In this document: positions 1-32,000 of the stretch, piece by piece | How positions within the stretch are numbered: the first letter of the stretch is position 1 | Layout: each line of letters begins with the position of its first letter | The notes under the pieces: generated by a model | Told to the model about the DNA's origin: nothing | The model's input: the letters and a program-made list of their open reading frames with translations, nothing else | The model's database searches: none | Program-made: the position numbers and the translations under genes | NCBI RefSeq assembly: GCF_000341395.1 | Contig: NC_020304.1 | Span: 120,001-152,000 of the forward strand | Direction: 5' to 3' | DNA from: Desulfocapsa sulfexigens DSM 10523 | Lineage (GTDB): Bacteria; Desulfobacterota; Desulfobulbia; Desulfobulbales; Desulfocapsaceae | Length of the DNA stretch: 32,000 bases

Positions 1-953
1 CTCCGCCTCGCCAGTTTCAGCTCCAGAACAACCTGTTCATAGGATAAATTCAGGGCACCCAGTTCTTCATTTGCTTCCTGCATGATCTGGGAAAAGGGCT
101 TGATGTCCTTGGGATCCATTGCAAACAAGTCCAGGATCTCACGAGACCTCTCCCCTATGGTATCGATTAATTCGTCAACCCTGCCTCCGGAGACATGCCA
201 TTTATCTGCAAGTCCAGAATGCACCTCAATGGACTTCATGTTGCTGTGTACACTGTGATACATAGCCGAAATCTTGTCCGAGAAATCGAGAAGCATTGCT
301 GAACCCTGAAAATCTTTTCCTGCTTTCGCCGTCATATGATGCCAACGAATGGGCTCACTGATGCATTCAGGTAAATTCCAGGAGCTGAGCAGATAATGCC
401 CAACTTCGGCATGGTCGCAGCCAAACTGTTCTTTCTCGGCGACACTGAGTTTCTCGCCACTGACACGCTTTTGGTCAAGAATGGCCCTGTAGTCATTCGG
501 ATGAGACAGAAAAAGAATCAAAATACCGATATCCTGCAGCAATCCGGTGACAAACAGATCCTGACCTTTGTGCCCGACAGCGCTTCCAAGAACATCCGCA
601 GCCACCGCCGCGGTTATTGCCCGTCGCCAGAAATAATCAAGATTAAAGCTTCCCTGGGGGGCATTTTGGAACTCCTGGACAATGACGAAGGAGAGTGCGA
701 TATTCTTCAAGGCATCAGTACCAATCAATGCTGTGGCCTGAGCAAGAGAGTCAACCGGTTGACTGAGCCCATACAGAGAAGAATTGGCAAGTTTAAGAAT
801 ACGAACACTGAGAGACGGATCGGTACTGATAATCCTGGCCAGGTCATCGAAGGAGTTCTCTTCCTGGCGAACGGCCTCTAGAATTTTTAAGGCTATCGTC
901 GGTGGCGAGGGTAGTCTTACTTTTTCGTCAAAAAAATCCTGAACAGTCGTCAT
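1..953 (-). CDS. HDOD domain-containing signalling protein (N-terminal ~317 codons; the C-terminus lies beyond the window edge)
   Basis: This minus-strand ORF is open from the ATG at 953-951 to position 1. It is absent from the ORF track because it has no stop inside the window. My translation starts MTTVQDFFDEKVRLPSPPTIALKILEAVRQEENSFDDLARIISTDPSLSVRILKLANSSLYG. It continues ..GLLQDIGILILF.. and ..CDHAEVGHYLLSSWNLPECISEPIRWHH.., which is a typical HDOD pattern. A GGAG lies 6 nt upstream of the ATG. The listed + strand ORF 396..881 is antisense to it. Confidence 0.8.
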   Translation of the reverse strand, partial: MTTVQDFFDEKVRLPSPPTIALKILEAVRQEENSFDDLARIISTDPSLSVRILKLANSSLYGLSQPVDSLAQATALIGTDALKNIALSFVIVQEFQNAPQGSFNLDYFWRRAITAAVAADVLGSAVGHKGQDLFVTGLLQDIGILILFLSHPNDYRAILDQKRVSGEKLSVAEKEQFGCDHAEVGHYLLSSWNLPECISEPIRWHHMTAKAGKDFQGSAMLLDFSDKISAMYHSVHSNMKSIEVHSGLADKWHVSGGRVDELIDTIGERSREILDLFAMDPKDIKPFSQIMQEANEELGALNLSYEQVVLELKLARR

Positions 954-1084
954 TCAAAACTCCAGATCAAATTGATTTATATCTCTTTTCACCATATACG
1001 CATCCCTGCCACCTACCCTACCTGCTGCTATTTTCGAGGTCAAACAAAAAGAAGGGAACAGCAAACAGGGGAACACATGAAACA

Positions 1085-3055
1085 TTACTCTGCAAGCCTC
1101 TCCATATTTTCCTGTGCCGCCTCCCACTTCCCATACCAGCGCTCAAGCCTGCGCCCACACTCGTCATAGTCAGCTGAAGTTGCCACCCATGCCTTTTGAT
1201 CCTGATAGAGTTCAGGATCAGCCATCCGGGCTTCAAGGGCTGTTTTTTCAGCTTCCAGTTTCTCCACCATTTTCTCTGCCTCTTCAGCCTGTTTTTTCCA
1301 GGGACCCATTTTTTTATTCTCTTCCCGACGCTTTCTGGCATCCAGCTGACGCTGTTCCTTTTTAGAAAGCTGTGTTCCTGAGACTTCTGTTTCGATAACT
1401 GGTGCTGCCTCATCGGCTGGTTGCTGTTTGTCCTCACCCCCCGCACTATCCGCCTCAATTTTCTGCAGATAATCACTGATATTGCCTTCATATACGTTCA
1501 GCTGACCATCTTTAACCTCAACCACCTTATTCACAAAACTGTCGAGGAAATAACGGTTATGGGAAACCACCAGAATAAAGCCGTCATACTGAGACATTGC
1601 CTCCTGCAGAACCTCCTGGGAGCTGATATCCAGATGGTTCGTCGGTTCATCGAGGAGCATACAGTTCGCAGGAGAAGCTATCATCTTAGCCAGCGCCAGA
1701 CGACTTTTTTCGCCACCTGAAAGAACGGAAACCTTCTTATCCACCTCTTCACCCCGGAACAGGAAGGTTCCCAGCAGAGAGCGTATCCGGGTGATAGTCA
1801 TATCCTTCACAGAGAGCGAAAGTGTTTCAAGGGCTGTAAGTGTTGGACTGAGTTCCTGAGCCTGATGCTGTCCGAAATAGGATAGCTGTACATTGTGACC
1901 AAGTTTCACAACTCCTGAATCGGCATTTATGGCTCCAGCGATAATCTTCACCAGGGTGGATTTCCCAGCACCGTTCACGCCAACCACAGCAACCTTGTCA
2001 CCACGCTGGAATTGGAAACTGATGTTTTTAAAAACCTCTTTGCCATCAAAACTCTTACACAGATTCTCCACCGTGAGCACATCCCTGCCCGAGTCAGGTG
2101 CAGGAGGAAAACTGAAACGAATCTGCCGGTCTTCCTCACCAATCTCAAGAAGAACCATTTTCTCAAGTTGTTTCACCCGGCTCTGTACCTGTTTGGCCTT
2201 AGTGGATTTAGCACGGAAGCGCTGAATAAACTGCATACTCTGTTTAATCTGCGCCTGCTGGTTATCGTAAGCCGCCTTCTCAATAGTCTTCCGCTCCACC
2301 TTCTCCTTCTCATAATAAGAGTAGTTGCCCTTGTAGACCGAGAGTTTCCCAAGGCTCAACTCCCAGGTAGTGGTTGTCACCTTGTCAAGAAAGGCTCTAT
2401 CATGGGAAATAATGACCATGGCACCGTTATAGGAGCGGAGAAATTCCTCAACCCAGGTAAGAGAGGTCAGATCCAGATGGTTGGTTGGTTCGTCGAGCAG
2501 CAGCAGAGAGGGAGCAGCAAGCAGCATTTTGGCAAGCATCAGCCGCATGATCCAGCCACCTGAGAAGGATGATGCCGGTCTGTCCATATCATCCTGATGG
2601 AAACCGAGGCCCAGTAATATCTTTTCAATCCGCGCCCGCATGGTATAGATACCGCTGCCTTCAAGGCGATGCTGGATGTCCCCCTGACGCTCCAGCAGAA
2701 TTGAGAATTCATCCGACTGAGGATCCACGCTGGCAAGATCTTCGTTAATGATGTCAGCCTCTTTTTGCAGTTCAATCAGTTCTGCAAAGGCACTCTCTGC
2801 CTCCTGATACAGGCTTCGTCCAGAAACAAGGGCACTGGATTCCTGGGGAAGATAGGCCACACTGAAATACTTTGAACGACTGAGAACACCGTCGTCGCAC
2901 TCATTCACGCCAGCCATGATTTTCAAAAGCGTTGATTTACCGGCACCATTAACGCCCAGCAAGCCGATTCGTTTTCCGTCGGTTACCTGAATGGAAAGAT
3001 CTTTAAAAAGATGTTTGTCTCCGTAACGGATGTCCAGATGATTAATTGATAACAT
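1085..3055 (-). CDS. ABC-F family ATPase (YheS/Uup-like, translation-associated; no transmembrane domain)
   Basis: 656 aa with an ATG start. It has two complete ABC cassettes. Walker A motifs are GLLGVNGAGKST and AVVGVNGAGKST. Signature motifs are FSGGWIMRL and LSGGEKSRL. Walker B motifs are LLLDEPTNHLD and MLLDEPTNHLD. An inter-domain linker (RFRAKSTKAKQVQSR) and a Lys/Glu-rich C-terminal coiled coil are typical of ABC-F proteins. Confidence 0.93.
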   Translation of the reverse strand: MLSINHLDIRYGDKHLFKDLSIQVTDGKRIGLLGVNGAGKSTLLKIMAGVNECDDGVLSRSKYFSVAYLPQESSALVSGRSLYQEAESAFAELIELQKEADIINEDLASVDPQSDEFSILLERQGDIQHRLEGSGIYTMRARIEKILLGLGFHQDDMDRPASSFSGGWIMRLMLAKMLLAAPSLLLLDEPTNHLDLTSLTWVEEFLRSYNGAMVIISHDRAFLDKVTTTTWELSLGKLSVYKGNYSYYEKEKVERKTIEKAAYDNQQAQIKQSMQFIQRFRAKSTKAKQVQSRVKQLEKMVLLEIGEEDRQIRFSFPPAPDSGRDVLTVENLCKSFDGKEVFKNISFQFQRGDKVAVVGVNGAGKSTLVKIIAGAINADSGVVKLGHNVQLSYFGQHQAQELSPTLTALETLSLSVKDMTITRIRSLLGTFLFRGEEVDKKVSVLSGGEKSRLALAKMIASPANCMLLDEPTNHLDISSQEVLQEAMSQYDGFILVVSHNRYFLDSFVNKVVEVKDGQLNVYEGNISDYLQKIEADSAGGEDKQQPADEAAPVIETEVSGTQLSKKEQRQLDARKRREENKKMGPWKKQAEEAEKMVEKLEAEKTALEARMADPELYQDQKAWVATSADYDECGRRLERWYGKWEAAQENMERLAE

Positions 3056-4049
3056 AGTTCATTGTGCCCCGTTTCAAGGTTTTATCCGTTGTAATCTGCA
3101 ATCGTGACTCAAGTCCCAACTGTTGCAATCGTTTTATATTTGCCCGTTTTGGACCGACAAATGCCGACATATCTCTGTCCGAAATTCGCAGGGAAAGCGT
3201 TTTTCCAGCAGGACAACCGGCAAGCAGTGGTCGCACACGCTTAAACCAGTGGCGTGCCGCCACAAATTCACCAAATGCCGGATGATAGGGACCGGCAATA
3301 AGTTCTTTTTCCAGGCTTTCCGATGCCTGCAGTCCCATTCGCATGATCTGGATTCCAGCATTGCCAAGGCGCTCTTTTGCTATACAGCAAAGAGCGATCG
3401 CCCGTTCCATGCTGAGCGGTCGGTACCTTCCCCTTTGATATTCCCCAGCCAACCCGGAACCACCAATAACCAAGGTTGGATAGAGACGCACAAAATCAGG
3501 ATTACAGCTGATAACACGATGCAGGCCTACAAGAAACGACAGAGTGCTTTCACCCGGCAAACCCGGCATAAGTTGAACACCAAGAGTAAGTCCCTTCTCC
3601 TGCAAGATTGCCATTGCCCGCAGGGAATCGTCACTCGTATGCCCCCGACGGGCCGCCTCAAGGACGCGGTCATCAAGGGACTGTACCCCGAGTTCCACTG
3701 TTTTTACCCCAAACTTCAGCAAAAAATCACAGATCTTTTCATCTATGCAGTCTGGACGGGTAGAAAGACGGATAAACTGCACCGATCCCTTCTCCAGAAA
3801 GGGACGCACCGCAGCCAACAACACCTCCTGACGTTCTTTGGCAAGACAGGTGAAGGAGCCACCATAAAAGGCTACCTGCACTTCAGCGTGCTTCCTGGAA
3901 AAACCAAGCCATTCGTTTATGGTATCTCGGATATACCTGGCATCATCGACCTTTGACGACAGTTTTCCGCTAATGGAGACCTGGTTGCAGAACAGACAGT
4001 GCTGCGGACACCCCTGGTGGGGAATAAATATTGGAATAACGAGGGACAT
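3042..4049 (-). CDS. Radical SAM protein, Elp3/COG1243-like core without an acetyltransferase domain
   Basis: The CxxxCxxC cluster motif lies in IPIFIPHQGCPQHCLFCNQ near the N-terminus. The rest resembles an Elp3-like TIM-barrel (FYGGSFT, VELGVQSLDD, GLPGES). The ORF track starts it at 4076, but that codon is TTG. The first ATG (MSLVIPIF...) is at 4049 and removes the overlap with rnc, so I prefer 4049. The 3' end overlaps the ABC-F start by 14 nt. Confidence 0.85.
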   Translation of the reverse strand: MSLVIPIFIPHQGCPQHCLFCNQVSISGKLSSKVDDARYIRDTINEWLGFSRKHAEVQVAFYGGSFTCLAKERQEVLLAAVRPFLEKGSVQFIRLSTRPDCIDEKICDFLLKFGVKTVELGVQSLDDRVLEAARRGHTSDDSLRAMAILQEKGLTLGVQLMPGLPGESTLSFLVGLHRVISCNPDFVRLYPTLVIGGSGLAGEYQRGRYRPLSMERAIALCCIAKERLGNAGIQIMRMGLQASESLEKELIAGPYHPAFGEFVAARHWFKRVRPLLAGCPAGKTLSLRISDRDMSAFVGPKRANIKRLQQLGLESRLQITTDKTLKRGTMNYVIN

Positions 4050-4056
4050 GGCAGGT

Positions 4057-4800
4057 TCAGGAGGAAAATTTCCCAATCACATCATCAAGACTGTCAAGAG
4101 TTGTCGCCGCTGCCCGCTGCTCCGCCTCCTTTTTGGAACTCCCGGTTCCACTACCGAGTGCTTCTTCTCTGAAGAGAACGGAGACGGTAAAGATCTTCTG
4201 ATGTGAGGGCCCCTCTTCCTCATCTATTCGATAGGATGGAGCCTCATTAAACTTTTCCTGCAGTGCCTCCTGCAGCCGACTTTTGGCATCTGCCATCAAC
4301 AATTCTTCTTTTTTTCCTGCCATATCAGGAACAAAAAATTTATTAACAATCACCGCCACCGTCGGATAATCGCTGTCCTCGAGAATCGCCCCGATAACCG
4401 CTTCGTAGGCACAGGAGAGGATAGAAGACTTATTACGCCCGTTGGATGCGTCCTCTCCCTTGCCAAGGCAGAGAAAGTCACCAAGTTTGAGATTTCTTGC
4501 CATGGTCGCCAGGTGAGTCTCATTGACGAGCGATGACCTGAGGCGGGTAAGTTCTCCTTCACGCATCTCGGGAAAGCGTTTACAGAGGGTGTGCCCAATG
4601 ACAAGATCAAGCACAGCATCACCTAAAAACTCTAGAATCTCATTATTTTTATCAATCTGCGCCTGTTCAAAAGCAAAGGAGGAATGAATCAATGCTTTTT
4701 GCAACAGGCGCAGGTCGGTAAAACGGTATCCAAGGCACTGTTCCAGCACAGCCAGATCATCCTTGTTTCGTTGTACCAGTGTTTCAATATCCATGGCCAT
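4057..4800 (-). CDS. rnc: Ribonuclease III
   Basis: 247 aa with an ATG start preceded by AGAGGAAA. The RNase III signature is NEILEFLGDAVLDLVIGH. A second catalytic region is SCAYEAVIGAIL. The C-terminal dsRNA-binding domain reads GPSHQKIFTVSVLF...GSGTGSSKKEAEQRAAATTL. Confidence 0.95.
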   Translation of the reverse strand: MAMDIETLVQRNKDDLAVLEQCLGYRFTDLRLLQKALIHSSFAFEQAQIDKNNEILEFLGDAVLDLVIGHTLCKRFPEMREGELTRLRSSLVNETHLATMARNLKLGDFLCLGKGEDASNGRNKSSILSCAYEAVIGAILEDSDYPTVAVIVNKFFVPDMAGKKEELLMADAKSRLQEALQEKFNEAPSYRIDEEEGPSHQKIFTVSVLFREEALGSGTGSSKKEAEQRAAATTLDSLDDVIGKFSS

Positions 4801-4807
4801 TTTCCTC

Positions 4808-4835
4808 TTGTTAAAAACATAAACTGTGGTATAAA
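4808..4835 (+). promoter_or_regulatory. Possible sigma70-type promoter for tRNA-Cys
   Basis: TTGTTA (4808-4813), a 16-nt spacer, then TATAAA (4830-4835), ending about 30 nt upstream of the tRNA 5' end. It overlaps the rnc 5' leader on the other strand. This is a pattern match only. Confidence 0.3.
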
Positions 4836-4864
4836 GTGTTGCTCATGCCTACCTGGGCATATTC

Positions 4865-4940
4865 GGCGGCGTAGCCAAGCGGCTAAGGCACTGGTCTGCA
4901 AAACCATGATTCAGCGGTTCAAATCCGCTCGCCGCCTCCA
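4865..4940 (+). tRNA. tRNA-Cys (anticodon GCA), with encoded CCA
   Basis: Manual cloverleaf fold. The acceptor stem GGCGGCG (4865-4871) pairs with CGCCGCC (4930-4936). The anticodon stem/loop is CTGGT-CTGCAAA-ACCAT, with U33 and GCA at 4898-4900. The T arm is AGCGG-TTCAAAT-CCGCT. The discriminator is U (4937) and CCA is at 4938-4940. Total length is 76 nt. Confidence 0.9.
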
Positions 4941-4950
4941 GTAATTGTAA

Positions 4951-4989
4951 GGCGATATTCTGAATATTTCAGGATATCGCCTTTTTTTA
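4951..4989 (+). terminator. Rho-independent terminator of tRNA-Cys
   Basis: A 14-bp stem, GGCGATATTCTGAA / TTCAGGATATCGCC, with one G-U pair and a 3-nt loop (4951-4981). It is followed directly by a T7 run (4982-4988). Confidence 0.75.
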
Positions 4990-5108
4990 TTACGCCGTCA
5001 AATATCTGTATCCCAGATAAAACTACCCTGTATAGCACAAAACGACTGTTCCGGCACCCCTTTCCTTCTTCTGAAATTCCCCTCAAAAAAATACCACAAA
5101 GTTAGAGT

Positions 5109-5136
5109 TTGACAGCGCTAAAATTCTGCCTATACT
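5109..5136 (+). promoter_or_regulatory. Likely sigma70-type promoter for the TPR/cysE/cysK operon
   Basis: A consensus -35 TTGACA (5109-5114), a 16-nt spacer, then -10 TATACT (5131-5136), about 60 nt upstream of the ATG at 5196. Confidence 0.45.
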
Positions 5137-5195
5137 TTTCCTGATAGGAAGATATTTTATATTTCTCCACCACTACGAAAAAGGAAAAATCGCTG

Positions 5196-5822
5196 ATGTC
5201 TGAAAAAAACAATACGGTAAAAAAAGAAACCCTGATTTACGCCCTTTTAATAGGATTTGTTGCAGGTTTTGTTGGTGGTGCCATATTTGCCGTTTACAAG
5301 CTTAGCCCTTCCACCCCGATTGCTGCCCCCGCTCAGGCACAGGCTCCGGACAACGCCCAGCAGCTGGAAAAACAGACAGCAGAGGCCATAGCCAACTTTG
5401 AGGCTGAAGTTACGATAAATCCCAACAATACTGAAGCCTGGATCCAGCTTGGCCACCTCTATTATGACTCTAACAAAGTACAGCAGGCTATCAAGGCGTA
5501 TACCAGGTCCCTTGAACTCCAACCCGGCAATGCGGATGTCTGGACTGATCTCGGGGTCATGTACAGAAGGAACAAACAGTCAGAAAAAGCCATTGAATCC
5601 TTCGACAAAGCCTTTTCGGTCAACCCCGGGCATGAACCTTCACGCCTCAACAAGGGTATTGTTCTGTTGTATGACTTTAATAATCCCGAAGGGGCCATTG
5701 CCGCCTGGGAAGAACTCCTCTCTATCAACCCACAGGCGAAGCTGAACAACGGCAAACCGTTGACTGAAGCTGTAGAGGATATCAGAAAAGAAATGAATAC
5801 CGCCATTCCGGCAAACAAATAG
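5196..5822 (+). CDS. Membrane-anchored tetratricopeptide (TPR) repeat protein
   Basis: 208 aa. An N-terminal hydrophobic helix (LIYALLIGFVAGFVGGAIFAVY) is followed by three or more TPR-like units (AWIQLGHLYYDSNKVQQAIKAYTRSLELQP, VWTDLGVMYRRNKQSEKAIESFDKAFSVNP, ...). AAGGA lies upstream of the ATG. Confidence 0.8.
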   Translation: MSEKNNTVKKETLIYALLIGFVAGFVGGAIFAVYKLSPSTPIAAPAQAQAPDNAQQLEKQTAEAIANFEAEVTINPNNTEAWIQLGHLYYDSNKVQQAIKAYTRSLELQPGNADVWTDLGVMYRRNKQSEKAIESFDKAFSVNPGHEPSRLNKGIVLLYDFNNPEGAIAAWEELLSINPQAKLNNGKPLTEAVEDIRKEMNTAIPANK

Positions 5823-5874
5823 GATGCTTTTTCTATAAACCTACTCTCACAATTCCCTTTGAAAAGGCCTCAAT

Positions 5875-6846
5875 ATGGCAAGCAACGACATTCACATTCC
5901 TGAACACTGTGAACACGAGACTCATACCACTGGTGCTCTCCACGACAAACTCCCACCAGTGGTGGAAACGCTGGTCGCTGCCTGGCAGACCGAGGACTGC
6001 TTTGATCATGTGGGGCCGGTTCCCATCCCCTCACACACCTCGATTATTAATATTATCTACCAGGTACGACAGATATTGTTTCCGGGCTATTTCACCAAGA
6101 CCAAAATCCATGGCTCCAATCTGGAATATTATCTCGGCAAGGAGACCACGGAGCTCTACGAACGATTATCCAGGGAGATCATCATGGCCATCCGCCATGA
6201 CTGCAGGCGTTCCAACCTCCCCTGTACCCATTGTGAAGAAAGAGGGCATCGCATGGCCCTCTCCTTTATTGAAAGCCTGCCAGGAATTTCAGCCCTGCTC
6301 TCCACCGATATTCGGGCAACACTTGCAGGAGACCCGGCAACAGCCAGTACGGATGAAGTTATCTTCTGTTACCCCGGCCTGCTTGCCACCTCCATCTTCA
6401 GAATGGCCCATGAGTTGTACCTCCTTGAAGTACCAATTATTCCCCGGATTATGACTGAACATGCCCACAGCCTCACGGGTATCGATATCCATCCGGGGGC
6501 AACCATTGGTCCCGGATTTTTCATTGACCATGGAACTGGCGTTGTTATTGGAGAGACAACTATCATTGGCTCAAATGTCAGGATCTATCAGGGCGTCACT
6601 CTGGGAGCTCTCTCGCTTCCAAAGGATGCAGGACGGGTGATGCGGGACGTTAAGCGCCATCCGACCATTGAAGATGACGTTATTATTTACGCCAACACCA
6701 CTATCCTTGGCGGGGACACAACCATTGGCGCCAGAACAGTTATCGGTGGAAACATCTGGCTCACCGAATCCGTTCCTTCGGACACCAGAGTTATACTCAA
6801 ACGACCAGAACTCCTCTATTCAGGAAGAAAGGGTGGAACATCATGA
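5875..6846 (+). CDS. cysE: Serine O-acetyltransferase (long-form)
   Basis: 323 aa. The left-handed beta-helix hexapeptide region [41 protein letters not shown]...[19 protein letters not shown] is characteristic of serine acetyltransferase. The stop overlaps the cysK start (ATGA). Confidence 0.9.
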
Positions 6847-7760
6847 GCCTGTCACTGACCGATACCACAGGAAATACCCCACTTATATCACTGTCCAAAA
6901 TCTCTGCTCACTGCTGTGCCCGTATTCTTGCAAAACAGGAATCCCGGAATCCCATGGGCAGCGTCAAGGATCGTATTGCACTTGCCATGATTGAAGCGGG
7001 GATACGGGGCGGGAAGATTACAGAAGGTACCACCGTCATCGAGGCAACTTCAGGAAATACCGGATTGGGGCTGGCCTTTGTCTGCGCAGAAAGAAATCTG
7101 CCATTGATTCTCACCATGCCGGAATCCATGTCGCTTGAACGAAGAGCTCTTCTCAAACATCTGGGAGCTCAGCTGGTTCTCACTCCTGCCGCAGAGGGAA
7201 TGAAAGGGGCCATCGCAGCTGCAGAAGAACTTCATCGGAAAACCCGGAACAGTTTTATGGTCAGACAGTTTGAAAATCCTGCCAACCCAGCCATTCACAA
7301 AAAAACCACTGCTGAGGAAATATGGCAGGCGACGGATGGCATAATCGATATTTTCGTAGCGGGAGTCGGAACCGGTGGAACCATAACGGGAGTGCTCGAG
7401 GGATTAAAAGAAAAGAATCCAGAGATTATTGGAGTGGCAGTGGAACCTGCTGACTCCCCAGTACTTTCAGGAGGAAGCCCTGGCCCCCATAAGATCCAGG
7501 GGATCGGAGCCGGCTTTATCCCTGCAATCCTGAAAACTGAGCTAATTGACCAGATCATTACAGTTACAAACGACGATGCCCTGGAAACCGCCAGAAAGCT
7601 TGCAAAACAGGAGGGGCTGCTGGTCGGAATCTCCTCGGGTGCAGCCATGTGGGCAGCGCTGCAACTGGCAAGAGATGAAAGAAACAAGAGTAAAACAATA
7701 GTCACTGTTCTGCCGGATACAGGAGAGCGGTATTTAAGTACCGACCTGATGATAAAGTAA
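6843..7760 (+). CDS. cysK: Cysteine synthase A (O-acetylserine sulfhydrylase)
   Basis: 305 aa. The PLP-lysine motif is NPMGSVKDR. Other family motifs are [16 protein letters not shown] and GISSGAA. Confidence 0.94.
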
Positions 7761-7931
7761 GCAGATGTTTCCCGAAAAAATGATGTGCTTCTCTATAAAA
7801 AACAAATCGTTTTTGGCCATCTTATTTCCATTGACTTTCCCTGCACCAGGACGTACATAGCACGTAAAGGAACATGAGTTGGCCGAAAAACCAACATAAA
7901 GGTAATATACTAAAATAATTGGAGAAAAAAA

Positions 7932-9236
7932 ATGCACACACAGGCAGACATTATTAATTTCTGGAGCCACATTCCAGACCTTTCAGACTCGCTTACTGAC
8001 GAAGATGAGGAACCTCCTGACGGTAGAATAAAAACCCTCGACGCAGACGCCTGTCTGCTCAAAATTCCCCCCCCAGCCACTCTTTTTTCTCTACCTTCAG
8101 AAGCATCATCAGTAAGTCCTTCTCAAAGAAACACATTTCGAAAAACCTTTTACCCAGGTGTTACAGCAAAACAGTGGAACAGCTGGCATTGGCAGGTTGC
8201 CAACCGTATCCGTCGTGGAGACCAGCTTGGGCGTTTTTTACAGCTTTCCAAAGACGAAGAACTGGCTGTCAATGGAACGGGAACTACTCTTCCGCTTTCC
8301 ATTACTCCATATTACCTGAGTCTTCTTAACCCTACAGATCCAGAGCATCCACTCCGCCGTTCCGTTGTTCCCACAACAGGTGAATTAACCCAGGGACCCG
8401 GTGAGGCTGACGATCCTCTTGGAGAAGACAACCAGAGTCCTGTGCCGGGTCTTGTTCACCGCTATCCTGACCGTGTTCTTTTTCTGGTACATGATTTTTG
8501 CTCAACCTATTGCCGTTACTGTACGAGATCGCGTGTTGTCGGGCATGGTACCATAAATCCGACAACAGCCAGATTCGAACGAATGCTTGACTACATTCGT
8601 CGTACAAAAACGATCCGTGACGTCCTTATTTCAGGTGGCGACCCACTGTTGCTGTCCGATGATCGCCTTGAATGGCTGTTGAGCAGTCTGCGTAAAATCC
8701 CTCACGTAGAGGTTATTCGCATCGGAACCAAGGTTCCTGCAGTGCTTCCGCAGCGTATCACCCCCGCACTGGTGAAAATGCTTCGCCGCTATCATCCTCT
8801 CTATATGAGCCTGCATTTCATCCATCCAGACGAATGCACTCCGGAAACCACCAAAGCTTGTGCACGCCTTGCAGGGGCAGGGATTCCACTCGGTTCGCAG
8901 ACCGTTCTCCTGCGCGGTATCAACGACACGGCGGAAACGATGAAGAGCTTAATGCACGGGGTGATGAAGATGCGGGTCCGTCCATACTATCTCTATCAGT
9001 GCGACCCCATCACCGGATCGGCTCATTTCAGGACATCGGTAAAGAAAGGACTGGATATCATCCAGGGATTAAGGGGTTTTACCAGTGGTTATGCCATTCC
9101 AACTTATGTCATTGATGCCCCTGGCGGAGGAGGAAAAATCCCCCTTCTACCGGATTCGGTTATAGGGAAAGAGGGCAGTGATCTCCTGCTGCGTAACTAC
9201 GAAGAGAGATGCTTCCGTTATCCCGATGTTGTCTGA
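7932..9236 (+). CDS. kamA: KamA-family radical SAM aminomutase, predicted lysine 2,3-aminomutase (forms beta-lysine)
   Basis: 434 aa, with a strong RBS (GGAG, then 7 nt, then ATG). The radical SAM cluster CSTYCRYCTRS is at 8499-8522. KamA hallmark blocks are WHWQVANRI, ITPYYLSL, SPVPGLVHRYPDRVLFLV, VRPYYLYQCD and YVIDAPGGGGK (the PLP lysine codon is 9135-9137). Confidence 0.9.
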   Translation: MHTQADIINFWSHIPDLSDSLTDEDEEPPDGRIKTLDADACLLKIPPPATLFSLPSEASSVSPSQRNTFRKTFYPGVTAKQWNSWHWQVANRIRRGDQLGRFLQLSKDEELAVNGTGTTLPLSITPYYLSLLNPTDPEHPLRRSVVPTTGELTQGPGEADDPLGEDNQSPVPGLVHRYPDRVLFLVHDFCSTYCRYCTRSRVVGHGTINPTTARFERMLDYIRRTKTIRDVLISGGDPLLLSDDRLEWLLSSLRKIPHVEVIRIGTKVPAVLPQRITPALVKMLRRYHPLYMSLHFIHPDECTPETTKACARLAGAGIPLGSQTVLLRGINDTAETMKSLMHGVMKMRVRPYYLYQCDPITGSAHFRTSVKKGLDIIQGLRGFTSGYAIPTYVIDAPGGGGKIPLLPDSVIGKEGSDLLLRNYEERCFRYPDVV

Positions 9237-9320
9237 CCGGAAAAATCAGTTACAGGCATCTCTGTCAAGTAACAGAGATATTTCCTATTCATATTTACGT
9301 TTCAAACGGGTTCAATACAG

Positions 9321-10307
9321 ATGAAGATAGGATTGACTTTTGATTTACGCTCCGCTTACCTGGAGATGGGATTCTCTGAGCTTGAAACAGCAGAATTCGA
9401 TCGTGACGACACTATTACAGCCATTGAAAATGCGCTGACCACACTGGGTCACAAATGTGAGCGAATCGGTCATGCCAGACAGCTTATGCAGGCCCTTACG
9501 GAGGGAAAACGCTGGGATCTGGTTTTTAATATCGCTGAAGGGATGTACGGCATAGGCCGTGAGGCCCAGATTCCGGCAATTTTGGATGTTTTCAATATTC
9601 CATATACTTTTTCGGATCCACTGGTCATGAGCCTGACTCTTCACAAGGGCATGACCAAACGGGTACTGCGGGATGCAAAAGTTGCCGTGAGTGATTTTCT
9701 GGTTGCTGAAAAGGGGTCTGAAGCTGCAGCAATATCCTTCGGAGGTCCATGGTTCATCAAACCAGTTGCCGAAGGAACGGGAAAGGGAATTGATCCCACC
9801 TCCATCGTCAGAGATAAAGCGGAGCTGCCGGGAGCCGTCGACCATTTGATAGAAAAGTTTAAGCAGCCTGTAATCATTGAACCCTACCTGCCCGGTCGGG
9901 AGTTCACCGTTGGTATAGTAGGAACGGGAAACGTGGCAAAAGTTCTGGGAACCATCGAGGTTGTCCTGCTACAGAACGCTGAGGAAGGTGTCTATTCCTA
10001 TGTCAACAAGGAGGAATGCGAAGAACGGGTGGAGTATCGGCTGGTTCACGGCAGTAAGGATCCCGTTGTCAAGGAGGCTGAAAACACAGCCCTTGAGGCC
10101 TGGCGTGTCCTTGGCTGCAGGGACGGAGGACGCGCGGATCTGCGCTGCAATGCAAACGGAAAACCGCTGTTTATGGAGGTCAACCCTCTTGCCGGTATTC
10201 ATCCGCAACATTCGGATCTTCCCATTCTCTGTACAATGCAAAACATTGATTACCTGAGTCTTGTGGAAATGATACTCACCTCAGCCTCCGCCAGGGTTAC
10301 ACTATGA
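9321..10307 (+). CDS. ATP-grasp ligase, D-alanine--D-alanine ligase family (substrates unknown)
   Basis: 328 aa. Ddl-like motifs are WFIKPVAEGTGKGI, IIEPYLPGREFTVGIVG and GRADLRCNANGKPLFMEVNPLAGI. The stop overlaps the next start (ATGA at 10304-10307). Confidence 0.85.
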   Translation: MKIGLTFDLRSAYLEMGFSELETAEFDRDDTITAIENALTTLGHKCERIGHARQLMQALTEGKRWDLVFNIAEGMYGIGREAQIPAILDVFNIPYTFSDPLVMSLTLHKGMTKRVLRDAKVAVSDFLVAEKGSEAAAISFGGPWFIKPVAEGTGKGIDPTSIVRDKAELPGAVDHLIEKFKQPVIIEPYLPGREFTVGIVGTGNVAKVLGTIEVVLLQNAEEGVYSYVNKEECEERVEYRLVHGSKDPVVKEAENTALEAWRVLGCRDGGRADLRCNANGKPLFMEVNPLAGIHPQHSDLPILCTMQNIDYLSLVEMILTSASARVTL

Positions 10308-11305
10308 ACTTTGCCGTTGTTCATAATTCCCTGGAAGCAAGTGACAGGCCGGATGCGATGGATGTGCTGACGCAGGTGGAGGCAGTAAAAAAAGCACTGA
10401 TCCAGCTTGGGCACCGGGTAAAGATTCTGGACTGTTCTCTGAATCTGGAGAAAATCAGTTGTGATCTCAAAGAGACGAAGACGGAACTGGTATTCAATCT
10501 GGTAGAATCCCTTGGAGGGCATGGTCGTCTGATTCATCTTTTCCCTGCACTGCTTGAGGTTTTACATCTTCCCTGTACAGGATCTTCAGCAGGAGCCATA
10601 TCCCTAAGCTCCAACAAAACTGAGGCCAAGAATTTACTGCGCAGTGCTGGCCTTCCCACCCCTGACTGGGCAGAACTTTTATCAAGTGGTGAAAAAAAAA
10701 TTAGCGGCAGCATTACGATGGATGCCACCTGGATCATAAAATCCCTATGGGAACATGCCTCACTGGGAATGAATGCAGACTCTCTGGTGCAACCCTCCAC
10801 GACAGATGAACTTTTCTCGCTCATGAATACCAAAAAGGACAGTCTGGGTGGTGCCTGCTTTGCCGAGCACTTTATTGACGGCCGGGAATTCAATATCTCC
10901 ATTCTTGCCGGAGAAAATGGCCCGGAAGTACTGCCTCCTGCCGAGATCCTCTTTGACAATTTCACCTCGGAGATGGCCAGGATTGTTGACTATAAGGCCA
11001 AGTGGGACGAATCATCCTTTGCCTACCAGCACACTCCGCGCAGCTTTGATTTCAGCTCTAAAGACAGAGTGATCCTTGAAAATCTAAAGGAGATCTCCCG
11101 GCAATGCTGGTTTCTTTTCAGGCTGAACGGCTATGCCCGGGTCGACTTCCGGGTCGACCCTGAAGGTAAACCCTGGATACTTGAGGTAAATGCCAACCCA
11201 TGTCTCTCACCGGATGCGGGGTTTTCCGCAGCACTGGCACGGGCCGGAATATCCTTCAGTGAAGCAATCCACCGAATTGTAGCAGATGTCCCTGTGACAG
11301 TTTGA
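10304..11305 (+). CDS. ATP-grasp ligase, D-alanine--D-alanine ligase family, paralogue (substrates unknown)
   Basis: 333 aa. Motifs are WIIKSLWEHASLGM, AEHFIDGREFNISILAG and YARVDFRVDPEGKPWILEVNANPCLSPDAG. It is clearly distinct from, but homologous to, the upstream gene. Confidence 0.85.
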   Translation: MNFAVVHNSLEASDRPDAMDVLTQVEAVKKALIQLGHRVKILDCSLNLEKISCDLKETKTELVFNLVESLGGHGRLIHLFPALLEVLHLPCTGSSAGAISLSSNKTEAKNLLRSAGLPTPDWAELLSSGEKKISGSITMDATWIIKSLWEHASLGMNADSLVQPSTTDELFSLMNTKKDSLGGACFAEHFIDGREFNISILAGENGPEVLPPAEILFDNFTSEMARIVDYKAKWDESSFAYQHTPRSFDFSSKDRVILENLKEISRQCWFLFRLNGYARVDFRVDPEGKPWILEVNANPCLSPDAGFSAALARAGISFSEAIHRIVADVPVTV

Positions 11306-11319
11306 AAGGAGTAATATAA

Positions 11320-13578
11320 ATGTTACGCGTACGCCGCATCTACGATGATGCACTGCCAGTCAACAAAGAGGAACTGCGTCAGGTAAAGGAAATCCTGCGT
11401 TCCAGATTCAGTGTTACCGATGAAAAGGAGATTGAATCCATAGGAGAAAAACTGCGAAATCCTTTCAAACAGCGATTCCGTACCATTCTCTTTGTGGCCG
11501 AAAGTGTGAAGGAGCGTGTGGATGGTTTTGCAATCCTGCTCCATGAACCCTTACTCTCGTTCACCTATCTTGACTGGATTGCCATAACGGCCAAGCGTGC
11601 AAGCTCGGGTATTGGCAGTGTGCTCTACGAACGGGTACGGCAGGAATCTGCGGCCCTGAAGGTGAAAGGTCTTTTCTTTGAATGTTTACCGGATTCTGAA
11701 ACCTTCTGTTCTGAACCGGAAATACTTCAGGAAAATAGTGCCAGACTCCGTTTTTATGAACAATACGGTGCCCGTCCCATCGTCAATACGGCCTACGAAA
11801 CCCCCATCAACCCGGATGACAGTTGTGCCCCGTTCCTGGTTTATGACGGTCTCGAGAACAAAAAACCACCCTCAAAGACCTTTGTCCGTAAGGCTGTGCG
11901 TGCTGTACTGGAACGAAAATACAGTGATATATGCTCGCCCGAGTATGTGGATACCGTTGTTTCCTCATTCAATGATGACCCGGTGCAACTTCGTCCATTT
12001 CTCTATGTGAAACCCGAAGTTGCCAGCAACACAGTGGAAAGCAGAAGTACAGAACAGATTGCTGTAGTGGTGAATGACCGTCACGACATTCACCACATCA
12101 ATGACAAGGGATACGTGGAGTCTCCGGTACGTGTCCGGTCAATCCTCAAGGAACTGGACAAAAGTGGATTATTTGTCCAGATAAAACCACGCCACTATGC
12201 CAACCATCATCTCCATCCGGTACACACTTCGGATCTGGTTGGATATCTGAAAAATGCCTGTGCAGACATGCCGGAGGGCAAGTCCCTCTATCCTTACATC
12301 TTCCCCATCCGCAATAAGATGCGACCGCCAAAGGAAAAATCTGTACTTGCCGGATATTACTGTATCGACACGTTCACGCCCATTAACAGAAATGCCTATC
12401 CCGCTGCCCGTCGAGCGGTTGACTGTGCCCTGACTGCAGCAGATGAAGTGCTTAATGGACGAAGAATAGCCTACGCTCTGGTCAGACCTCCAGGCCATCA
12501 CGCTGAAAGTGGCGCTTTTGGAGGATTCTGCTATTTCAACAACAGTGCAGTCGCCGCCCACTACCTGAGCGGATATGGCAGAACCGTAGTGCTTGACATC
12601 GACTATCATCACGGCAACGGTACCCAGGAGATTTTTTACCGCCGCGATGATGTTCTGACCATCTCCATCCACGGTCATCCAAGCTTCGCCTATCCCTATT
12701 TCAGTGGATTTGAAGAAGAAAAAGGTGAAGGCGAAGGCGAGGGTTTCAATCTCAACATCCCCCTTCCTGAATCGGTGGATGGGGTAAAATATCGCAGGGC
12801 GTTGCAGAAAGTTCTGGAAAGGGTCGAGGCTTTTAATCCAGCCTTTCTTGTCGTGGCCTTAGGCCTTGATCCTGCCAAAGGCGACCCGACAGGTACCTGG
12901 AGTCTGCTGGCAAAAGATTTTCAGGAAAACGGTAAAATGATAGGAGCTCTTGGGTTGCCGACCATCGTTATCCAGGAGGGCGGATACAAAACGCGAACCC
13001 TTGGTATCAACGCCATGCGGTTTTTCAAGGGTCTCAGCCTTGCCATTCAGCGATGGGCCGATTCACGCCATCCGGTGAAAAGCAAAATTCAAGGCATTGC
13101 CTACAGATACGAAGTCGAGGAGGCTGATCTGGAACGAGTAGCCAAACTTGCTTCCAGAACAGGCTTCTTCTCTGCGGAGGAAGTGGATGTAGCTGTGGAA
13201 CTGGTGCAGGAGAGACTGGAAAAAGGAGACGCCAGTGGCTATAATTTCATCATAGCAGAACATTACGGTCGCCTTGTCTCCTACACCTGTTATGGCGCAA
13301 TCCCCTGCACCCAGAGCGGACATGATCTCTACTGGATCGTTGTACATCCCGATTATCAGGGAAGAGGCGTTGGTAAAAGCATCCTCAAGGAAACCGAACA
13401 TGCCATCAGAAGTGGCGGCGGCGAGCGGATATACGCAGACACATCCCAACGACTGCAGTACGCCAGCACACGTGCCTTTTACGAAAACAACGGTTACCTC
13501 CAGGTGAGCCTGTTACCCGACTTCTATGGTCCCGATGATGGCAAGGTAGTCTACTGCAAAAATCTGCTGAAACAATAG
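11320..13578 (+). CDS. Tri-domain fusion: GNAT-like domain / HDAC-family (arginase-deacetylase fold) amidohydrolase / GNAT acetyltransferase
   Basis: 752 aa, with an AAAGGAG RBS. The middle domain carries the full HDAC/acetylpolyamine-amidohydrolase catalytic set: RPPGHHA, LDIDYHHGNGTQ, GEGEGEGFNLNIPLP, VVALGLDPAKGDP and IQEGGY. The C-terminal domain has the canonical GNAT motif A, IVVHPDYQGRGVGKSIL...FYENNGY. The N-terminal ~230 aa have a weaker GNAT-like motif (WIAITAKRASSGIGSVLYERV). Confidence 0.88.
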   Translation: MLRVRRIYDDALPVNKEELRQVKEILRSRFSVTDEKEIESIGEKLRNPFKQRFRTILFVAESVKERVDGFAILLHEPLLSFTYLDWIAITAKRASSGIGSVLYERVRQESAALKVKGLFFECLPDSETFCSEPEILQENSARLRFYEQYGARPIVNTAYETPINPDDSCAPFLVYDGLENKKPPSKTFVRKAVRAVLERKYSDICSPEYVDTVVSSFNDDPVQLRPFLYVKPEVASNTVESRSTEQIAVVVNDRHDIHHINDKGYVESPVRVRSILKELDKSGLFVQIKPRHYANHHLHPVHTSDLVGYLKNACADMPEGKSLYPYIFPIRNKMRPPKEKSVLAGYYCIDTFTPINRNAYPAARRAVDCALTAADEVLNGRRIAYALVRPPGHHAESGAFGGFCYFNNSAVAAHYLSGYGRTVVLDIDYHHGNGTQEIFYRRDDVLTISIHGHPSFAYPYFSGFEEEKGEGEGEGFNLNIPLPESVDGVKYRRALQKVLERVEAFNPAFLVVALGLDPAKGDPTGTWSLLAKDFQENGKMIGALGLPTIVIQEGGYKTRTLGINAMRFFKGLSLAIQRWADSRHPVKSKIQGIAYRYEVEEADLERVAKLASRTGFFSAEEVDVAVELVQERLEKGDASGYNFIIAEHYGRLVSYTCYGAIPCTQSGHDLYWIVVHPDYQGRGVGKSILKETEHAIRSGGGERIYADTSQRLQYASTRAFYENNGYLQVSLLPDFYGPDDGKVVYCKNLLKQ

Positions 13579-13756
13579 GCGAAGGGGATATGGTTGTCCC
13601 CAGGCTACCATACCTCCTGACCATATAATTATTGCCAGTGTTTTTTGAATCAGGTAGGGTCATGTCAGGTAAACATGTATTTTCATGGAGTTTCAATCCG
13701 TTGTAAGGATACCTGTACTCAATCCTTCTTCAACTCTCAACACGAGGAAAAGTCTG

Positions 13757-15187
13757 ATGGAAACATTCAGGACATATGACCCTGAGGATTATTACGACGA
13801 ATTAATCGACGACACCGGCAAACCCCGGCCTGGGGTTCAGTTACTGGTGGATAAGATTGAATCACTACCCGAAGGTGACCTGGCCATGCGCCAGAGAGAA
13901 GCGGAGGCCCTGCTCCTCAAAATGGGCATCACCTTCAATGTCTACGGCCGCGATGAGGGCACGGAAAAGATATTTCCCTTTGATATTATTCCCCGCATTG
14001 TTTCCGGCAGCGACTGGCAGCAGATAGAGAACGGCCTGAAACAGCGGATCTTTGCCCTGAATGAATTCCTCCAGGACATTTACAACGGCAAAAAGATCCT
14101 GAAGGATAAAATAATCCCTGAAGATCTTATACTCAGCAGCCGCACCTATCGCAAAGAATGTGAGGGCTTCACCCCTCCCCGCGGCATATGGTGCCATGTA
14201 ACGGGTACGGATCTGGTACGAGGCCGCAACGGAGAATTCTACGTACTGGAAGACAATCTCCGCTGCCCCTCGGGCGTCTCCTATGTCCTTGAAAACCGCC
14301 AGGTACTAAAACGGACATTCCCCCAGGTGTTTGAAGCCTCTCATGTGCGACCGGTGGACGACTATCCCACCAAACTCCTCGATATGCTTGAGTACCTGGC
14401 TCCAGACCACGTGCAATCACCCACCATTGGTGTTCTGACTCCCGGCATCTATAACAGCGCCTATTTCGAGCACTCTTTTCTCTCCCAGCAGATGGGAATA
14501 GAACTAGTGGAAGGCCGGGATCTTGTTGTCTCAGATGGATTTGTCCATATGTTGACCACCAAAGGCCTCAAACGTGTTGATGTCCTTTATCGTCGCATCG
14601 ATGATGATTTCATCGACCCGGATGTCTTTCGTCCCGATTCCATGCTTGGTGTCAAGGGGCTCATTGAAGTCTATAAAGCTGGTCGTATCGCCATGGCCAA
14701 TGCACCCGGAACTGGTATTGCCGACGACAAGGTGATTTACGCCTTCGTCCCCGAGATCATCAAGTATTACACAGGTGAGGATCCGATCCTGGCCAGTGTG
14801 CCCACCTATATCTGCGGCAACGATAAAGACCGCTCCTATGTTCTGGAACACCTCGATGAGCTGGTGGTCAAGGCCGCCAACGAGTCCGGTGGCTACGGCA
14901 TGCTGGTTGGCCCCCATTCAACCAGGGCAGAGCAGGCTGAGTTCGCCAAAAAAATAGTGGCCGAACCCCGTAACTACATGGCCCAACCCACCATTTCACT
15001 CTCCCGGGTACCTACCATTGTTGGCGACCGCATCGAAGGTCGCCATGTTGATCTGCGCCCCTATGTGTTGTACGGAGAGGAAATTTATGTACAGCCCGGT
15101 GGCCTTACCCGGGTGGCTCTTACCAAAGGGTCTCTGGTTGTCAACTCCTCCCAGGGTGGTGGAAGCAAAGACACCTGGGTACTGTAG
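13757..15187 (+). CDS. Circularly permuted ATP-grasp protein (COG2308-type), apparently catalytically intact
   Basis: The ORF track starts it at 13685 with no RBS. An in-frame ATG at 13757 (METFRTYDPEDYYDELID...) is preceded by GAGGAAAAG and gives a 476-aa protein. Family-typical blocks are YVLEDNLRCPSGVSYVLENR, VLTPGIYNSAYFEHSFL, VVKAANESGGYGMLVGP and LVVNSSQGGGSKDTWVL. Confidence 0.87.
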   Translation: METFRTYDPEDYYDELIDDTGKPRPGVQLLVDKIESLPEGDLAMRQREAEALLLKMGITFNVYGRDEGTEKIFPFDIIPRIVSGSDWQQIENGLKQRIFALNEFLQDIYNGKKILKDKIIPEDLILSSRTYRKECEGFTPPRGIWCHVTGTDLVRGRNGEFYVLEDNLRCPSGVSYVLENRQVLKRTFPQVFEASHVRPVDDYPTKLLDMLEYLAPDHVQSPTIGVLTPGIYNSAYFEHSFLSQQMGIELVEGRDLVVSDGFVHMLTTKGLKRVDVLYRRIDDDFIDPDVFRPDSMLGVKGLIEVYKAGRIAMANAPGTGIADDKVIYAFVPEIIKYYTGEDPILASVPTYICGNDKDRSYVLEHLDELVVKAANESGGYGMLVGPHSTRAEQAEFAKKIVAEPRNYMAQPTISLSRVPTIVGDRIEGRHVDLRPYVLYGEEIYVQPGGLTRVALTKGSLVVNSSQGGGSKDTWVL

Positions 15188-15213
15188 ACGATTTATATAG
15201 AGGAGAAATAAAG

Positions 15214-16212
15214 ATGCTTAGCCGTGTAGCCAACTCAATTTACTGGATGTGTCGATATATCGAACGGGCGGAAAATGTAGCCCGCTTTATCAGTGTCAAC
15301 CTCAACCTGTTACTCGATATGCCCTCAGAAAAGGGCAAACACTGGGAACCGCTGGTACTGACAACAGGTGATCAGGAACTGTTCGAAAAAAAGTATCAGA
15401 ACTATACCAAAGAGGCGGTAATCGAATTCCTTGCCTTTGACCGGAGTTACCCCAATTCCATTATCAGCTCCCTTGCGGGAGCAAGGGAAAACGGTCGGTC
15501 CATCCGTGAAATCATCTCTTCTGAAATGTGGGAACATTTAAACAATTTCTATCTGGAACTGACCGATGTAAAAAGCCAGACCATGGCTCTTGAGGATCCG
15601 CACCGCTTTTTCAAAATCATTCAGATGCGCAGTCACCTGTTCACCGGACTGCTGGACTCGACCATGAGCCATGGGGAAGCCTGGAACTTTGCCCGCATCG
15701 GTATGATGCTGGAACGGGCAGACAAAACCTCCAGAATCCTTGACGTCAAATACTTTATGCTGTTGCCGCACCCGGATCTGGTGAACAGTCCGATAGATAA
15801 CATTCAGTGGACATCGGTGCTCAAATCTGCCAGTGCTTTTGAAATGTATCGTAAGGAACATCATCGGATAACCCCGCATAAGGTGGCAAGCTTCCTGATT
15901 TTTGACAGCCAGTTTCCTCGTTCCATCCGCCATTGTATTTCCAAGGCCGATATCTGTCTGCATAGGATTGCCGGCTCACCGGAGGGGTCCGCAAGCAATC
16001 TTGCCGAGAAAAAGCTGGGCCGTCTCAAAGCTGATCTTGAATACACTGACATTGATGAAGTGGTCAAATCTGGTATGCATGAGTACCTGGACGATCTGCA
16101 GAGTCGGATCAACCAGATTGATGAAGTCATCGGAACCACATTCTTCAATCTCAGGCCCCTGATCGATGTATCAACAAACGACCAGCAGCAGTCCACGACC
16201 ACCAACAACTGA
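15214..16212 (+). CDS. Alpha-E domain protein (COG2307-type)
   Basis: 332 aa, with an AGGAG RBS. The N-terminus MLSRVANSIYWMCRYIERAENVARF is the hallmark opening of alpha-E domain proteins. The rest appears all-helical, including GEAWNFARIGMMLERADKTSRILDVKY. Confidence 0.87.
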   Translation: MLSRVANSIYWMCRYIERAENVARFISVNLNLLLDMPSEKGKHWEPLVLTTGDQELFEKKYQNYTKEAVIEFLAFDRSYPNSIISSLAGARENGRSIREIISSEMWEHLNNFYLELTDVKSQTMALEDPHRFFKIIQMRSHLFTGLLDSTMSHGEAWNFARIGMMLERADKTSRILDVKYFMLLPHPDLVNSPIDNIQWTSVLKSASAFEMYRKEHHRITPHKVASFLIFDSQFPRSIRHCISKADICLHRIAGSPEGSASNLAEKKLGRLKADLEYTDIDEVVKSGMHEYLDDLQSRINQIDEVIGTTFFNLRPLIDVSTNDQQQSTTTNN

Positions 16213-16290
16213 ATGAAAAAGTAATCAATAAACATGGGGCCGCGATATACCCGGCAACCATGCTCTTGATTCACAATAAAAGGAATACTC

Positions 16291-19200
16291 ATGGGAATCC
16301 ATGTTGCCCTGAACCACAAGACCTCATACCATTACGACAAGCGTATCACCCTCTCTCCTCAGATTGTCCGTCTGCGCCCCGCTCCTCACTGCCGGACCCC
16401 CATTCTGAGCTACTCCATGACGGTAACTCCTGAAAAACATTTTATCAACTGGCAGCAGGATCCATTCAGTAACTACCTGGGCCGCCTGGTATTTCCCGAC
16501 AAAACAGACATTTTTGAGGTGGAGATCGATCTGGTGGCGGAGATGATTATCATCAACCCCTTTGATTATTTCCTGGAGCCTGACGCCGAATCATTTCCCT
16601 TTATTTATGAACCGGCTCTCAAACTGGACCTTGCTCCCTATCTGGCCAGAGAAAAGGCTGGGAAAAAGCTCCAGGAGTACATAAACAAGATAGAGCTCAA
16701 ACCAAGACAGACCATCGATTTCCTGGTGGATCTGAACATGAAGCTGAGTCATGATATCAGCTATCTTATCCGCATGGAACCGAACGTGCAAAGCTGTGAA
16801 AAGACCCTCACTCTTGGCAGCGGCTCATGCAGGGATTCTGCCTGGTTGCTGGTCAATATCCTGCGTCATCTCGGTCTGGCTGCCCGTTTCGTTTCCGGTT
16901 ACCTGATCCAGTTGAAACAGGATATCAAATCCCTGGACGGTCCATCGGGAACAGAAGTTGACTTCACCGATCTCCATGCCTGGACAGAGGTTTACATTCC
17001 AGGGGCTGGTTGGGTGGGTATGGATCCAACCTCCGGACTTTTCGCCGGAGAAGGACACATTCCCCTGGCCTGCTCGCCTGAACCACAGAGTGCAGCTCCC
17101 ATCACCGGAGGCCTCGAATTATGTGAAGTTGACTTCAGTCACACCATGAGTGTGACAAGAATTCACGAAGCACCCCGCTCCACCCGCCCCTACCCCGAAG
17201 AAGTCTGGAGAGAGATCGTTGAATTGGGAGAACAGGTTGATCAGAAACTGACCGATGGCGATGTCCGTCTGACCATGGGAGGGGAACCCACATTTGTTTC
17301 AATCGACGATATGGATGGCGCTCAATGGAACACCGACGCCCTTGGAGAAGAAAAACTGGAGCTTTCCGGAATTCTCATTAAGGAACTGCGAAAGAAATGG
17401 GCTCCCGGAGGATTTCTCCATCATGGCCAGGGCAAATGGTATCCGGGAGAGCCCCTGCCCCGCTGGGCCATGGGCTGCTATTGGCGAAAAGACGGTAAAC
17501 CTGTCTGGAAGGATGACCAGTGGCTGGCCGATGCCTCCAAAGATTATGGTTTTGATGCTGGAGATGCCAAACTTTTCATCGAGACACTGGCAGACAATCT
17601 GAGGGTGAGTCAGCGCTATATACGGGAAAGTTACGAAGACATCTTCTATTACCTGTACAAAGAGCAACGGTTGCCGGTAAATGTGGATCCTGCAGATCCA
17701 AAGCTTGACAGTGCTCTGGAACGCGCTCATATGGTACGAGCCTTTCAGCGAGGACTGGGATCAGTGGTCGGCTACGTCCTCCCTCTGCAGCATGGCTCCT
17801 GGAAGAGTGGCCCCTGGCCTTTCCGCGATGGACGGATGTTCCTTGTACCCGGTGATTCTCCTGCCGGCCTGCGCCTCCCCCTGGCCTCTCTGCCATGGGT
17901 AGCCAAAGAGGACATCCAGGAGGGGCACCCCCTGGATCCAATGATAGACAGAGAGCCCTTACCCGAACTGCATGAAAATCAGAAAGTTGTGGAAGGACAG
18001 GCTGTAGCAGTGACAGGTGACAATGTTCATATTCAGCCTGAACCCTATGCTGACCCGGAGCCCGTCAAGGGAGAATCTGCTGCCTGGCTGGTACGCACAG
18101 CCCTCTGCGTGCAGCCCCGGGAAGGACGCCTCTATATATTTATGCCACCGGTGGAATCTCTGGAGGGATACCTTGAGCTGGTGTCCATCGTCGAAGCAAC
18201 TGCCGCACAGACTCAGTTGCCGGTAATCATCGAAGGATATACACCGCCCTTTGACCCGCGCCTCCAGAATCTGAAAATCACCCCGGATCCCGGAGTCATT
18301 GAAGTGAATATCCAGCCCATGCACAGCTGGCAGGAGCTGGTTGAATGTACCACCACCCTTTACGACACTGCCCGAGAGGCACGTCTGGGTACTGAAAAGT
18401 TCATGATTGACGGCCGACACACCGGCACCGGTGGTGGTAATCATATCGTCATCGGTGGATCCACCCCTGGAGACAGCCCGTTTCTACGAAGGCCGGATCT
18501 GCTTCGCAGTTTTGTCACCTTCTGGAATAATCATCCGTCCCTCTCTTTTCTTTTTTCCGGACTCTTTATCGGCCCCACCAGCCAGCAGCCGCGAATTGAT
18601 GAGGCCCGCCATGACAGCCTCTATGAACTGGAAATCGCCTTTGCTGAACTGGACAGACAGACAGGTTCGGATCAGCCCTGCCCTCCCTGGCTGGTGGATC
18701 GAATTTTCCGCCACCTGCTGGTGGACGTTACCGGTAACACCCACCGGGCCGAATTCTGTATCGATAAGCTCTATTCACCGGACAGTGCTAGCGGAAGACT
18801 GGGCCTCCTTGAATTTCGCGCCTTTGAGATGCCTCCCCACGCCCGTATGAGCCTCGCCCAGCAGCTGCTGTTGCGTAGCTTTGTTGCCTGGTTCTGGGAG
18901 ACGCCCTATCGTCAGAGTCTGGTGCACTGGGGAACACGGCTCCATGATCGCTTTATGCTGCCCCAGCCGGTACGGGATGATTTTGCTGATGTCCTGAATA
19001 TTCTGAACCGGGCTGGCTTCCCTGTCTCGATGGATTTTTTCCATCCTCATTTCGAATTTCGCTTTCCCATTTACGGCAAAGTAACGGTTCAGGGCATGGA
19101 GATTGAACTGCGCCAGGCTCTTGAGCCCTGGCACGTATTGGGCGAAGAACCAGGCGGTGGTGGCACTGTCCGCTACGTTGACGGCTCACTGGAGAGGCTC

Positions 19201-19611
19201 CAGGTCAAAGTCTCCGGTATGACAGGAGAACGCTATATTATCACCTGCAACGGTCGTCGAGTTCCTCTGCAGCCAACCACAGTTGAAGGCGTATTTGTTG
19301 CCGGTATCCGCTTCCGTGCCGGAAAACCTCCATCCTGCCTCCATCCTACCATTGATGTTCATGCTCCCCTCACCATTGATCTCTTCGACACCTGGTCCAA
19401 CAGGTCCGTGGGTGGCTGTACCTATCATGTGGAGCACCCAGGCGGACGAAACTCTGAAACACTTTCTGTCAACTCCTATGAGGCGGAAGGACGGCGTAAC
19501 GCTCGTTTCGTTCCCAACCGGCACAGTCCCGTTCGCCCGACAGCTATTCCTGCAGATGAAATGAACCCATCTTTTCCATATACTCTTGATTTGCGCCGCC
19601 ACATCGGATAA
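16291..19611 (+). CDS. Large transglutaminase-like cysteine peptidase fused to a DUF2126-type predicted (circularly permuted COOH-NH2 ligase) amidoligase domain
   Basis: 1106 aa. The N-terminal Bact_transglu_N-like region reads HVALNHKTSYHYDKRITLSPQIVRLRP. The transglutaminase core has an intact Cys-His-Asp triad (GSGSCRDSAWLLV, FTDLHAWTEVYIPGAGWVGMDPTSG). The ~800-aa C-terminal extension matches my recollection of the COG4196/DUF2126 family. Confidence 0.88.
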   Translation: MGIHVALNHKTSYHYDKRITLSPQIVRLRPAPHCRTPILSYSMTVTPEKHFINWQQDPFSNYLGRLVFPDKTDIFEVEIDLVAEMIIINPFDYFLEPDAESFPFIYEPALKLDLAPYLAREKAGKKLQEYINKIELKPRQTIDFLVDLNMKLSHDISYLIRMEPNVQSCEKTLTLGSGSCRDSAWLLVNILRHLGLAARFVSGYLIQLKQDIKSLDGPSGTEVDFTDLHAWTEVYIPGAGWVGMDPTSGLFAGEGHIPLACSPEPQSAAPITGGLELCEVDFSHTMSVTRIHEAPRSTRPYPEEVWREIVELGEQVDQKLTDGDVRLTMGGEPTFVSIDDMDGAQWNTDALGEEKLELSGILIKELRKKWAPGGFLHHGQGKWYPGEPLPRWAMGCYWRKDGKPVWKDDQWLADASKDYGFDAGDAKLFIETLADNLRVSQRYIRESYEDIFYYLYKEQRLPVNVDPADPKLDSALERAHMVRAFQRGLGSVVGYVLPLQHGSWKSGPWPFRDGRMFLVPGDSPAGLRLPLASLPWVAKEDIQEGHPLDPMIDREPLPELHENQKVVEGQAVAVTGDNVHIQPEPYADPEPVKGESAAWLVRTALCVQPREGRLYIFMPPVESLEGYLELVSIVEATAAQTQLPVIIEGYTPPFDPRLQNLKITPDPGVIEVNIQPMHSWQELVECTTTLYDTAREARLGTEKFMIDGRHTGTGGGNHIVIGGSTPGDSPFLRRPDLLRSFVTFWNNHPSLSFLFSGLFIGPTSQQPRIDEARHDSLYELEIAFAELDRQTGSDQPCPPWLVDRIFRHLLVDVTGNTHRAEFCIDKLYSPDSASGRLGLLEFRAFEMPPHARMSLAQQLLLRSFVAWFWETPYRQSLVHWGTRLHDRFMLPQPVRDDFADVLNILNRAGFPVSMDFFHPHFEFRFPIYGKVTVQGMEIELRQALEPWHVLGEEPGGGGTVRYVDGSLERLQVKVSGMTGERYIITCNGRRVPLQPTTVEGVFVAGIRFRAGKPPSCLHPTIDVHAPLTIDLFDTWSNRSVGGCTYHVEHPGGRNSETLSVNSYEAEGRRNARFVPNRHSPVRPTAIPADEMNPSFPYTLDLRRHIG

Positions 19612-19669
19612 CTATGCCAGATCAAACAAGGTGTACTACTATTAAAGAAACAACGAGACCTCCAGCTGT

Positions 19670-22198
19670 ATGAGCACTGCAGACCTGAATAATCCCGCGT
19701 GCCCATGGCCTGCTGCATCTGTGTCCCTGTTTGACGCGGTTACGCTGCCACCTCAGGCCTATTGCGAAGCCTTTTCCTCCCCGGCAAGTGCCCGTGAACA
19801 CTGGCGCCCCCTGCTCTCCGCATTAGATGCCAGGGGAAAACAGGAGCTCTCCCAACTCCAGGATCGCGTCAAACGCAAGTGCCACGAACATGGTGCAACC
19901 TTCAACCCTTTTGACGACCCCACCGAGCAGGAAACCCCCTGGGCTCTGGATATAATCCCGCTTCCCTTTGCCGCAGAGGAATGGGCAAATCTCGAAACAG
20001 GACTTATCCAACGGGCCCGCCTCCTGGATCAGATCCTCGCAGACACCTACGGGGCACAAAACCTGTTGAAGAATGGACAGATGCCAGCCGAACTGGTCTT
20101 TGCCAATCCGCATTTCCTGCACCAGTGTCATGGTATTCGTCCGGCCGCTGGCAAGTTCCTGACCTATTACGCGGCAGACCTTTACAGAGGAGTCGACGGA
20201 TGCTTCCGGGTGCTGCGAGATTACGGTGCAAACCCCATCGGACTCGGTTATGCCCTTGAGAACAGGATCGTCAGTTCACATTTTCTTTCAGACACCTATC
20301 ACAACAATCAGATCCACAGGCTGGCTCCCTTCTTCCAAACCTTTCACCGCAATCTTATCCAACGTGCCGCCCTGCACCGTGAAGATCACGGTATCGTGCT
20401 GCTCTCTCCCGGCCCAGACAGTCTCATCTACTTTGAGCATGCCCTGCTCTCACGTTACCTTGGGTACCCTCTGGTGGAAGGCCAGGATCTGACCATGCGG
20501 AACGGAAAGCTGTTTCTCAAAAAACTGGACGGCCTCGAGGAGGTGGAAGCCATCTTCCGCCACACCGGAGACAACAACAGCGATCCCTTCGCCCTACGGC
20601 GTAAATCAGCAGACGGTGTGGCAGGACTTATCCAGGTTTCCCGTGAGAATAACGTCGATATCGTCAACCCCATCGGCAGTGGATTTATTGATACACCCGT
20701 TCTTCCTGTCTTTCTGCCCAATTTTTGTCGTGAACTACTGAAAGAAGAGCTACTCCTGAAAAGTCATCCTGCCTGGTGGTGTGGGACCCCGGATGGGCGC
20801 AATCATGTTATGGCAAATATGAACACCTTGAATGTCACTTCTGCCATGACCCGATCGACAACTGCTACACGTCCGAGCGACCTGATGAATAATATTGCCG
20901 CCAGCCCCCACGCCTTTATGGCACAGGAACAGGTTTATCCTTCAATGGTTCCCGTCTGGGACAACGGCCGTGTCAATTCCCATTACTCTCTTTTACGGGT
21001 ATTTGCCTGTGCAACGGATCAGGGATTTGCTTTCATGCCTGGAGGGCTGGCCATCACCGCCGCGAATGTAAAGACACTCACCAGTGACCGCCCGGAGCGA
21101 CAGCAAAGCAAGGACGTCTGGGTGTTGTCTGACAAACCGGTTGAGCCTGTGAGCCTTATGAGCAGTCTCCAACAGGTGAGTGAGTTCAGTCGCAGCAGTA
21201 ATCTTCCGAGCCGGGTGGCTGATCATCTGCTCTGGCTGGGACGCTATCTGGAGCGGGCCGAAGGGCTGACACGACTTCTTCTCTCCGTCTTTCGCCGGCT
21301 CTCAGGAGAATTTTCCCCACAAGATATCCCCGAATTACCGTTTCTCCTTAATCTTCTCCGTGAAAAAGATATCATTCCCAAGGCTCCCACTGACAGCAGC
21401 GGTATCCCTCTCTATCGTGAACTCCTCGCCCAACTGAATGGTGCCATGTATCAAAGCGATAAGAATCAGAGTGTTGCCACGGTTCTGAAACAGGTGCAGA
21501 AGGCAGCTCGGCATGTACGGGATCGCCTCTCTCCTGATTCCTGGCGGGTAATCAACAGACTGGAGACCTTTCCGCTGAATTCAGGCAGTGATCCTCTGGA
21601 AGTTCTTGATGACACCCTGTTCAATCTGAGCGCCTTCAGCGGACTGGCTATGGAAAGTATGACCCGTGGGCTGGGATGGCGCTTCATGGACATAGGCCGT
21701 CGCCTGGAACGGGCCATGAATCAGGCCTCCCTTGTACGCATCGGCCTCCCTCAGGTATGCAGAGCATCGGGAACTGCCCTGGAAGCGATGCTTGAGGTGT
21801 CAGACAGTATTATGACATACCGGGCGCGCTACCAGATGGCCTTTCAACTGGCTCCCGTACTGGATTTACTGCTCATGGATGAAACCAATCCTAAATCCCT
21901 GGCTTTTCAGTTCAGCCAGCTGGCTGCACACGTGGAGCATCTTCCCCGGCAGAGCGAACGCAGCTTTTCCAGTCCGGAGGAGCGCATTGTCCTTGAAATA
22001 CTAACCACCGTACGTCTGCTCGATCTCACGGGGATGCTCTGCACAACAAAAGAGAGTAAAAAAAGTTCACTTGCAGCATCTCTTGAATCCATGGAGACCC
22101 TTCTTAAGGAGTTTGCTCAGCAGGTCAGCGCTCACTACCTGAGCCGGGTTCCGACCACCCCCCATTTCTCCATCATACCCGGCAACCGTAAGCCATGA
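19670..22198 (+). CDS. Fusion of a circularly permuted ATP-grasp-like domain (nucleotide-binding motifs degenerate) and an alpha-E domain
   Basis: 842 aa. The N-terminal half is co-linear with the 13757 gene (LDIIPLPF.., RVLRDYGANPIGLGYALENR, LLSPGPDSLIYFEHALL, QSKDVWVL). The C-terminal half starts with the alpha-E hallmark SRVADHLLWLGRYLERAEGLTRLL. The stop overlaps the next start (ATGA at 22195-22198). Confidence 0.87.
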   Translation: MSTADLNNPACPWPAASVSLFDAVTLPPQAYCEAFSSPASAREHWRPLLSALDARGKQELSQLQDRVKRKCHEHGATFNPFDDPTEQETPWALDIIPLPFAAEEWANLETGLIQRARLLDQILADTYGAQNLLKNGQMPAELVFANPHFLHQCHGIRPAAGKFLTYYAADLYRGVDGCFRVLRDYGANPIGLGYALENRIVSSHFLSDTYHNNQIHRLAPFFQTFHRNLIQRAALHREDHGIVLLSPGPDSLIYFEHALLSRYLGYPLVEGQDLTMRNGKLFLKKLDGLEEVEAIFRHTGDNNSDPFALRRKSADGVAGLIQVSRENNVDIVNPIGSGFIDTPVLPVFLPNFCRELLKEELLLKSHPAWWCGTPDGRNHVMANMNTLNVTSAMTRSTTATRPSDLMNNIAASPHAFMAQEQVYPSMVPVWDNGRVNSHYSLLRVFACATDQGFAFMPGGLAITAANVKTLTSDRPERQQSKDVWVLSDKPVEPVSLMSSLQQVSEFSRSSNLPSRVADHLLWLGRYLERAEGLTRLLLSVFRRLSGEFSPQDIPELPFLLNLLREKDIIPKAPTDSSGIPLYRELLAQLNGAMYQSDKNQSVATVLKQVQKAARHVRDRLSPDSWRVINRLETFPLNSGSDPLEVLDDTLFNLSAFSGLAMESMTRGLGWRFMDIGRRLERAMNQASLVRIGLPQVCRASGTALEAMLEVSDSIMTYRARYQMAFQLAPVLDLLLMDETNPKSLAFQFSQLAAHVEHLPRQSERSFSSPEERIVLEILTTVRLLDLTGMLCTTKESKKSSLAASLESMETLLKEFAQQVSAHYLSRVPTTPHFSIIPGNRKP

Positions 22199-23067
22199 GA
22201 TACCGCGTAAGCCATAAAACAACCTACCGCTATTCGGAACCTGCCTCCCTTTCTCAAAACGAGGTATTTCTCCATCCCCGTGAAATTGAAACTCAACGGG
22301 TAATCGAAAGCAGACTGGCCATCGATCCAAAACCGCAATACCAGCACCGTCGTACAGATTACTTTGGCAATATCGCGCAGGTATTCATGGTACAGCATCC
22401 CCACAACGAGCTGACCATGACCGCAACCAGCATTGTGGAAACAGCCCTTCCCGTCACGCCATTAAGCACTCCTCCCTGGGAAAGCGTCGTCCAGCGACTG
22501 GCTGCCCCCGTGCGCCAGTTACCGGACCTTGAAGCCTACCAGTTCGTCTTTGCCAGCCCTCTGATCAGCGTCGCTCCCGGGGTTATGGAATATGCCAGGC
22601 CTTCCTTCCCGCCGGGTACTCCCGTACTGGACGGAGCCATGAACCTGATGGGACGAATATTTAAAGAATTCAGCTACGACACCTCGGCCACCACCGTGGA
22701 TACCACCGTAGAACAACTGCTGGCAGAACGAAAAGGGGTCTGTCAGGATTTTGCCCATTTCGCCATCAGCTGTCTACGATCCATGGGACTGGCGGCACGC
22801 TATGTGAGCGGCTACCTGGAAACCATGCCACCACCGGGTAAACCCAAGATGATCGGAGCCGATGAATCCCACGCCTGGCTCTCTCTCTACATTCCGGACA
22901 CAGGCTGGGTAGACCTGGACCCCACGAACAACATTATTCCAGGTGAAAATCATATCGTTCTTGCCTGGGGGCGGGATTATGGTGATGTCACCCCCGTGAA
23001 AGGAGTGGTAATGGGGGGCGGAATTCACACCCTTTCCCTGATGGTGGATGTTGCCGTACACTCCTGA
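22195..23067 (+). CDS. Transglutaminase-like cysteine peptidase (COG1305-type)
   Basis: 290 aa. The Bact_transglu_N-like start is MRYRVSHKTTYRYSEPASLSQNEVFLHPRE. The catalytic triad context is KGVCQDFAHFAISCLRSMGLAARYVSGY and ESHAWLSLYIPDTGWVDLDPTN. Confidence 0.9.
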   Translation: MRYRVSHKTTYRYSEPASLSQNEVFLHPREIETQRVIESRLAIDPKPQYQHRRTDYFGNIAQVFMVQHPHNELTMTATSIVETALPVTPLSTPPWESVVQRLAAPVRQLPDLEAYQFVFASPLISVAPGVMEYARPSFPPGTPVLDGAMNLMGRIFKEFSYDTSATTVDTTVEQLLAERKGVCQDFAHFAISCLRSMGLAARYVSGYLETMPPPGKPKMIGADESHAWLSLYIPDTGWVDLDPTNNIIPGENHIVLAWGRDYGDVTPVKGVVMGGGIHTLSLMVDVAVHS

Positions 23068-23123
23068 TTATCGGTCGTTAAGGAACCGTTCAGCCACGCA
23101 GCATACTGAAATGTGAGTTAAAA

Positions 23124-25745
23124 TCATTCGAGAGTCACTTGTCCATCAAGAACACATCTGACAGTTTCTGCCACATCTCTCTCACTAAGCGGCTTCAGGA
23201 TATATTTCTTTATGCCCAGGTCAAATGCCTCTTCCGGTGAAAGTGACTCTGTATATCCCGTACAGAGGATTATAGGCAGGTCAGGCCGAATTTGCAGCAC
23301 CGCCCGTGAGAGTTCATCACCGGTCAGTCCCGGCATTGTCTGGTCAGTAATGAGGAGATCAAAGGATTGCGGTTCAGCACGAAAACGTTCCAACGCCTTT
23401 GAACCACTGGTTTCTTTTGTTACGGTATATCCTAAACCTGTTAACAGATCTCCCAATATCTCGACAAGATCCCATTCATCATCCACGACAAGTATGCGCT
23501 CATCCCCCCTGGGAAGTGCACCTGCCTCTATTGTATTCTGTGCCACCTCAGTGTCTTCAGTTACCCGAGGCAGGAATACGTGAAAGACTGTGCCTTCACC
23601 CGGCTCACTGCCAACGGTTATAAAGCCCTTGCATTTCTTAACAATTCCATGGGTTACCGCCAGGCCAAGCCCCGTCCCACTGCCCTGTTTCTTAGTCGTG
23701 AAATAGGGTTCAAAAATTCTCTCCATTGTGGCCTCATCCATACCCTCACCGCTATCTCTTACCGATAGGACGACAAAAGAACCGGCCGCTATACCGGATT
23801 TCCCGACAAGTTGTTCCGGCCCCATCTCTATCCGGCTTAGACCTACTTCCAGACTTCCGTTCTTTTTACCGATGGCATGGGAGGCATTTGTGCAGAGGTT
23901 AATCACGACCTGATGAATATTGGTGGAATCAGCAAGAACCAGACCGCAATTTGGATCAATACGTGTCACTATATCGATAGTTGTTGGCAAAGAGGAGCGC
24001 AGCATCTTCAAAGACTCATTCACAATCAGATCAATGCGAAGGGGTTCTCTTTTGTGACTGTTTGAGCGGCTGAAGGTGAGTATCTGTTTGACAAGCTCTG
24101 CGGCCCTGTTTCCAGCATCTATCATCCTGCCCAGATATCTTTCCTCGTCACTCCCCACGGGCATTCTGGGTTTGATAATCTCTGCATAGCCGAGAATAGC
24201 AGCAAGGATATTATTGAAATCATGGGCAACCCCGCCGGCAAGGGTGCCGATGGCTTCCATCTTCTGCGCCTGGGTGAGTTCTTTCTCCAGCTTAATTTTC
24301 TCAGTAATATCCTGGGCAACATTTACGATATACTGAACCTCATGGTCTGGGTCCCGAAGAGGAGCAGAAGTCACCTGAAAAACTTTTTGCAAATGCTCAT
24401 GTTCAATGATGGCGTGATGTTTCTGATAATCGGTAAACGATGCCATGCCCGGACAGTCCCTGCATGGTTTTGACTTGCACTTAAACAAGTTGTGGCAGCA
24501 GGTTCCAAGTAACTCCTGCGGGGTCAACCCAAAACAGTCAAATGCTGCCCGATTTGCCCGGACAATTTTCATATTTCTGTCTTGAAGCGTTATAATATCA
24601 GGGATAGCATCAAATGTTTTTTCCCATTCATCTTTACTTCGCTGCAACTGTTTTGTTCGCTCGATAACCTGCTCTTCAAGAGAACTGTTCAGCTGTGCCA
24701 GTATCTCTCTGCGACTGTACTGCAGGTAAAATATGAAAAGAACCAGAGCAACCAGAAACAGGCTCAAACCCAAAACAATTCTATAATATTTTGCATTCTG
24801 AACAAAAACAGGAGAATGACTTCTAACAGTCAAAAAAGCCACCATCTCTTTTGTTACCGGGTTTAAAACAGGGATTGCGGTAAAGACCATATCTATGGAA
24901 GGATCATATAATGATGTGATTTTATGCGTATGGACATTGGCATGAATTGCGGCAACTATCTCCCCGCTCGGTTCCAGATCCTTCATCTTCCTGCTGGATA
25001 CTTTTTTTAGCACTGCCAACACATTATTGTCGTACATAAACCCTTTATGATGAGAACTTTTATAGAGCGTCTTGACTTCTCCCGGAAAAACCTTTCTCGT
25101 CGCAATATCCTCTCTAATATAAAAATTACTCAATACGTCATACTGTTTCATCAGAGTGGAGGTGAGGACCTCGGGACTGAAGGATATTTCAAAACTGCCC
25201 AGATGACTTTTGTCAACTGCTGTGATGGGAAAAACAAAGCGATAACCACCAGCGGCCCGCCCAATCTCAAAACCATCAATAGCGAGATGATTCTTATTCA
25301 TATACACGACTGTCTCACGAATGTTTGTCAGGTCATCTCCAAACTTTATCGGTCGATGAACACGCAAAAAAGACTCGTTATTCAACAGGTGAAAATGAAG
25401 TTGTTTCACCTTCATTTCTTTATTCAAATAGAGGTAACGGTGCTGAATTCTGGAGCGCAGTTCCTCTCGTAAAAGATTTTTCTGTTCCTCATCGGCCTGG
25501 GACAGTTTCTGATAGAAATCATGAATCTCAAATCTTTCCATCAGGCTGAAGCGAATATGTTCCGCCAGCTGCTTATGCTGAGCATAGATAGTATTGTAAG
25601 CGTCTTGATAGTTTTTTGAAATGAGCTGCAAATGCTGCTGTTGGCTCTGCTCTCTTGTCCTGTCCAATAAAAAGTACAACAGTGCTGCCAGGACGGCGAA
25701 AACAAGCAATAAAACAGCCTTGATGCGTATATTCTTGATTTTCAT
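23124..25745 (-). CDS. Hybrid sensor histidine kinase/response regulator (TM, Cache-like periplasmic domain, TM, Cys-rich PAS, HisKA, HATPase_c, REC)
   Basis: 873 aa. It has two hydrophobic segments (AVLLLVFAVLAALLYFLL and IVLGLSLFLVALVLFIFYL). These flank a ~290-aa domain with the Cache-type motif LHFHLLNNESFLRVHRPIKFGDDL. The H-box is GGVAHDFNNIL, the N-box NLCTNASHAI, and the G-boxes DSGEGM and GSGTGLGLAV. The receiver domain reads RILVVDDEWD...LLITDQTMPGLTG...PIILCTGY...K. Confidence 0.92.
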   Translation of the reverse strand: MKIKNIRIKAVLLLVFAVLAALLYFLLDRTREQSQQQHLQLISKNYQDAYNTIYAQHKQLAEHIRFSLMERFEIHDFYQKLSQADEEQKNLLREELRSRIQHRYLYLNKEMKVKQLHFHLLNNESFLRVHRPIKFGDDLTNIRETVVYMNKNHLAIDGFEIGRAAGGYRFVFPITAVDKSHLGSFEISFSPEVLTSTLMKQYDVLSNFYIREDIATRKVFPGEVKTLYKSSHHKGFMYDNNVLAVLKKVSSRKMKDLEPSGEIVAAIHANVHTHKITSLYDPSIDMVFTAIPVLNPVTKEMVAFLTVRSHSPVFVQNAKYYRIVLGLSLFLVALVLFIFYLQYSRREILAQLNSSLEEQVIERTKQLQRSKDEWEKTFDAIPDIITLQDRNMKIVRANRAAFDCFGLTPQELLGTCCHNLFKCKSKPCRDCPGMASFTDYQKHHAIIEHEHLQKVFQVTSAPLRDPDHEVQYIVNVAQDITEKIKLEKELTQAQKMEAIGTLAGGVAHDFNNILAAILGYAEIIKPRMPVGSDEERYLGRMIDAGNRAAELVKQILTFSRSNSHKREPLRIDLIVNESLKMLRSSLPTTIDIVTRIDPNCGLVLADSTNIHQVVINLCTNASHAIGKKNGSLEVGLSRIEMGPEQLVGKSGIAAGSFVVLSVRDSGEGMDEATMERIFEPYFTTKKQGSGTGLGLAVTHGIVKKCKGFITVGSEPGEGTVFHVFLPRVTEDTEVAQNTIEAGALPRGDERILVVDDEWDLVEILGDLLTGLGYTVTKETSGSKALERFRAEPQSFDLLITDQTMPGLTGDELSRAVLQIRPDLPIILCTGYTESLSPEEAFDLGIKKYILKPLSERDVAETVRCVLDGQVTLE

Positions 25746-27898
25746 TACACGTTCTTCAATTTATCATCAAGTAAACGCCTGACCGTCCGGGCAAGGATTT
25801 CCTTGCTCACAGGCTTTTCGATAAAACTTTTTATTCCAAGTGAACACACCTCATCCTCGGACAGAGCAGACGTATATCCTGTACAGAGAATTACAGGTAA
25901 ATCGGGCCTTACGGCAAGCATGGCCTGTGCCAGTTCGACACCGGTCACATCTGGCATGGTCTGATCGGTGAACACCAGGTCAAAGGAATCAGGAGATGCA
26001 AGAAACAGCTTCAATGCTGCTGTACTCCGCATCTCTGTGACCACACTGTACCCGAAGCCGTTCAGATAGATCTCAGTAACATCCAGAAGGTCCGGTTCAT
26101 CATCTACAACAAGTATTCTTTCATTGCCCATCGGGAGCTGAGTAGTCTCTTCAGAGGTGGACACAAGAGTCAGATTCTCCTGAACCTCAGGAAGGTACAC
26201 ACTAAAACAGCTCCCCTCTCCTGAACAACTCTCCACCTGAATAAAACCATGTATGTCCTCCACAATACCATGAATCACAGCTAGTCCAAGTCCCGTCCCC
26301 TCTCCCTTTTCCTTGGTAGTGAAATATGGCTCGAAAATTCGTGCTATGGTTTCCTCACTCATACCGTTGCCAGTGTCTTTCACCCTTAACAGTACAAAGA
26401 AACCTGCATCCACCAGTGGTTTGTCCGCAACCTGTTCAGCACTCAAACACACCCGATCCAGACTCACCTCCAGGATTCCCTTGGCGTTACCAATGGCCTG
26501 TGAGGCATTTGCACAAAGATTCACCACAATCTGATGGATACTCGTCGGGTTGGCGAGAACCGTCCCGTTTTCAGAGCGGACATTCGTTCGTATATCTATG
26601 GTGGTGGGCAATGAGGAGCGGAGCATTTTAAGCGCTTCTTTAACAATCAGATGGACATGTAAAGGTTCTTTTTTTTGTTCATTTTTCCTGCTGAAGGTAA
26701 GTATCTGCCTGACGAGTTCTGTGGCCCGCTTCCCAGCCAGTAAAACCTGGTTAATGTTTTCCTTTGCATTACTGCCTGTCGGAAGATCCATTTTTGTGAT
26801 TTCAGCATATCCGATGATTGCTGAAAGGATATTATTGAAATCGTGGGCAATCCCACCCGCCAGGGTACCAACTGCTTCCATCTTTTGAGCCTGATGCAAC
26901 TGATCCCTCAATTCGGCGTTTGTTTTTTCAGCGGCAAGCCTTCCGGTGATATCCCGACTCACTCCTTGATATCCTGCAAATACTCCTTCACTGTCAAAAA
27001 TCGGCTGACCTGACACCTCAACCATAACGGGATACCCATTTTTATGTTTTACTTCGAGCACTCTATCCTTAAAAGAAATACCCCATCTCGTGTAATGAAC
27101 CAAAAGCCCTTTATCTTTTACTGCATCATTCTCCCACAAAAAATCGCGATGGGAAAACCCTTTCACTTCCTCTGGCTCATAGCCCAATATTAGCTGAACT
27201 GAAGGGCTGGTATAGACAAACACACCATCCTTGTCTATTTCCCATACCCAGTCAGAGATATTCTCAATCAAATTCCGAAACCTGTTTTCACTGATCGAGA
27301 GTTCTGACGCCGTATCCAGAACCTTCTCCTTGAGTTGTACATTGAGAGCACGTAATATCTCGCCGGAGAGAGTGTTTCTTCTCTCATAAAATTGTACAAA
27401 AACAAGGGTAACAAGCAGAGGAAGAACACCATAGAAAATATCTGGAGCTGTATAGTTCTTCGCTTCACTGGTTGCACTGAAATATATAACCAGCAACAGT
27501 GACAAACTAAACAGTATGTAGGCCCATTTCTTTTCGGTGAGATAAAACGCCGTAATAATCAGAACCAGAAACCAGCTTATCCCGGCAATATCACTTGACA
27601 AAAACCTGTAGGTCAGGGAGATTATCACTAACGAGACAAACATGATCCAGAGGATGAGTGCCGGGAAAAGCCTTTGGGAACGTCTTGCAAGAAGGGCAAT
27701 AAGGATTGCCAGCGCAATGTAGACAAAGTCCACAGCCCCCTGCAGAGTATTACCGGTTGCAAAACGCAGCAGGCCGGCGATTGAAACAAGAAGCACATTA
27801 CTGCCGATAAGACAGTTGAACAGGATATATTTTAAACGTAACTCATACTCATCTTCGGAGAATTCAAAGCCACTCTGTAAGATATTCAAGAAGTTCAT
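25745..27898 (-). CDS. Hybrid sensor histidine kinase/response regulator (polytopic membrane N-terminus, PAS, HisKA, HATPase_c, REC)
   Basis: 717 aa. The first ~170 aa contain about 6 hydrophobic helices. The PAS domain reads NRFRNLIENISDWVWEIDKDGVFVYTSPSV. The H-box is GGIAHDFNNIL, the N-box NLCANASQAI, and the G-boxes DTGNGM and GEGTGLGLAV. The receiver domain reads RILVVDDEPD...LVFTDQTMPDVTG...PVILCTGY. Its TAA stop shares one base with the ATG of the downstream kinase (TAATG at 25743-25747). Confidence 0.92.
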   Translation of the reverse strand: MNFLNILQSGFEFSEDEYELRLKYILFNCLIGSNVLLVSIAGLLRFATGNTLQGAVDFVYIALAILIALLARRSQRLFPALILWIMFVSLVIISLTYRFLSSDIAGISWFLVLIITAFYLTEKKWAYILFSLSLLLVIYFSATSEAKNYTAPDIFYGVLPLLVTLVFVQFYERRNTLSGEILRALNVQLKEKVLDTASELSISENRFRNLIENISDWVWEIDKDGVFVYTSPSVQLILGYEPEEVKGFSHRDFLWENDAVKDKGLLVHYTRWGISFKDRVLEVKHKNGYPVMVEVSGQPIFDSEGVFAGYQGVSRDITGRLAAEKTNAELRDQLHQAQKMEAVGTLAGGIAHDFNNILSAIIGYAEITKMDLPTGSNAKENINQVLLAGKRATELVRQILTFSRKNEQKKEPLHVHLIVKEALKMLRSSLPTTIDIRTNVRSENGTVLANPTSIHQIVVNLCANASQAIGNAKGILEVSLDRVCLSAEQVADKPLVDAGFFVLLRVKDTGNGMSEETIARIFEPYFTTKEKGEGTGLGLAVIHGIVEDIHGFIQVESCSGEGSCFSVYLPEVQENLTLVSTSEETTQLPMGNERILVVDDEPDLLDVTEIYLNGFGYSVVTEMRSTAALKLFLASPDSFDLVFTDQTMPDVTGVELAQAMLAVRPDLPVILCTGYTSALSEDEVCSLGIKSFIEKPVSKEILARTVRRLLDDKLKNV

Positions 27899-28088
27899 AC
27901 TTTATCCCACCCGGACTGATCGCCAAGGATATATTACTGCAATACATACAGGAAGAGTGAGTTACAGCGTAACATACATTCTGCACCCAGACGGCCCTCC
28001 CTCTAATCATTTCCACATGCAGGAGCAGAACTCTTTATTCTATGGGATGCACTGTTTATTTGAAAGAAAAAAAACTGCCACAGTAGTA

Positions 28089-28637
28089 TTACAGGAACCA
28101 CGGAACAAACATCCTGCTCCGTTTCATATATGCCCTGTAGGAGGAGCCAAAAAAACGAATATTCTCCTGCTCCTCCACCCTTGCAGCAAGAAAAAGGAAG
28201 GCGCTCACGCCCAAAACCAGTCCCAAGGTTAAGGGCGTAGTATTTTTCAGACATGCCCCCCACCCGAGAAACAGCAGAGAGCTGTACATGGGATGCCGAA
28301 TATACCGATAGAGACCCGTATCAACCACATTGACCGTGTTCTCAAAAGCGTGATTTTCAGGAGTGCCTGGCCGATCCCCGTGGCCACCCCGTTTTTTCAA
28401 CATAATCAGGGCCTGGACAATAAAAGAGATTGAAACCGCCAGCAACAGCCAGGACAGGATATGAAGAGGTGAGCTTGGATCTACAAACCAATAGGGATGA
28501 TTCAACAGAACAAGAACCAGATTCCCTTCAAAGACAAAGAACCTGTAGAAACCGTGCGTTTTGGGATTGAGCAGAGAACGTCTGGAAACGTAAAGAAAGA
28601 AAAGAGTGCCGACAGTAAACAGAATAATTCGGGTCAT
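28089..28637 (-). CDS. Integral-membrane methyltransferase family protein (ICMT/PEMT-like)
   Basis: 182 aa with 4-5 hydrophobic helices. The C-terminal block VVDTGLYRYIRHPMYSSLLFLGWG...RVEEQENIRFFGSSYRAYMKR is typical of the isoprenylcysteine carboxyl methyltransferase / phospholipid methyltransferase family. Confidence 0.82.
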   Translation of the reverse strand: MTRIILFTVGTLFFLYVSRRSLLNPKTHGFYRFFVFEGNLVLVLLNHPYWFVDPSSPLHILSWLLLAVSISFIVQALIMLKKRGGHGDRPGTPENHAFENTVNVVDTGLYRYIRHPMYSSLLFLGWGACLKNTTPLTLGLVLGVSAFLFLAARVEEQENIRFFGSSYRAYMKRSRMFVPWFL

Positions 28638-28647
28638 AACACCTCGC

Positions 28648-30135
28648 TCACAAACAGATTTTTTTCCGGAACTCCTCTGGACCCAGGATCAGTTTGACGG
28701 TACTGAATGAACCCATAATAGTACCAATAACACCAGGCGCAACCACATTCTGCCCGGCGAGATACAGCCCCTGAACCGCGGTACGATTGAGCAGAGCAGT
28801 GGCCAGAGTCTGGCTTGAGGACCTTAGAACTCCATAGGCGCTGCCATCCGGGCTATTCACCCAATCGCGTATGGTGAGTGGCGTGTATGCATCCACCATC
28901 TTAAGTCTCTTCAAAGGACCAAACAATTCTTCCGCCTCAGCCACGAGAGCACTGGCCAGTTTATTTTTCGCTTCACCATAACCGGCATCACGTCGTCCTG
29001 TTTTGCTGTCCCTCCAGTCTTCCCAGAGAGCATCATTTCCCGATGTAAGGATTGACAGCAACGTACTGTTTTCAGTTTTGTTTTTTCTAAACTGATAATA
29101 TTTCAGATCTGTAATGTTCCCGTCAACGTCCGTTTCAACCTTAAAGGTATTGTGTGGCACTTCCGGATGCGTATCGGCATCGATACGAGCATGAACCGCA
29201 AAAATAGAGTGGGTATTTTCTAACCGTTTTATACGGTTTCGATATGATGGCTTCACCGCTCCGTCGGGCAGCATTCGTAAAACGACCTGGGGATGTACTG
29301 CCCCTATAACGATAGAGGCCGGCAGGTATTCTCCTGATTCAAGACGCACGCCGCCGACAACTCGTGAATCCACTGCTATACTGCTCACTTCAGCTGAGGT
29401 AATAAGCTTTCCCCCCAGCGCCTTGAAGCGATCGACAAGGACATCTGCCATATGAGCGCCACTCTTTTCCAGACGCCAGGATGAAGAGAGGTAGGAGGCA
29501 AGGGCCATATTATGATAATAGGCAGGACAATCCGCAATCGACACACCTATCCAGGAGGAGGGAATAGCAAGCACACTCCGCAGACCGGGAGAGCAACCAA
29601 GCTGATCCAGAATGTCCCCATAGGGTTCGGTTTGGTCGAGGAGAGAGAAATCTTCCGTTGCATACAAAGCATCAAGAGAGTGCAGTTGTTCGGAACTCTT
29701 TCGAATGGCTGCAACAACGTTTTCAATACAGGACGTTTCAGCAGGAAATGCTTTTCTGAGATTATTTTCGTAGGCATCAAAGCCGACGGGTAAATCAAAC
29801 TGAGGAGGGTGAGTTGCCGGAGCATCAAAGAGGTAGCGATCAATGACACCACTGGTTCCCATAGGTGTGACAGGGATAACATCGCGAACACCAAGATAAT
29901 CAAAAAATTTCCTGAGAACCTGGCCCTTACCGAGAGATCCGAGATAATGTACCCCAACCTCACATTCCATTCCATCCCTGGTATAACTACGGAGTAACCC
30001 CCCGGCCCGTCTGTTTTTCTCAACGACAGTCACATCATAGCCGAGACCGGCAAGGATTATCCCCGAGCTTAAACCGCCGATACCTGATCCGACAATGACC
30101 AGCTTTTCAGCGTCATGCTTCACTCCTGCCCTCAC
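28648..30135 (-). CDS. FAD/NAD(P)-dependent oxidoreductase, phytoene desaturase (CrtI)/amine-oxidase-like family
   Basis: 495 aa. The N-terminal dinucleotide fold is KLVIVGSGIGGLSSGIILAGLGYDVTVVEKNRRAGG. The C-terminal family motif is GLYLAGQNVVAPGVIGTIMGS. The start codon is GTG and overlaps the upstream stop (GTGA at 30132-30135). Confidence 0.87.
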   Translation of the reverse strand: MRAGVKHDAEKLVIVGSGIGGLSSGIILAGLGYDVTVVEKNRRAGGLLRSYTRDGMECEVGVHYLGSLGKGQVLRKFFDYLGVRDVIPVTPMGTSGVIDRYLFDAPATHPPQFDLPVGFDAYENNLRKAFPAETSCIENVVAAIRKSSEQLHSLDALYATEDFSLLDQTEPYGDILDQLGCSPGLRSVLAIPSSWIGVSIADCPAYYHNMALASYLSSSWRLEKSGAHMADVLVDRFKALGGKLITSAEVSSIAVDSRVVGGVRLESGEYLPASIVIGAVHPQVVLRMLPDGAVKPSYRNRIKRLENTHSIFAVHARIDADTHPEVPHNTFKVETDVDGNITDLKYYQFRKNKTENSTLLSILTSGNDALWEDWRDSKTGRRDAGYGEAKNKLASALVAEAEELFGPLKRLKMVDAYTPLTIRDWVNSPDGSAYGVLRSSSQTLATALLNRTAVQGLYLAGQNVVAPGVIGTIMGSFSTVKLILGPEEFRKKICL

Positions 30136-31166
30136 GGTTCACTTTTTTGATTCCGCCAGCAGGTGGGATCGGAGGCAAGATAATCGCCGGTAAGCTGATA
30201 GGCTGCTCCACGGCAGCCGTAACACTCCTCGGCCTTATCGCAGTCCCTGCATTCACCCCTAATCATCTCCCGATAATTCTTGAGATTCTGAATAACTTCA
30301 CTATTCTTCAAAATATGTGCAAGGCTGTTGTTGCGGATATTATCCAAGGGAATGGTCACCCCGACGCAGGGCATCACATCACCGGTTGCGGTCAGGAGGC
30401 AGGACACCTGATGGCGCATACATTTATTCCCGACAAGGGGAGGCTGGGGCTCCCACTCACGACCATACGTTTCCTGGTCAATTGCAGACAGCTCTGCAAA
30501 CAGATTTTTCAATTTTTCAGAATCAACGGTGAGCCAGCTATTTGTAATGGCATTTGCCTGGGGGGTGATCACCTCAAAATAAGGCTCCATTTTCTGGTCT
30601 CGAATCCACTTCCACATCTCGACCAGTTCATCAAAGTTTGTCTGGCAAATCACCGTTGAAAGAGCAAGGAAGAGATCAGAAGAGGGGTACCCTGCAACTT
30701 TCAGATTAGCAAAGGCAGTTTGAATAATATCATAGGCCCCTTCCCTTCCTGCCAGGCGATCCTGTACTTCCCGTTTCATGGAGTTCAGTTTTAATACCAC
30801 CCGGACTTTCAGTTTTGCCAAAAGCTGTGCAAGCTCACCATCCACTCCGGTTCCATTGGTAAACATTTCAATTTGAAAACCATGGTCATCCAGAAATCTC
30901 AGCATCTCAGGAAGATGTGGATAGATACTCGGCTCTCCACCCAGGATAATAATCTTTCTGGCCCCGAGCGCCTTGGCCTGAAGAAGCACATCCTTCAGCT
31001 CATCTTTTGTCAGTTCCCCTCTGCACTCCTTCTTCTCGGGCACATAACAGTATGAACAGCGAAAATTACAGATACGACTGAACTCTATTTCCATTGACAG
31101 GAGCCTGTCTTCGGCCACTGCGTTTTTTATTTCTTCTTCAGTAAATTCAAGATTATATAGCTGCAT
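30132..31166 (-). CDS. Radical SAM enzyme with a C-terminal SPASM-type auxiliary Fe-S domain
   Basis: 344 aa. The radical SAM cluster motif is CNFRCSYCY and a GGEPS motif is present. The C-terminal Cys-rich region CMRHQVSCLLTATGDVMPCVG...GECRDCDKAEECYGCRGAAY...DPTCW fits the SPASM pattern. Confidence 0.9.
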   Translation of the reverse strand: MQLYNLEFTEEEIKNAVAEDRLLSMEIEFSRICNFRCSYCYVPEKKECRGELTKDELKDVLLQAKALGARKIIILGGEPSIYPHLPEMLRFLDDHGFQIEMFTNGTGVDGELAQLLAKLKVRVVLKLNSMKREVQDRLAGREGAYDIIQTAFANLKVAGYPSSDLFLALSTVICQTNFDELVEMWKWIRDQKMEPYFEVITPQANAITNSWLTVDSEKLKNLFAELSAIDQETYGREWEPQPPLVGNKCMRHQVSCLLTATGDVMPCVGVTIPLDNIRNNSLAHILKNSEVIQNLKNYREMIRGECRDCDKAEECYGCRGAAYQLTGDYLASDPTCWRNQKSEP

Positions 31167-31181
31167 ATCATTCTTTTATAT

Positions 31182-32000
31182 TTAATAATCATTTAGATCG
31201 GTAAAAGTATTCATCCGTTCCAGACGTTCTATTTCCCGTTTATAGCGCCCCTGCCACCCATATTTTCTCATCACCCGACGATAGTGCAGTTTCAAAATCG
31301 GCTTAAAGGCAAAGAGCCATATCCATGTCCAGAGCTTTCCCTGTTTTTTTACAGTGTTGGGTGGTTTCCACCAACCAAGCACAATCTGTCGCTGATACCA
31401 GAAGTGGTACTGTAACGCATCTGAGTCAAGAAAGTTAGTCCGAACATTAGCCCAAAGTCCATTATATTTTTTCAGATCTGTCCTATTCGTAACCAGGTCC
31501 AAAGACAAAAGATGCTCACGCATACCCGTTTTGGGATAGGGGGTAATAATCTGGCAATAGGCCGCGTCAGCTCCAATCTCCTTAAAAAACTGGTAATTTT
31601 CCGTAATGGATTCCACATCATCCTCGGGAAACCCAAAGATAAGTCCGCCAATCACCATCATTCCATATTTATGACAGTTATCAATGGCCTTCCTGGAAGC
31701 AGCGACGATATCACCCTTGCCCGCTGCACTGAGATTCTTTTTGGAACCATTTTCTATACCCAGAAAAACAGAGCAAAACCCCGCCGCAGCCATTTTCGCC
31801 ACCATATCTTCCCGCATTGCCATGGTGACACAGTCTGCCTGAACAAAGAACTTCAGCTTTTTATAGCCCCTGGCGATAATGGCATCACAAAGCTCAATTA
31901 CCCGTTTCGGGTTGAGTACCATATTGTCATCGGTGATAAAGATGGAACGTACCTTGCGATTAAAATAGATATCATCAATATCTTCGAGCACCCGGCTTAT
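31182..32000 (-). CDS. Radical SAM superfamily protein, C-terminal ~272 codons (probably class B / B12-binding type; N-terminus outside the window)
   Basis: The ORF is open to the window edge; the M at 31991 in the ORF track is an internal GTG. The blocks FITDDNMVLNPKRVIELCDAI, AAGFCSVFLGIENGS, MVIGGLIFGFPEDD and QIITPYPKTGMRE match the barrel half of B12-type radical SAM enzymes. The Cys motif and any B12 domain would lie upstream of what is visible. Confidence 0.7.
   Translation of the reverse strand: MSRVLEDIDDIYFNRKVRSIFITDDNMVLNPKRVIELCDAIIARGYKKLKFFVQADCVTMAMREDMVAKMAAAGFCSVFLGIENGSKKNLSAAGKGDIVAASRKAIDNCHKYGMMVIGGLIFGFPEDDVESITENYQFFKEIGADAAYCQIITPYPKTGMREHLLSLDLVTNRTDLKKYNGLWANVRTNFLDSDALQYHFWYQRQIVLGWWKPPNTVKKQGKLWTWIWLFAFKPILKLHYRRVMRKYGWQGRYKREIERLERMNTFTDLNDY

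What the first reader, a model, noticed from the sequence alone, without database searches (positions are those of the whole stretch)
7932..23067. 15-kb single-strand supercluster joins a beta-lysine-forming aminomutase to five predicted amide-bond ligase domains, two transglutaminase-like peptidases and an acetyl on/off enzyme
Nine ORFs lie on the + strand with junctions of -4, -4, 14, 26, 58, 78, 84 and 178 nt.

Together they encode:
- one KamA-type radical SAM aminomutase
- two Ddl-like ATP-grasp ligases
- two circularly permuted ATP-grasp domains (one looks degenerate)
- one DUF2126-type predicted amidoligase
- two transglutaminase-like Cys-His-Asp peptidase domains
- two alpha-E domains
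- one HDAC-type deacetylase
- one or two GNAT domains

No transporter, regulator or obvious substrate gene is interspersed. The right-hand five genes belong to a family that comparative genomics predicted to be a peptide synthesis/modification (possibly protein-tagging) system. As I recall, this was Iyer, Abhiman, Burroughs and Aravind, Mol BioSyst 2009. I know of no biochemical characterisation.

The left-hand four genes would provide a non-proteinogenic beta-amino acid plus ligation and protect/deprotect chemistry. My hypothesis is that this is one pathway that builds, trims and (de)acetylates a beta-lysine-containing peptide, polyamide or protein tag. That combination is not a described system as far as I know.
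Basis: partly seen in the sequence, partly recalled or inferred. Interest (0 to 1): 0.85.

Follow-up and report, generated by a model that had tools for sequence, protein, structure and literature searches.

The report
Two unrelated gene modules sitting side-by-side
The nine genes and their domains are real, but they form two independently inherited modules that abut only in this lineage: a widespread, apparently undescribed beta-lysine/ligase/acetyl on-off cassette, and a known-but-uncharacterised ATP-grasp/transglutaminase-like peptidase system.

Summary
Nine co-directional ORFs lie at 7932-23067 with the stated junctions and domains.

- I anchored on the deacetylase gene and examined 80 species-level genome loci. 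Of these, 56 carry the KamA / Ddl-like x2 / GNAT-HDAC / GNAT cassette, in at least 7 gene orders and at least 6 phyla.
- None of the 38 cassette loci with 5 kb or more downstream is followed by the right-hand module.
- The closest relatives (80% identity) have a mechanosensitive channel there instead.
- I then anchored on the TGase-DUF2126 gene. None of 80 metagenome loci has KamA, and none has a cassette-type Ddl-like gene.
- GC3 steps from 0.46-0.52 to 0.56-0.60 at the boundary.

Module A probably makes and unmakes an N-acetylated beta-lysine-based small molecule. Three points support this:
- The lysine-binding Asp pair is kept.
- The deacetylase is closest to acetylpolyamine amidohydrolases.
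- MscS, CdaA and MarC genes recur as neighbours.

Module B is the CP-ATP-grasp / alpha-E / transglutaminase-like system; its function is unknown.

One residual signal remains. Deacetylase orthologues lie within 10 kb of a module-B-type cluster in 4 of about 93 loci, all Desulfobacterota. A facultative link is therefore not excluded.

The parts
7932..9236 (+). Module A, g1: KamA-family radical SAM lysine 2,3-aminomutase (434 aa). It has a 72-aa N-terminal extension and lacks the C-terminal Zn-Cys domain.
   Evidence: - Pfam Radical_SAM + LAM_C.
- TIGR00238 scores 345 bits, above its 199 cutoff. The AblA equivalog model scores 475, below its 525 cutoff.
- The alignment to 2A5H has E=3e-136. The CxxxCxxC motif, D293, D330 and K337 are conserved; C268 is replaced by T.
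9321..10307 (+). Module A, g2: Ddl-like ATP-grasp ligase (328 aa). It is not a bona fide D-Ala-D-Ala ligase.
   Evidence: - Pfam Dala_Dala_lig_C, E=6e-23.
- The best NCBIfam Ddl model scores 151 bits, below its 243 cutoff.
- The only PDB relatives are Ddl, and the R..D...E.N catalytic motif is kept.
- Syntenic with KamA and HDAC in 51-56 of 80 species loci.
10304..11305 (+). Module A, g3: second Ddl-like ATP-grasp ligase (333 aa). It is a paralogue of g2 at about 24-28% identity.
   Evidence: - Pfam Dala_Dala_lig_C, E=1.5e-18, plus a weak TTL hit.
- PDB 8evy_B, E=7e-18, with the catalytic motif kept.
- The two copies are conserved as a tandem pair across loci.
11320..13578 (+). Module A, g4: tri-domain protein. 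The domains are an N-terminal GNAT fold (about 1-236), an acetylpolyamine-amidohydrolase-like HDAC (about 266-572) and a C-terminal GNAT (about 592-746).
   Evidence: - Pfam hits.
- PDB: APAH 6phr E=1e-74 and 3q9b; the GNAT 2r7h (DDE_3044) E=2e-34.
- The N-terminal model matches GNAT folds.
- The HH dyad, DxDxH, D517 and GGY are invariant in 16 homologues.
- In other lineages the C-terminal GNAT is a separate gene.
13579..13756 (.). Boundary between the two modules: a 178-nt spacer.
   Evidence: - No terminator-like site was found here.
- Folding z-score is 0.07, with one imperfect hairpin just after the g4 stop and no adjacent U-run.
- Little upstream conservation with the closest right-module relatives.
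- GC3 steps up here.
13757..15187 (+). Module B, g5: circularly permuted ATP-grasp amidoligase (476 aa), the catalytically conserved copy.
   Evidence: - Pfam CP_ATPgrasp_2, E=7e-167.
- PDB 3n6x, 'putative glutathionylspermidine synthase', E=1.5e-164. This is a structural-genomics entry.
- The start codon is fixed by alignment.
15214..16212 (+). Module B, g6: alpha-E domain protein (332 aa).
   Evidence: Pfam Alpha-E, E=9e-104. It is paired with g5 in relatives.
16291..19611 (+). Module B, g7: transglutaminase-like Cys peptidase fused to a DUF2126 putative amidoligase (1106 aa).
   Evidence: - Pfam Bact_transglu_N, Transglut_core and DUF2126 (1328 bits).
- C180/H229/D245 are invariant.
19670..22198 (+). 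Module B, g8: divergent (probably inactive) CP-ATP-grasp fused to alpha-E (842 aa).
   Evidence: Pfam hits. The g8 orthologue group keeps 48 of 128 g5-invariant residues, and the putative Mg/catalytic motifs are lost.
22195..23067 (+). Module B, g9: stand-alone transglutaminase-like Cys-His-Asp peptidase (290 aa).
   Evidence: Pfam Bact_transglu_N + Transglut_core. The motifs GVCQDF, SHAW and DLDPT are present.

Best explanation
Window 7932-23067 contains two self-contained gene modules. They are inherited independently and abut only in this Desulfobulbales-like lineage.

**Module A (7932-13578)**
- It is a widely conserved cassette.
- A KamA-type aminomutase converts L-lysine to beta-lysine. 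The family membership and the lysine-binding residues are shown; the product is inferred.
- Two Ddl-like ATP-grasp ligases form one or two amide bonds involving beta-lysine (inferred).
- The GNAT / APAH-like deacetylase / GNAT protein acetylates free amino groups and can hydrolyse the acetamide again (inferred).
- The likely product is a charge-neutralised, N-acetylated beta-lysine-based small molecule whose pool can be built up and dismantled.
- It is most likely an osmotic or cation-homeostasis solute related to N-epsilon-acetyl-beta-lysine.

**Module B (13757-23067)**
- It is the CP-ATP-grasp / alpha-E / transglutaminase-like peptidase / DUF2126 system.
- It presumably couples ATP-dependent amide ligation with Cys-peptidase-type hydrolysis on an unknown substrate.

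**Relationship between the modules**
- Their adjacency here may allow read-through transcription.
- It is not a conserved functional coupling.
For: **Independence of the two modules**
- 56 of 80 species-level loci anchored on g4 carry the cassette, and 51 have both KamA and Ddl. None of the 38 with 5 kb or more downstream is followed by g5-g9.
- The only conserved neighbours of the deacetylase are KamA, the two Ddl-like genes and the GNAT. They occur in at least 7 different orders, including divergent ones.
- In the 80%-identity relatives, g4 is followed by an MscS-family channel (L085, L087), or the cassette has a rearranged gene order with no module B in either flank (L084). Five further relatives lack module B: L168 (80% identity, contig ends at g4) and L169, L171, L172, L173 (69-70%).
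- 0 of 80 metagenome loci anchored on g7 have KamA, a cassette-type Ddl or a cassette-type deacetylase.
- The closest module-B relatives (75-88% identity) keep the g5-g9 order with unrelated upstream genes.
- GC3 is 0.455-0.515 for g1-g4 and 0.56-0.60 for g5-g9.

**Chemistry of module A**
- D293, D330, K337 and the CxxxCxxC motif are conserved against 2A5H.
- The HDAC domain is closest to acetylpolyamine amidohydrolases.
- Both ligases keep the catalytic motifs.
- There are two GNAT folds.

**Physiology of module A**
- MscS channels abut the cassette in 3 loci in two arrangements.
- CdaA is a neighbour in 4 loci, and MgtE, CorA or MgtC in several.
- A MarC-family membrane protein sits inside the cassette in three Dehalococcoidia-class MAGs.
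- Many hosts are marine or saline taxa.
- An MscS-type gene also precedes the kamA-ablB osmolyte operon of Ca. Methanoperedens (PMC11337218).
Against: - No intrinsic terminator was detected in the 178-nt spacer, so co-transcription in this strain is possible.
- Deacetylase orthologues lie within 10 kb of module-B-type genes in 4 of about 93 loci:
  - the window itself;
  - L170, where g5/g6 orthologues (72% and 62% identity) lie 3.4 kb upstream on the opposite strand;
  - L068, where the deacetylase lies directly upstream of g7-g8-g9-g5-g6;
  - L069, about 7 kb away.

  My rough chance expectation is about 0.3.
- The product of module A is unknown.
- The role of the two ligases is not explained by the known two-enzyme N-acetyl-beta-lysine pathway.
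- No AblB orthologue is present.
- The osmotic and ion-homeostasis neighbours are confined mostly to Desulfobacterota and could reflect shared ancestry.
Confidence: 0.72

Rival explanations
1. All nine genes form one operon and one pathway. It builds (KamA plus five ligase domains), trims (two transglutaminase-like peptidases) and (de)acetylates a beta-lysine-containing peptide, polyamide or protein tag.
For: - Nine co-directional genes have short junctions, and no terminator-like site lies in the g4-g5 spacer.
- The chemistry is thematically compatible.
- The same arrangement appears on three near-identical metagenome contigs.
Against: - Linkage is absent from the 80%-identity relatives and from all other cassette loci with enough flank.
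- It is absent from 80 of 80 right-module loci.
- There is a compositional step at the boundary.
- Each module is complete and conserved on its own.
Confidence: 0.08
2. A facultative partial link. In some Desulfobacterota the GNAT-APAH-like deacetylase, rather than the whole cassette, works with the CP-ATP-grasp system. For example, it could unmask an acetylated amine that module B then ligates or hydrolyses.
For: - In L068 a g4 orthologue lacks a fused C-terminal GNAT and has no KamA or Ddl in the flank. It sits directly upstream of g7-g8-g9-g5-g6 on the same strand, preceded by two GNAT genes and an M20 deacylase.
- L068 and L069 branch among cassette-linked orthologues, not as a separate paralogue clade.
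- L170 has g5/g6 orthologues 3.4 kb from the cassette.
- 4 of about 93 loci show proximity, against a rough chance expectation of about 0.3.
- The g5 fold family is annotated as glutathionylspermidine-synthase-like, which is an amine-amide ligase.
Against: - No cassette-type deacetylase was identified in any of the 80 right-module loci. There was only an unrelated 350-aa HDAC 4 kb away in L089 and an 80-residue HDAC fragment at a contig end in L156.
- In L069 and L170 unrelated genes intervene.
- The chance estimate is post hoc and not phylogenetically corrected.
- Comparable counts are seen for CdaA, MgtE and CorA.
Confidence: 0.13
3. Module A is not a solute pathway. It is either a catabolic route for lysine through acetylated beta-lysine intermediates, or a protein-modification system (EF-P-like beta-lysylation or RimK/TTL-like tailing with reversible acetylation).
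For: - KamA plus acetyltransferase plus deacetylase recurs in beta-lysine catabolism (B. subtilis yod operon, Pseudomonas B4). This point rests on my own knowledge and was not checked here.
- g3 gives weak TTL and ATPgrasp_ST hits.
- The N-terminal GNAT model resembles GCN5.
- RimK, RimB and MATCAP genes lie near the cassette in L085-L087.
Against: - No aminotransferase, CoA-transferase or thiolase is conserved with the cassette.
- The EpmB model scores far below its cutoff (245 vs 369 bits), and no EpmA-like ligase is present.
- The deacetylase is closest to small-molecule acetylpolyamine amidohydrolases.
- No conserved target or carrier gene, and no conserved small ORF of at least 70 aa, was found.
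- MscS and MarC neighbours point to a diffusible product.
Confidence: 0.07

Closest known systems
AblA/AblB pathway for the osmolyte N-epsilon-acetyl-beta-lysine (methanogens, Ca. Methanoperedens, some bacteria)
   Same: - A KamA-type lysine 2,3-aminomutase is paired with a GNAT acetyltransferase.
- The best NCBIfam hit of g1 is the AblA model.
- An MscS-type channel gene lies next to the operon in some lineages (PMC11337218; L085, L087 and L171).
   Different: - g1 scores below the AblA equivalog cutoff (475 vs 525).
- No AblB-model hit was found for either GNAT.
- The cassette additionally always carries two Ddl-like ATP-grasp ligases, a second GNAT fold and an APAH-like deacetylase. None of these is part of the two-enzyme pathway.
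CP-ATP-grasp / alpha-E / transglutaminase-like peptidase / DUF2126 systems. These were predicted by Iyer, Abhiman, Burroughs & Aravind, Mol Biosyst 2009;5:1636 (the citation is confirmed; the paper is not held).
   Same: - g5-g9 have exactly this domain set.
- The same gene order occurs in the closest relatives.
   Different: Nothing distinguishes g5-g9 from the family, apart from their position next to module A in this strain.
Acetylpolyamine amidohydrolases (APAH; PDB 6phr, 3q9b) and polyamine acetylation/deacetylation cycles
   Same: - The g4 HDAC domain is most similar to APAH (E=1e-74) and has all Zn and catalytic residues.
- It is fused to GNAT domains, which suggests an acetyl on/off cycle on an aliphatic amine.
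   Different: - Fusion to two GNAT folds.
- Obligate synteny with a beta-lysine-forming aminomutase and two ATP-grasp ligases.
- The substrate is unknown.
NAGGN (N-acetylglutaminylglutamine amide) biosynthesis: GNAT plus an ATP-grasp dipeptide ligase making an acetyl-capped dipeptide osmolyte. This comparison rests on my own knowledge and was not checked here.
   Same: The logic is the same: an ATP-grasp ligation plus N-acetyl capping yields an uncharged peptide solute.
   Different: - The enzyme families and architecture differ.
- NAGGN biosynthesis has no aminomutase and no deacetylase.
- No homology was tested.
D-alanine-D-alanine ligase (Ddl/Van)
   Same: g2 and g3 share the fold and the catalytic R/D/E/N motif with Ddl.
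   Different: - All Ddl/Van NCBIfam models score far below their cutoffs.
- The cassette occurs in MAGs labelled Dehalococcoidales/Dehalococcoidaceae, a group that I recall includes wall-less members. That point is my own knowledge.
- The genes always lie with KamA, not with mur or fts genes.

Membership tests
KamA-family radical SAM aminomutase (lysine-specific) | CxxxCxxC radical SAM cluster motif, the PLP-binding Lys (K337 in 2A5H) and a family HMM score above cutoff | tested here: met
   TIGR00238 scores 345.5 bits, above its 199.2 cutoff. The alignment to 2A5H shows C-S-T-Y-C-R-Y-C and K337 conserved.
KamA-family radical SAM aminomutase (lysine-specific) | The Asp pair that binds the lysine epsilon-ammonium (D293 and D330 in 2A5H). 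As I recall, these are replaced in glutamate 2,3-aminomutase. | tested here: met
   Both Asp residues are conserved in the alignment. The rule linking them to specificity comes from my own knowledge of the literature.
AblA/AblB N-epsilon-acetyl-beta-lysine pathway | AblA equivalog-level score (TIGR03820 cutoff 525.4) | tested here: not met
   The score is 475.2 bits, below the cutoff.
AblA/AblB N-epsilon-acetyl-beta-lysine pathway | An AblB-type beta-lysine N6-acetyltransferase next to the aminomutase | tested here: not met
   No AblB-named family is among the six NCBIfam hits for g4 at E<=1e-3. The best GNAT hits are RimI-like. A GNAT is present but is not an AblB orthologue by this test.
D-Ala-D-Ala ligase (Ddl) | A score above the curated Ddl subfamily or equivalog cutoffs | tested here: not met
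   g2 scores 150.8 and g3 scores 116.1, against a cutoff of 243 for PRK01372.
ATP-grasp ligase (active) | The Mg/ATP and acyl-phosphate motif (R...D...E.N) in the C-terminal domain | tested here: met
   g2 has 'gradlr...mevn' and g3 has 'arvdfr...levn', each aligned to the Ddl motif.
Class II HDAC / acetylpolyamine amidohydrolase | The HH dyad, the D-x-D-x-H and D Zn ligands, and the catalytic Tyr in GGY | tested here: met
   H393, H394, D426, D428, H430, D517 and Y556 are invariant in 16 homologues. PF00850 has E=1.5e-76. The closest PDB entries are APAHs.
CP-ATP-grasp / alpha-E / transglutaminase-like system (Iyer et al. 2009) | Co-occurrence of PF04174/PF14403, PF04168 and PF01841 (with or without PF09899) in one gene cluster | tested here: met
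   Pfam hits for g5-g9. The same cluster occurs in L088-L091, L108 and other loci.
CP-ATP-grasp / alpha-E / transglutaminase-like system (Iyer et al. 2009) | Peptide-ligase and peptidase activity on a defined substrate | not testable with these tools
   No characterised homologue was found. 3n6x is a structural-genomics entry, and the literature searches found none.
Single nine-gene 'supercluster' as one conserved system | Linkage of the KamA/Ddl/HDAC-GNAT genes with the CP-ATP-grasp module in phylogenetically distant genomes | tested here: not met
   No cassette locus shows direct linkage (none of the 38 with >=5 kb downstream is followed by g5-g9; only L069 has a distant partial module), and 0 of 80 right-module loci. 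Only loose or partial proximity is seen in L170, L068 and L069.

The most novel reading that the evidence does not exclude
In this organism, and perhaps in some other Desulfobacterota, the beta-lysine cassette and the CP-ATP-grasp / transglutaminase-like system are functionally coupled through the GNAT-APAH-like deacetylase. The long-uncharacterised module B would then act on an (acetyl-)beta-lysine-derived amine, which would give the first experimental handle on its substrate. Independently of that, module A would make an undescribed beta-lysine-containing, N-acetylated peptide-like solute used by many marine and saline anaerobes.
Probability: 0.12. Interest if true: 0.8.

Novelty: new variant of a known kind. 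Interest (0 to 1): 0.4.

Why it matters
The claimed 15-kb 'supercluster' should not be treated as a new biosynthetic system, so heterologous expression of the whole block is not the best-justified experiment.

The useful outcome is the definition of module A. It is a tightly conserved cassette of 4-5 genes: a lysine 2,3-aminomutase, two Ddl-like ATP-grasp ligases, two GNAT folds and an APAH-like deacetylase.
- The cassette was found in 56 of the 80 best species-level genome loci. Its deacetylase family had at least 589 confirmed matches in that scan.
- It spans Desulfobacterota, Alpha- and Gammaproteobacteria, Planctomycetota, Chloroflexota, Myxococcota and Bacteroidota/Ignavibacteria.
- I could find no description of it.

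If it makes a beta-lysine-based solute, it would extend the N-acetyl-beta-lysine paradigm beyond the two-enzyme archaeal pathway. It would also explain part of the osmoadaptation of abundant sediment anaerobes.

The rare juxtapositions with module B are cheap leads for a system that has lacked any substrate hypothesis since 2009.

Tried and rejected
- **Exact-sequence look-up of g4.** It found nothing. The 100% cluster representative P0001 then gave the same-strain contigs.
- **Literature searches.** I searched for the left cassette with aminomutase + ATP-grasp + deacetylase/osmo/Desulfo terms, Dde_304x locus tags and 2R7H. None found a relevant paper. One search term was rejected for its syntax. 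A DUF2126/alpha-E search was swamped by unrelated 'alpha-E...' words.
- **Iyer et al. 2009.** The paper could not be read. What I say about its predictions rests on the Pfam descriptions and my recollection.
- **Rfam scan.** I scanned the window and five relatives for riboswitches (for example lysine or c-di-AMP) upstream of the cassette or in the g4-g5 spacer. It found only tRNA and rRNA. An earlier call exceeded the size limit.
- **The g4-g5 spacer.** Terminator/promoter scanning and RNA folding were uninformative.
- **Upstream of g5.** The alignment with the closest module-B relatives showed no conserved leader beyond the SD and start codon.
- **Upstream TPR, cysE-like and cysK genes.** I considered whether they belong to the unit and rejected this. 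cysK passes its equivalog cutoff, and none of the three is conserved next to the cassette elsewhere.
- **HDAC-only loci as a separate paralogue family.** I considered this and rejected it on the NJ tree.
- **A peptidoglycan role for the Ddl-like genes.** I judged this unlikely. All Ddl models score below their cutoffs. The cassette is also present in Dehalococcoidales MAGs.


Full report
**Observation**

The ORF scan reproduces the nine + strand ORFs between 7932 and 23067.
- For g5 the longest ORF starts at 13685. Alignment with the closest relative (L088) places the start at 13757, behind an SD-like GAGGAA.
- Pfam and NCBIfam confirm every domain call.

The vaguer statements also check out.
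- The g4 N-terminus is a second GNAT fold. Pfam gives a weak hit (E=3.8e-4). An AlphaFold model with pLDDT 81 matches GCN5, AAC(6') and 2R7H with Foldseek probability 1.0.
- The ATP-grasp domain of g8 is degenerate. The g8 orthologue group keeps 48 of the 128 residues that are invariant among 22 g5 orthologues, and the window's g8 has lost the LEDNxR, ADDK and NSSQGGG motifs.
- Both transglutaminase-like domains keep Cys-His-Asp.

The flanks are unrelated.
- Upstream on the same strand lie a TPR protein, a cysE-like gene and cysK. cysK scores 435 bits against a cutoff of 351.
- Downstream on the opposite strand lie two hybrid histidine kinases.

**Is the 15-kb block one unit? Survey from the left side**

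I aligned 16 homologues of g4 and scanned one genome per GTDB species with 10-kb flanks. That flank is wide enough to see the whole block.
- At least 589 stretches encode a relative, and the best 80 were returned.
- tblastn with all window proteins and an all-against-all ORF clustering give a clear picture.
- The only genes that recur next to the deacetylase are KamA (48 loci), the pair of Ddl-like ligases (54 loci) and the C-terminal GNAT. The GNAT is either fused or a separate gene of about 167 aa.
- 56 of 80 loci show the cassette, and 51 have both KamA and Ddl.

The order varies:
- KamA-Ddl-Ddl-[GNAT-HDAC-GNAT]
- KamA-Ddl-Ddl-[GNAT-HDAC]-GNAT
- KamA-Ddl-Ddl-GNAT-[GNAT-HDAC]
- Ddl-Ddl-GNAT-KamA-[GNAT-HDAC]
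- KamA-[GNAT-HDAC]-Ddl-Ddl-GNAT
- [GNAT-HDAC-GNAT]-Ddl-Ddl-KamA
- two divergent layouts

The hosts are Desulfobacterota, Alpha- and Gammaproteobacteria, Planctomycetota, Dehalococcoidales, a Polyangiaceae MAG, Bacteroidales and Ignavibacteriales. Linkage that persists through so many rearrangements is the classical signature of a functional unit.

None of the 38 cassette loci with 5 kb or more downstream is followed by g5-g9. The nearest relatives are decisive.
- At 80% g4 identity, L085 and L087 have an MscS-family channel after g4.
- L084 (also 80%) has a reordered cassette and no module B.
- L168 (also 80%) has a contig that ends at g4, so its downstream side is uninformative.
- L169, L171, L172 and L173 (69-70% identity) also lack module B.
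- Only L001-L003, which are 98-100% identical to the window, share the arrangement.

**Survey from the right side**

I scanned metagenome contigs with a g7 alignment. This returned 80 loci at 56-79% identity.
- The closest loci (L088-L091) keep the g5-g6-g7-g8-g9 order at 63-88% identity per gene.
- None of the 80 has KamA, and none has a cassette-type Ddl-like gene. L116 has one distant Ddl-like gene at 27% identity.
- Upstream of g5, L088 has two DUF1538 genes on the other strand.
- L089 has an ordinary 350-aa HDAC 4 kb away, behind three unrelated ORFs.
- L156 has an 80-residue HDAC fragment at its contig end.

In the window, GC3 is 0.455-0.515 for g1-g4, like the housekeeping genes upstream. 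It is 0.56-0.60 for all five right-hand genes.

That is what the data show.

**Residual signal**

Four of about 93 distinct loci anchored on the deacetylase have module-B-type genes within 10 kb.
- The window itself.
- L170, a Desulfobulbaceae MAG with 70% g4 identity. Orthologues of g5 (72%) and g6 (62%) lie 3.4 kb upstream of KamA on the other strand, separated by cdaA and an MFS gene.
- L068, a Geopsychrobacteraceae MAG. A GNAT-HDAC orthologue without KamA or Ddl sits directly upstream of g7-g8-g9-g5-g6. It is preceded by a GNAT-HATPase gene, a GNAT gene and an M20 peptidase gene.
- L069, with a partial module about 7 kb away behind unrelated genes.

On an NJ tree the L068 and L069 proteins branch among cassette-linked orthologues.

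My back-of-envelope chance expectation is about 0.3. It assumes about 30 kb of 'near' space per module in a genome of about 4.5 Mb, with roughly half of genomes carrying a module. So the count is nominally high. Three cautions apply:
- The estimate is post hoc.
- All the cases are Desulfobacterota.
- Similar counts are seen for cdaA, mgtE and corA.

I therefore keep a facultative link, most plausibly through the deacetylase, as a minority possibility.

**What module A probably does**

- g1 aligns to Clostridium subterminale lysine 2,3-aminomutase (2A5H) at E=3e-136. The Fe-S motif, the PLP lysine and the two aspartates that hold the lysine epsilon-ammonium are all conserved. The C-terminal Zn-Cys region is missing.
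- g1 passes the KamA-family model but not the AblA, glutamate, arginine or EpmB equivalog cutoffs.
- g2 and g3 are far below all Ddl/Van cutoffs but keep the catalytic motif.
- The g4 HDAC domain is closest to acetylpolyamine amidohydrolases (6phr, 1e-74). Its catalytic residues are invariant in the family.
- The g4 C-terminal GNAT matches the structural-genomics protein DDE_3044 (2R7H, 2e-34).
- No carrier, target or precursor gene is conserved.

Membrane and osmotic or ion-homeostasis genes recur around the cassette in different positions:
- MscS channels, downstream in L085 and L087 and upstream in L171.
- CdaA in four loci.
- MgtE, CorA or MgtC in several loci.
- A MarC-family protein inserted inside the cassette in three Dehalococcoidia-class MAGs.

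Many hosts are marine, saline or soda-lake taxa. The N-acetyl-beta-lysine operon of Ca. Methanoperedens is likewise preceded by an MscS-type gene (PMC11337218).

My best reading is as follows.
- Beta-lysine is made.
- It is joined by one or two amide bonds.
- It is N-acetylated to remove charge.
- It can be deacetylated for turnover.
- The product would be a solute related to, but more elaborate than, N-epsilon-acetyl-beta-lysine.

The steps beyond 'KamA-family, lysine-type active site' are inference. I could not find any paper on this cassette.

**What module B is**

- g5-g9 are a textbook instance of the CP-ATP-grasp / alpha-E / transglutaminase-like / DUF2126 clusters. Iyer et al. 2009 drew attention to these (the citation is verified; the paper is not held).
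- The only solved homologue is the uncharacterised 3n6x.
- Papers that mention the COGs treat them as unknown.
- Nothing here adds to its function, except that g8's ligase domain is probably inactive.

**Verdict**

- The sub-module assignments are right.
- The unifying 'one pathway' hypothesis is not supported.
- Module B is already known as a predicted system.
- Module A is a real, widely conserved and apparently undescribed variant of beta-lysine/acetyl-beta-lysine metabolism. It is the part worth following up.

Noticed in passing
L068:5623-21269: In a Geopsychrobacteraceae MAG, a GNAT-HATPase fusion, a GNAT, an M20 peptidase and a GNAT-HDAC orthologue of g4 lie in one co-directional run. 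They are directly followed by g7-g8-g9-g5-g6 orthologues. The flank has no KamA or Ddl.
   Followed up: partly
L170:124-7324: In a Desulfobulbaceae MAG, g5 (72%) and g6 (62%) orthologues lie on the minus strand 3.4 kb upstream of the KamA cassette. A diadenylate cyclase (CdaA) gene and an MFS transporter gene separate them.
   Followed up: partly
L085:12687-15029; L087:5358-7718; L171:4052-6307: MscS-family mechanosensitive channels of about 750-790 aa abut the beta-lysine cassette. They lie downstream in two loci and upstream in one. MgtE or CorA genes lie alongside in L085 and L171.
   Followed up: partly
L026:10489-11091; L041:595-1197; L043:4111-4722: In these three Dehalococcoidia-class MAGs a MarC-family membrane protein gene is inserted inside the cassette, between the GNAT and GNAT-HDAC genes. 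Four related MAGs (L026, L034, L042, L051) have a small MarR/HTH gene upstream of KamA.
   Followed up: partly
L169:216-5101; L085:15076-20286; L084:17745-21688: Other amide-ligase and peptidase genes cluster near the cassette in its closest relatives.
- L169: a C39-like peptidase, an RLAN/RimK-like ATP-grasp, GCS2 and FGase.
- L085: an FGase-MATCAP fusion, a LysW-like zinc ribbon and RimK (with RimB in the near-identical contig L086).
- L084: an ATP-grasp plus a FemAB-like Acetyltransf_6, with Orn/Arg decarboxylase and AdoMet decarboxylase genes.
   Followed up: no
window 7932-8147: KamA carries an N-terminal extension of about 72 aa with no Pfam hit. It aligns full-length only in the 80%-identity relatives L085 and L168; most other cassette KamA hits cover only about 0.82-0.92 of g1.
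   Followed up: no
window 5875-7760 and 4865-4940: A cysE-like serine acetyltransferase (below its equivalog cutoff, with a long N-terminus) overlaps cysK by 4 nt. Both lie directly upstream of the cassette on the same strand. A tRNA-Cys(GCA) gene lies just upstream of the TPR gene.
   Followed up: partly
window 23124-27898 (-): Two tandem hybrid histidine kinases (dCache/PAS-HisKA-HATPase-REC) converge on the end of module B. Hybrid kinases also lie near the cassette in about 9 other loci. They are very common in these taxa, so this may mean nothing.
   Followed up: partly
window 28089-31991 (-): A co-directional run of four genes: a PEMT/ICMT-like methyltransferase, a CrtD/phytoene-desaturase-like flavoprotein, a radical SAM/SPASM protein and a BchE/HpnJ-like radical SAM protein that is cut by the window end. 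This may be a lipid or isoprenoid modification cluster.
   Followed up: no
window 13583-13618: An imperfect hairpin lies immediately after the g4 stop codon. The U-run comes only about 27 nt later, so it is not a canonical terminator, and the spacer as a whole folds no better than shuffled sequence.
   Followed up: yes

Follow-up and report, generated by a model that had tools for sequence, protein, structure and literature searches.

Within the window, the 32,000-nucleotide stretch of the Desulfocapsa sulfexigens genome analysed here, an ORF check identified four co-directional ORFs (Table 1). They encode a KamA-family aminomutase, two ATP-grasp ligases (termed G1 and G2), and a fusion of GNAT-like, deacetylase, and GNAT domains. 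A first-pass annotation had described four tightly linked genes at 7932-13578 with one ATGA overlap and one 14-nt gap; our ORF coordinates agree exactly, and both junctions are present. The G1 stop and G2 start codons overlap in ctATGAac at 10304-10307, and an AAGGAG ribosome-binding site lies inside the 14-nt gap between G2 and the fusion ORF. The kamA-G1 spacer of 84 nt contains a weak hairpin (8 pairs, 3 of them GC), possibly an attenuator or processing site. Read from the sequence, the four ORFs are translationally coupled. An Rfam comparison of the spacer upstream of kamA, probably its promoter and 5' UTR region, gave no match to the lysine riboswitch or any other family, and the spacer contains no sigma-54 consensus; such a consensus precedes kamA in 17 of 72 related loci.

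Table 1. Features of the kamA locus in window coordinates
Feature	Coordinates	Strand	Size	Basis
Spacer, cysK to kamA (probable promoter and 5' UTR region)	7761..7931	+	171 nt	Sequence reading
kamA, radical-SAM/PLP KamA-family aminomutase	7932..9236	+	434 aa	TIGR00238, LAM_C, Radical_SAM
Weak hairpin with T-rich tail, kamA-G1 spacer	9258..9279	+		Terminator-like scan
G1, Ddl-fold ATP-grasp carboxylate-amine ligase, distinct subfamily, acidic pocket (predicted)	9321..10307	+	328 aa	Dala_Dala_lig_C
G2, second Ddl-fold ATP-grasp ligase, other subfamily, enlarged pocket (predicted)	10304..11305	+	333 aa	Dala_Dala_lig_C
Fusion ORF, GNAT-like/deacetylase/GNAT	11320..13578	+	752 aa	
Fusion N-terminal domain	11320..12069	+	Residues 1-250	Weak Acetyltransf_7, hhalign
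Zn-dependent deacetylase domain	12115..13023	+	Residues 266-568	Hist_deacetyl, E 1.5e-76
C-terminal GNAT domain, core GNAT of the module	13093..13578	+		Acetyltransf_7, E 2.9e-17

The linkage of these genes extends far beyond D. sulfexigens. Relatives of G1 occur in at least 589 species-level genomes. Almost all of 82 related loci, drawn from species-level genomes of at least eight phyla, have KamA, G1, and G2 in collinear order, and sequence identity across phyla is 55-80%. The hosts include Desulfobacterota, Acidobacteriota, Planctomycetota, Bacteroidota, Fibrobacterota, and Lentisphaerota, as well as Myxococcota, Krumholzibacteriia, WOR-3, and Woeseia. The full set is present in 29 of the 82 loci and the core with the GNAT only in 24, most others being truncated contigs. 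Wherever the contig permits, the C-terminal GNAT follows G2, as a stand-alone gene in 24 loci, barring a few loci that lack it despite sufficient contig (L030, L035, L037). With similar room, KamA is not nearby in L041, L045, and L051, and G2 is missing from L079 and L063. The module genes are also fused to one another: KamA to G1 (P0259, 61% identical to KamA), G1 to G2 (P0241, halves 45% and 42% identical), G2 to the GNAT (L083), and the GNAT to the deacetylase in the 752-aa ORF of the window. Given that most of the 82 loci, across many phyla, have this gene order, and given these mutual fusions, the linkage of the four genes is far beyond chance. The conserved core comprises KamA, G1, G2, and the C-terminal GNAT. 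Only about one locus in two has the deacetylase, which therefore cannot define the core chemistry; together with the N-terminal GNAT-like domain it forms an accessory unit, encoded elsewhere by one or more separate genes. Genes flanking the module vary from lineage to lineage. A permease pair is inserted in a single Desulfovibrio locus. We found no published description of a kamA-G1-G2-GNAT cluster in the literature searched, which lay outside the amidoligase survey of Iyer et al. (2009).

KamA scores 345 bits against TIGR00238 (cutoff 199), matches the LAM_C and Radical_SAM domains, and aligns to the Clostridium subterminale lysine 2,3-aminomutase (LAM) 2A5H with 458 bits. It carries a non-conserved N-terminal extension of about 75 aa and lacks the final ~50 aa of clostridial LAM. 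C190/C194/C197, R199, D358, D395, and K402 of KamA correspond to C125/129/132, R134, D293, D330, and K337 of 2A5H, and the lysine-, PLP-, and cluster-binding residues are 100% conserved among 55 orthologues. Because its active site is identical to that of the Clostridium enzyme, KamA is predicted to be an L-lysine 2,3-aminomutase, that is, a beta-lysine synthase. Its top curated model is NCBIfam AblA, at 475 bits below the cutoff of 525; scores for glutamate 2,3-, arginine 2,3-aminomutase, and EpmB are 426 (cutoff 650), 380 (cutoff 600), and 245 bits (cutoff 369), respectively.

The AblA/AblB pathway to N-epsilon-acetyl-beta-lysine is present in methanogens, Chlorobi, and some Bacillus. There, as here, a small self-contained operon pairs a lysine 2,3-aminomutase with a downstream GNAT acting on a beta-lysine amine. 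Unlike AblA/AblB, however, the present operon has a KamA below the AblA cutoff, a GNAT without a match to the AblB-type model in an NCBIfam profile comparison, and two ATP-grasp ligases obligatorily placed between aminomutase and GNAT, often with a deacetylase. The kamDE, kdd, kce, epmA, and efp genes reported absent by the first-pass annotation are indeed missing from the window, and are not conserved neighbours in related loci either. Its view that the operon is unlike the four known KamA contexts was borne out: tested for membership, the operon belongs neither to AblAB, EpmAB, or lysine fermentation nor to the cell-wall Ddl systems.

G1 and G2, 26% identical to each other, match Dala_Dala_lig_C (E 6e-23 and 1.5e-18), and their top Ddl HMM scores of 151 and 116 bits lie far below the cutoff of 243. 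A protein of D. sulfexigens has 100% identity to G1. We are confident from an AF2 model of G1 (pLDDT 88), whose top PDB neighbours are all Ddl (TM 0.72-0.78), that it has a Ddl fold. As in Ddl and Van ligases, all ATP/Mg and acyl-phosphate catalytic residues are retained: K109, K147, E187, K230, R271, D273, E286, and N288 are invariant in 82 orthologues of G1, and K105, K146, E188, K233, R279, D281, E294, and N296 in 73 orthologues of G2. The D-Ala pockets, by contrast, are not retained. Relative to Ddl, G1 shows H63 to E73, E68 to R80, Y216 to E231, and L282 to D299, with a gain of invariant acidic residues, which suggests a pocket suited to a cationic substrate. G2 has invariant replacements Y216 to W234, G276 to C300, and L282 to G306, as well as S150 to A and, in most orthologues, S281 to A; its second-substrate pocket may be enlarged. 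These pocket readings derive from an alignment, at about 22-25% identity, to an E. coli DdlB reference sequence, which has the correct length and is consistent with the HMMER alignment. G1 and G2 also differ from Ddl and Van enzymes in scoring far below the cutoffs of all Ddl and Van models, in lacking the N-terminal GGxSxEREVS/E15 motif, in family-invariant replacement of the Y216, S150, S281, and L282 positions, and in adjoining kamA rather than mur or fts genes. A standard cell-wall role of either ligase is excluded because the D-Ala-binding positions of Ddl are lost.

In pyrrolysine biosynthesis by PylB, PylC, and PylD, a radical-SAM lysine mutase feeds a Ddl-type ATP-grasp ligase that joins the rearranged amino acid to an amine, a logic resembling that of KamA with G1/G2. 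PylB, however, is not a KamA-type PLP enzyme, and the present operon lacks PylD and has a GNAT and a deacetylase. No PylC model was among the NCBIfam matches listed for G2 or for G1 (the best 25 of 32).

In the fusion protein, the C-terminal GNAT retains the acetyl-CoA motif Q-x-x-G-x-G, conserved in 60 orthologues. The closest solved structure is PDB 2R7H from Desulfovibrio desulfuricans G20 (E 2e-34), a stand-alone orthologue of which lies inside the module in D. psychrotolerans; the name of 2R7H, putative D-alanine N-acetyltransferase, is its depositors' prediction of activity. The N-terminal domain matches Acetyltransf_7 with E 3.6e-4, below the gathering score, and the C-terminal GNAT over motifs A and B with E 2.7e-4 in hhalign. 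Its top PDB profile matches are a NAGS GNAT (E 0.047) and 2r7h (E 0.15), and a single-sequence AF2 model reached an uninformative pLDDT of 41. It probably has a divergent GNAT fold. It always accompanies the deacetylase, both being encoded by one gene in L084 and L085. Of the GNAT/HDAC/GNAT architecture first proposed, the deacetylase and C-terminal GNAT are thus confirmed, and assignment of the N-terminal domain as a GNAT is weak.

Top PDB matches of the deacetylase domain are the acetylpolyamine amidohydrolases 6phr (1e-74), 9gkz (8e-74), and 3q9b (1e-58). All 34 orthologues compared keep the HH dyad, the D/H/D zinc ligands, and the catalytic Tyr (100% conservation). RPPGHH and EGGY motifs, known from cluster-4 polyamine deacetylases such as MrApaH, PsApaH, and PA1409, are found in the domain, which differs from these enzymes in that PIS reads PTG and in its position between two GNAT-type domains in a beta-lysine operon. 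The enzymes it matches best are experimentally verified polyamine deacetylases with strongly negative active sites and a preference for cationic substrates (PMC11532494). Judged by its residues and motifs, the deacetylase domain is intact and acetylpolyamine amidohydrolase-like.

These similarities raise the possibility that G1 and G2 build a polyamine-like polycation, a beta-lysyl-diamine or oligo/poly-beta-lysine, combining two active sites in the manner of cyanophycin synthetase, with the GNAT and deacetylase setting its charge and level as SpeG and ApaH do for polyamines. The acidic substitutions in the G1 pocket and the frequent fusion of G1 and G2, in both orders, into a single ~700-aa protein would fit such a product, and the NtrC-type activators and sigma-54 promoters of some loci would suit nitrogen-linked metabolism. 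We nevertheless consider it unlikely, given that about half of the loci do without the deacetylase, that its gatekeeper PIS motif is altered, and that the module has no linked gene for a decarboxylase or for diamine supply; moreover, no Ddl-type enzyme is known to work as a polymerase.

A role in protein or envelope modification appears very improbable. Here the ATP-grasp ligases would place beta-lysine on a protein, for example an EF-P-like one, or on a peptidoglycan or lipid precursor, and the GNAT and deacetylase would target protein lysines. A KamA paralogue does serve in beta-lysylation of EF-P, certain ATP-grasp enzymes act on proteins (RimK, TTL) or peptidoglycan precursors, and the top named NCBIfam match of the C-terminal GNAT is RimI (E 5e-9), far below cutoff. 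In addition, PsApaH, a polyamine deacetylase, accepts some peptides and one protein as further substrates for deacetylation (PMC11532494). However, the EpmB score of KamA is much lower than its AblA or clostridial LAM scores, efp, epmA, mur, and ribosomal-protein genes are linked to the module in no related locus, and the architecture of G1 and G2 is that of small-molecule Ddl, not of RimK or TTL.

Based on these findings, we propose that the operon is a self-contained small-molecule pathway whose product would be a di- or tripeptide-like amide that contains beta-lysine and is reversibly N-acetylated, an explanation to which we assign somewhat better than even probability. KamA would convert L-lysine to beta-lysine (3,6-diaminohexanoate), the step most strongly indicated, by active-site identity. 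With ATP, G1 would join beta-lysine to a partner via an acyl-phosphate, and G2 would accept the larger G1 product and add a further unit. The C-terminal GNAT would N-acetylate a leftover free amine, lowering the positive charge of the product, and in Desulfocapsa, as in roughly half of the other lineages, the deacetylase would remove the acetyl group again. Reversible acetylation may thus act as a switch that governs activation, turnover, or charge. In N-epsilon-acetyl-beta-lysine four carbons separate the ammonium from the acetamide nitrogen, as they do in N8-acetylspermidine and acetylputrescine. The first-pass annotation, supported in part overall, had at its core the supply of beta-lysine, two ATP-dependent steps of amide formation in sequence, and a pair of acetylating and deacetylating activities. 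This core stands and has gained from synteny across at least eight phyla, chained fusions, the lysine-type KamA site, intact, non-D-Ala ligases, and a deacetylase of the acetylpolyamine amidohydrolase type. The annotation is corrected in that the deacetylase and the N-terminal GNAT-like domain are accessory.

A sub-case of this explanation, committed to a physiological role, is an elaborated AblAB pathway making a neutral or zwitterionic N-acetyl-beta-lysine-containing dipeptide as a compatible solute, synthesized under osmotic or thermal stress and degraded by the deacetylase on down-shift. The model is N-acetylglutaminylglutamine amide (NAGGN), an N-acetylated dipeptide osmolyte made by a GNAT and an ATP-grasp ligase (Ngg/AsnO). 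The G2-GNAT fusion resembles the bifunctional GNAT/ATP-grasp Ngg, although the present operon has another ATP-grasp subfamily, two ligases, no amidotransferase, and a radical-SAM aminomutase as substrate source. A small self-contained operon comparable to ablAB, ectABC, and asnO-ngg, AblA as the top match of KamA, neutralization of charge by acetylation, and the marine-sediment origin of D. sulfexigens and many other hosts are all consistent with a solute. We regard this sub-case as tentative and short of an even chance: KamA and the GNAT fall outside the AblA and AblB models, and sigma-54 promoters with NtrC-type activators are not specifically osmotic. A purely osmotic role is further weakened because genome titles place the module in peat, freshwater-lake, soil, and digester organisms as well.

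Streptothricins, viomycin, and related drugs contain beta-lysine as a building block, and resistance arises by N-acetylation of the beta-lysine amine. The first-pass annotation had raised a streptothricin-type cationic antibiotic, in which acetylation would confer self-resistance and deacetylation would activate a prodrug, a logic with which the acetylate/deacetylate pair is consistent. Of the readings weighed here, we give this one the least credence. It is disfavoured because the neighbours of related loci include no conserved gene for an exporter, immunity, a regulator, an NRPS, or tailoring, and because the distribution is wide; specialised-metabolite clusters do not show 55-80% identity across so many phyla and species, and the flanks differ in every lineage. 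A permease pair accompanies one locus only, and PADLOC returned no matches.

In conclusion, the product of the proposed amide pathway would most likely serve in the cytoplasm as a solute or a polyamine-like cation rather than as an antibiotic, both product and role being deduced from the encoded enzymes. The module is widespread and apparently unstudied, and its pathway most likely leads from lysine to beta-lysine, through joining to other building blocks by two ATP-driven ligases, to on/off acetylation.

As the first-pass annotation had proposed, the module consists of four co-directional open reading frames at the coordinates it had given, and both of the junction features described there are present, with the ATGA overlap at the G1/G2 junction and the 14-nt gap, which contains AAGGAG, between G2 and the gene for the 752-residue fusion protein. 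GC content is uniform over the module region. The spacer between kamA and G1, the first of the two Ddl-fold ATP-grasp ligase genes, is 84 nt long and contains a weak hairpin, an 8-bp inverted repeat with three GC pairs that is followed by a T-rich stretch and could serve in read-through attenuation or mark a site of RNA processing. A scan of the window for promoters and terminators returned no more such sites than the shuffled expectation. An Rfam scan of the window detected no riboswitch and a single family, tRNA-Cys, and PADLOC gave zero matches to defense systems.

Features of the module and its flanks (window positions)
Feature	Position	Strand	Remark
Upstream region	4865-7760	+	tRNA-Cys, TPR protein, cysE, cysK
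tRNA-Cys (GCA)	4865-4940	+	
cysE	5875-6846	+	
cysK	6843-7760	+	overlaps cysE by 4 nt
kamA (KamA-family aminomutase)	7932-9236	+	434 aa ORF
Inverted repeat and T-rich stretch	9258-9279	+	within kamA-G1 spacer
G1 (Ddl-type ATP-grasp)	9321-10307	+	328 aa ORF
G2 (Ddl-type ATP-grasp)	10304-11305	+	333 aa ORF
Fusion gene (N-domain/deacetylase/GNAT)	11320-13578	+	752 aa ORF
Two CP-ATP-grasp/Alpha-E/transglutaminase copies	13685-23067	+	directly 3' of the module
Cluster beyond these copies	23124-31991	-	
Two hybrid sensor histidine kinases	23124-27898	-	adjoining, with receiver domains

Thousands of homologues of the fusion protein and of G1, at 65% identity or more, occur in Desulfobacterota, and Desulfococcus multivorans and one further genome carry the same four genes in the same order within wholly different flanks. 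Based on a scan in which a single genome represented each species and an 11-sequence alignment served as the query, at least 589 loci encode a G1 relative. The best 80 of these, at 55-81% identity, span Desulfobacterota, Acidobacteriota (Thermoanaerobaculia), Planctomycetota, Bacteroidota, Fibrobacterota, Lentisphaerota, Myxococcota, Krumholzibacteriia, WOR-3, and Woeseia, and tblastn with the proteins of the window placed KamA, G1, and G2 collinearly in nearly all of them. The full set of KamA, G1, G2, the N-terminal GNAT-like domain (N-domain), deacetylase, and C-terminal GNAT was found in 29 loci, and KamA, G1, and G2 with only the C-terminal GNAT in 24; most of the remaining loci are cut by contig ends, and a handful are incomplete although their contigs have space for the missing part. 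When flanking open reading frames of 82 related loci were clustered, no further widely conserved neighbor emerged except a CxxCxxCC protein. The conserved core is therefore KamA, G1, G2, and the C-terminal GNAT, to which the N-domain and deacetylase form an accessory unit; in Desulfovibrio psychrotolerans and another genome, the latter two share a gene of their own. The linkage of the four genes is meaningful. A role of the module in protein or envelope modification has a low probability, and no gene linkage supports it. A beta-lysine antibiotic, one of the products suggested at first, is a weak candidate: the module is broadly distributed, and none of its conserved companions is typical of specialized-metabolite clusters.

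Gene fusions connect the same components. Among 1.8 billion representative proteins searched, 600 matched below 1e-30, many of them proteins of 650-730 aa with two matched stretches. In protein P0241, G1 and G2 are truly fused, one half being 45% identical to G1 and the other 42% identical to G2, and P0262 and P0276 each contain a pair of ATP-grasp modules and match G1 best in their C-terminal half. KamA is fused to G1 in P0259 (61% identity to KamA), and P0251 is a CxxCxxCC-G1 fusion; locus L083 encodes a G2-GNAT fusion, and the window itself encodes a GNAT-deacetylase fusion. In longer G1 homologues that have N-terminal extensions, Pfam scans identified no informative domains other than KamA, a second ATP-grasp, and CxxCxxCC. 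Link by link, the fusions follow the gene order, and they support a single pathway in the order KamA, G1, G2, GNAT and, where present, deacetylase.

Several loci depart from the arrangement in the window. A Cys-rich CxxCxxCC protein of about 176 aa (PF03692, YkgJ/FliB-type), absent from the window, separates KamA from G1 in at least 10 loci (L008, L011, L016, L019, L027, L032, L040, L047, L057, and L079). FliB members of PF03692 are lysine N-methylases, and the protein could supply electrons to the radical-SAM enzyme or perform an extra tailoring step. In a Planctomycetaceae genome (L079, 10978-14636), an FAD-dependent amine/amino-acid oxidase-like gene replaces G2 downstream of G1, with a class IV aminotransferase nearby, which may represent a divergent version of the pathway. 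In Desulfococcus multivorans (L001/L002, 3794-5873), and in no other locus, an alanine racemase and a class IV (D-amino-acid) aminotransferase are encoded divergently upstream of kamA, an arrangement worth recalling should a D-amino acid prove to be one of the ligation partners. The locus of Desulfovibrio psychrotolerans (L084, 553-10416) encodes, in this order, a sigma-54 activator, KamA, G1, G2, an ArsP_1-type permease, and a DUF1980 protein, followed by a stand-alone C-terminal-type GNAT and a 628-aa N-domain-deacetylase protein; apart from this permease pair, no transporter was seen within any version of the module.

The spacer upstream of kamA in the window contains no clear promoter signal and no sigma-54 match. 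Among 72 related loci, 17 have a sigma-54-type -24/-12 match upstream of kamA (TGGCAC-N5-TTGCW, at most two mismatches, GG and GC kept), for example L011 at 7883, L024 at 6490, L042 at 2163, and L044 at 8553; this is approximately threefold the number of about 5 expected from background density. A perfect sigma-54 promoter (TGGCACGCCCATTGCT) precedes kamA in L084, and NtrC-type activators adjoin the module in L080, L081, and L084. Together, the excess of matches and the adjoining activators suggest that expression is regulated, rather than constitutive, in part of the family.

The immediate flanks in the window show little recurrence. The cysE-cysK pair lies within 5 kb of kamA also in a Desulfatitalea locus (L011) and in no further related locus, and this adjacency is therefore treated as coincidental; a functional tie, with the idea of a low-molecular-weight thiol, was dropped. 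Of the two consecutive copies of a circularly permuted ATP-grasp/Alpha-E/transglutaminase module that follow on the other side, the first comprises separate CP_ATPgrasp and Alpha-E genes and then a 1106-aa transglutaminase plus DUF2126 "putative amidoligase," and the second a CP_ATPgrasp-Alpha-E fusion and a 290-aa transglutaminase. Genes of this kind adjoin the kamA module elsewhere only in L012, on the opposite strand, and a functional tie to them was likewise dropped. Beyond the histidine kinases, the cluster on the minus strand encodes a PEMT-like methyltransferase, a flavin amine oxidase-family protein, and two radical-SAM proteins, of which one has a SPASM domain; this cluster is not related to the module and looks uncharacterized.

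In comparisons with NCBIfam models, KamA passed only the generic KamA subfamily model TIGR00238 (345 bits, cutoff 199) and reached no curated equivalog cutoff, scoring below those for AblA (475 bits, cutoff 525), glutamate 2,3-aminomutase (426 bits, cutoff 650), arginine 2,3-aminomutase (380 bits, cutoff 600), and EpmB (245 bits, cutoff 369). Lysine 2,3-aminomutase of Clostridium subterminale (2A5H) aligned to KamA with 458 bits. The radical-SAM motif CxxxCxxC (C125/C129/C132 of 2A5H), the carboxylate-binding R134, the epsilon-ammonium-binding D293 and D330, and K337, the position of the PLP lysine, are all kept in KamA, and these cluster, PLP, and lysine-binding residues are 100% conserved among 55 KamA orthologues. 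Ruzicka and Frey reportedly found that D293 and D330 bind the epsilon-ammonium group of lysine and that glutamate 2,3-aminomutase has other residues in their place. Retention of D293, D330, and the other active-site residues makes beta-lysine formation from lysine by KamA a well-supported prediction for the first step. The protein has a nonconserved N-terminal extension of approximately 75 aa and lacks the C-terminal approximately 50 residues of its clostridial counterpart.

G1 and G2, which are 26% identical to one another, had been described as Ddl-like ATP-grasp ligases, and both carry the Ddl C-terminal ATP-grasp domain and conform to the three-domain ATP-grasp type. G1 is 100% identical to a protein of Desulfocapsa sulfexigens DSM 10523. 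Scores of the two proteins against all Ddl and Van models of NCBIfam are far under the cutoffs (151 bits for G1 and 116 bits for G2 against the Ddl model NF002378, cutoff 243). Residues were mapped onto a sequence of Escherichia coli DdlB that has the correct length of 306 aa and agrees with the HMMER alignment. The ATP/Mg and acyl-phosphate residues K97, K144, E180, K215, R255, D257, E270, and N272 (DdlB numbering) are kept in both ligases and invariant in 82 G1 and 73 G2 sequences. By contrast, neither ligase retains the D-Ala pockets (the DdlB E15/S150/Y216 triad, S281, and L282). In the G1 family, H63 is replaced by E (100%), E68 by R (100%), Y216 by E (85%), and L282 by D (99%), with S281 kept, so that the pocket gains three acidic side chains. 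In the G2 family, Y216 is replaced by W, G276 by C, and L282 by G (all 100%), S281 by A in most sequences, and S150 by A, which implies a larger and less polar second site. The AlphaFold model of G1, a confident one (pLDDT 88, pTM 0.88), has only Ddl proteins as its closest solved structures (TM 0.72-0.78, identity 19-27%). Membership in Ddl was thus rejected on model cutoffs and D-Ala-binding residues, and the same tests rule out a standard cell-wall Ddl role for either ligase. From the acidic substitutions, we infer a cationic substrate for G1, for which beta-lysine is the obvious candidate, and the enlarged, less polar second site of G2 points to a bulkier substrate, probably the product of G1.

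The first-pass annotation had read the fusion protein as GNAT/HDAC/GNAT. The deacetylase and the C-terminal GNAT stand, whereas the N-domain is only weakly GNAT-like. The latter (250 residues) matches Acetyltransf_7 with 21 bits (E 3.6e-4), below the gathering score of 27; hhalign against the C-terminal GNAT gave a weak match over motifs A and B (E 2.7e-4, probability 42%), and the top matches in a PDB profile search were two GNATs, also weak (E 0.05-0.15). The C-terminal GNAT reaches 63 bits against the same model, has a conserved acetyl-CoA motif A (Q-x-x-G-x-G), and has as its closest solved relative a protein of Desulfovibrio G20 (2R7H, E 2e-34), whose name "D-alanine N-acetyltransferase" is a prediction. 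The deacetylase domain (Hist_deacetyl-type, residues 266-568, E 1.5e-76) shares its zinc ligands, His-His dyad, catalytic Tyr, and the motifs RPPGHH and EGGY with acetylpolyamine amidohydrolases, the cluster 4 deacylases of a bacterial survey (PMC11532494); their PIS motif reads PTG here. That survey associates RPPGHH and EGGY with polyamine deacetylases that are specific for acetyl groups and whose active sites are very negative (PMC11532494). The closest solved relatives are likewise acetylpolyamine amidohydrolases (6phr, 1e-74; 9gkz, PsApaH, 8e-74; 3q9b, Mycoplana ApaH, 1e-58), and the dyad, zinc ligands, and Tyr are invariant in 34 orthologues. In N-epsilon-acetyl-beta-lysine, the ammonium group is four carbons from the acetamide nitrogen, as it is in acetylputrescine and N8-acetylspermidine. 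By analogy, this spacing would make an acetylated beta-lysyl compound a plausible substrate of the deacetylase.

The best-supported reading, which we consider fairly probable, is a small-molecule pathway. Lysine would be converted to beta-lysine, G1 would form a first ATP-dependent amide bond and G2 a second, the product would be N-acetylated by the GNAT, and in the Desulfocapsa version the acetyl group would be removed again by the deacetylase. The physiological role of the product could be that of a compatible solute, analogous to AblAB and to the GNAT/ATP-grasp pathway of NAGGN, or the product could be a polyamine-like compound or oligomer. A more specific proposal, that paired or fused G1-G2 ligases of anaerobes in at least eight phyla make an unrecognized class of beta-lysine oligoamides (a "pseudo-polyamine" or short oligo-beta-lysine) whose charge and activity are toggled by a switch of GNAT and acetylpolyamine-amidohydrolase type, appears to us unlikely as it stands.

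The module lies outside the known contexts of KamA, as had been suspected, given that AblAB, lysine fermentation, EpmAB, and streptothricin-type pathways each fail at least one defining feature. In AblAB, an AblB-type acetyltransferase adjoins AblA with no more biosynthetic genes, whereas nearly all loci of the module have two ligases between the aminomutase and the GNAT; no AblB model was among the NCBIfam matches of the fusion protein. The lysine fermentation genes kamDE, kdd, kce, and kal are absent from the window and are not conserved neighbors in the 82 loci, and epmA and efp are absent from the window and from the conserved neighbors. A streptothricin-type antibiotic, which had been entertained, found no counterpart among the open reading frames of the window or the conserved neighbors for NRPS-like beta-lysine oligomerization, streptolidine/sugar, resistance acetyltransferase, or exporter. 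We liken the module to AblAB extended by ATP-grasp ligation in the style of NAGGN or PylC and by an acetylation switch in the style of SpeG/ApaH. Full-text searches, outside of which lies the amidoligase survey of Iyer et al. (2009), found no description of this cluster; the Pelobacter genome paper mentions just classical ablAB, and the bacterial deacylase survey (PMC11532494) mentions neither GNAT fusions nor aminomutase contexts.

In conclusion, the enzyme families of the module are all known, but the literature searched does not describe the combination in which a radical-SAM lysine aminomutase, two dedicated non-Ddl ATP-grasp ligases, and a GNAT occur together, whether or not a polyamine-type deacetylase is added. 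The module is of only four genes and therefore directly testable by heterologous expression. If the proposed pathway is correct, it would add two new ATP-grasp specificities for beta-amino-acid ligation, and the current name "D-alanine--D-alanine ligase" of thousands of proteins would be misleading and need correction. The module is present, conserved at 55-80% identity, in hundreds of species of at least eight phyla dominant in anoxic sediments and soils. These organisms would then share an unrecognized lysine-derived metabolite, which could act as a new compatible solute or as a surrogate for polyamines and would bear on the osmotic and nitrogen physiology of sulfate reducers, Planctomycetota, and Bacteroidota.

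Follow-up and report, generated by a model that had tools for sequence, protein, structure and literature searches.

A GNAT–deacetylase–GNAT fusion protein encoded beside a predicted lysine 2,3-aminomutase and two ATP-grasp ligases in Desulfocapsa sulfexigens

The four-gene locus and its fusion protein

The window analysed here is a stretch of 32,000 nucleotides from the genome of Desulfocapsa sulfexigens DSM 10523. It holds a cassette of four genes in the order kamA, ligase A, ligase B and a fusion gene, which comes last (Table 1). The product of kamA matches the Pfam families Radical_SAM and LAM_C, and it scores 475 bits with the NCBIfam model lys_2_3_AblA (TIGR03820), which is under the cutoff of 525. 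It aligns to L-lysine 2,3-aminomutase (PDB 2a5h) with an E value of 3e-136 and keeps the equivalents of D293 and D330, which we take to be the aspartates that bind the ε-ammonium group of lysine. Both aspartates, the CxxxCxxC motif and the PLP lysine are invariant in the KamAs of the cassette (45/45). The conserved aspartate pair rules out a glutamate or arginine 2,3-aminomutase as the identity of this protein, and KamA is the predicted source of β-lysine for the cassette.

The two ligases are 26% identical to each other, and their best matches among Ddl structures in the PDB reach only E 1e-19 (ligase A) and E 7e-18 (ligase B). Ligase A has the R-x-D and E-x-N motifs for Mg and acyl-phosphate. 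The best scores with NCBIfam Ddl models are 151 bits for ligase A and 116 bits for ligase B against a cutoff of 243. True D-Ala-D-Ala ligases and a role in the cell wall are not supported, since these scores lie far under the Ddl cutoffs; judged by sequence, both proteins are Ddl-like ATP-grasp enzymes and not Ddl. The ligase genes overlap by 4 nt, the end of ligase B lies 14 nt from the fusion gene, and the ligases are translationally coupled to the fusion gene. Upstream of kamA no riboswitch or RNA element was found at Rfam gathering thresholds, and scans for promoters and terminators gave site numbers not above chance.

Table 1. Genes, domains and motifs of the cassette, with nucleotide positions counted from the start of the window
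Feature	Nucleotides	Strand	Residues	Remark
KamA-family radical-SAM/PLP lysine 2,3-aminomutase	7932..9236	+		434 aa; first cassette gene
Ddl-like ATP-grasp amide ligase A	9321..10307	+		328 aa; Pfam Dala_Dala_lig_C 6e-23
Ddl-like ATP-grasp amide ligase B	10304..11305	+		333 aa; Pfam Dala_Dala_lig_C 1.5e-18
Tri-domain ORF (GNAT, APAH-type deacetylase, GNAT)	11320..13578	+		752 aa; = AGF76696.1
N-terminal GNAT	11320..12054	+		core ~residues 1-165; family-specific extension to ~residue 245 (~80 aa)
N-terminal GNAT, acetyl-CoA loop RASSGIGSVLY	11596-11628	+
N-terminal GNAT, motif B NSARLRFYEQYG	11734-11769	+
Predicted zinc deacetylase, acetylpolyamine amidohydrolase (APAH, 'cluster 4') type	12055..13044	+
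RPPGHH	12484-12501	+	389-394
DIDYHH	12595-12612	+	426-431
GLD	12862-12870	+	515-517
PTG	12886-12894	+	P523-T524-G525	at the APAH 'PIS' gatekeeper position
EGGY	12976-12987	+	553-556
Linker before C-terminal GNAT	13045-13095	+		low confidence
C-terminal GNAT	13096..13575	+	593-752
C-terminal GNAT, acetyl-CoA loop QGRGVG	13357-13374	+	680-685
C-terminal GNAT, motif B TRAFYENNG	13468-13494	+

The fusion gene begins with ATG, has 0 internal stops and is preceded by a Shine-Dalgarno-like GGAG. The start codon is judged correct because homologues share this N-terminus (M1, R3, I4, R5). The protein is 100% identical to AGF76696.1, the product of an annotated single gene in the finished genome of D. 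sulfexigens DSM 10523. An earlier note on this DNA had read the ORF as one polypeptide, and this reading stands, the ORF being single in the finished genome of an isolate and in 60 of 80 related loci. A frameshift or mis-assembly is ruled out by the finished genome, the identical annotated gene and the conservation of the ORF across phyla. The option of two or three separate genes also fails on the frameshift check; where the C-terminal GNAT is separate in related loci, its gene adjoins. By its sequence, the ORF encodes a genuine three-domain protein. For the arrangement of the domains, the structure model reached a pTM of only 0.66. The motifs that the earlier note had quoted (RPPGHH, DIDYHH, GLD, EGGY, QGRGVG) are all present at the positions listed in Table 1.

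For the central domain, an HDAC-type deacetylase with a full catalytic set had been proposed. This is borne out by a match of residues 266-568 to Pfam Hist_deacetyl (PF00850, arginase/deacetylase fold; E 1.5e-76, 258 bits, cutoff 27.9) and by the His-His dyad H393/H394, the putative zinc ligands D426, H430 and D517, the neighbouring D428 and the catalytic Tyr Y556, which are all invariant in 50 homologues down to 43% identity. The motifs RPPGHH and EGGY have been associated with acetyl preference (PMC11532494). The best sequence matches in the PDB are APAHs (6phr, 1e-74; 9gkz, 8e-74), whereas bacterial HdaH/AcuC-like chains are matched far more weakly, at about 1e-38. In Foldseek the top 16 matches are all APAHs, with TM values of 0.84-0.91. 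The domain is thus nearest to the small-molecule acetylpolyamine amidohydrolases and not to protein deacetylases. The L2 polyamine-specificity loop region can be aligned and has only ~4 residues fewer than in APAH, and R331, the equivalent of APAH R95, is invariant. The PIS gatekeeper is absent and PTG is found instead, with P523 and G525 invariant and T524 at least 90% conserved in the family. In APAHs, which form head-to-head dimers with the L1 hairpin as a lid, R95 makes an inter-subunit salt bridge with D163. The equivalent of D163 here is G398, with an invariant E396 nearby, and relative to PsApaH the L1 hairpin region lacks ~7 residues. Because of the PTG gatekeeper and the shorter L1, the APAH substrate class is not simply transferable to this protein.

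The C-terminal domain had been described as a GNAT with a canonical acetyl-CoA motif, and both Pfam scores above cutoff and the conserved loop confirm this. GNAT models cover ~residues 630-729, namely Acetyltransf_7 (PF13508; 2.9e-17, 63 bits, cutoff 27) and Acetyltransf_1 (PF00583; 1.2e-13, 52 bits, cutoff 20.7). The stand-alone Desulfovibrio GNAT DDE_3044 (PDB 2r7h) is matched with E 2e-34. Among 31 sequences G683, G685 and Y721 do not vary, and Q680 is kept in at least 90%.

The N-terminal region gave no Pfam match in the scan of the whole protein, and against PF13508 it scores 21.4 bits (E 3.4e-4), under the gathering cutoff of 27. The weaker GNAT-like motif noted there earlier was nevertheless upheld by a comparison of profiles, by Pfam scans across the family and by a fold search. 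The profiles of the N- and C-terminal domains align with a probability of 96.6% and E 4.7e-10 (hhalign), and PF00583 is matched in 26 of 27 family members (Pfam scan; best 1.8e-07). The AlphaFold (AF2) model has a pLDDT of 87.9 and a pTM of 0.88. Foldseek searches of the PDB with this model returned 534 matches at E <= 0.001, and the best 50 of the 534 are all GNAT-fold acetyltransferases, with TM(target) values of about 0.75-0.8. Profiles and model together assign the N-terminal domain to the GNAT fold. Its matches are led by the protein acetyltransferases GCN5/PCAF; the small-molecule GNATs AAC(6'), SpeG and 2r7h match as well as GCN5 (E 1e-8 to 1e-6). G97, Y103, E121, N139, E147 and Y159 are invariant and Y146 is conserved; in the acetyl-CoA loop at least 90% of the sequences have G95, where the D. 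sulfexigens copy has S95, and G99 is the family consensus. The domain forms a small distinct family with 422 representatives among 1.84e9 proteins. A likeness to streptothricin/nourseothricin acetyltransferases seen in profile searches (E 0.03-0.46) was too weak to serve as evidence for N-acetylation of β-lysine.

Spread and variants of the cassette

At least 569 related stretches were found among 185,579 species genomes. The earlier note had called the fusion unusual. It is indeed unstudied but not rare, being carried by thousands of database sequences whose annotation is generic only. Neither the fusion nor the cassette is described in the searchable full-text literature or in the paper classifying bacterial deacylases (PMC11532494). 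The searchable literature also yielded no characterised pairing of an acetyltransferase with a zinc deacetylase in one chain. Gene neighbourhoods of ATP-grasp and GNAT proteins were reportedly surveyed by Iyer et al. in 2009.

The cassette was found in 53 of the 65 related loci with sufficient flank, and its carriers include Desulfobacterota, Alphaproteobacteria, Planctomycetota, Dehalococcoidales and others. Both ligases are syntenic in related loci. A rearranged cassette, with its parts as separate genes, occurs in Desulfuromonas sp. AOP6 and on another contig. From the neighbouring genes the earlier note had deduced an amine-rich substrate such as lysine or β-lysine. This deduction is strengthened by the synteny of kamA and the two ligases in those 53 loci, and further by the persistence of the set after rearrangement, the lysine-specific aspartates of KamA and the acetylpolyamine type of the deacetylase.

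Not all parts of the protein are equally constant. The N-terminal GNAT and the deacetylase share one ORF in all 80 related loci, and the pair is also found in hundreds of database proteins of 580 aa. Of the 80 loci, 60 have the C-terminal GNAT fused, 15 have it as the product of a separate adjoining gene, and in 5 it was not detected. The constant unit is therefore the N-terminal GNAT with the deacetylase; fusion of the C-terminal GNAT is optional, and this domain travels with the ligases. Loci with both a C-type GNAT and a ligase number 46, those with the GNAT only 5, with a ligase only 1 and with neither 4 (Fisher p = 0.0016, a statistic in which the negative cases are few and phylogenetically non-independent). 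In five loci (L069, L071, L086, L090, L091) the core stands alone, with no KamA, ligase or C-terminal GNAT within 8-10 kb; this occurrence without the cassette argues for a core function independent of β-lysine.

Around the cassette, no conserved transporter, regulator or carrier-peptide gene was found in the neighbourhoods of the related loci, the other neighbours being just shadow ORFs, generic ABC ATPases and a sporadic small Cys-rich ORF. The CP-ATP-grasp, Alpha-E and transglutaminase genes downstream in the window were rejected as parts of the system, as they co-occur with the fusion gene in 0 of 80 loci. The upstream cysE/cysK were likewise set aside; apart from the window, just one locus has them near the fusion gene, and there they are on the opposite strand.

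A proposed role in β-lysine metabolism

Given its place in a recurring β-lysine operon, the fusion probably helps to make a β-lysine-derived small molecule. We assign a probability of about one half to the reading that it is a tailoring enzyme of a conserved four-gene β-lysine small-molecule pathway and works by acetyl masking. Its substrates would be small molecules, β-lysine and/or polyamine-like amides made by the ligases, and not proteins. A GNAT would acetylate one amine of β-lysine; the C-terminal GNAT is the likeliest candidate, because it co-occurs with the ligases. Masking of this amine would leave the carboxylate for the ligases to activate and to join in one or two defined amide bonds, and would prevent lactamisation and uncontrolled oligomerisation. 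Acetyl masking of an amine is used in arginine biosynthesis, in ectoine biosynthesis and in the β-lysine catabolism of Bacillus, and Ddl-like ATP-grasp enzymes form amide bonds via acyl-phosphates. The always-fused N-terminal GNAT and deacetylase would then remove or re-position acetyl groups on the product, which would toggle between a cationic form with a free amine and a neutral N-acetyl form. A futile cycle would be avoided, because acetylation and deacetylation would take place at different steps or on different nitrogens, or would be reciprocally controlled. Since no transporter is conserved beside the cassette, the product is most likely intracellular, for example compatible-solute-like or polyamine-like. 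More tentatively, the cassette might make an undescribed family of β-lysine amides, either a di- or tripeptide with an N-acetyl-β-lysyl group or a pseudo-polyamine based on β-lysine. The fusion might then be the first characterised single-chain acetyl writer/eraser for a small molecule, and in anaerobes of marine and sediment habitats, in Roseobacter-group bacteria and in Planctomycetes it would turn the compound from neutral and osmolyte-like to cationic and polyamine-like, and back. Fusing two steps that are separated by ligations brings no obvious gain in channelling, which counts against the pathway reading.

The same reading has to be weighed against a homeostatic toggle, in which GNAT and deacetylase act on the same amine of one small molecule (for example an ordinary polyamine, a β-lysyl amide or N-acetyl-β-lysine) and are reciprocally regulated, as in PFK-2/FBPase-2, SpoT or glutathionylspermidine synthetase/amidase. 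In response to the acetyl-CoA level or to ionic conditions, the protein would adjust how much of this molecule is acetylated (neutral, osmolyte-like) and how much is free (cationic). The pair occurs without the cassette, as expected of a self-sufficient writer/eraser, and a core that stands alone is more readily explained by a self-contained toggle of acetylation and deacetylation than by a cycle of protecting groups, an observation that counts against the pathway reading. The fusion of the pair in 80/80 loci and in the hundreds of 580-aa proteins, the apparently intact catalytic residues of both domains and the known osmolyte chemistry of β-lysine, which is N-acetylation by AblB, are consistent with such a toggle, and many carriers, D. 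sulfexigens included, come from marine or saline lineages, although this link is anecdotal. However, the toggle leaves the conserved partners, two ATP-grasp ligases and a second GNAT, unexplained; no regulatory domain or ligand site was identified in the protein, and the AblB equivalog model is not among the NCBIfam matches at E <= 0.01. We consider it unlikely, though worth keeping in view.

It seems improbable to us that the fusion of the GNAT(s) with the deacetylase serves to write and erase acetyl-lysine on a protein in the manner of AcuA/AcuC, with KamA, the ligases or a β-lysylated protein as target (e.g. a translation factor to which ATP-grasp enzymes attach β-lysine). The lead of GCN5/PCAF among the fold matches of the N-terminal GNAT points in this direction, as does a gatekeeper that is neither PIS nor PEG, and the GNAT and HDAC-type pair of the acu operon is a precedent (PMC13121692). 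Moreover, characterised bacterial APAHs keep some protein-lysine deacetylase activity, acting on some peptides and on acetylated AcsA (PMC11532494); this residual activity also counts against the pathway reading. Yet the deacetylase is clearly more similar to APAHs (E 1e-74) than to bacterial HdaH/AcuC-like proteins (1e-38) and keeps their L2 region and, as R331, their R95, and GCN5 is matched no better than the small-molecule GNATs. No gene for a target protein is conserved in the neighbourhood, and the patchy, HGT-like spread over the genomes surveyed is ill-suited to the modification of a core factor. Still less credible is that one or both GNATs are not acetyltransferases but modules that sense acetyl-CoA or CoA or bind substrate and regulate the deacetylase, or else Fem-like aminoacyl or peptidyl transferases, so that only one acetyl-directed activity and no opposing chemistry would be left. 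GNAT folds are indeed reused as non-catalytic or aminoacyl-transfer modules, and the N-terminal GNAT of D. sulfexigens, below its Pfam threshold, bears an extension of ~80 residues. Against this, both GNATs have the pyrophosphate-binding glycine loop and the Asn/Tyr of motif B, invariant across phyla, and the strict conservation of the putative catalytic Glu/Tyr favours catalysis.

If the pathway reading is true, an undescribed metabolite derived from β-lysine is made by at least several hundred species from many phyla, and sulfur-cycling and marine groups of environmental importance account for many of the carriers. ATP-grasp amide ligation would be paired with acetyl masking and unmasking in this pathway, whose product could be a new compatible solute or polyamine surrogate. 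A GNAT joined to an HDAC-fold deacetylase would be open to enzymology for the first time and would serve as a compact natural model of how opposing acetyl reactions are kept out of a futile cycle. Among deacetylases, the invariant PTG gatekeeper would stand for a new variant of specificity. The reading lends itself to direct testing, since D. sulfexigens DSM 10523 is an isolate in culture and all four genes are of a size that suits reconstitution in another host.

Comparison with known systems

The APAHs of Marinobacter subterrani (6phr), Pseudomonas sp. (9gkz), Mycoplana ramosa (3q9b) and Burkholderia (3men) are the best matches to residues ~246-575. They share with the fusion the Zn/His/Tyr set, RPPGHH, EGGY, the L2-loop region and the R95 equivalent. 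Known APAHs stand alone at ~340 aa, whereas here the deacetylase is flanked by GNATs, PIS is replaced by an invariant PTG, the salt-bridge partner D163 by G398, and L1 is shortened. AcuA and AcuC, a GNAT and a classical zinc deacetylase, are co-encoded and control acetyl-CoA synthetase by opposing activities (PMC13121692). In contrast to the fusion, the Acu proteins are separate, AcuC belongs to another deacylase cluster and the target is a protein lysine. The deacetylase studied here is APAH-like and its neighbours are small-molecule enzymes; neither acs nor another conserved target gene was found in the neighbourhood of the fusion gene.

Forward and reverse chemistry are combined in one chain in glutathionylspermidine synthetase/amidase, PFK-2/FBPase-2, SpoT and GlnE, to which the fusion has no sequence relationship. 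In the Gsp enzyme an amide synthetase of ATP-grasp type is combined with an amidase, and the two act on a polyamine conjugate. Intracellular N-acetylated peptides are made by the NAGGN system (Ngg, a bifunctional GNAT and ATP-grasp protein) and by the NAAG synthetases (RimK-like, acting on N-acetyl-aspartate). As in the cassette, N-acetylation is combined there with ATP-grasp ligation; compared at the superfamily level, the cassette differs by its Ddl-like ATP-grasp subfamily and its β-lysine input, and NAGGN and NAAG synthesis include no deacetylase.

In methanogens AblA/AblB make the osmolyte N-epsilon-acetyl-β-lysine, and Bacillus has a yodT-yodP-kamA operon for β-lysine. In these systems, as in the cassette, the genes for a lysine 2,3-aminomutase and a GNAT are coupled, and the GNAT of these systems N-acetylates β-lysine. 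Unlike them, the cassette has no aminotransferase, CoA-transferase or M20 deacetylase and contains two ATP-grasp ligases and an HDAC-fold deacetylase. The β-lysine route of Bacillus and Pseudomonas also ends with a deacetylase, so that the addition and removal of an acetyl group within one β-lysine pathway has a precedent.

Architecture and distribution of the fusion protein

The assigned ATG start of the fusion ORF lies 3' of a GGAG Shine-Dalgarno-like motif and is correct, since the first residues of the product (M1, R3, I4, R5) are kept among homologues. The encoded protein matches AGF76696.1 / WP_015402395.1 from Desulfocapsa sulfexigens DSM 10523 at 100% identity, and the three proteins encoded upstream are exact matches to AGF76693-AGF76695; this marine sulfur-disproportionating bacterium has a finished genome of 3.99 Mb. 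Public annotations are generic ('GNAT family N-acetyltransferase' or 'deacetylase, histone deacetylase/acetoin utilization protein'). In a Pfam scan of the whole protein, Hist_deacetyl covers residues 266-568 (E 1.5e-76) and the stretch from about 630 to 729 matches several GNAT models (best E 2.9e-17); residues 1-250 have no match. The motifs quoted in an earlier note on this DNA are all present, namely RPPGHH (389-394), DIDYHH (426-431), GLD (515-517), EGGY (553-556) and QGRGVG (680-685). The AlphaFold model of the full-length protein reaches pLDDT 85.9 and pTM 0.66.

The comparison took in 80 loci, drawn from species-representative genomes; in all of them one ORF encodes both N-domain and deacetylase (80/80). 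The C-GNAT is fused into the same ORF at 60 of these loci, forms a separate gene directly downstream at 10 and directly upstream at 5, and was not detected at 5/80. This pattern excludes the frameshift or sequencing error that had to be considered, and marks the C-GNAT as a functional partner that need not be fused. The constant unit is the core of N-GNAT and deacetylase. Carriers include many families of Desulfobacterota, Alphaproteobacteria (Ruegeria, Leisingera, Roseovarius, Rhodovulum, Methyloceanibacter, Filomicrobium, Kiloniellaceae), Planctomycetota, Dehalococcoidales, Anaerolineae, Acidobacteriota, Calditrichia and others. A scan of 185,579 species genomes found at least 569 related stretches, so that the distribution is wide but patchy. 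The fusion had been called unusual; it is widespread and uncharacterised, unstudied rather than rare.

The deacetylase and its flanking acetyltransferases

By sequence, the best solved relatives of the central domain are acetylpolyamine amidohydrolases (APAHs) from Marinobacter subterrani (6phr, 1e-74) and Pseudomonas sp. (9gkz, 8e-74), whereas bacterial HdaH/AcuC-like proteins match at only about 1e-38. The top 16 Foldseek matches of the full-length model are all APAHs (TM 0.84-0.91). All of 50 homologues keep H393, H394, D426, D428, H430, D517 and Y556; the predicted catalytic set of His-His pair, zinc ligands and Tyr is thus fully equipped, as had been proposed. We compared the domain with the cluster-4 (APAH) features of bacterial deacylases described by Graf et al. 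2024 (PMC11532494). RPPGHH and EGGY are shared with that cluster, the region of the L2 'polyamine-specificity loop' aligns with only small deletions, and R331, the equivalent of APAH R95, is invariant in the fusion family. In contrast, the 'PIS' gatekeeper is replaced by PTG, invariant or nearly so in the family, the residue aligned to the salt-bridge partner D163 is G398, and the L1 hairpin region has about 7 residues fewer. The characterised APAHs are the nearest group, but the domain lacks their PIS. Gatekeepers elsewhere read PEG (HDAC10) and PKG (HDAC6-CD1), and with PTG this family departs from all of these at a position that determines specificity. Sequence and fold predict a deacetylase that is APAH-like in fold and chemistry and divergent exactly where specificity is set. 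We assign it to the polyamine (small-molecule) class, with a gatekeeper motif of its own.

The C-terminal domain is a canonical GNAT, in keeping with its acetyl-CoA motif. Its closest solved relative is 2r7h, a stand-alone Desulfovibrio GNAT (E 2e-34), and 31 sequences compared all keep G683, G685 and Y721, with Q680 kept in at least 90% of them.

The weaker GNAT-like motif noticed in the N-terminal region proves to belong to a second GNAT, on which profile alignment, family Pfam scans and Foldseek agree. An exhaustive search of 1.84 billion proteins with residues 1-255 (E <= 0.001) returned a small and distinct family of 422 representatives, whose complete members have about 575-600 aa (N-domain + deacetylase), about 750 aa, or about 220-270 aa, the last apparently stand-alone. 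A 53-sequence profile of this family aligns to the C-terminal GNAT profile with 96.6% probability (E 4.7e-10), spanning the β4-α3 acetyl-CoA loop and the 'FYE..G' motif B. Scanned singly, 26/27 family members match PF00583 (best 1.8e-07); the window's own N-domain matches PF13508 at 3.4e-4, under the gathering score. Moreover, many 580-aa relatives without a C-terminal GNAT carry precomputed GNAT Pfam matches. AlphaFold models residues 1-250 with confidence (pLDDT 87.9, pTM 0.88), and this model gives 534 PDB matches at E <= 0.001 in Foldseek, the best 50 of which are all GNAT-fold acetyltransferases (target TM about 0.75-0.8), among them GCN5/PCAF, DDE_3044 (2r7h), AAC(6'), SpeG and PaiA. Residues ~165-245 form a family-specific extension. 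With G97, Y103, E121, D125, N139, E147 and Y159 invariant among homologues, the N-GNAT looks catalytically competent. Both flanking domains are accordingly supported as GNATs by profiles, the N-domain also by fold search, and the predicted HDAC-type deacetylase between two GNAT domains in one 752-aa ORF is confirmed.

The cassette and its surroundings

Features of the window and of related loci (prefix L)
Feature	Position	Strand	Remarks
tRNA-Cys (GCA)	4865-4940	+	just upstream of cysE/cysK; then TPR protein
cysE-like + cysK	5875-7760	+	4-nt overlap between genes
kamA	7932-9236	+	first of cassette
Ligase A	9321-10307	+	Ddl-like ATP-grasp
Ligase B	10304-11305	+	Ddl-like ATP-grasp; 4-nt overlap with ligase A; 14-nt gap to fusion gene
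Fusion ORF	11320-13578	+	752 aa, ATG start, uninterrupted reading frame
PTG in place of PIS gatekeeper	12886-12894 (residues 523-525)	+	alignment to APAHs
CP_ATPgrasp_2 (500 aa), Alpha-E (332 aa)	within 13685-23067	+	
1106-aa Bact_transglu_N + Transglut_core + DUF2126 'putative amidoligase'	within 13685-23067	+	
842-aa CP_ATPgrasp + Alpha-E fusion; 290-aa transglutaminase-like protein	within 13685-23067	+	
Two adjacent hybrid sensor histidine kinases	23124-27898	-	873 + 717 aa; dCache/PAS-HisKA-HATPase-receiver
Minus-strand gene run	28089-31991	-	may be a separate modification cluster
Small Cys-rich ORF	L003:179-661, L008:7371-7889, L018:7342-7926, L031:7399-8028, L065:7396-7929		

KamA matches Clostridium lysine 2,3-aminomutase (2a5h) at E 3e-136 and keeps D293 and D330, which in lysine 2,3-aminomutase bind the lysine ε-ammonium and are different residues in glutamate 2,3-aminomutases. 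All 45 cassette KamAs have both Asp residues, the CxxxCxxC motif and the PLP lysine, and β-lysine is therefore the likely entry metabolite. Ligases A and B are divergent Ddl-like ATP-grasp enzymes with 26% identity to each other; they score far under every Ddl cutoff, retain the R-x-D and E-x-N motifs and should form amide bonds via acyl-phosphate. Upstream sequence of at least 3.6 kb is available at 65 loci, and at 53 of them kamA, ligase A and ligase B lie directly upstream on the same strand. Together with the lysine-type KamA, this supports the lysine/β-lysine-type substrate previously predicted from these neighbours.

Desulfuromonas sp. AOP6 (L084) has the parts as separate genes in the order core, ligase, ligase, GNAT, KamA-like, with an additional stand-alone deacetylase; its KamA is short (361 aa), and the deacetylase (377 aa, Hist_deacetyl 2e-79, L084:14102-15235) follows the KamA-like gene. 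On one other contig a KamA-ligase-ligase-GNAT block is divergent from the two-domain core gene. Flanks of at least 4.5 kb on each side are available at 56 loci, of which 46 have both a C-type GNAT and the ligases, 5 the GNAT without ligases, 1 a ligase without GNAT and 4 neither (Fisher p = 0.0016, the negatives being few and non-independent). The two-domain core is also found alone at some loci. We read the system as two modules, a biosynthetic one of KamA, two ligases and C-GNAT, and an autonomous acetylate/deacetylate one of N-GNAT-APAH. Clustering of all ORFs at the related loci revealed no further conserved partner (transporter, regulator, carrier peptide).

Two solitary cores lie in contexts of amine or amide metabolism, one beside a divergently transcribed 617-aa PLP decarboxylase (L090:5242-7095), the other beside a block of MarR, asparagine-synthase-like and CN-hydrolase genes (L091:336-3410). 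At 1/91 loci, the gene directly upstream of a two-domain N-GNAT-deacetylase gene joins a Ddl-like ATP-grasp ligase (1.3e-28) to Peptidase_S58 (2.3e-102) of DmpA/BapA type in a 712-aa product (L088:5831-7969, +). Here too, a single chain would hold a 'make and break' pair. β-Aminopeptidases fall within S58, and the domain would hint at products with an N-terminal β-amino acid. Five related loci carry a small Cys-rich ORF (160-210 aa, CxxC...CC at the start) upstream of ligase A, between it and kamA where kamA is present (kamA was not detected in L065). Judging by sequence alone, the product looks like a YkgJ-type metal-binding protein, and the ORF is absent from the window.

Directly 3' of the fusion gene follows a duplicated gene set (13685-23067) for predicted amide-bond enzymes, a second cluster that adjoins the β-lysine cassette and is unrelated to it; its CP-ATP-grasp, Alpha-E and transglutaminase genes were rejected as system members, as they never co-occur with the fusion gene at 80 related loci. 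Upstream, tRNA-Cys, the cysE-like gene and cysK form a small cysteine-themed neighbourhood. The cysE-like serine acetyltransferase (323 aa) has a long N-terminal extension and scores under the cysE cutoff, cysK (cysteine synthase A) clearly above its own; outside the window, the pair is close to the fusion gene at a single locus, where it lies on the opposite strand. The two sensor kinases are paralogues of each other. The minus-strand run encodes a PEMT-like methyltransferase, a flavin amine-oxidase-like oxidoreductase (495 aa), a radical-SAM/SPASM protein (344 aa) and a further radical-SAM protein extending to the window edge, and may be a separate modification cluster.

A candidate pathway and its comparison with known systems

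What the analysis establishes is the identity of the domains, the integrity of their catalytic and cofactor motifs, the conservation of the operon and the lysine type of KamA. Beyond this, the APAH-type deacetylase and the metabolic-enzyme neighbours lead us to infer small-molecule substrates, with the opposing acetylation and deacetylation presumably kept apart by step or position. We give a probability of about 0.5 to our preferred model in general terms, and less to its details. One β-lysine amine would be masked by a GNAT, the carboxylate would then be activated by the ligases to build one or two defined amide bonds, and acetyl groups on the polyamine-like product would be removed or re-positioned by the N-GNAT/APAH pair. 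Amine masking ahead of carboxyl activation is standard metabolic logic, known from N-acetylglutamate, N-γ-acetyl-DAB and N-ε-acetyl-β-lysine catabolism. No exporter is conserved, which points to a product that stays in the cell. The chief rival, a reciprocally regulated toggle acting on one metabolite, accounts better for the constant fusion of N-GNAT to APAH and for cores that occur alone; we regard it as rather unlikely. That the protein is a writer/eraser switch for proteins is improbable, and that its GNAT domains are non-catalytic more improbable still.

The cassette is not the AblA/AblB system, as the AblB model is unmatched and KamA scores under the AblA cutoff, nor is it the Bacillus yod operon, the Acu switch or a Ddl cell-wall function. 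Neither a GNAT-HDAC fusion nor a cassette of KamA, ATP-grasp and deacetylase appears in the full-text literature covered by our search, which did not extend to Iyer et al. 2009, or in the bacterial deacylase classification (PMC11532494). The component domains come from well-known superfamilies; their architecture is real, widespread and uncharacterised, and is part of a conserved putative pathway.

Follow-up and report, generated by a model that had tools for sequence, protein, structure and literature searches.

The question raised by this locus is whether five neighbouring genes for enzymes of little-understood families form an unusual merged double copy, as the original prediction held, or the customary form of one system, and what such a set of enzymes might do. 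The window analysed, a 32,000-nt stretch of Desulfocapsa sulfexigens DSM 10523 (NC_020304.1, positions 120,001-152,000; assembly GCF_000341395.1), carries at 13757-23067 five co-directional ORFs, all on the + strand in the ORF list of the window. Gene 1 (13757..15187, 476 aa) encodes a split circularly permuted ATP-grasp ligase, gene 2 (15214..16212, 332 aa) a stand-alone Alpha-E protein, gene 3 (16291..19611, 1106 aa) a protein with an N-terminal transglutaminase-like (TGL) domain and DUF2126, gene 4 (19670..22198, 842 aa) an ATP-grasp-like domain fused to Alpha-E, and gene 5 (22195..23067, 290 aa) a small transglutaminase-like protein. An in-frame ATG upstream at 13685 would extend gene 1 to 500 aa; the start at 13757 was retained because of the GAGGA Shine-Dalgarno sequence there and because the resulting length fits the 476-aa homologues and the 474-aa chain of 3n6x. 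The genes are spaced, in order, by 26, 78, 58 and -4 bp, the last value being a 4-bp overlap between the gene 5 start and the gene 4 stop, and the gene directly downstream of gene 5 is convergent. Their GC3 of 0.56-0.60 is common to all five and distinct from both flanks (0.46-0.52 in the module upstream), and the step up begins at the 178-bp intergenic region 5' of gene 1 (13579..13756, +), the presumed promoter site. A + strand scan ahead of gene 1 found neither sigma-70-like nor terminator-like sites, and an Rfam search of the same region returned no family. On the evidence of its sequence, the locus is one five-gene, operon-like unit made up of two anciently diverged modules.

Pfam profile HMM searches bore out the ORFs, lengths and domain assignments first proposed for all five genes. 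Gene 1 matched CP_ATPgrasp_2 (6.9e-167) and CP_ATPgrasp_1 (1.6e-142) as well as the PDB entry 3n6x (1.5e-164), and contains the motif LVVK372AANESGGYGML (K372 codon at 14870-14872), whose VVK...SGGYGM we take to be the ATP-grasp lysine and glycine-rich loop; judged by cross-family conservation, it is the only ATP-grasp of the locus that keeps this lysine and loop motif. Gene 2 is an Alpha-E protein (9e-104) with 0/62 deviations at family-conserved columns, and neither it nor the alpha-E family found a relative in sequence and profile searches of the PDB. Gene 3, 100% identical to UWK_00112, combines Bact_transglu_N (4e-23) and Transglut_core (5e-17) in a TGL domain at about residues 1-275 with a full-length DUF2126 (1328 bits; residues 277-1102), a putative COOH-NH2 ligase. 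Gene 4 matched CP_ATPgrasp_2 (4.8e-116; ATP-grasp-like part at about residues 1-495) and Alpha-E (9.7e-70; about residues 512-824), and gene 5 matched Bact_transglu_N (1e-26), Transglut_core (5e-21) and, in the PDB, 3isr (5e-12). The Cys-His-Asp triad claimed for both TGL cores was located at C180 (16828-16830), H229 (16975-16977) and D245 (17023-17025) of gene 3 and at C183/H226/D242 of gene 5, and it is invariant in 83/83 homologues of the gene 3 type and 65/65 of the gene 5 type, 148 in all. With identities of 28% between genes 4 and 1 and 20% between genes 4 and 2, the paralogues of the locus are ancient. A distance analysis of the TGL domains gave three groups about equally distant from each other and was uninformative as to which TGL belongs to the split pair.

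The two ATP-grasp proteins do not appear to be equivalent. It is likely that the ATP-grasp part of gene 4 is non-catalytic, since it lacks the glycine-rich loop, has T390 at the position of the loop lysine and is altered at further residues conserved in both paralogue families (T285K, R298H, D300G, G327N, R438H, R462I and GG477-478RQ). It nevertheless retains 54/66 of the cross-family conserved residues, and its Alpha-E half is intact (2/38 deviations). The loop is missing from all sampled fused ATP-grasp-alpha-E proteins, and in the Desulfobacterota clade the loop lysine and further residues shared by both paralogue families are missing too. A metagenome scan with gene 4 yielded a single locus, from D. 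sulfexigens itself, so that the association of degeneracy in the fused ATP-grasp with a neighbouring split pair is sampled through the 10 loci of the clade only. The fused ATP-grasp is best regarded as a likely non-catalytic subunit.

For the comparison of gene orders we denote the split ATP-grasp as G, alpha-E as E, TGL-DUF2126 as TD, the fused ATP-grasp-alpha-E as GE and the small TGL as T. Among 65 informative species-level loci with a DUF2126 gene, the split G-E pair stands directly upstream on the same strand in 18 and is adjacent in another orientation in 17, that is, it adjoins the DUF2126 triad in 35/65. The order of the window was found in 10/10 Desulfobacterota loci examined, the order TD-GE-T is intact in 62/67 loci from other species, and most merged loci hold no TGL dedicated to the split pair. 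The proposal that a merged double copy served by a single small TGL is a special state is not supported, and a contiguous version has been published for Burkholderia cenocepacia (PMC5491218). In their layout the five genes are an ordinary and widely conserved version of a known, still uncharacterised amide-ligase/peptidase system. Since the adjacency of the two modules is seen in 35/65 loci, in three orientations and in several phyla, it argues for selection rather than inherited synteny, and the so-called triads, which lie next to each other in roughly half of the species sampled, deserve study as one unit. Clustering of the neighbouring ORFs of 82 loci found no universal neighbour gene, just clade-specific housekeeping ORFs (ComEC, a YgiQ-type radical SAM protein, DnaB, azurin, LysR).

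The arrangement as two separate triads, which the original prediction regarded as usual, corresponds to that of Mycobacterium tuberculosis, where we take Rv2566-Rv2567-Rv2569c and Rv2409c-Rv2411c to be the same five families distributed over two loci, with Rv2569c presumably the small TGL of the DUF2126 cluster; in the window, by contrast, they are merged. Expression of Rv2411c and Rv2567 made no GABA-trehalose (bioRxiv 10.64898/2026.04.15.718621). Rv2569c has been reported as a protease that degrades protein; the authors of that report assign it to the YebA superfamily and describe a cysteine-protease domain, which is predicted (PMC11081392). The inhibitor profile given in that report (PMC11081392) does not fit a cysteine enzyme.

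Two further systems resemble that of the window. In B. cenocepacia H111 both modules stand side by side (I35_5080-5083; BCAM1233-1236), and the cluster drops 6- to 9.4-fold in an ntrC mutant, being activated by NtrC/sigma-54 under nitrogen limitation (PMC5491218). In the H111 cluster alpha-E and the large protein are separated by a small TGL that the window lacks; the Burkholderia locus of our sample (L018) has the order G-E-T-TD-GE-T. The Anbu operon, made up of an ATP-grasp, alpha-E, a transglutaminase and Anbu and known for example from Yersinia bercovieri and Pseudomonas putida (PP_2685-2688), shares its first two families and their order with genes 1 and 2, but in the window alpha-E is followed by the TGL-DUF2126 gene instead of a dedicated small TGL and Anbu. 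Among the ORFs of 150 aa or more that were scanned in the window there is no proteasome/Ntn-hydrolase (Anbu) domain, in agreement with the absence noted at the outset; the rest of the ORF list overlaps assigned genes. The Anbu-operon ATP-grasp of Y. bercovieri releases phosphate from ATP, and the proteins of that operon did not co-purify (PMC6376114); the P. putida operon, a separate locus, is induced by nitrogen limitation (PMC3325844, PMC8050072). The window holds what characterises the ATP-grasp/alpha-E/TGL system, namely a CP_ATPgrasp protein, an alpha-E adjacent or fused and a TGL with intact triad, and, on one strand, the DUF2126 triad in the order TGL-DUF2126, fused ATP-grasp-alpha-E and small TGL (genes 3-5), without the Anbu gene of the Anbu operon. 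Being a typical copy, it leaves the general picture unchanged.

The DUF2126 family numbers 2,866 cluster representatives (at a cut-off of E <= 1e-30); the term itself was not found in the literature searched. Sequence and profile searches against the PDB found nothing beyond the TGL domain of gene 3. An AlphaFold (AF2) model of gene 3 from a diverse 20-sequence alignment reached a pLDDT of 85; an initial model, built on a shallow set of 35 sequences at 75-81% identity, had given a pLDDT of 56 and was discarded. Foldseek matched the N-domain of the model to 3isr, a putative cysteine protease (E 5e-14, TM 0.73), and the model also to glutamine synthetases and YbdK with a probability of 0.85-0.96, weak matches at E 0.03-0.1 and target TM 0.28-0.38 for which the aligned residues were not displayed and which probably stem from the DUF2126 part. 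These weak matches would point to carboxylate-amine ligases with a glutamine synthetase/GCS2 fold (GlnA, YbdK and, by analogy, PafA/Dop of pupylation), a likeness also suggested by the Pfam title of DUF2126, "putative amidoligase". In contrast to GlnA and YbdK, however, DUF2126 is far larger (about 830 residues), is fused to a TGL domain and has no detectable sequence similarity to solved structures, and PafA and Dop were absent from the top structural matches.

We consider it moderately probable that genes 1-5 combine ATP-dependent amide ligation with cleavage by TGL domains in two cooperating modules that serve nitrogen economy. We infer the ligation and the thiol-dependent cleavage from the families present, and a role in nitrogen economy is probable. 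In the first module, gene 1, as the competent ATP-grasp, and gene 2 would activate a carboxylate as an acyl-phosphate and ligate an amine to it; K372 with the glycine-rich loop motif and the phosphate release by the Yersinia homologue (PMC6376114) are what points to ligation by gene 1. In the second, the DUF2126 part of gene 3 might provide another ATP-dependent ligation as a glutamine-synthetase/YbdK-like COOH-NH2 ligase, with gene 4, its ATP-grasp degenerate, serving as a partner without catalysis of its own or as a subunit that sets specificity. The TGL domains of the gene 3 N-terminus and of gene 5 would form thioester intermediates and might by this route cut, trim or pass on the groups that the ligases attach through amide or isopeptide links. 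Such a scheme would agree with the prediction of Iyer et al. 2009, as cited in later papers (PMC3495828, PMC5666114, PMC3597751), of a peptide ligase and a TGL peptidase reversing its tags, that is, of a reversible peptide-tag or small-peptide ligase/peptidase. The tubulin tyrosine-ligase-like (TTL) ligases, in which peptide tags attached by an ATP-grasp are taken off again by a peptidase, have been drawn on as a parallel (PMC3495828); this is an analogy only, as the ATP-grasp clade, the pairing of peptidase fold and the targets all differ.

Induction at nitrogen scarcity is suggested by regulatory data from other bacteria and by gene neighbourhoods. Besides the Burkholderia and Pseudomonas responses described above, a CP_ATPgrasp_1 gene of Bradyrhizobium is listed with a sigma-54 promoter in front of it (PMC13207237), and in marine metagenomes the abundance of the system correlates with urea-metabolism domains (PMC3597751). 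In two loci, probably from related genomes (L002, L094), the gene 1 orthologue follows, at a distance of 21-50 bp, an operon for a urea transporter and urease; of the 86 loci only one more (L037) has urease, at ~9 kb. PII was sought in the loci with an approximate E. coli GlnB sequence, and nothing was found. Unlike in B. cenocepacia, no sigma-54 pattern (TGGCAC-N5-TTGCW, <=2 mismatches) was found at 13579-13756, upstream of gene 1, and the count of this pattern across the whole window equals the chance expectation. This absence does not exclude nitrogen control of genes 1-5, because regulation in Desulfobacterota may differ. Nitrogen limitation is the condition to test. Among bacterial enzyme sets without known substrate, the system is one of the most widespread and most strongly conserved, and it is tied to proteasome evolution via Anbu.

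A possible, though rather doubtful, alternative is that the substrates are small nitrogen-containing metabolites instead of proteins or peptide tags, the ligases and TGL amidases forming a scavenging or assimilation pathway; gamma-glutamyl or N-acyl amines, for instance acylated polyamines or lysine derivatives, would be candidates. The nitrogen-limitation regulons and the urease and urea-transporter neighbours are consistent with this (PMC5491218, PMC3597751; L002, L094), as are the HDAC-family amidohydrolase genes that lie close to the system here and in L075, L092 and L093, in the last of which a hydantoinase A gene adjoins the HDAC gene. The identity of DUF2126 (gene 3) across phyla, 55-62%, is typical for a universal small substrate, and the weak structural matches of the gene 3 model, glutamine synthetase, gamma-glutamylmethylamide synthetase and YbdK, are all small-molecule ligases. 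On the other hand, a related operon encodes Anbu, a particle resembling the proteasome (PMC5666114), most known enzymes with the TGL fold act on proteins or peptides, and the sole biochemical report (PMC11081392) describes protein degradation, for Rv2569c, presumably a relative of gene 5.

It is unlikely that the locus houses two independent systems side by side, genes 1 and 2 being what is left of an ATP-grasp/alpha-E/TGL(/Anbu) operon after the loss of its TGL and genes 3-5 being self-sufficient, with no cooperation between them. Such independence would suit the 30/65 informative loci in which TD-GE-T is present and the split pair absent from the visible flanks, the separate G-E-T-Anbu locus of P. 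putida (PMC3325844, PMC8050072) and the low identity of the paralogues (20-28%). Against it stand the frequent adjacency of the modules in several phyla and three orientations, the lack of a TGL belonging to the split pair in most merged loci, the constant order in Desulfobacterota together with the GC3 common to the five genes, and the joint NtrC response of both modules in B. cenocepacia (PMC5491218).

The original prediction also saw a clue in the upstream genes, described as beta-lysine and acetylation genes. In outline these are indeed a KamA-family radical SAM enzyme (7932-9236), two Ddl-like ATP-grasp ligases and an HDAC-GNAT fusion. The beta-lysine label, however, is not established, because the KamA protein falls below the equivalog cut-offs for lysine (TIGR03820, score 475 against 525), glutamate and arginine 2,3-aminomutases and passes only the KamA-family subfamily model among the NCBIfam models. 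That these four genes and genes 1-5 make up one nine-gene pathway for making or remodelling a beta-amino-acid peptide seems very improbable. Both here and in a metagenome contig of 98% identity (L090) the two sets directly adjoin each other on the same strand, in L089 the upstream module and a split G-E pair are 3.4 kb apart, and in L075 an orthologue of the N-terminal and HDAC part stands directly upstream of the DUF2126 gene. But the four-gene module is found apart from the system, in Desulfococcus multivorans and three further distinct contexts (L083/84, L085, L086 and L087/88 in all), its closest relatives (80% identity) are not beside the system, KamA or Ddl homologues were found in 0/82 DUF2126 loci, and the two units are separated in the window by the 178-bp gap and the GC3 step. 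The upstream genes are an independent, self-contained conserved module, and most of the proposed clue to the function of genes 1-5 lacks support.

Anti-phage defence or a secreted virulence protease can practically be dismissed: D. sulfexigens is a free-living sulfur disproportionator, vertical conservation and neighbours of housekeeping type mark the locus, which shows no features of an island, no signal peptide is evident on reading the gene 5 sequence, and the defence reading was rejected since neither the five proteins nor HDAC-GNAT matched any PADLOC model. What could be cited in favour is that Rv2569c was reported to be cell-wall-associated and to cleave E-cadherin (PMC11081392).

What survives of the upstream clue is a weak lead. 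Genes of the HDAC family (PF00850), belonging to three different subfamilies, lie less than 10 kb from the system in 4/11 Desulfobacterota/Desulfuromonadota loci. We would give little credence, for now, to the more specific idea that in Desulfobacterota the fused ATP-grasp, through loss of the loop lysine and other conserved residues, is a true pseudo-enzyme, the split pair an obligate part of a five-protein ligase/peptidase machine and HDAC-type amidohydrolases repeatedly recruited to it as accessory enzymes; if so, this would hint at N-acylated amines, such as acetyl-polyamine or acyl-lysine amides, as substrates in nitrogen scavenging. Urease and HDAC-type amidohydrolases are, in any case, the recurring neighbours worth following.

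The window holds a typically arranged example of a system type that is already known. All five forward-strand ORFs of the original prediction are present at exactly the predicted lengths, and a profile-HMM check upheld every domain assignment with very strong Pfam scores: a split ATP-grasp protein (gene 1, 13757-15187), an alpha-E protein (gene 2, 15214-16212), a transglutaminase-like (TGL)-DUF2126 protein (gene 3, 16291-19611, 100% identical to UWK_00112 of Desulfocapsa sulfexigens DSM 10523), a fused ATP-grasp-alpha-E protein (gene 4, 19670-22198) and a small TGL (gene 5, 22195-23067). The genes are spaced by 26, 78 and 58 bp, the last two overlap by 4 bp, and the gene that follows downstream is convergent. 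The start of gene 1 at 13757 is favoured over an in-frame ATG upstream at 13685, since it is preceded by a GAGGA ribosome-binding site and fits the 476-aa homologues and the 474-aa chain 3n6x. The Cys-His-Asp triad claimed for both TGL cores was located in gene 3 (C180/H229/D245) and gene 5 (C183/H226/D242), its residues being invariant in 83/83 large-protein domains and 65/65 small TGLs from other species. As predicted, no proteasome-like Ntn-hydrolase (Anbu) appeared among the scanned window ORFs of at least 150 aa. Searches of the window sequence preceding gene 1 found neither a sigma-54 promoter nor a riboswitch, and none of the five proteins had a match in NCBIfam or PADLOC. A compositional island coincides exactly with the operon (13757-23067), with a GC3 of 0.56-0.60 in the five genes and 0.46-0.54 in all flanking genes, possibly through expression-driven codon bias or joint acquisition.

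While the observation itself, the families and the triads stood, the peculiarity ascribed to a merged double copy with one shared small TGL did not. A DUF2126 alignment scanned against one genome per GTDB species gave at least 600 matches, of which the best 80 loci, 55-78% identical across the full 1106 residues, were analysed by classifying their ORFs with phmmer, using the window's domains as queries. These 80 loci come from Desulfobacterota, Acidobacteriota, Verrucomicrobiota, Planctomycetes and Alpha-, Beta- and Gammaproteobacteria. Where enough downstream sequence is available (67 loci), the triad made up of TGL-DUF2126, fused ATP-grasp-alpha-E and small TGL is complete in 62. Informative flanks were available for 65 loci: in 18 of them (including L057, assigned despite an over-extended ORF) the split ATP-grasp/alpha-E pair immediately precedes the triad on the same strand, as it does in the window; it lies divergently upstream in 13 and downstream in 4, and is not seen, leaving the triad alone, in 30. 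In most of the 18 same-strand loci, alpha-E is followed by the large protein with no small TGL in between; L018 (Burkholderia) does have one there, two have a small TGL preceding the ATP-grasp (L004, L006) and four carry a second one at the end. The window's gene order recurs in 10/10 loci examined from its own clade (L001-L004, L006, L091-L094 and the window), so that the merger is normal within the clade and common elsewhere. In the delta proteobacterium NaphS2 (L091), a toxin-antitoxin-like insert of a PIN-domain gene and a 65-aa ORF (11770-12577) separates the DUF2126 gene from the fused gene, breaking the otherwise invariant triad. Within the window the paralogues share 28% (ATP-grasp), 20% (alpha-E) and 26% (TGL) identity, and as judged from their sequences they are ancient and not the product of a recent duplication. 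The Pfam text for CP_ATPgrasp_1 presumably describes a system with all these components. A contiguous version of both modules is also on record in Burkholderia cenocepacia (I35_5080-83; PMC5491218).

The two ATP-grasp domains appear to differ in competence, as indicated by an alignment of 38 split and 69 fused domains with 66 columns conserved in both paralogue families. Gene 1 carries the motif LVVK372AANESGGYGML, which we take, from general knowledge of the fold, to be the ATP-grasp lysine and the glycine-rich phosphate loop. The loop is missing in all 18 fused proteins inspected of the 69, from several phyla, and the family-wide column statistics agree; the lysine is retained in most fused proteins (48 K and 9 R of 69). 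Fused proteins of Desulfobacterota have lost the lysine as well (T390 in gene 4) and bear a further deletion. Gene 4 is also substituted at near-invariant shared positions (T285K, R298H, D300G, G327N, R438H, R462I and GG477-478RQ), the K, H, I and Q at four of them being common to 9/9 fused sequences of the clade, and T-R-D-G-R-R-G-G is kept by the split paralogue of the same operon and by fused proteins of other phyla. The ATP-grasp domain of gene 4 is probably non-catalytic, a grading short of certainty because 54 of the 66 shared residues remain, including E256, E270, D273 and N333, and its alpha-E half is intact.

No sequence relatives were found in the PDB for either the DUF2126 region or alpha-E. 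An AlphaFold2 model of gene 3, built from a diverse alignment, is confident (pLDDT 85, pTM 0.83), and in a Foldseek search against the PDB its N-terminal domain matches 3isr, a putative cysteine protease from Cytophaga (E 5e-14, target TM 0.73). Weak but consistent matches were obtained with glutamine synthetases (9n4x, 4s17, 8oon, 7tf9), gamma-glutamylmethylamide synthetase (9qur) and the carboxylate-amine ligase YbdK (1r8g), at probabilities of 0.85-0.96, E values of 0.03-0.1 and target TM of 0.28-0.38; they were placed on DUF2126 by elimination, because the Foldseek output came without aligned residues. These likenesses of a predicted model support, short of proof, the Pfam label "putative amidoligase".

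The ATP-grasp comparison and the fold of gene 3 together lead to what seems a sensible parsing, in which either module would have a single genuine ligase and a single alpha-E domain alongside TGL peptidase capacity. In the first module the ATP-grasp ligase of gene 1 would act with the alpha-E of gene 2; in the second, the ligase would be the DUF2126 part of gene 3, the alpha-E domain would come from gene 4 together with the pseudo-ATP-grasp, and genes 3 and 5 would supply the TGLs. What is shown is the architecture, from which we infer, as the best reading of the mechanism, a machine that combines an ATP-dependent amide ligase with a thiol-dependent amidase/peptidase and probably serves nitrogen economy; its parts would be one competent ATP-grasp, one glutamine synthetase-like ligase, two TGL hydrolases and a partner that is probably a pseudo-ligase. 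According to the prediction stated by Zhang and Aravind (PMC3495828), peptide tags attached by the ATP-grasp would be taken off again by the TGL domains. The Burkholderia cluster I35_5080-83 depends 6- to 9.4-fold on NtrC (PMC5491218), the Anbu operon of Pseudomonas putida (PP_2685-2688) is induced when nitrogen is limiting or on nitrate (PMC3325844, PMC8050072), a Bradyrhizobium CP_ATPgrasp_1 gene is listed with a preceding sigma-54 promoter (PMC13207237), and in marine metagenomes the system co-varies with urea-metabolism domains (PMC3597751). Likewise, in two Desulfosarcina-type genomes, L002 (Desulfosarcina ovata, 1-7117) and L094 (1-7250), a urea ABC transporter and ureDABCEFG operon ends 21-50 bp before the gene 1 orthologue on the same strand, which suggests that urease and the five genes are co-transcribed. 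In M. tuberculosis, Rv2411c and Rv2567 made no GABA-trehalose (bioRxiv 10.64898/2026.04.15.718621), and protein degradation has been reported for Rv2569c, whose response to inhibitors is unlike that of a cysteine enzyme (PMC11081392).

Most of the upstream context proposed as a clue to function belongs to a separate conserved module on the forward strand, formed by a KamA-family radical SAM aminomutase (7932-9236), two Ddl-like ATP-grasp ligases (9321-11305) and a 752-aa HDAC-GNAT fusion with an uncharacterised N-terminal domain (11320-13578). The four genes are conserved in the window (7932-13578) and in other genomes (L083/L084, L085, L086, L087/L088, L089), and many Desulfobacterota share the fusion protein at 66-80% identity. 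The module is a neighbour of the five-gene system and not a demonstrated partner, since in Desulfococcus multivorans and three further distinct contexts it stands among unrelated neighbours with no TGL system nearby, KamA or Ddl homologues occur in 0/82 DUF2126 loci, and its GC3 of 0.46-0.52, like that of the downstream kinases (0.46-0.47), contrasts with the 0.56-0.60 of the five genes. Nor is the suggested beta-lysine link established, as the KamA protein falls short of the cut-off in each of the lysine, glutamate and arginine 2,3-aminomutase equivalog models. As a plausible guess, the module could make a di- or tripeptide with a beta-amino acid, with an acetylation/deacetylation step.

One part of this context is retained as a signal, namely the recurrence of HDAC-family (PF00850) genes near the DUF2126 system. 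Of 11 Desulfobacterota/Desulfuromonadota loci, 4 have one no more than 10 kb away, versus only about 1 of 75 loci from other phyla; the chance expectation of ~1% per locus is a rough estimate from assumed gene counts. The genes of the 4 loci fall into three subfamilies only about 35% identical. Besides the window fusion upstream of gene 1, they comprise a 55%-identical orthologue without GNAT (8107-9855 in L075, a Geopsychrobacteraceae MAG) that immediately precedes the DUF2126 gene, a 353-aa paralogue in L092 (1205-2266), 3.3 kb upstream, and a 440-aa paralogue in L093 (14753-16075, reverse strand), immediately downstream and adjoining a hydantoinase A gene; L027 has an HDAC-family gene at 17067-18320 (reverse strand). 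This proximity may reflect a functional link to N-acyl-amine amidohydrolysis.

Downstream of the operon and convergent with it are two hybrid histidine kinase/response-regulator genes in tandem (23124-27898, reverse strand, 873 and 717 aa), which carry dCache_3/PAS and PAS sensors and whose overall GC is as low as 0.45. In Desulfopila a related kinase (L001, 3985-6177) is encoded upstream of the five-gene system, and several other loci hold kinase homologues. Beyond them, a reverse-strand cluster (28089-31991) encodes a PEMT/ICMT-like methyltransferase, a flavin amine oxidase-like protein, a radical SAM/SPASM protein and a further radical SAM protein. At the other end of the window, two overlapping genes (5875-7760, forward strand), for a hexapeptide-repeat transferase and a PLP-dependent (PALP) enzyme, look like a cysE/cysK-type pair, and upstream of them lies a forward-strand tRNA gene (4865-4937, Rfam 63 bits).
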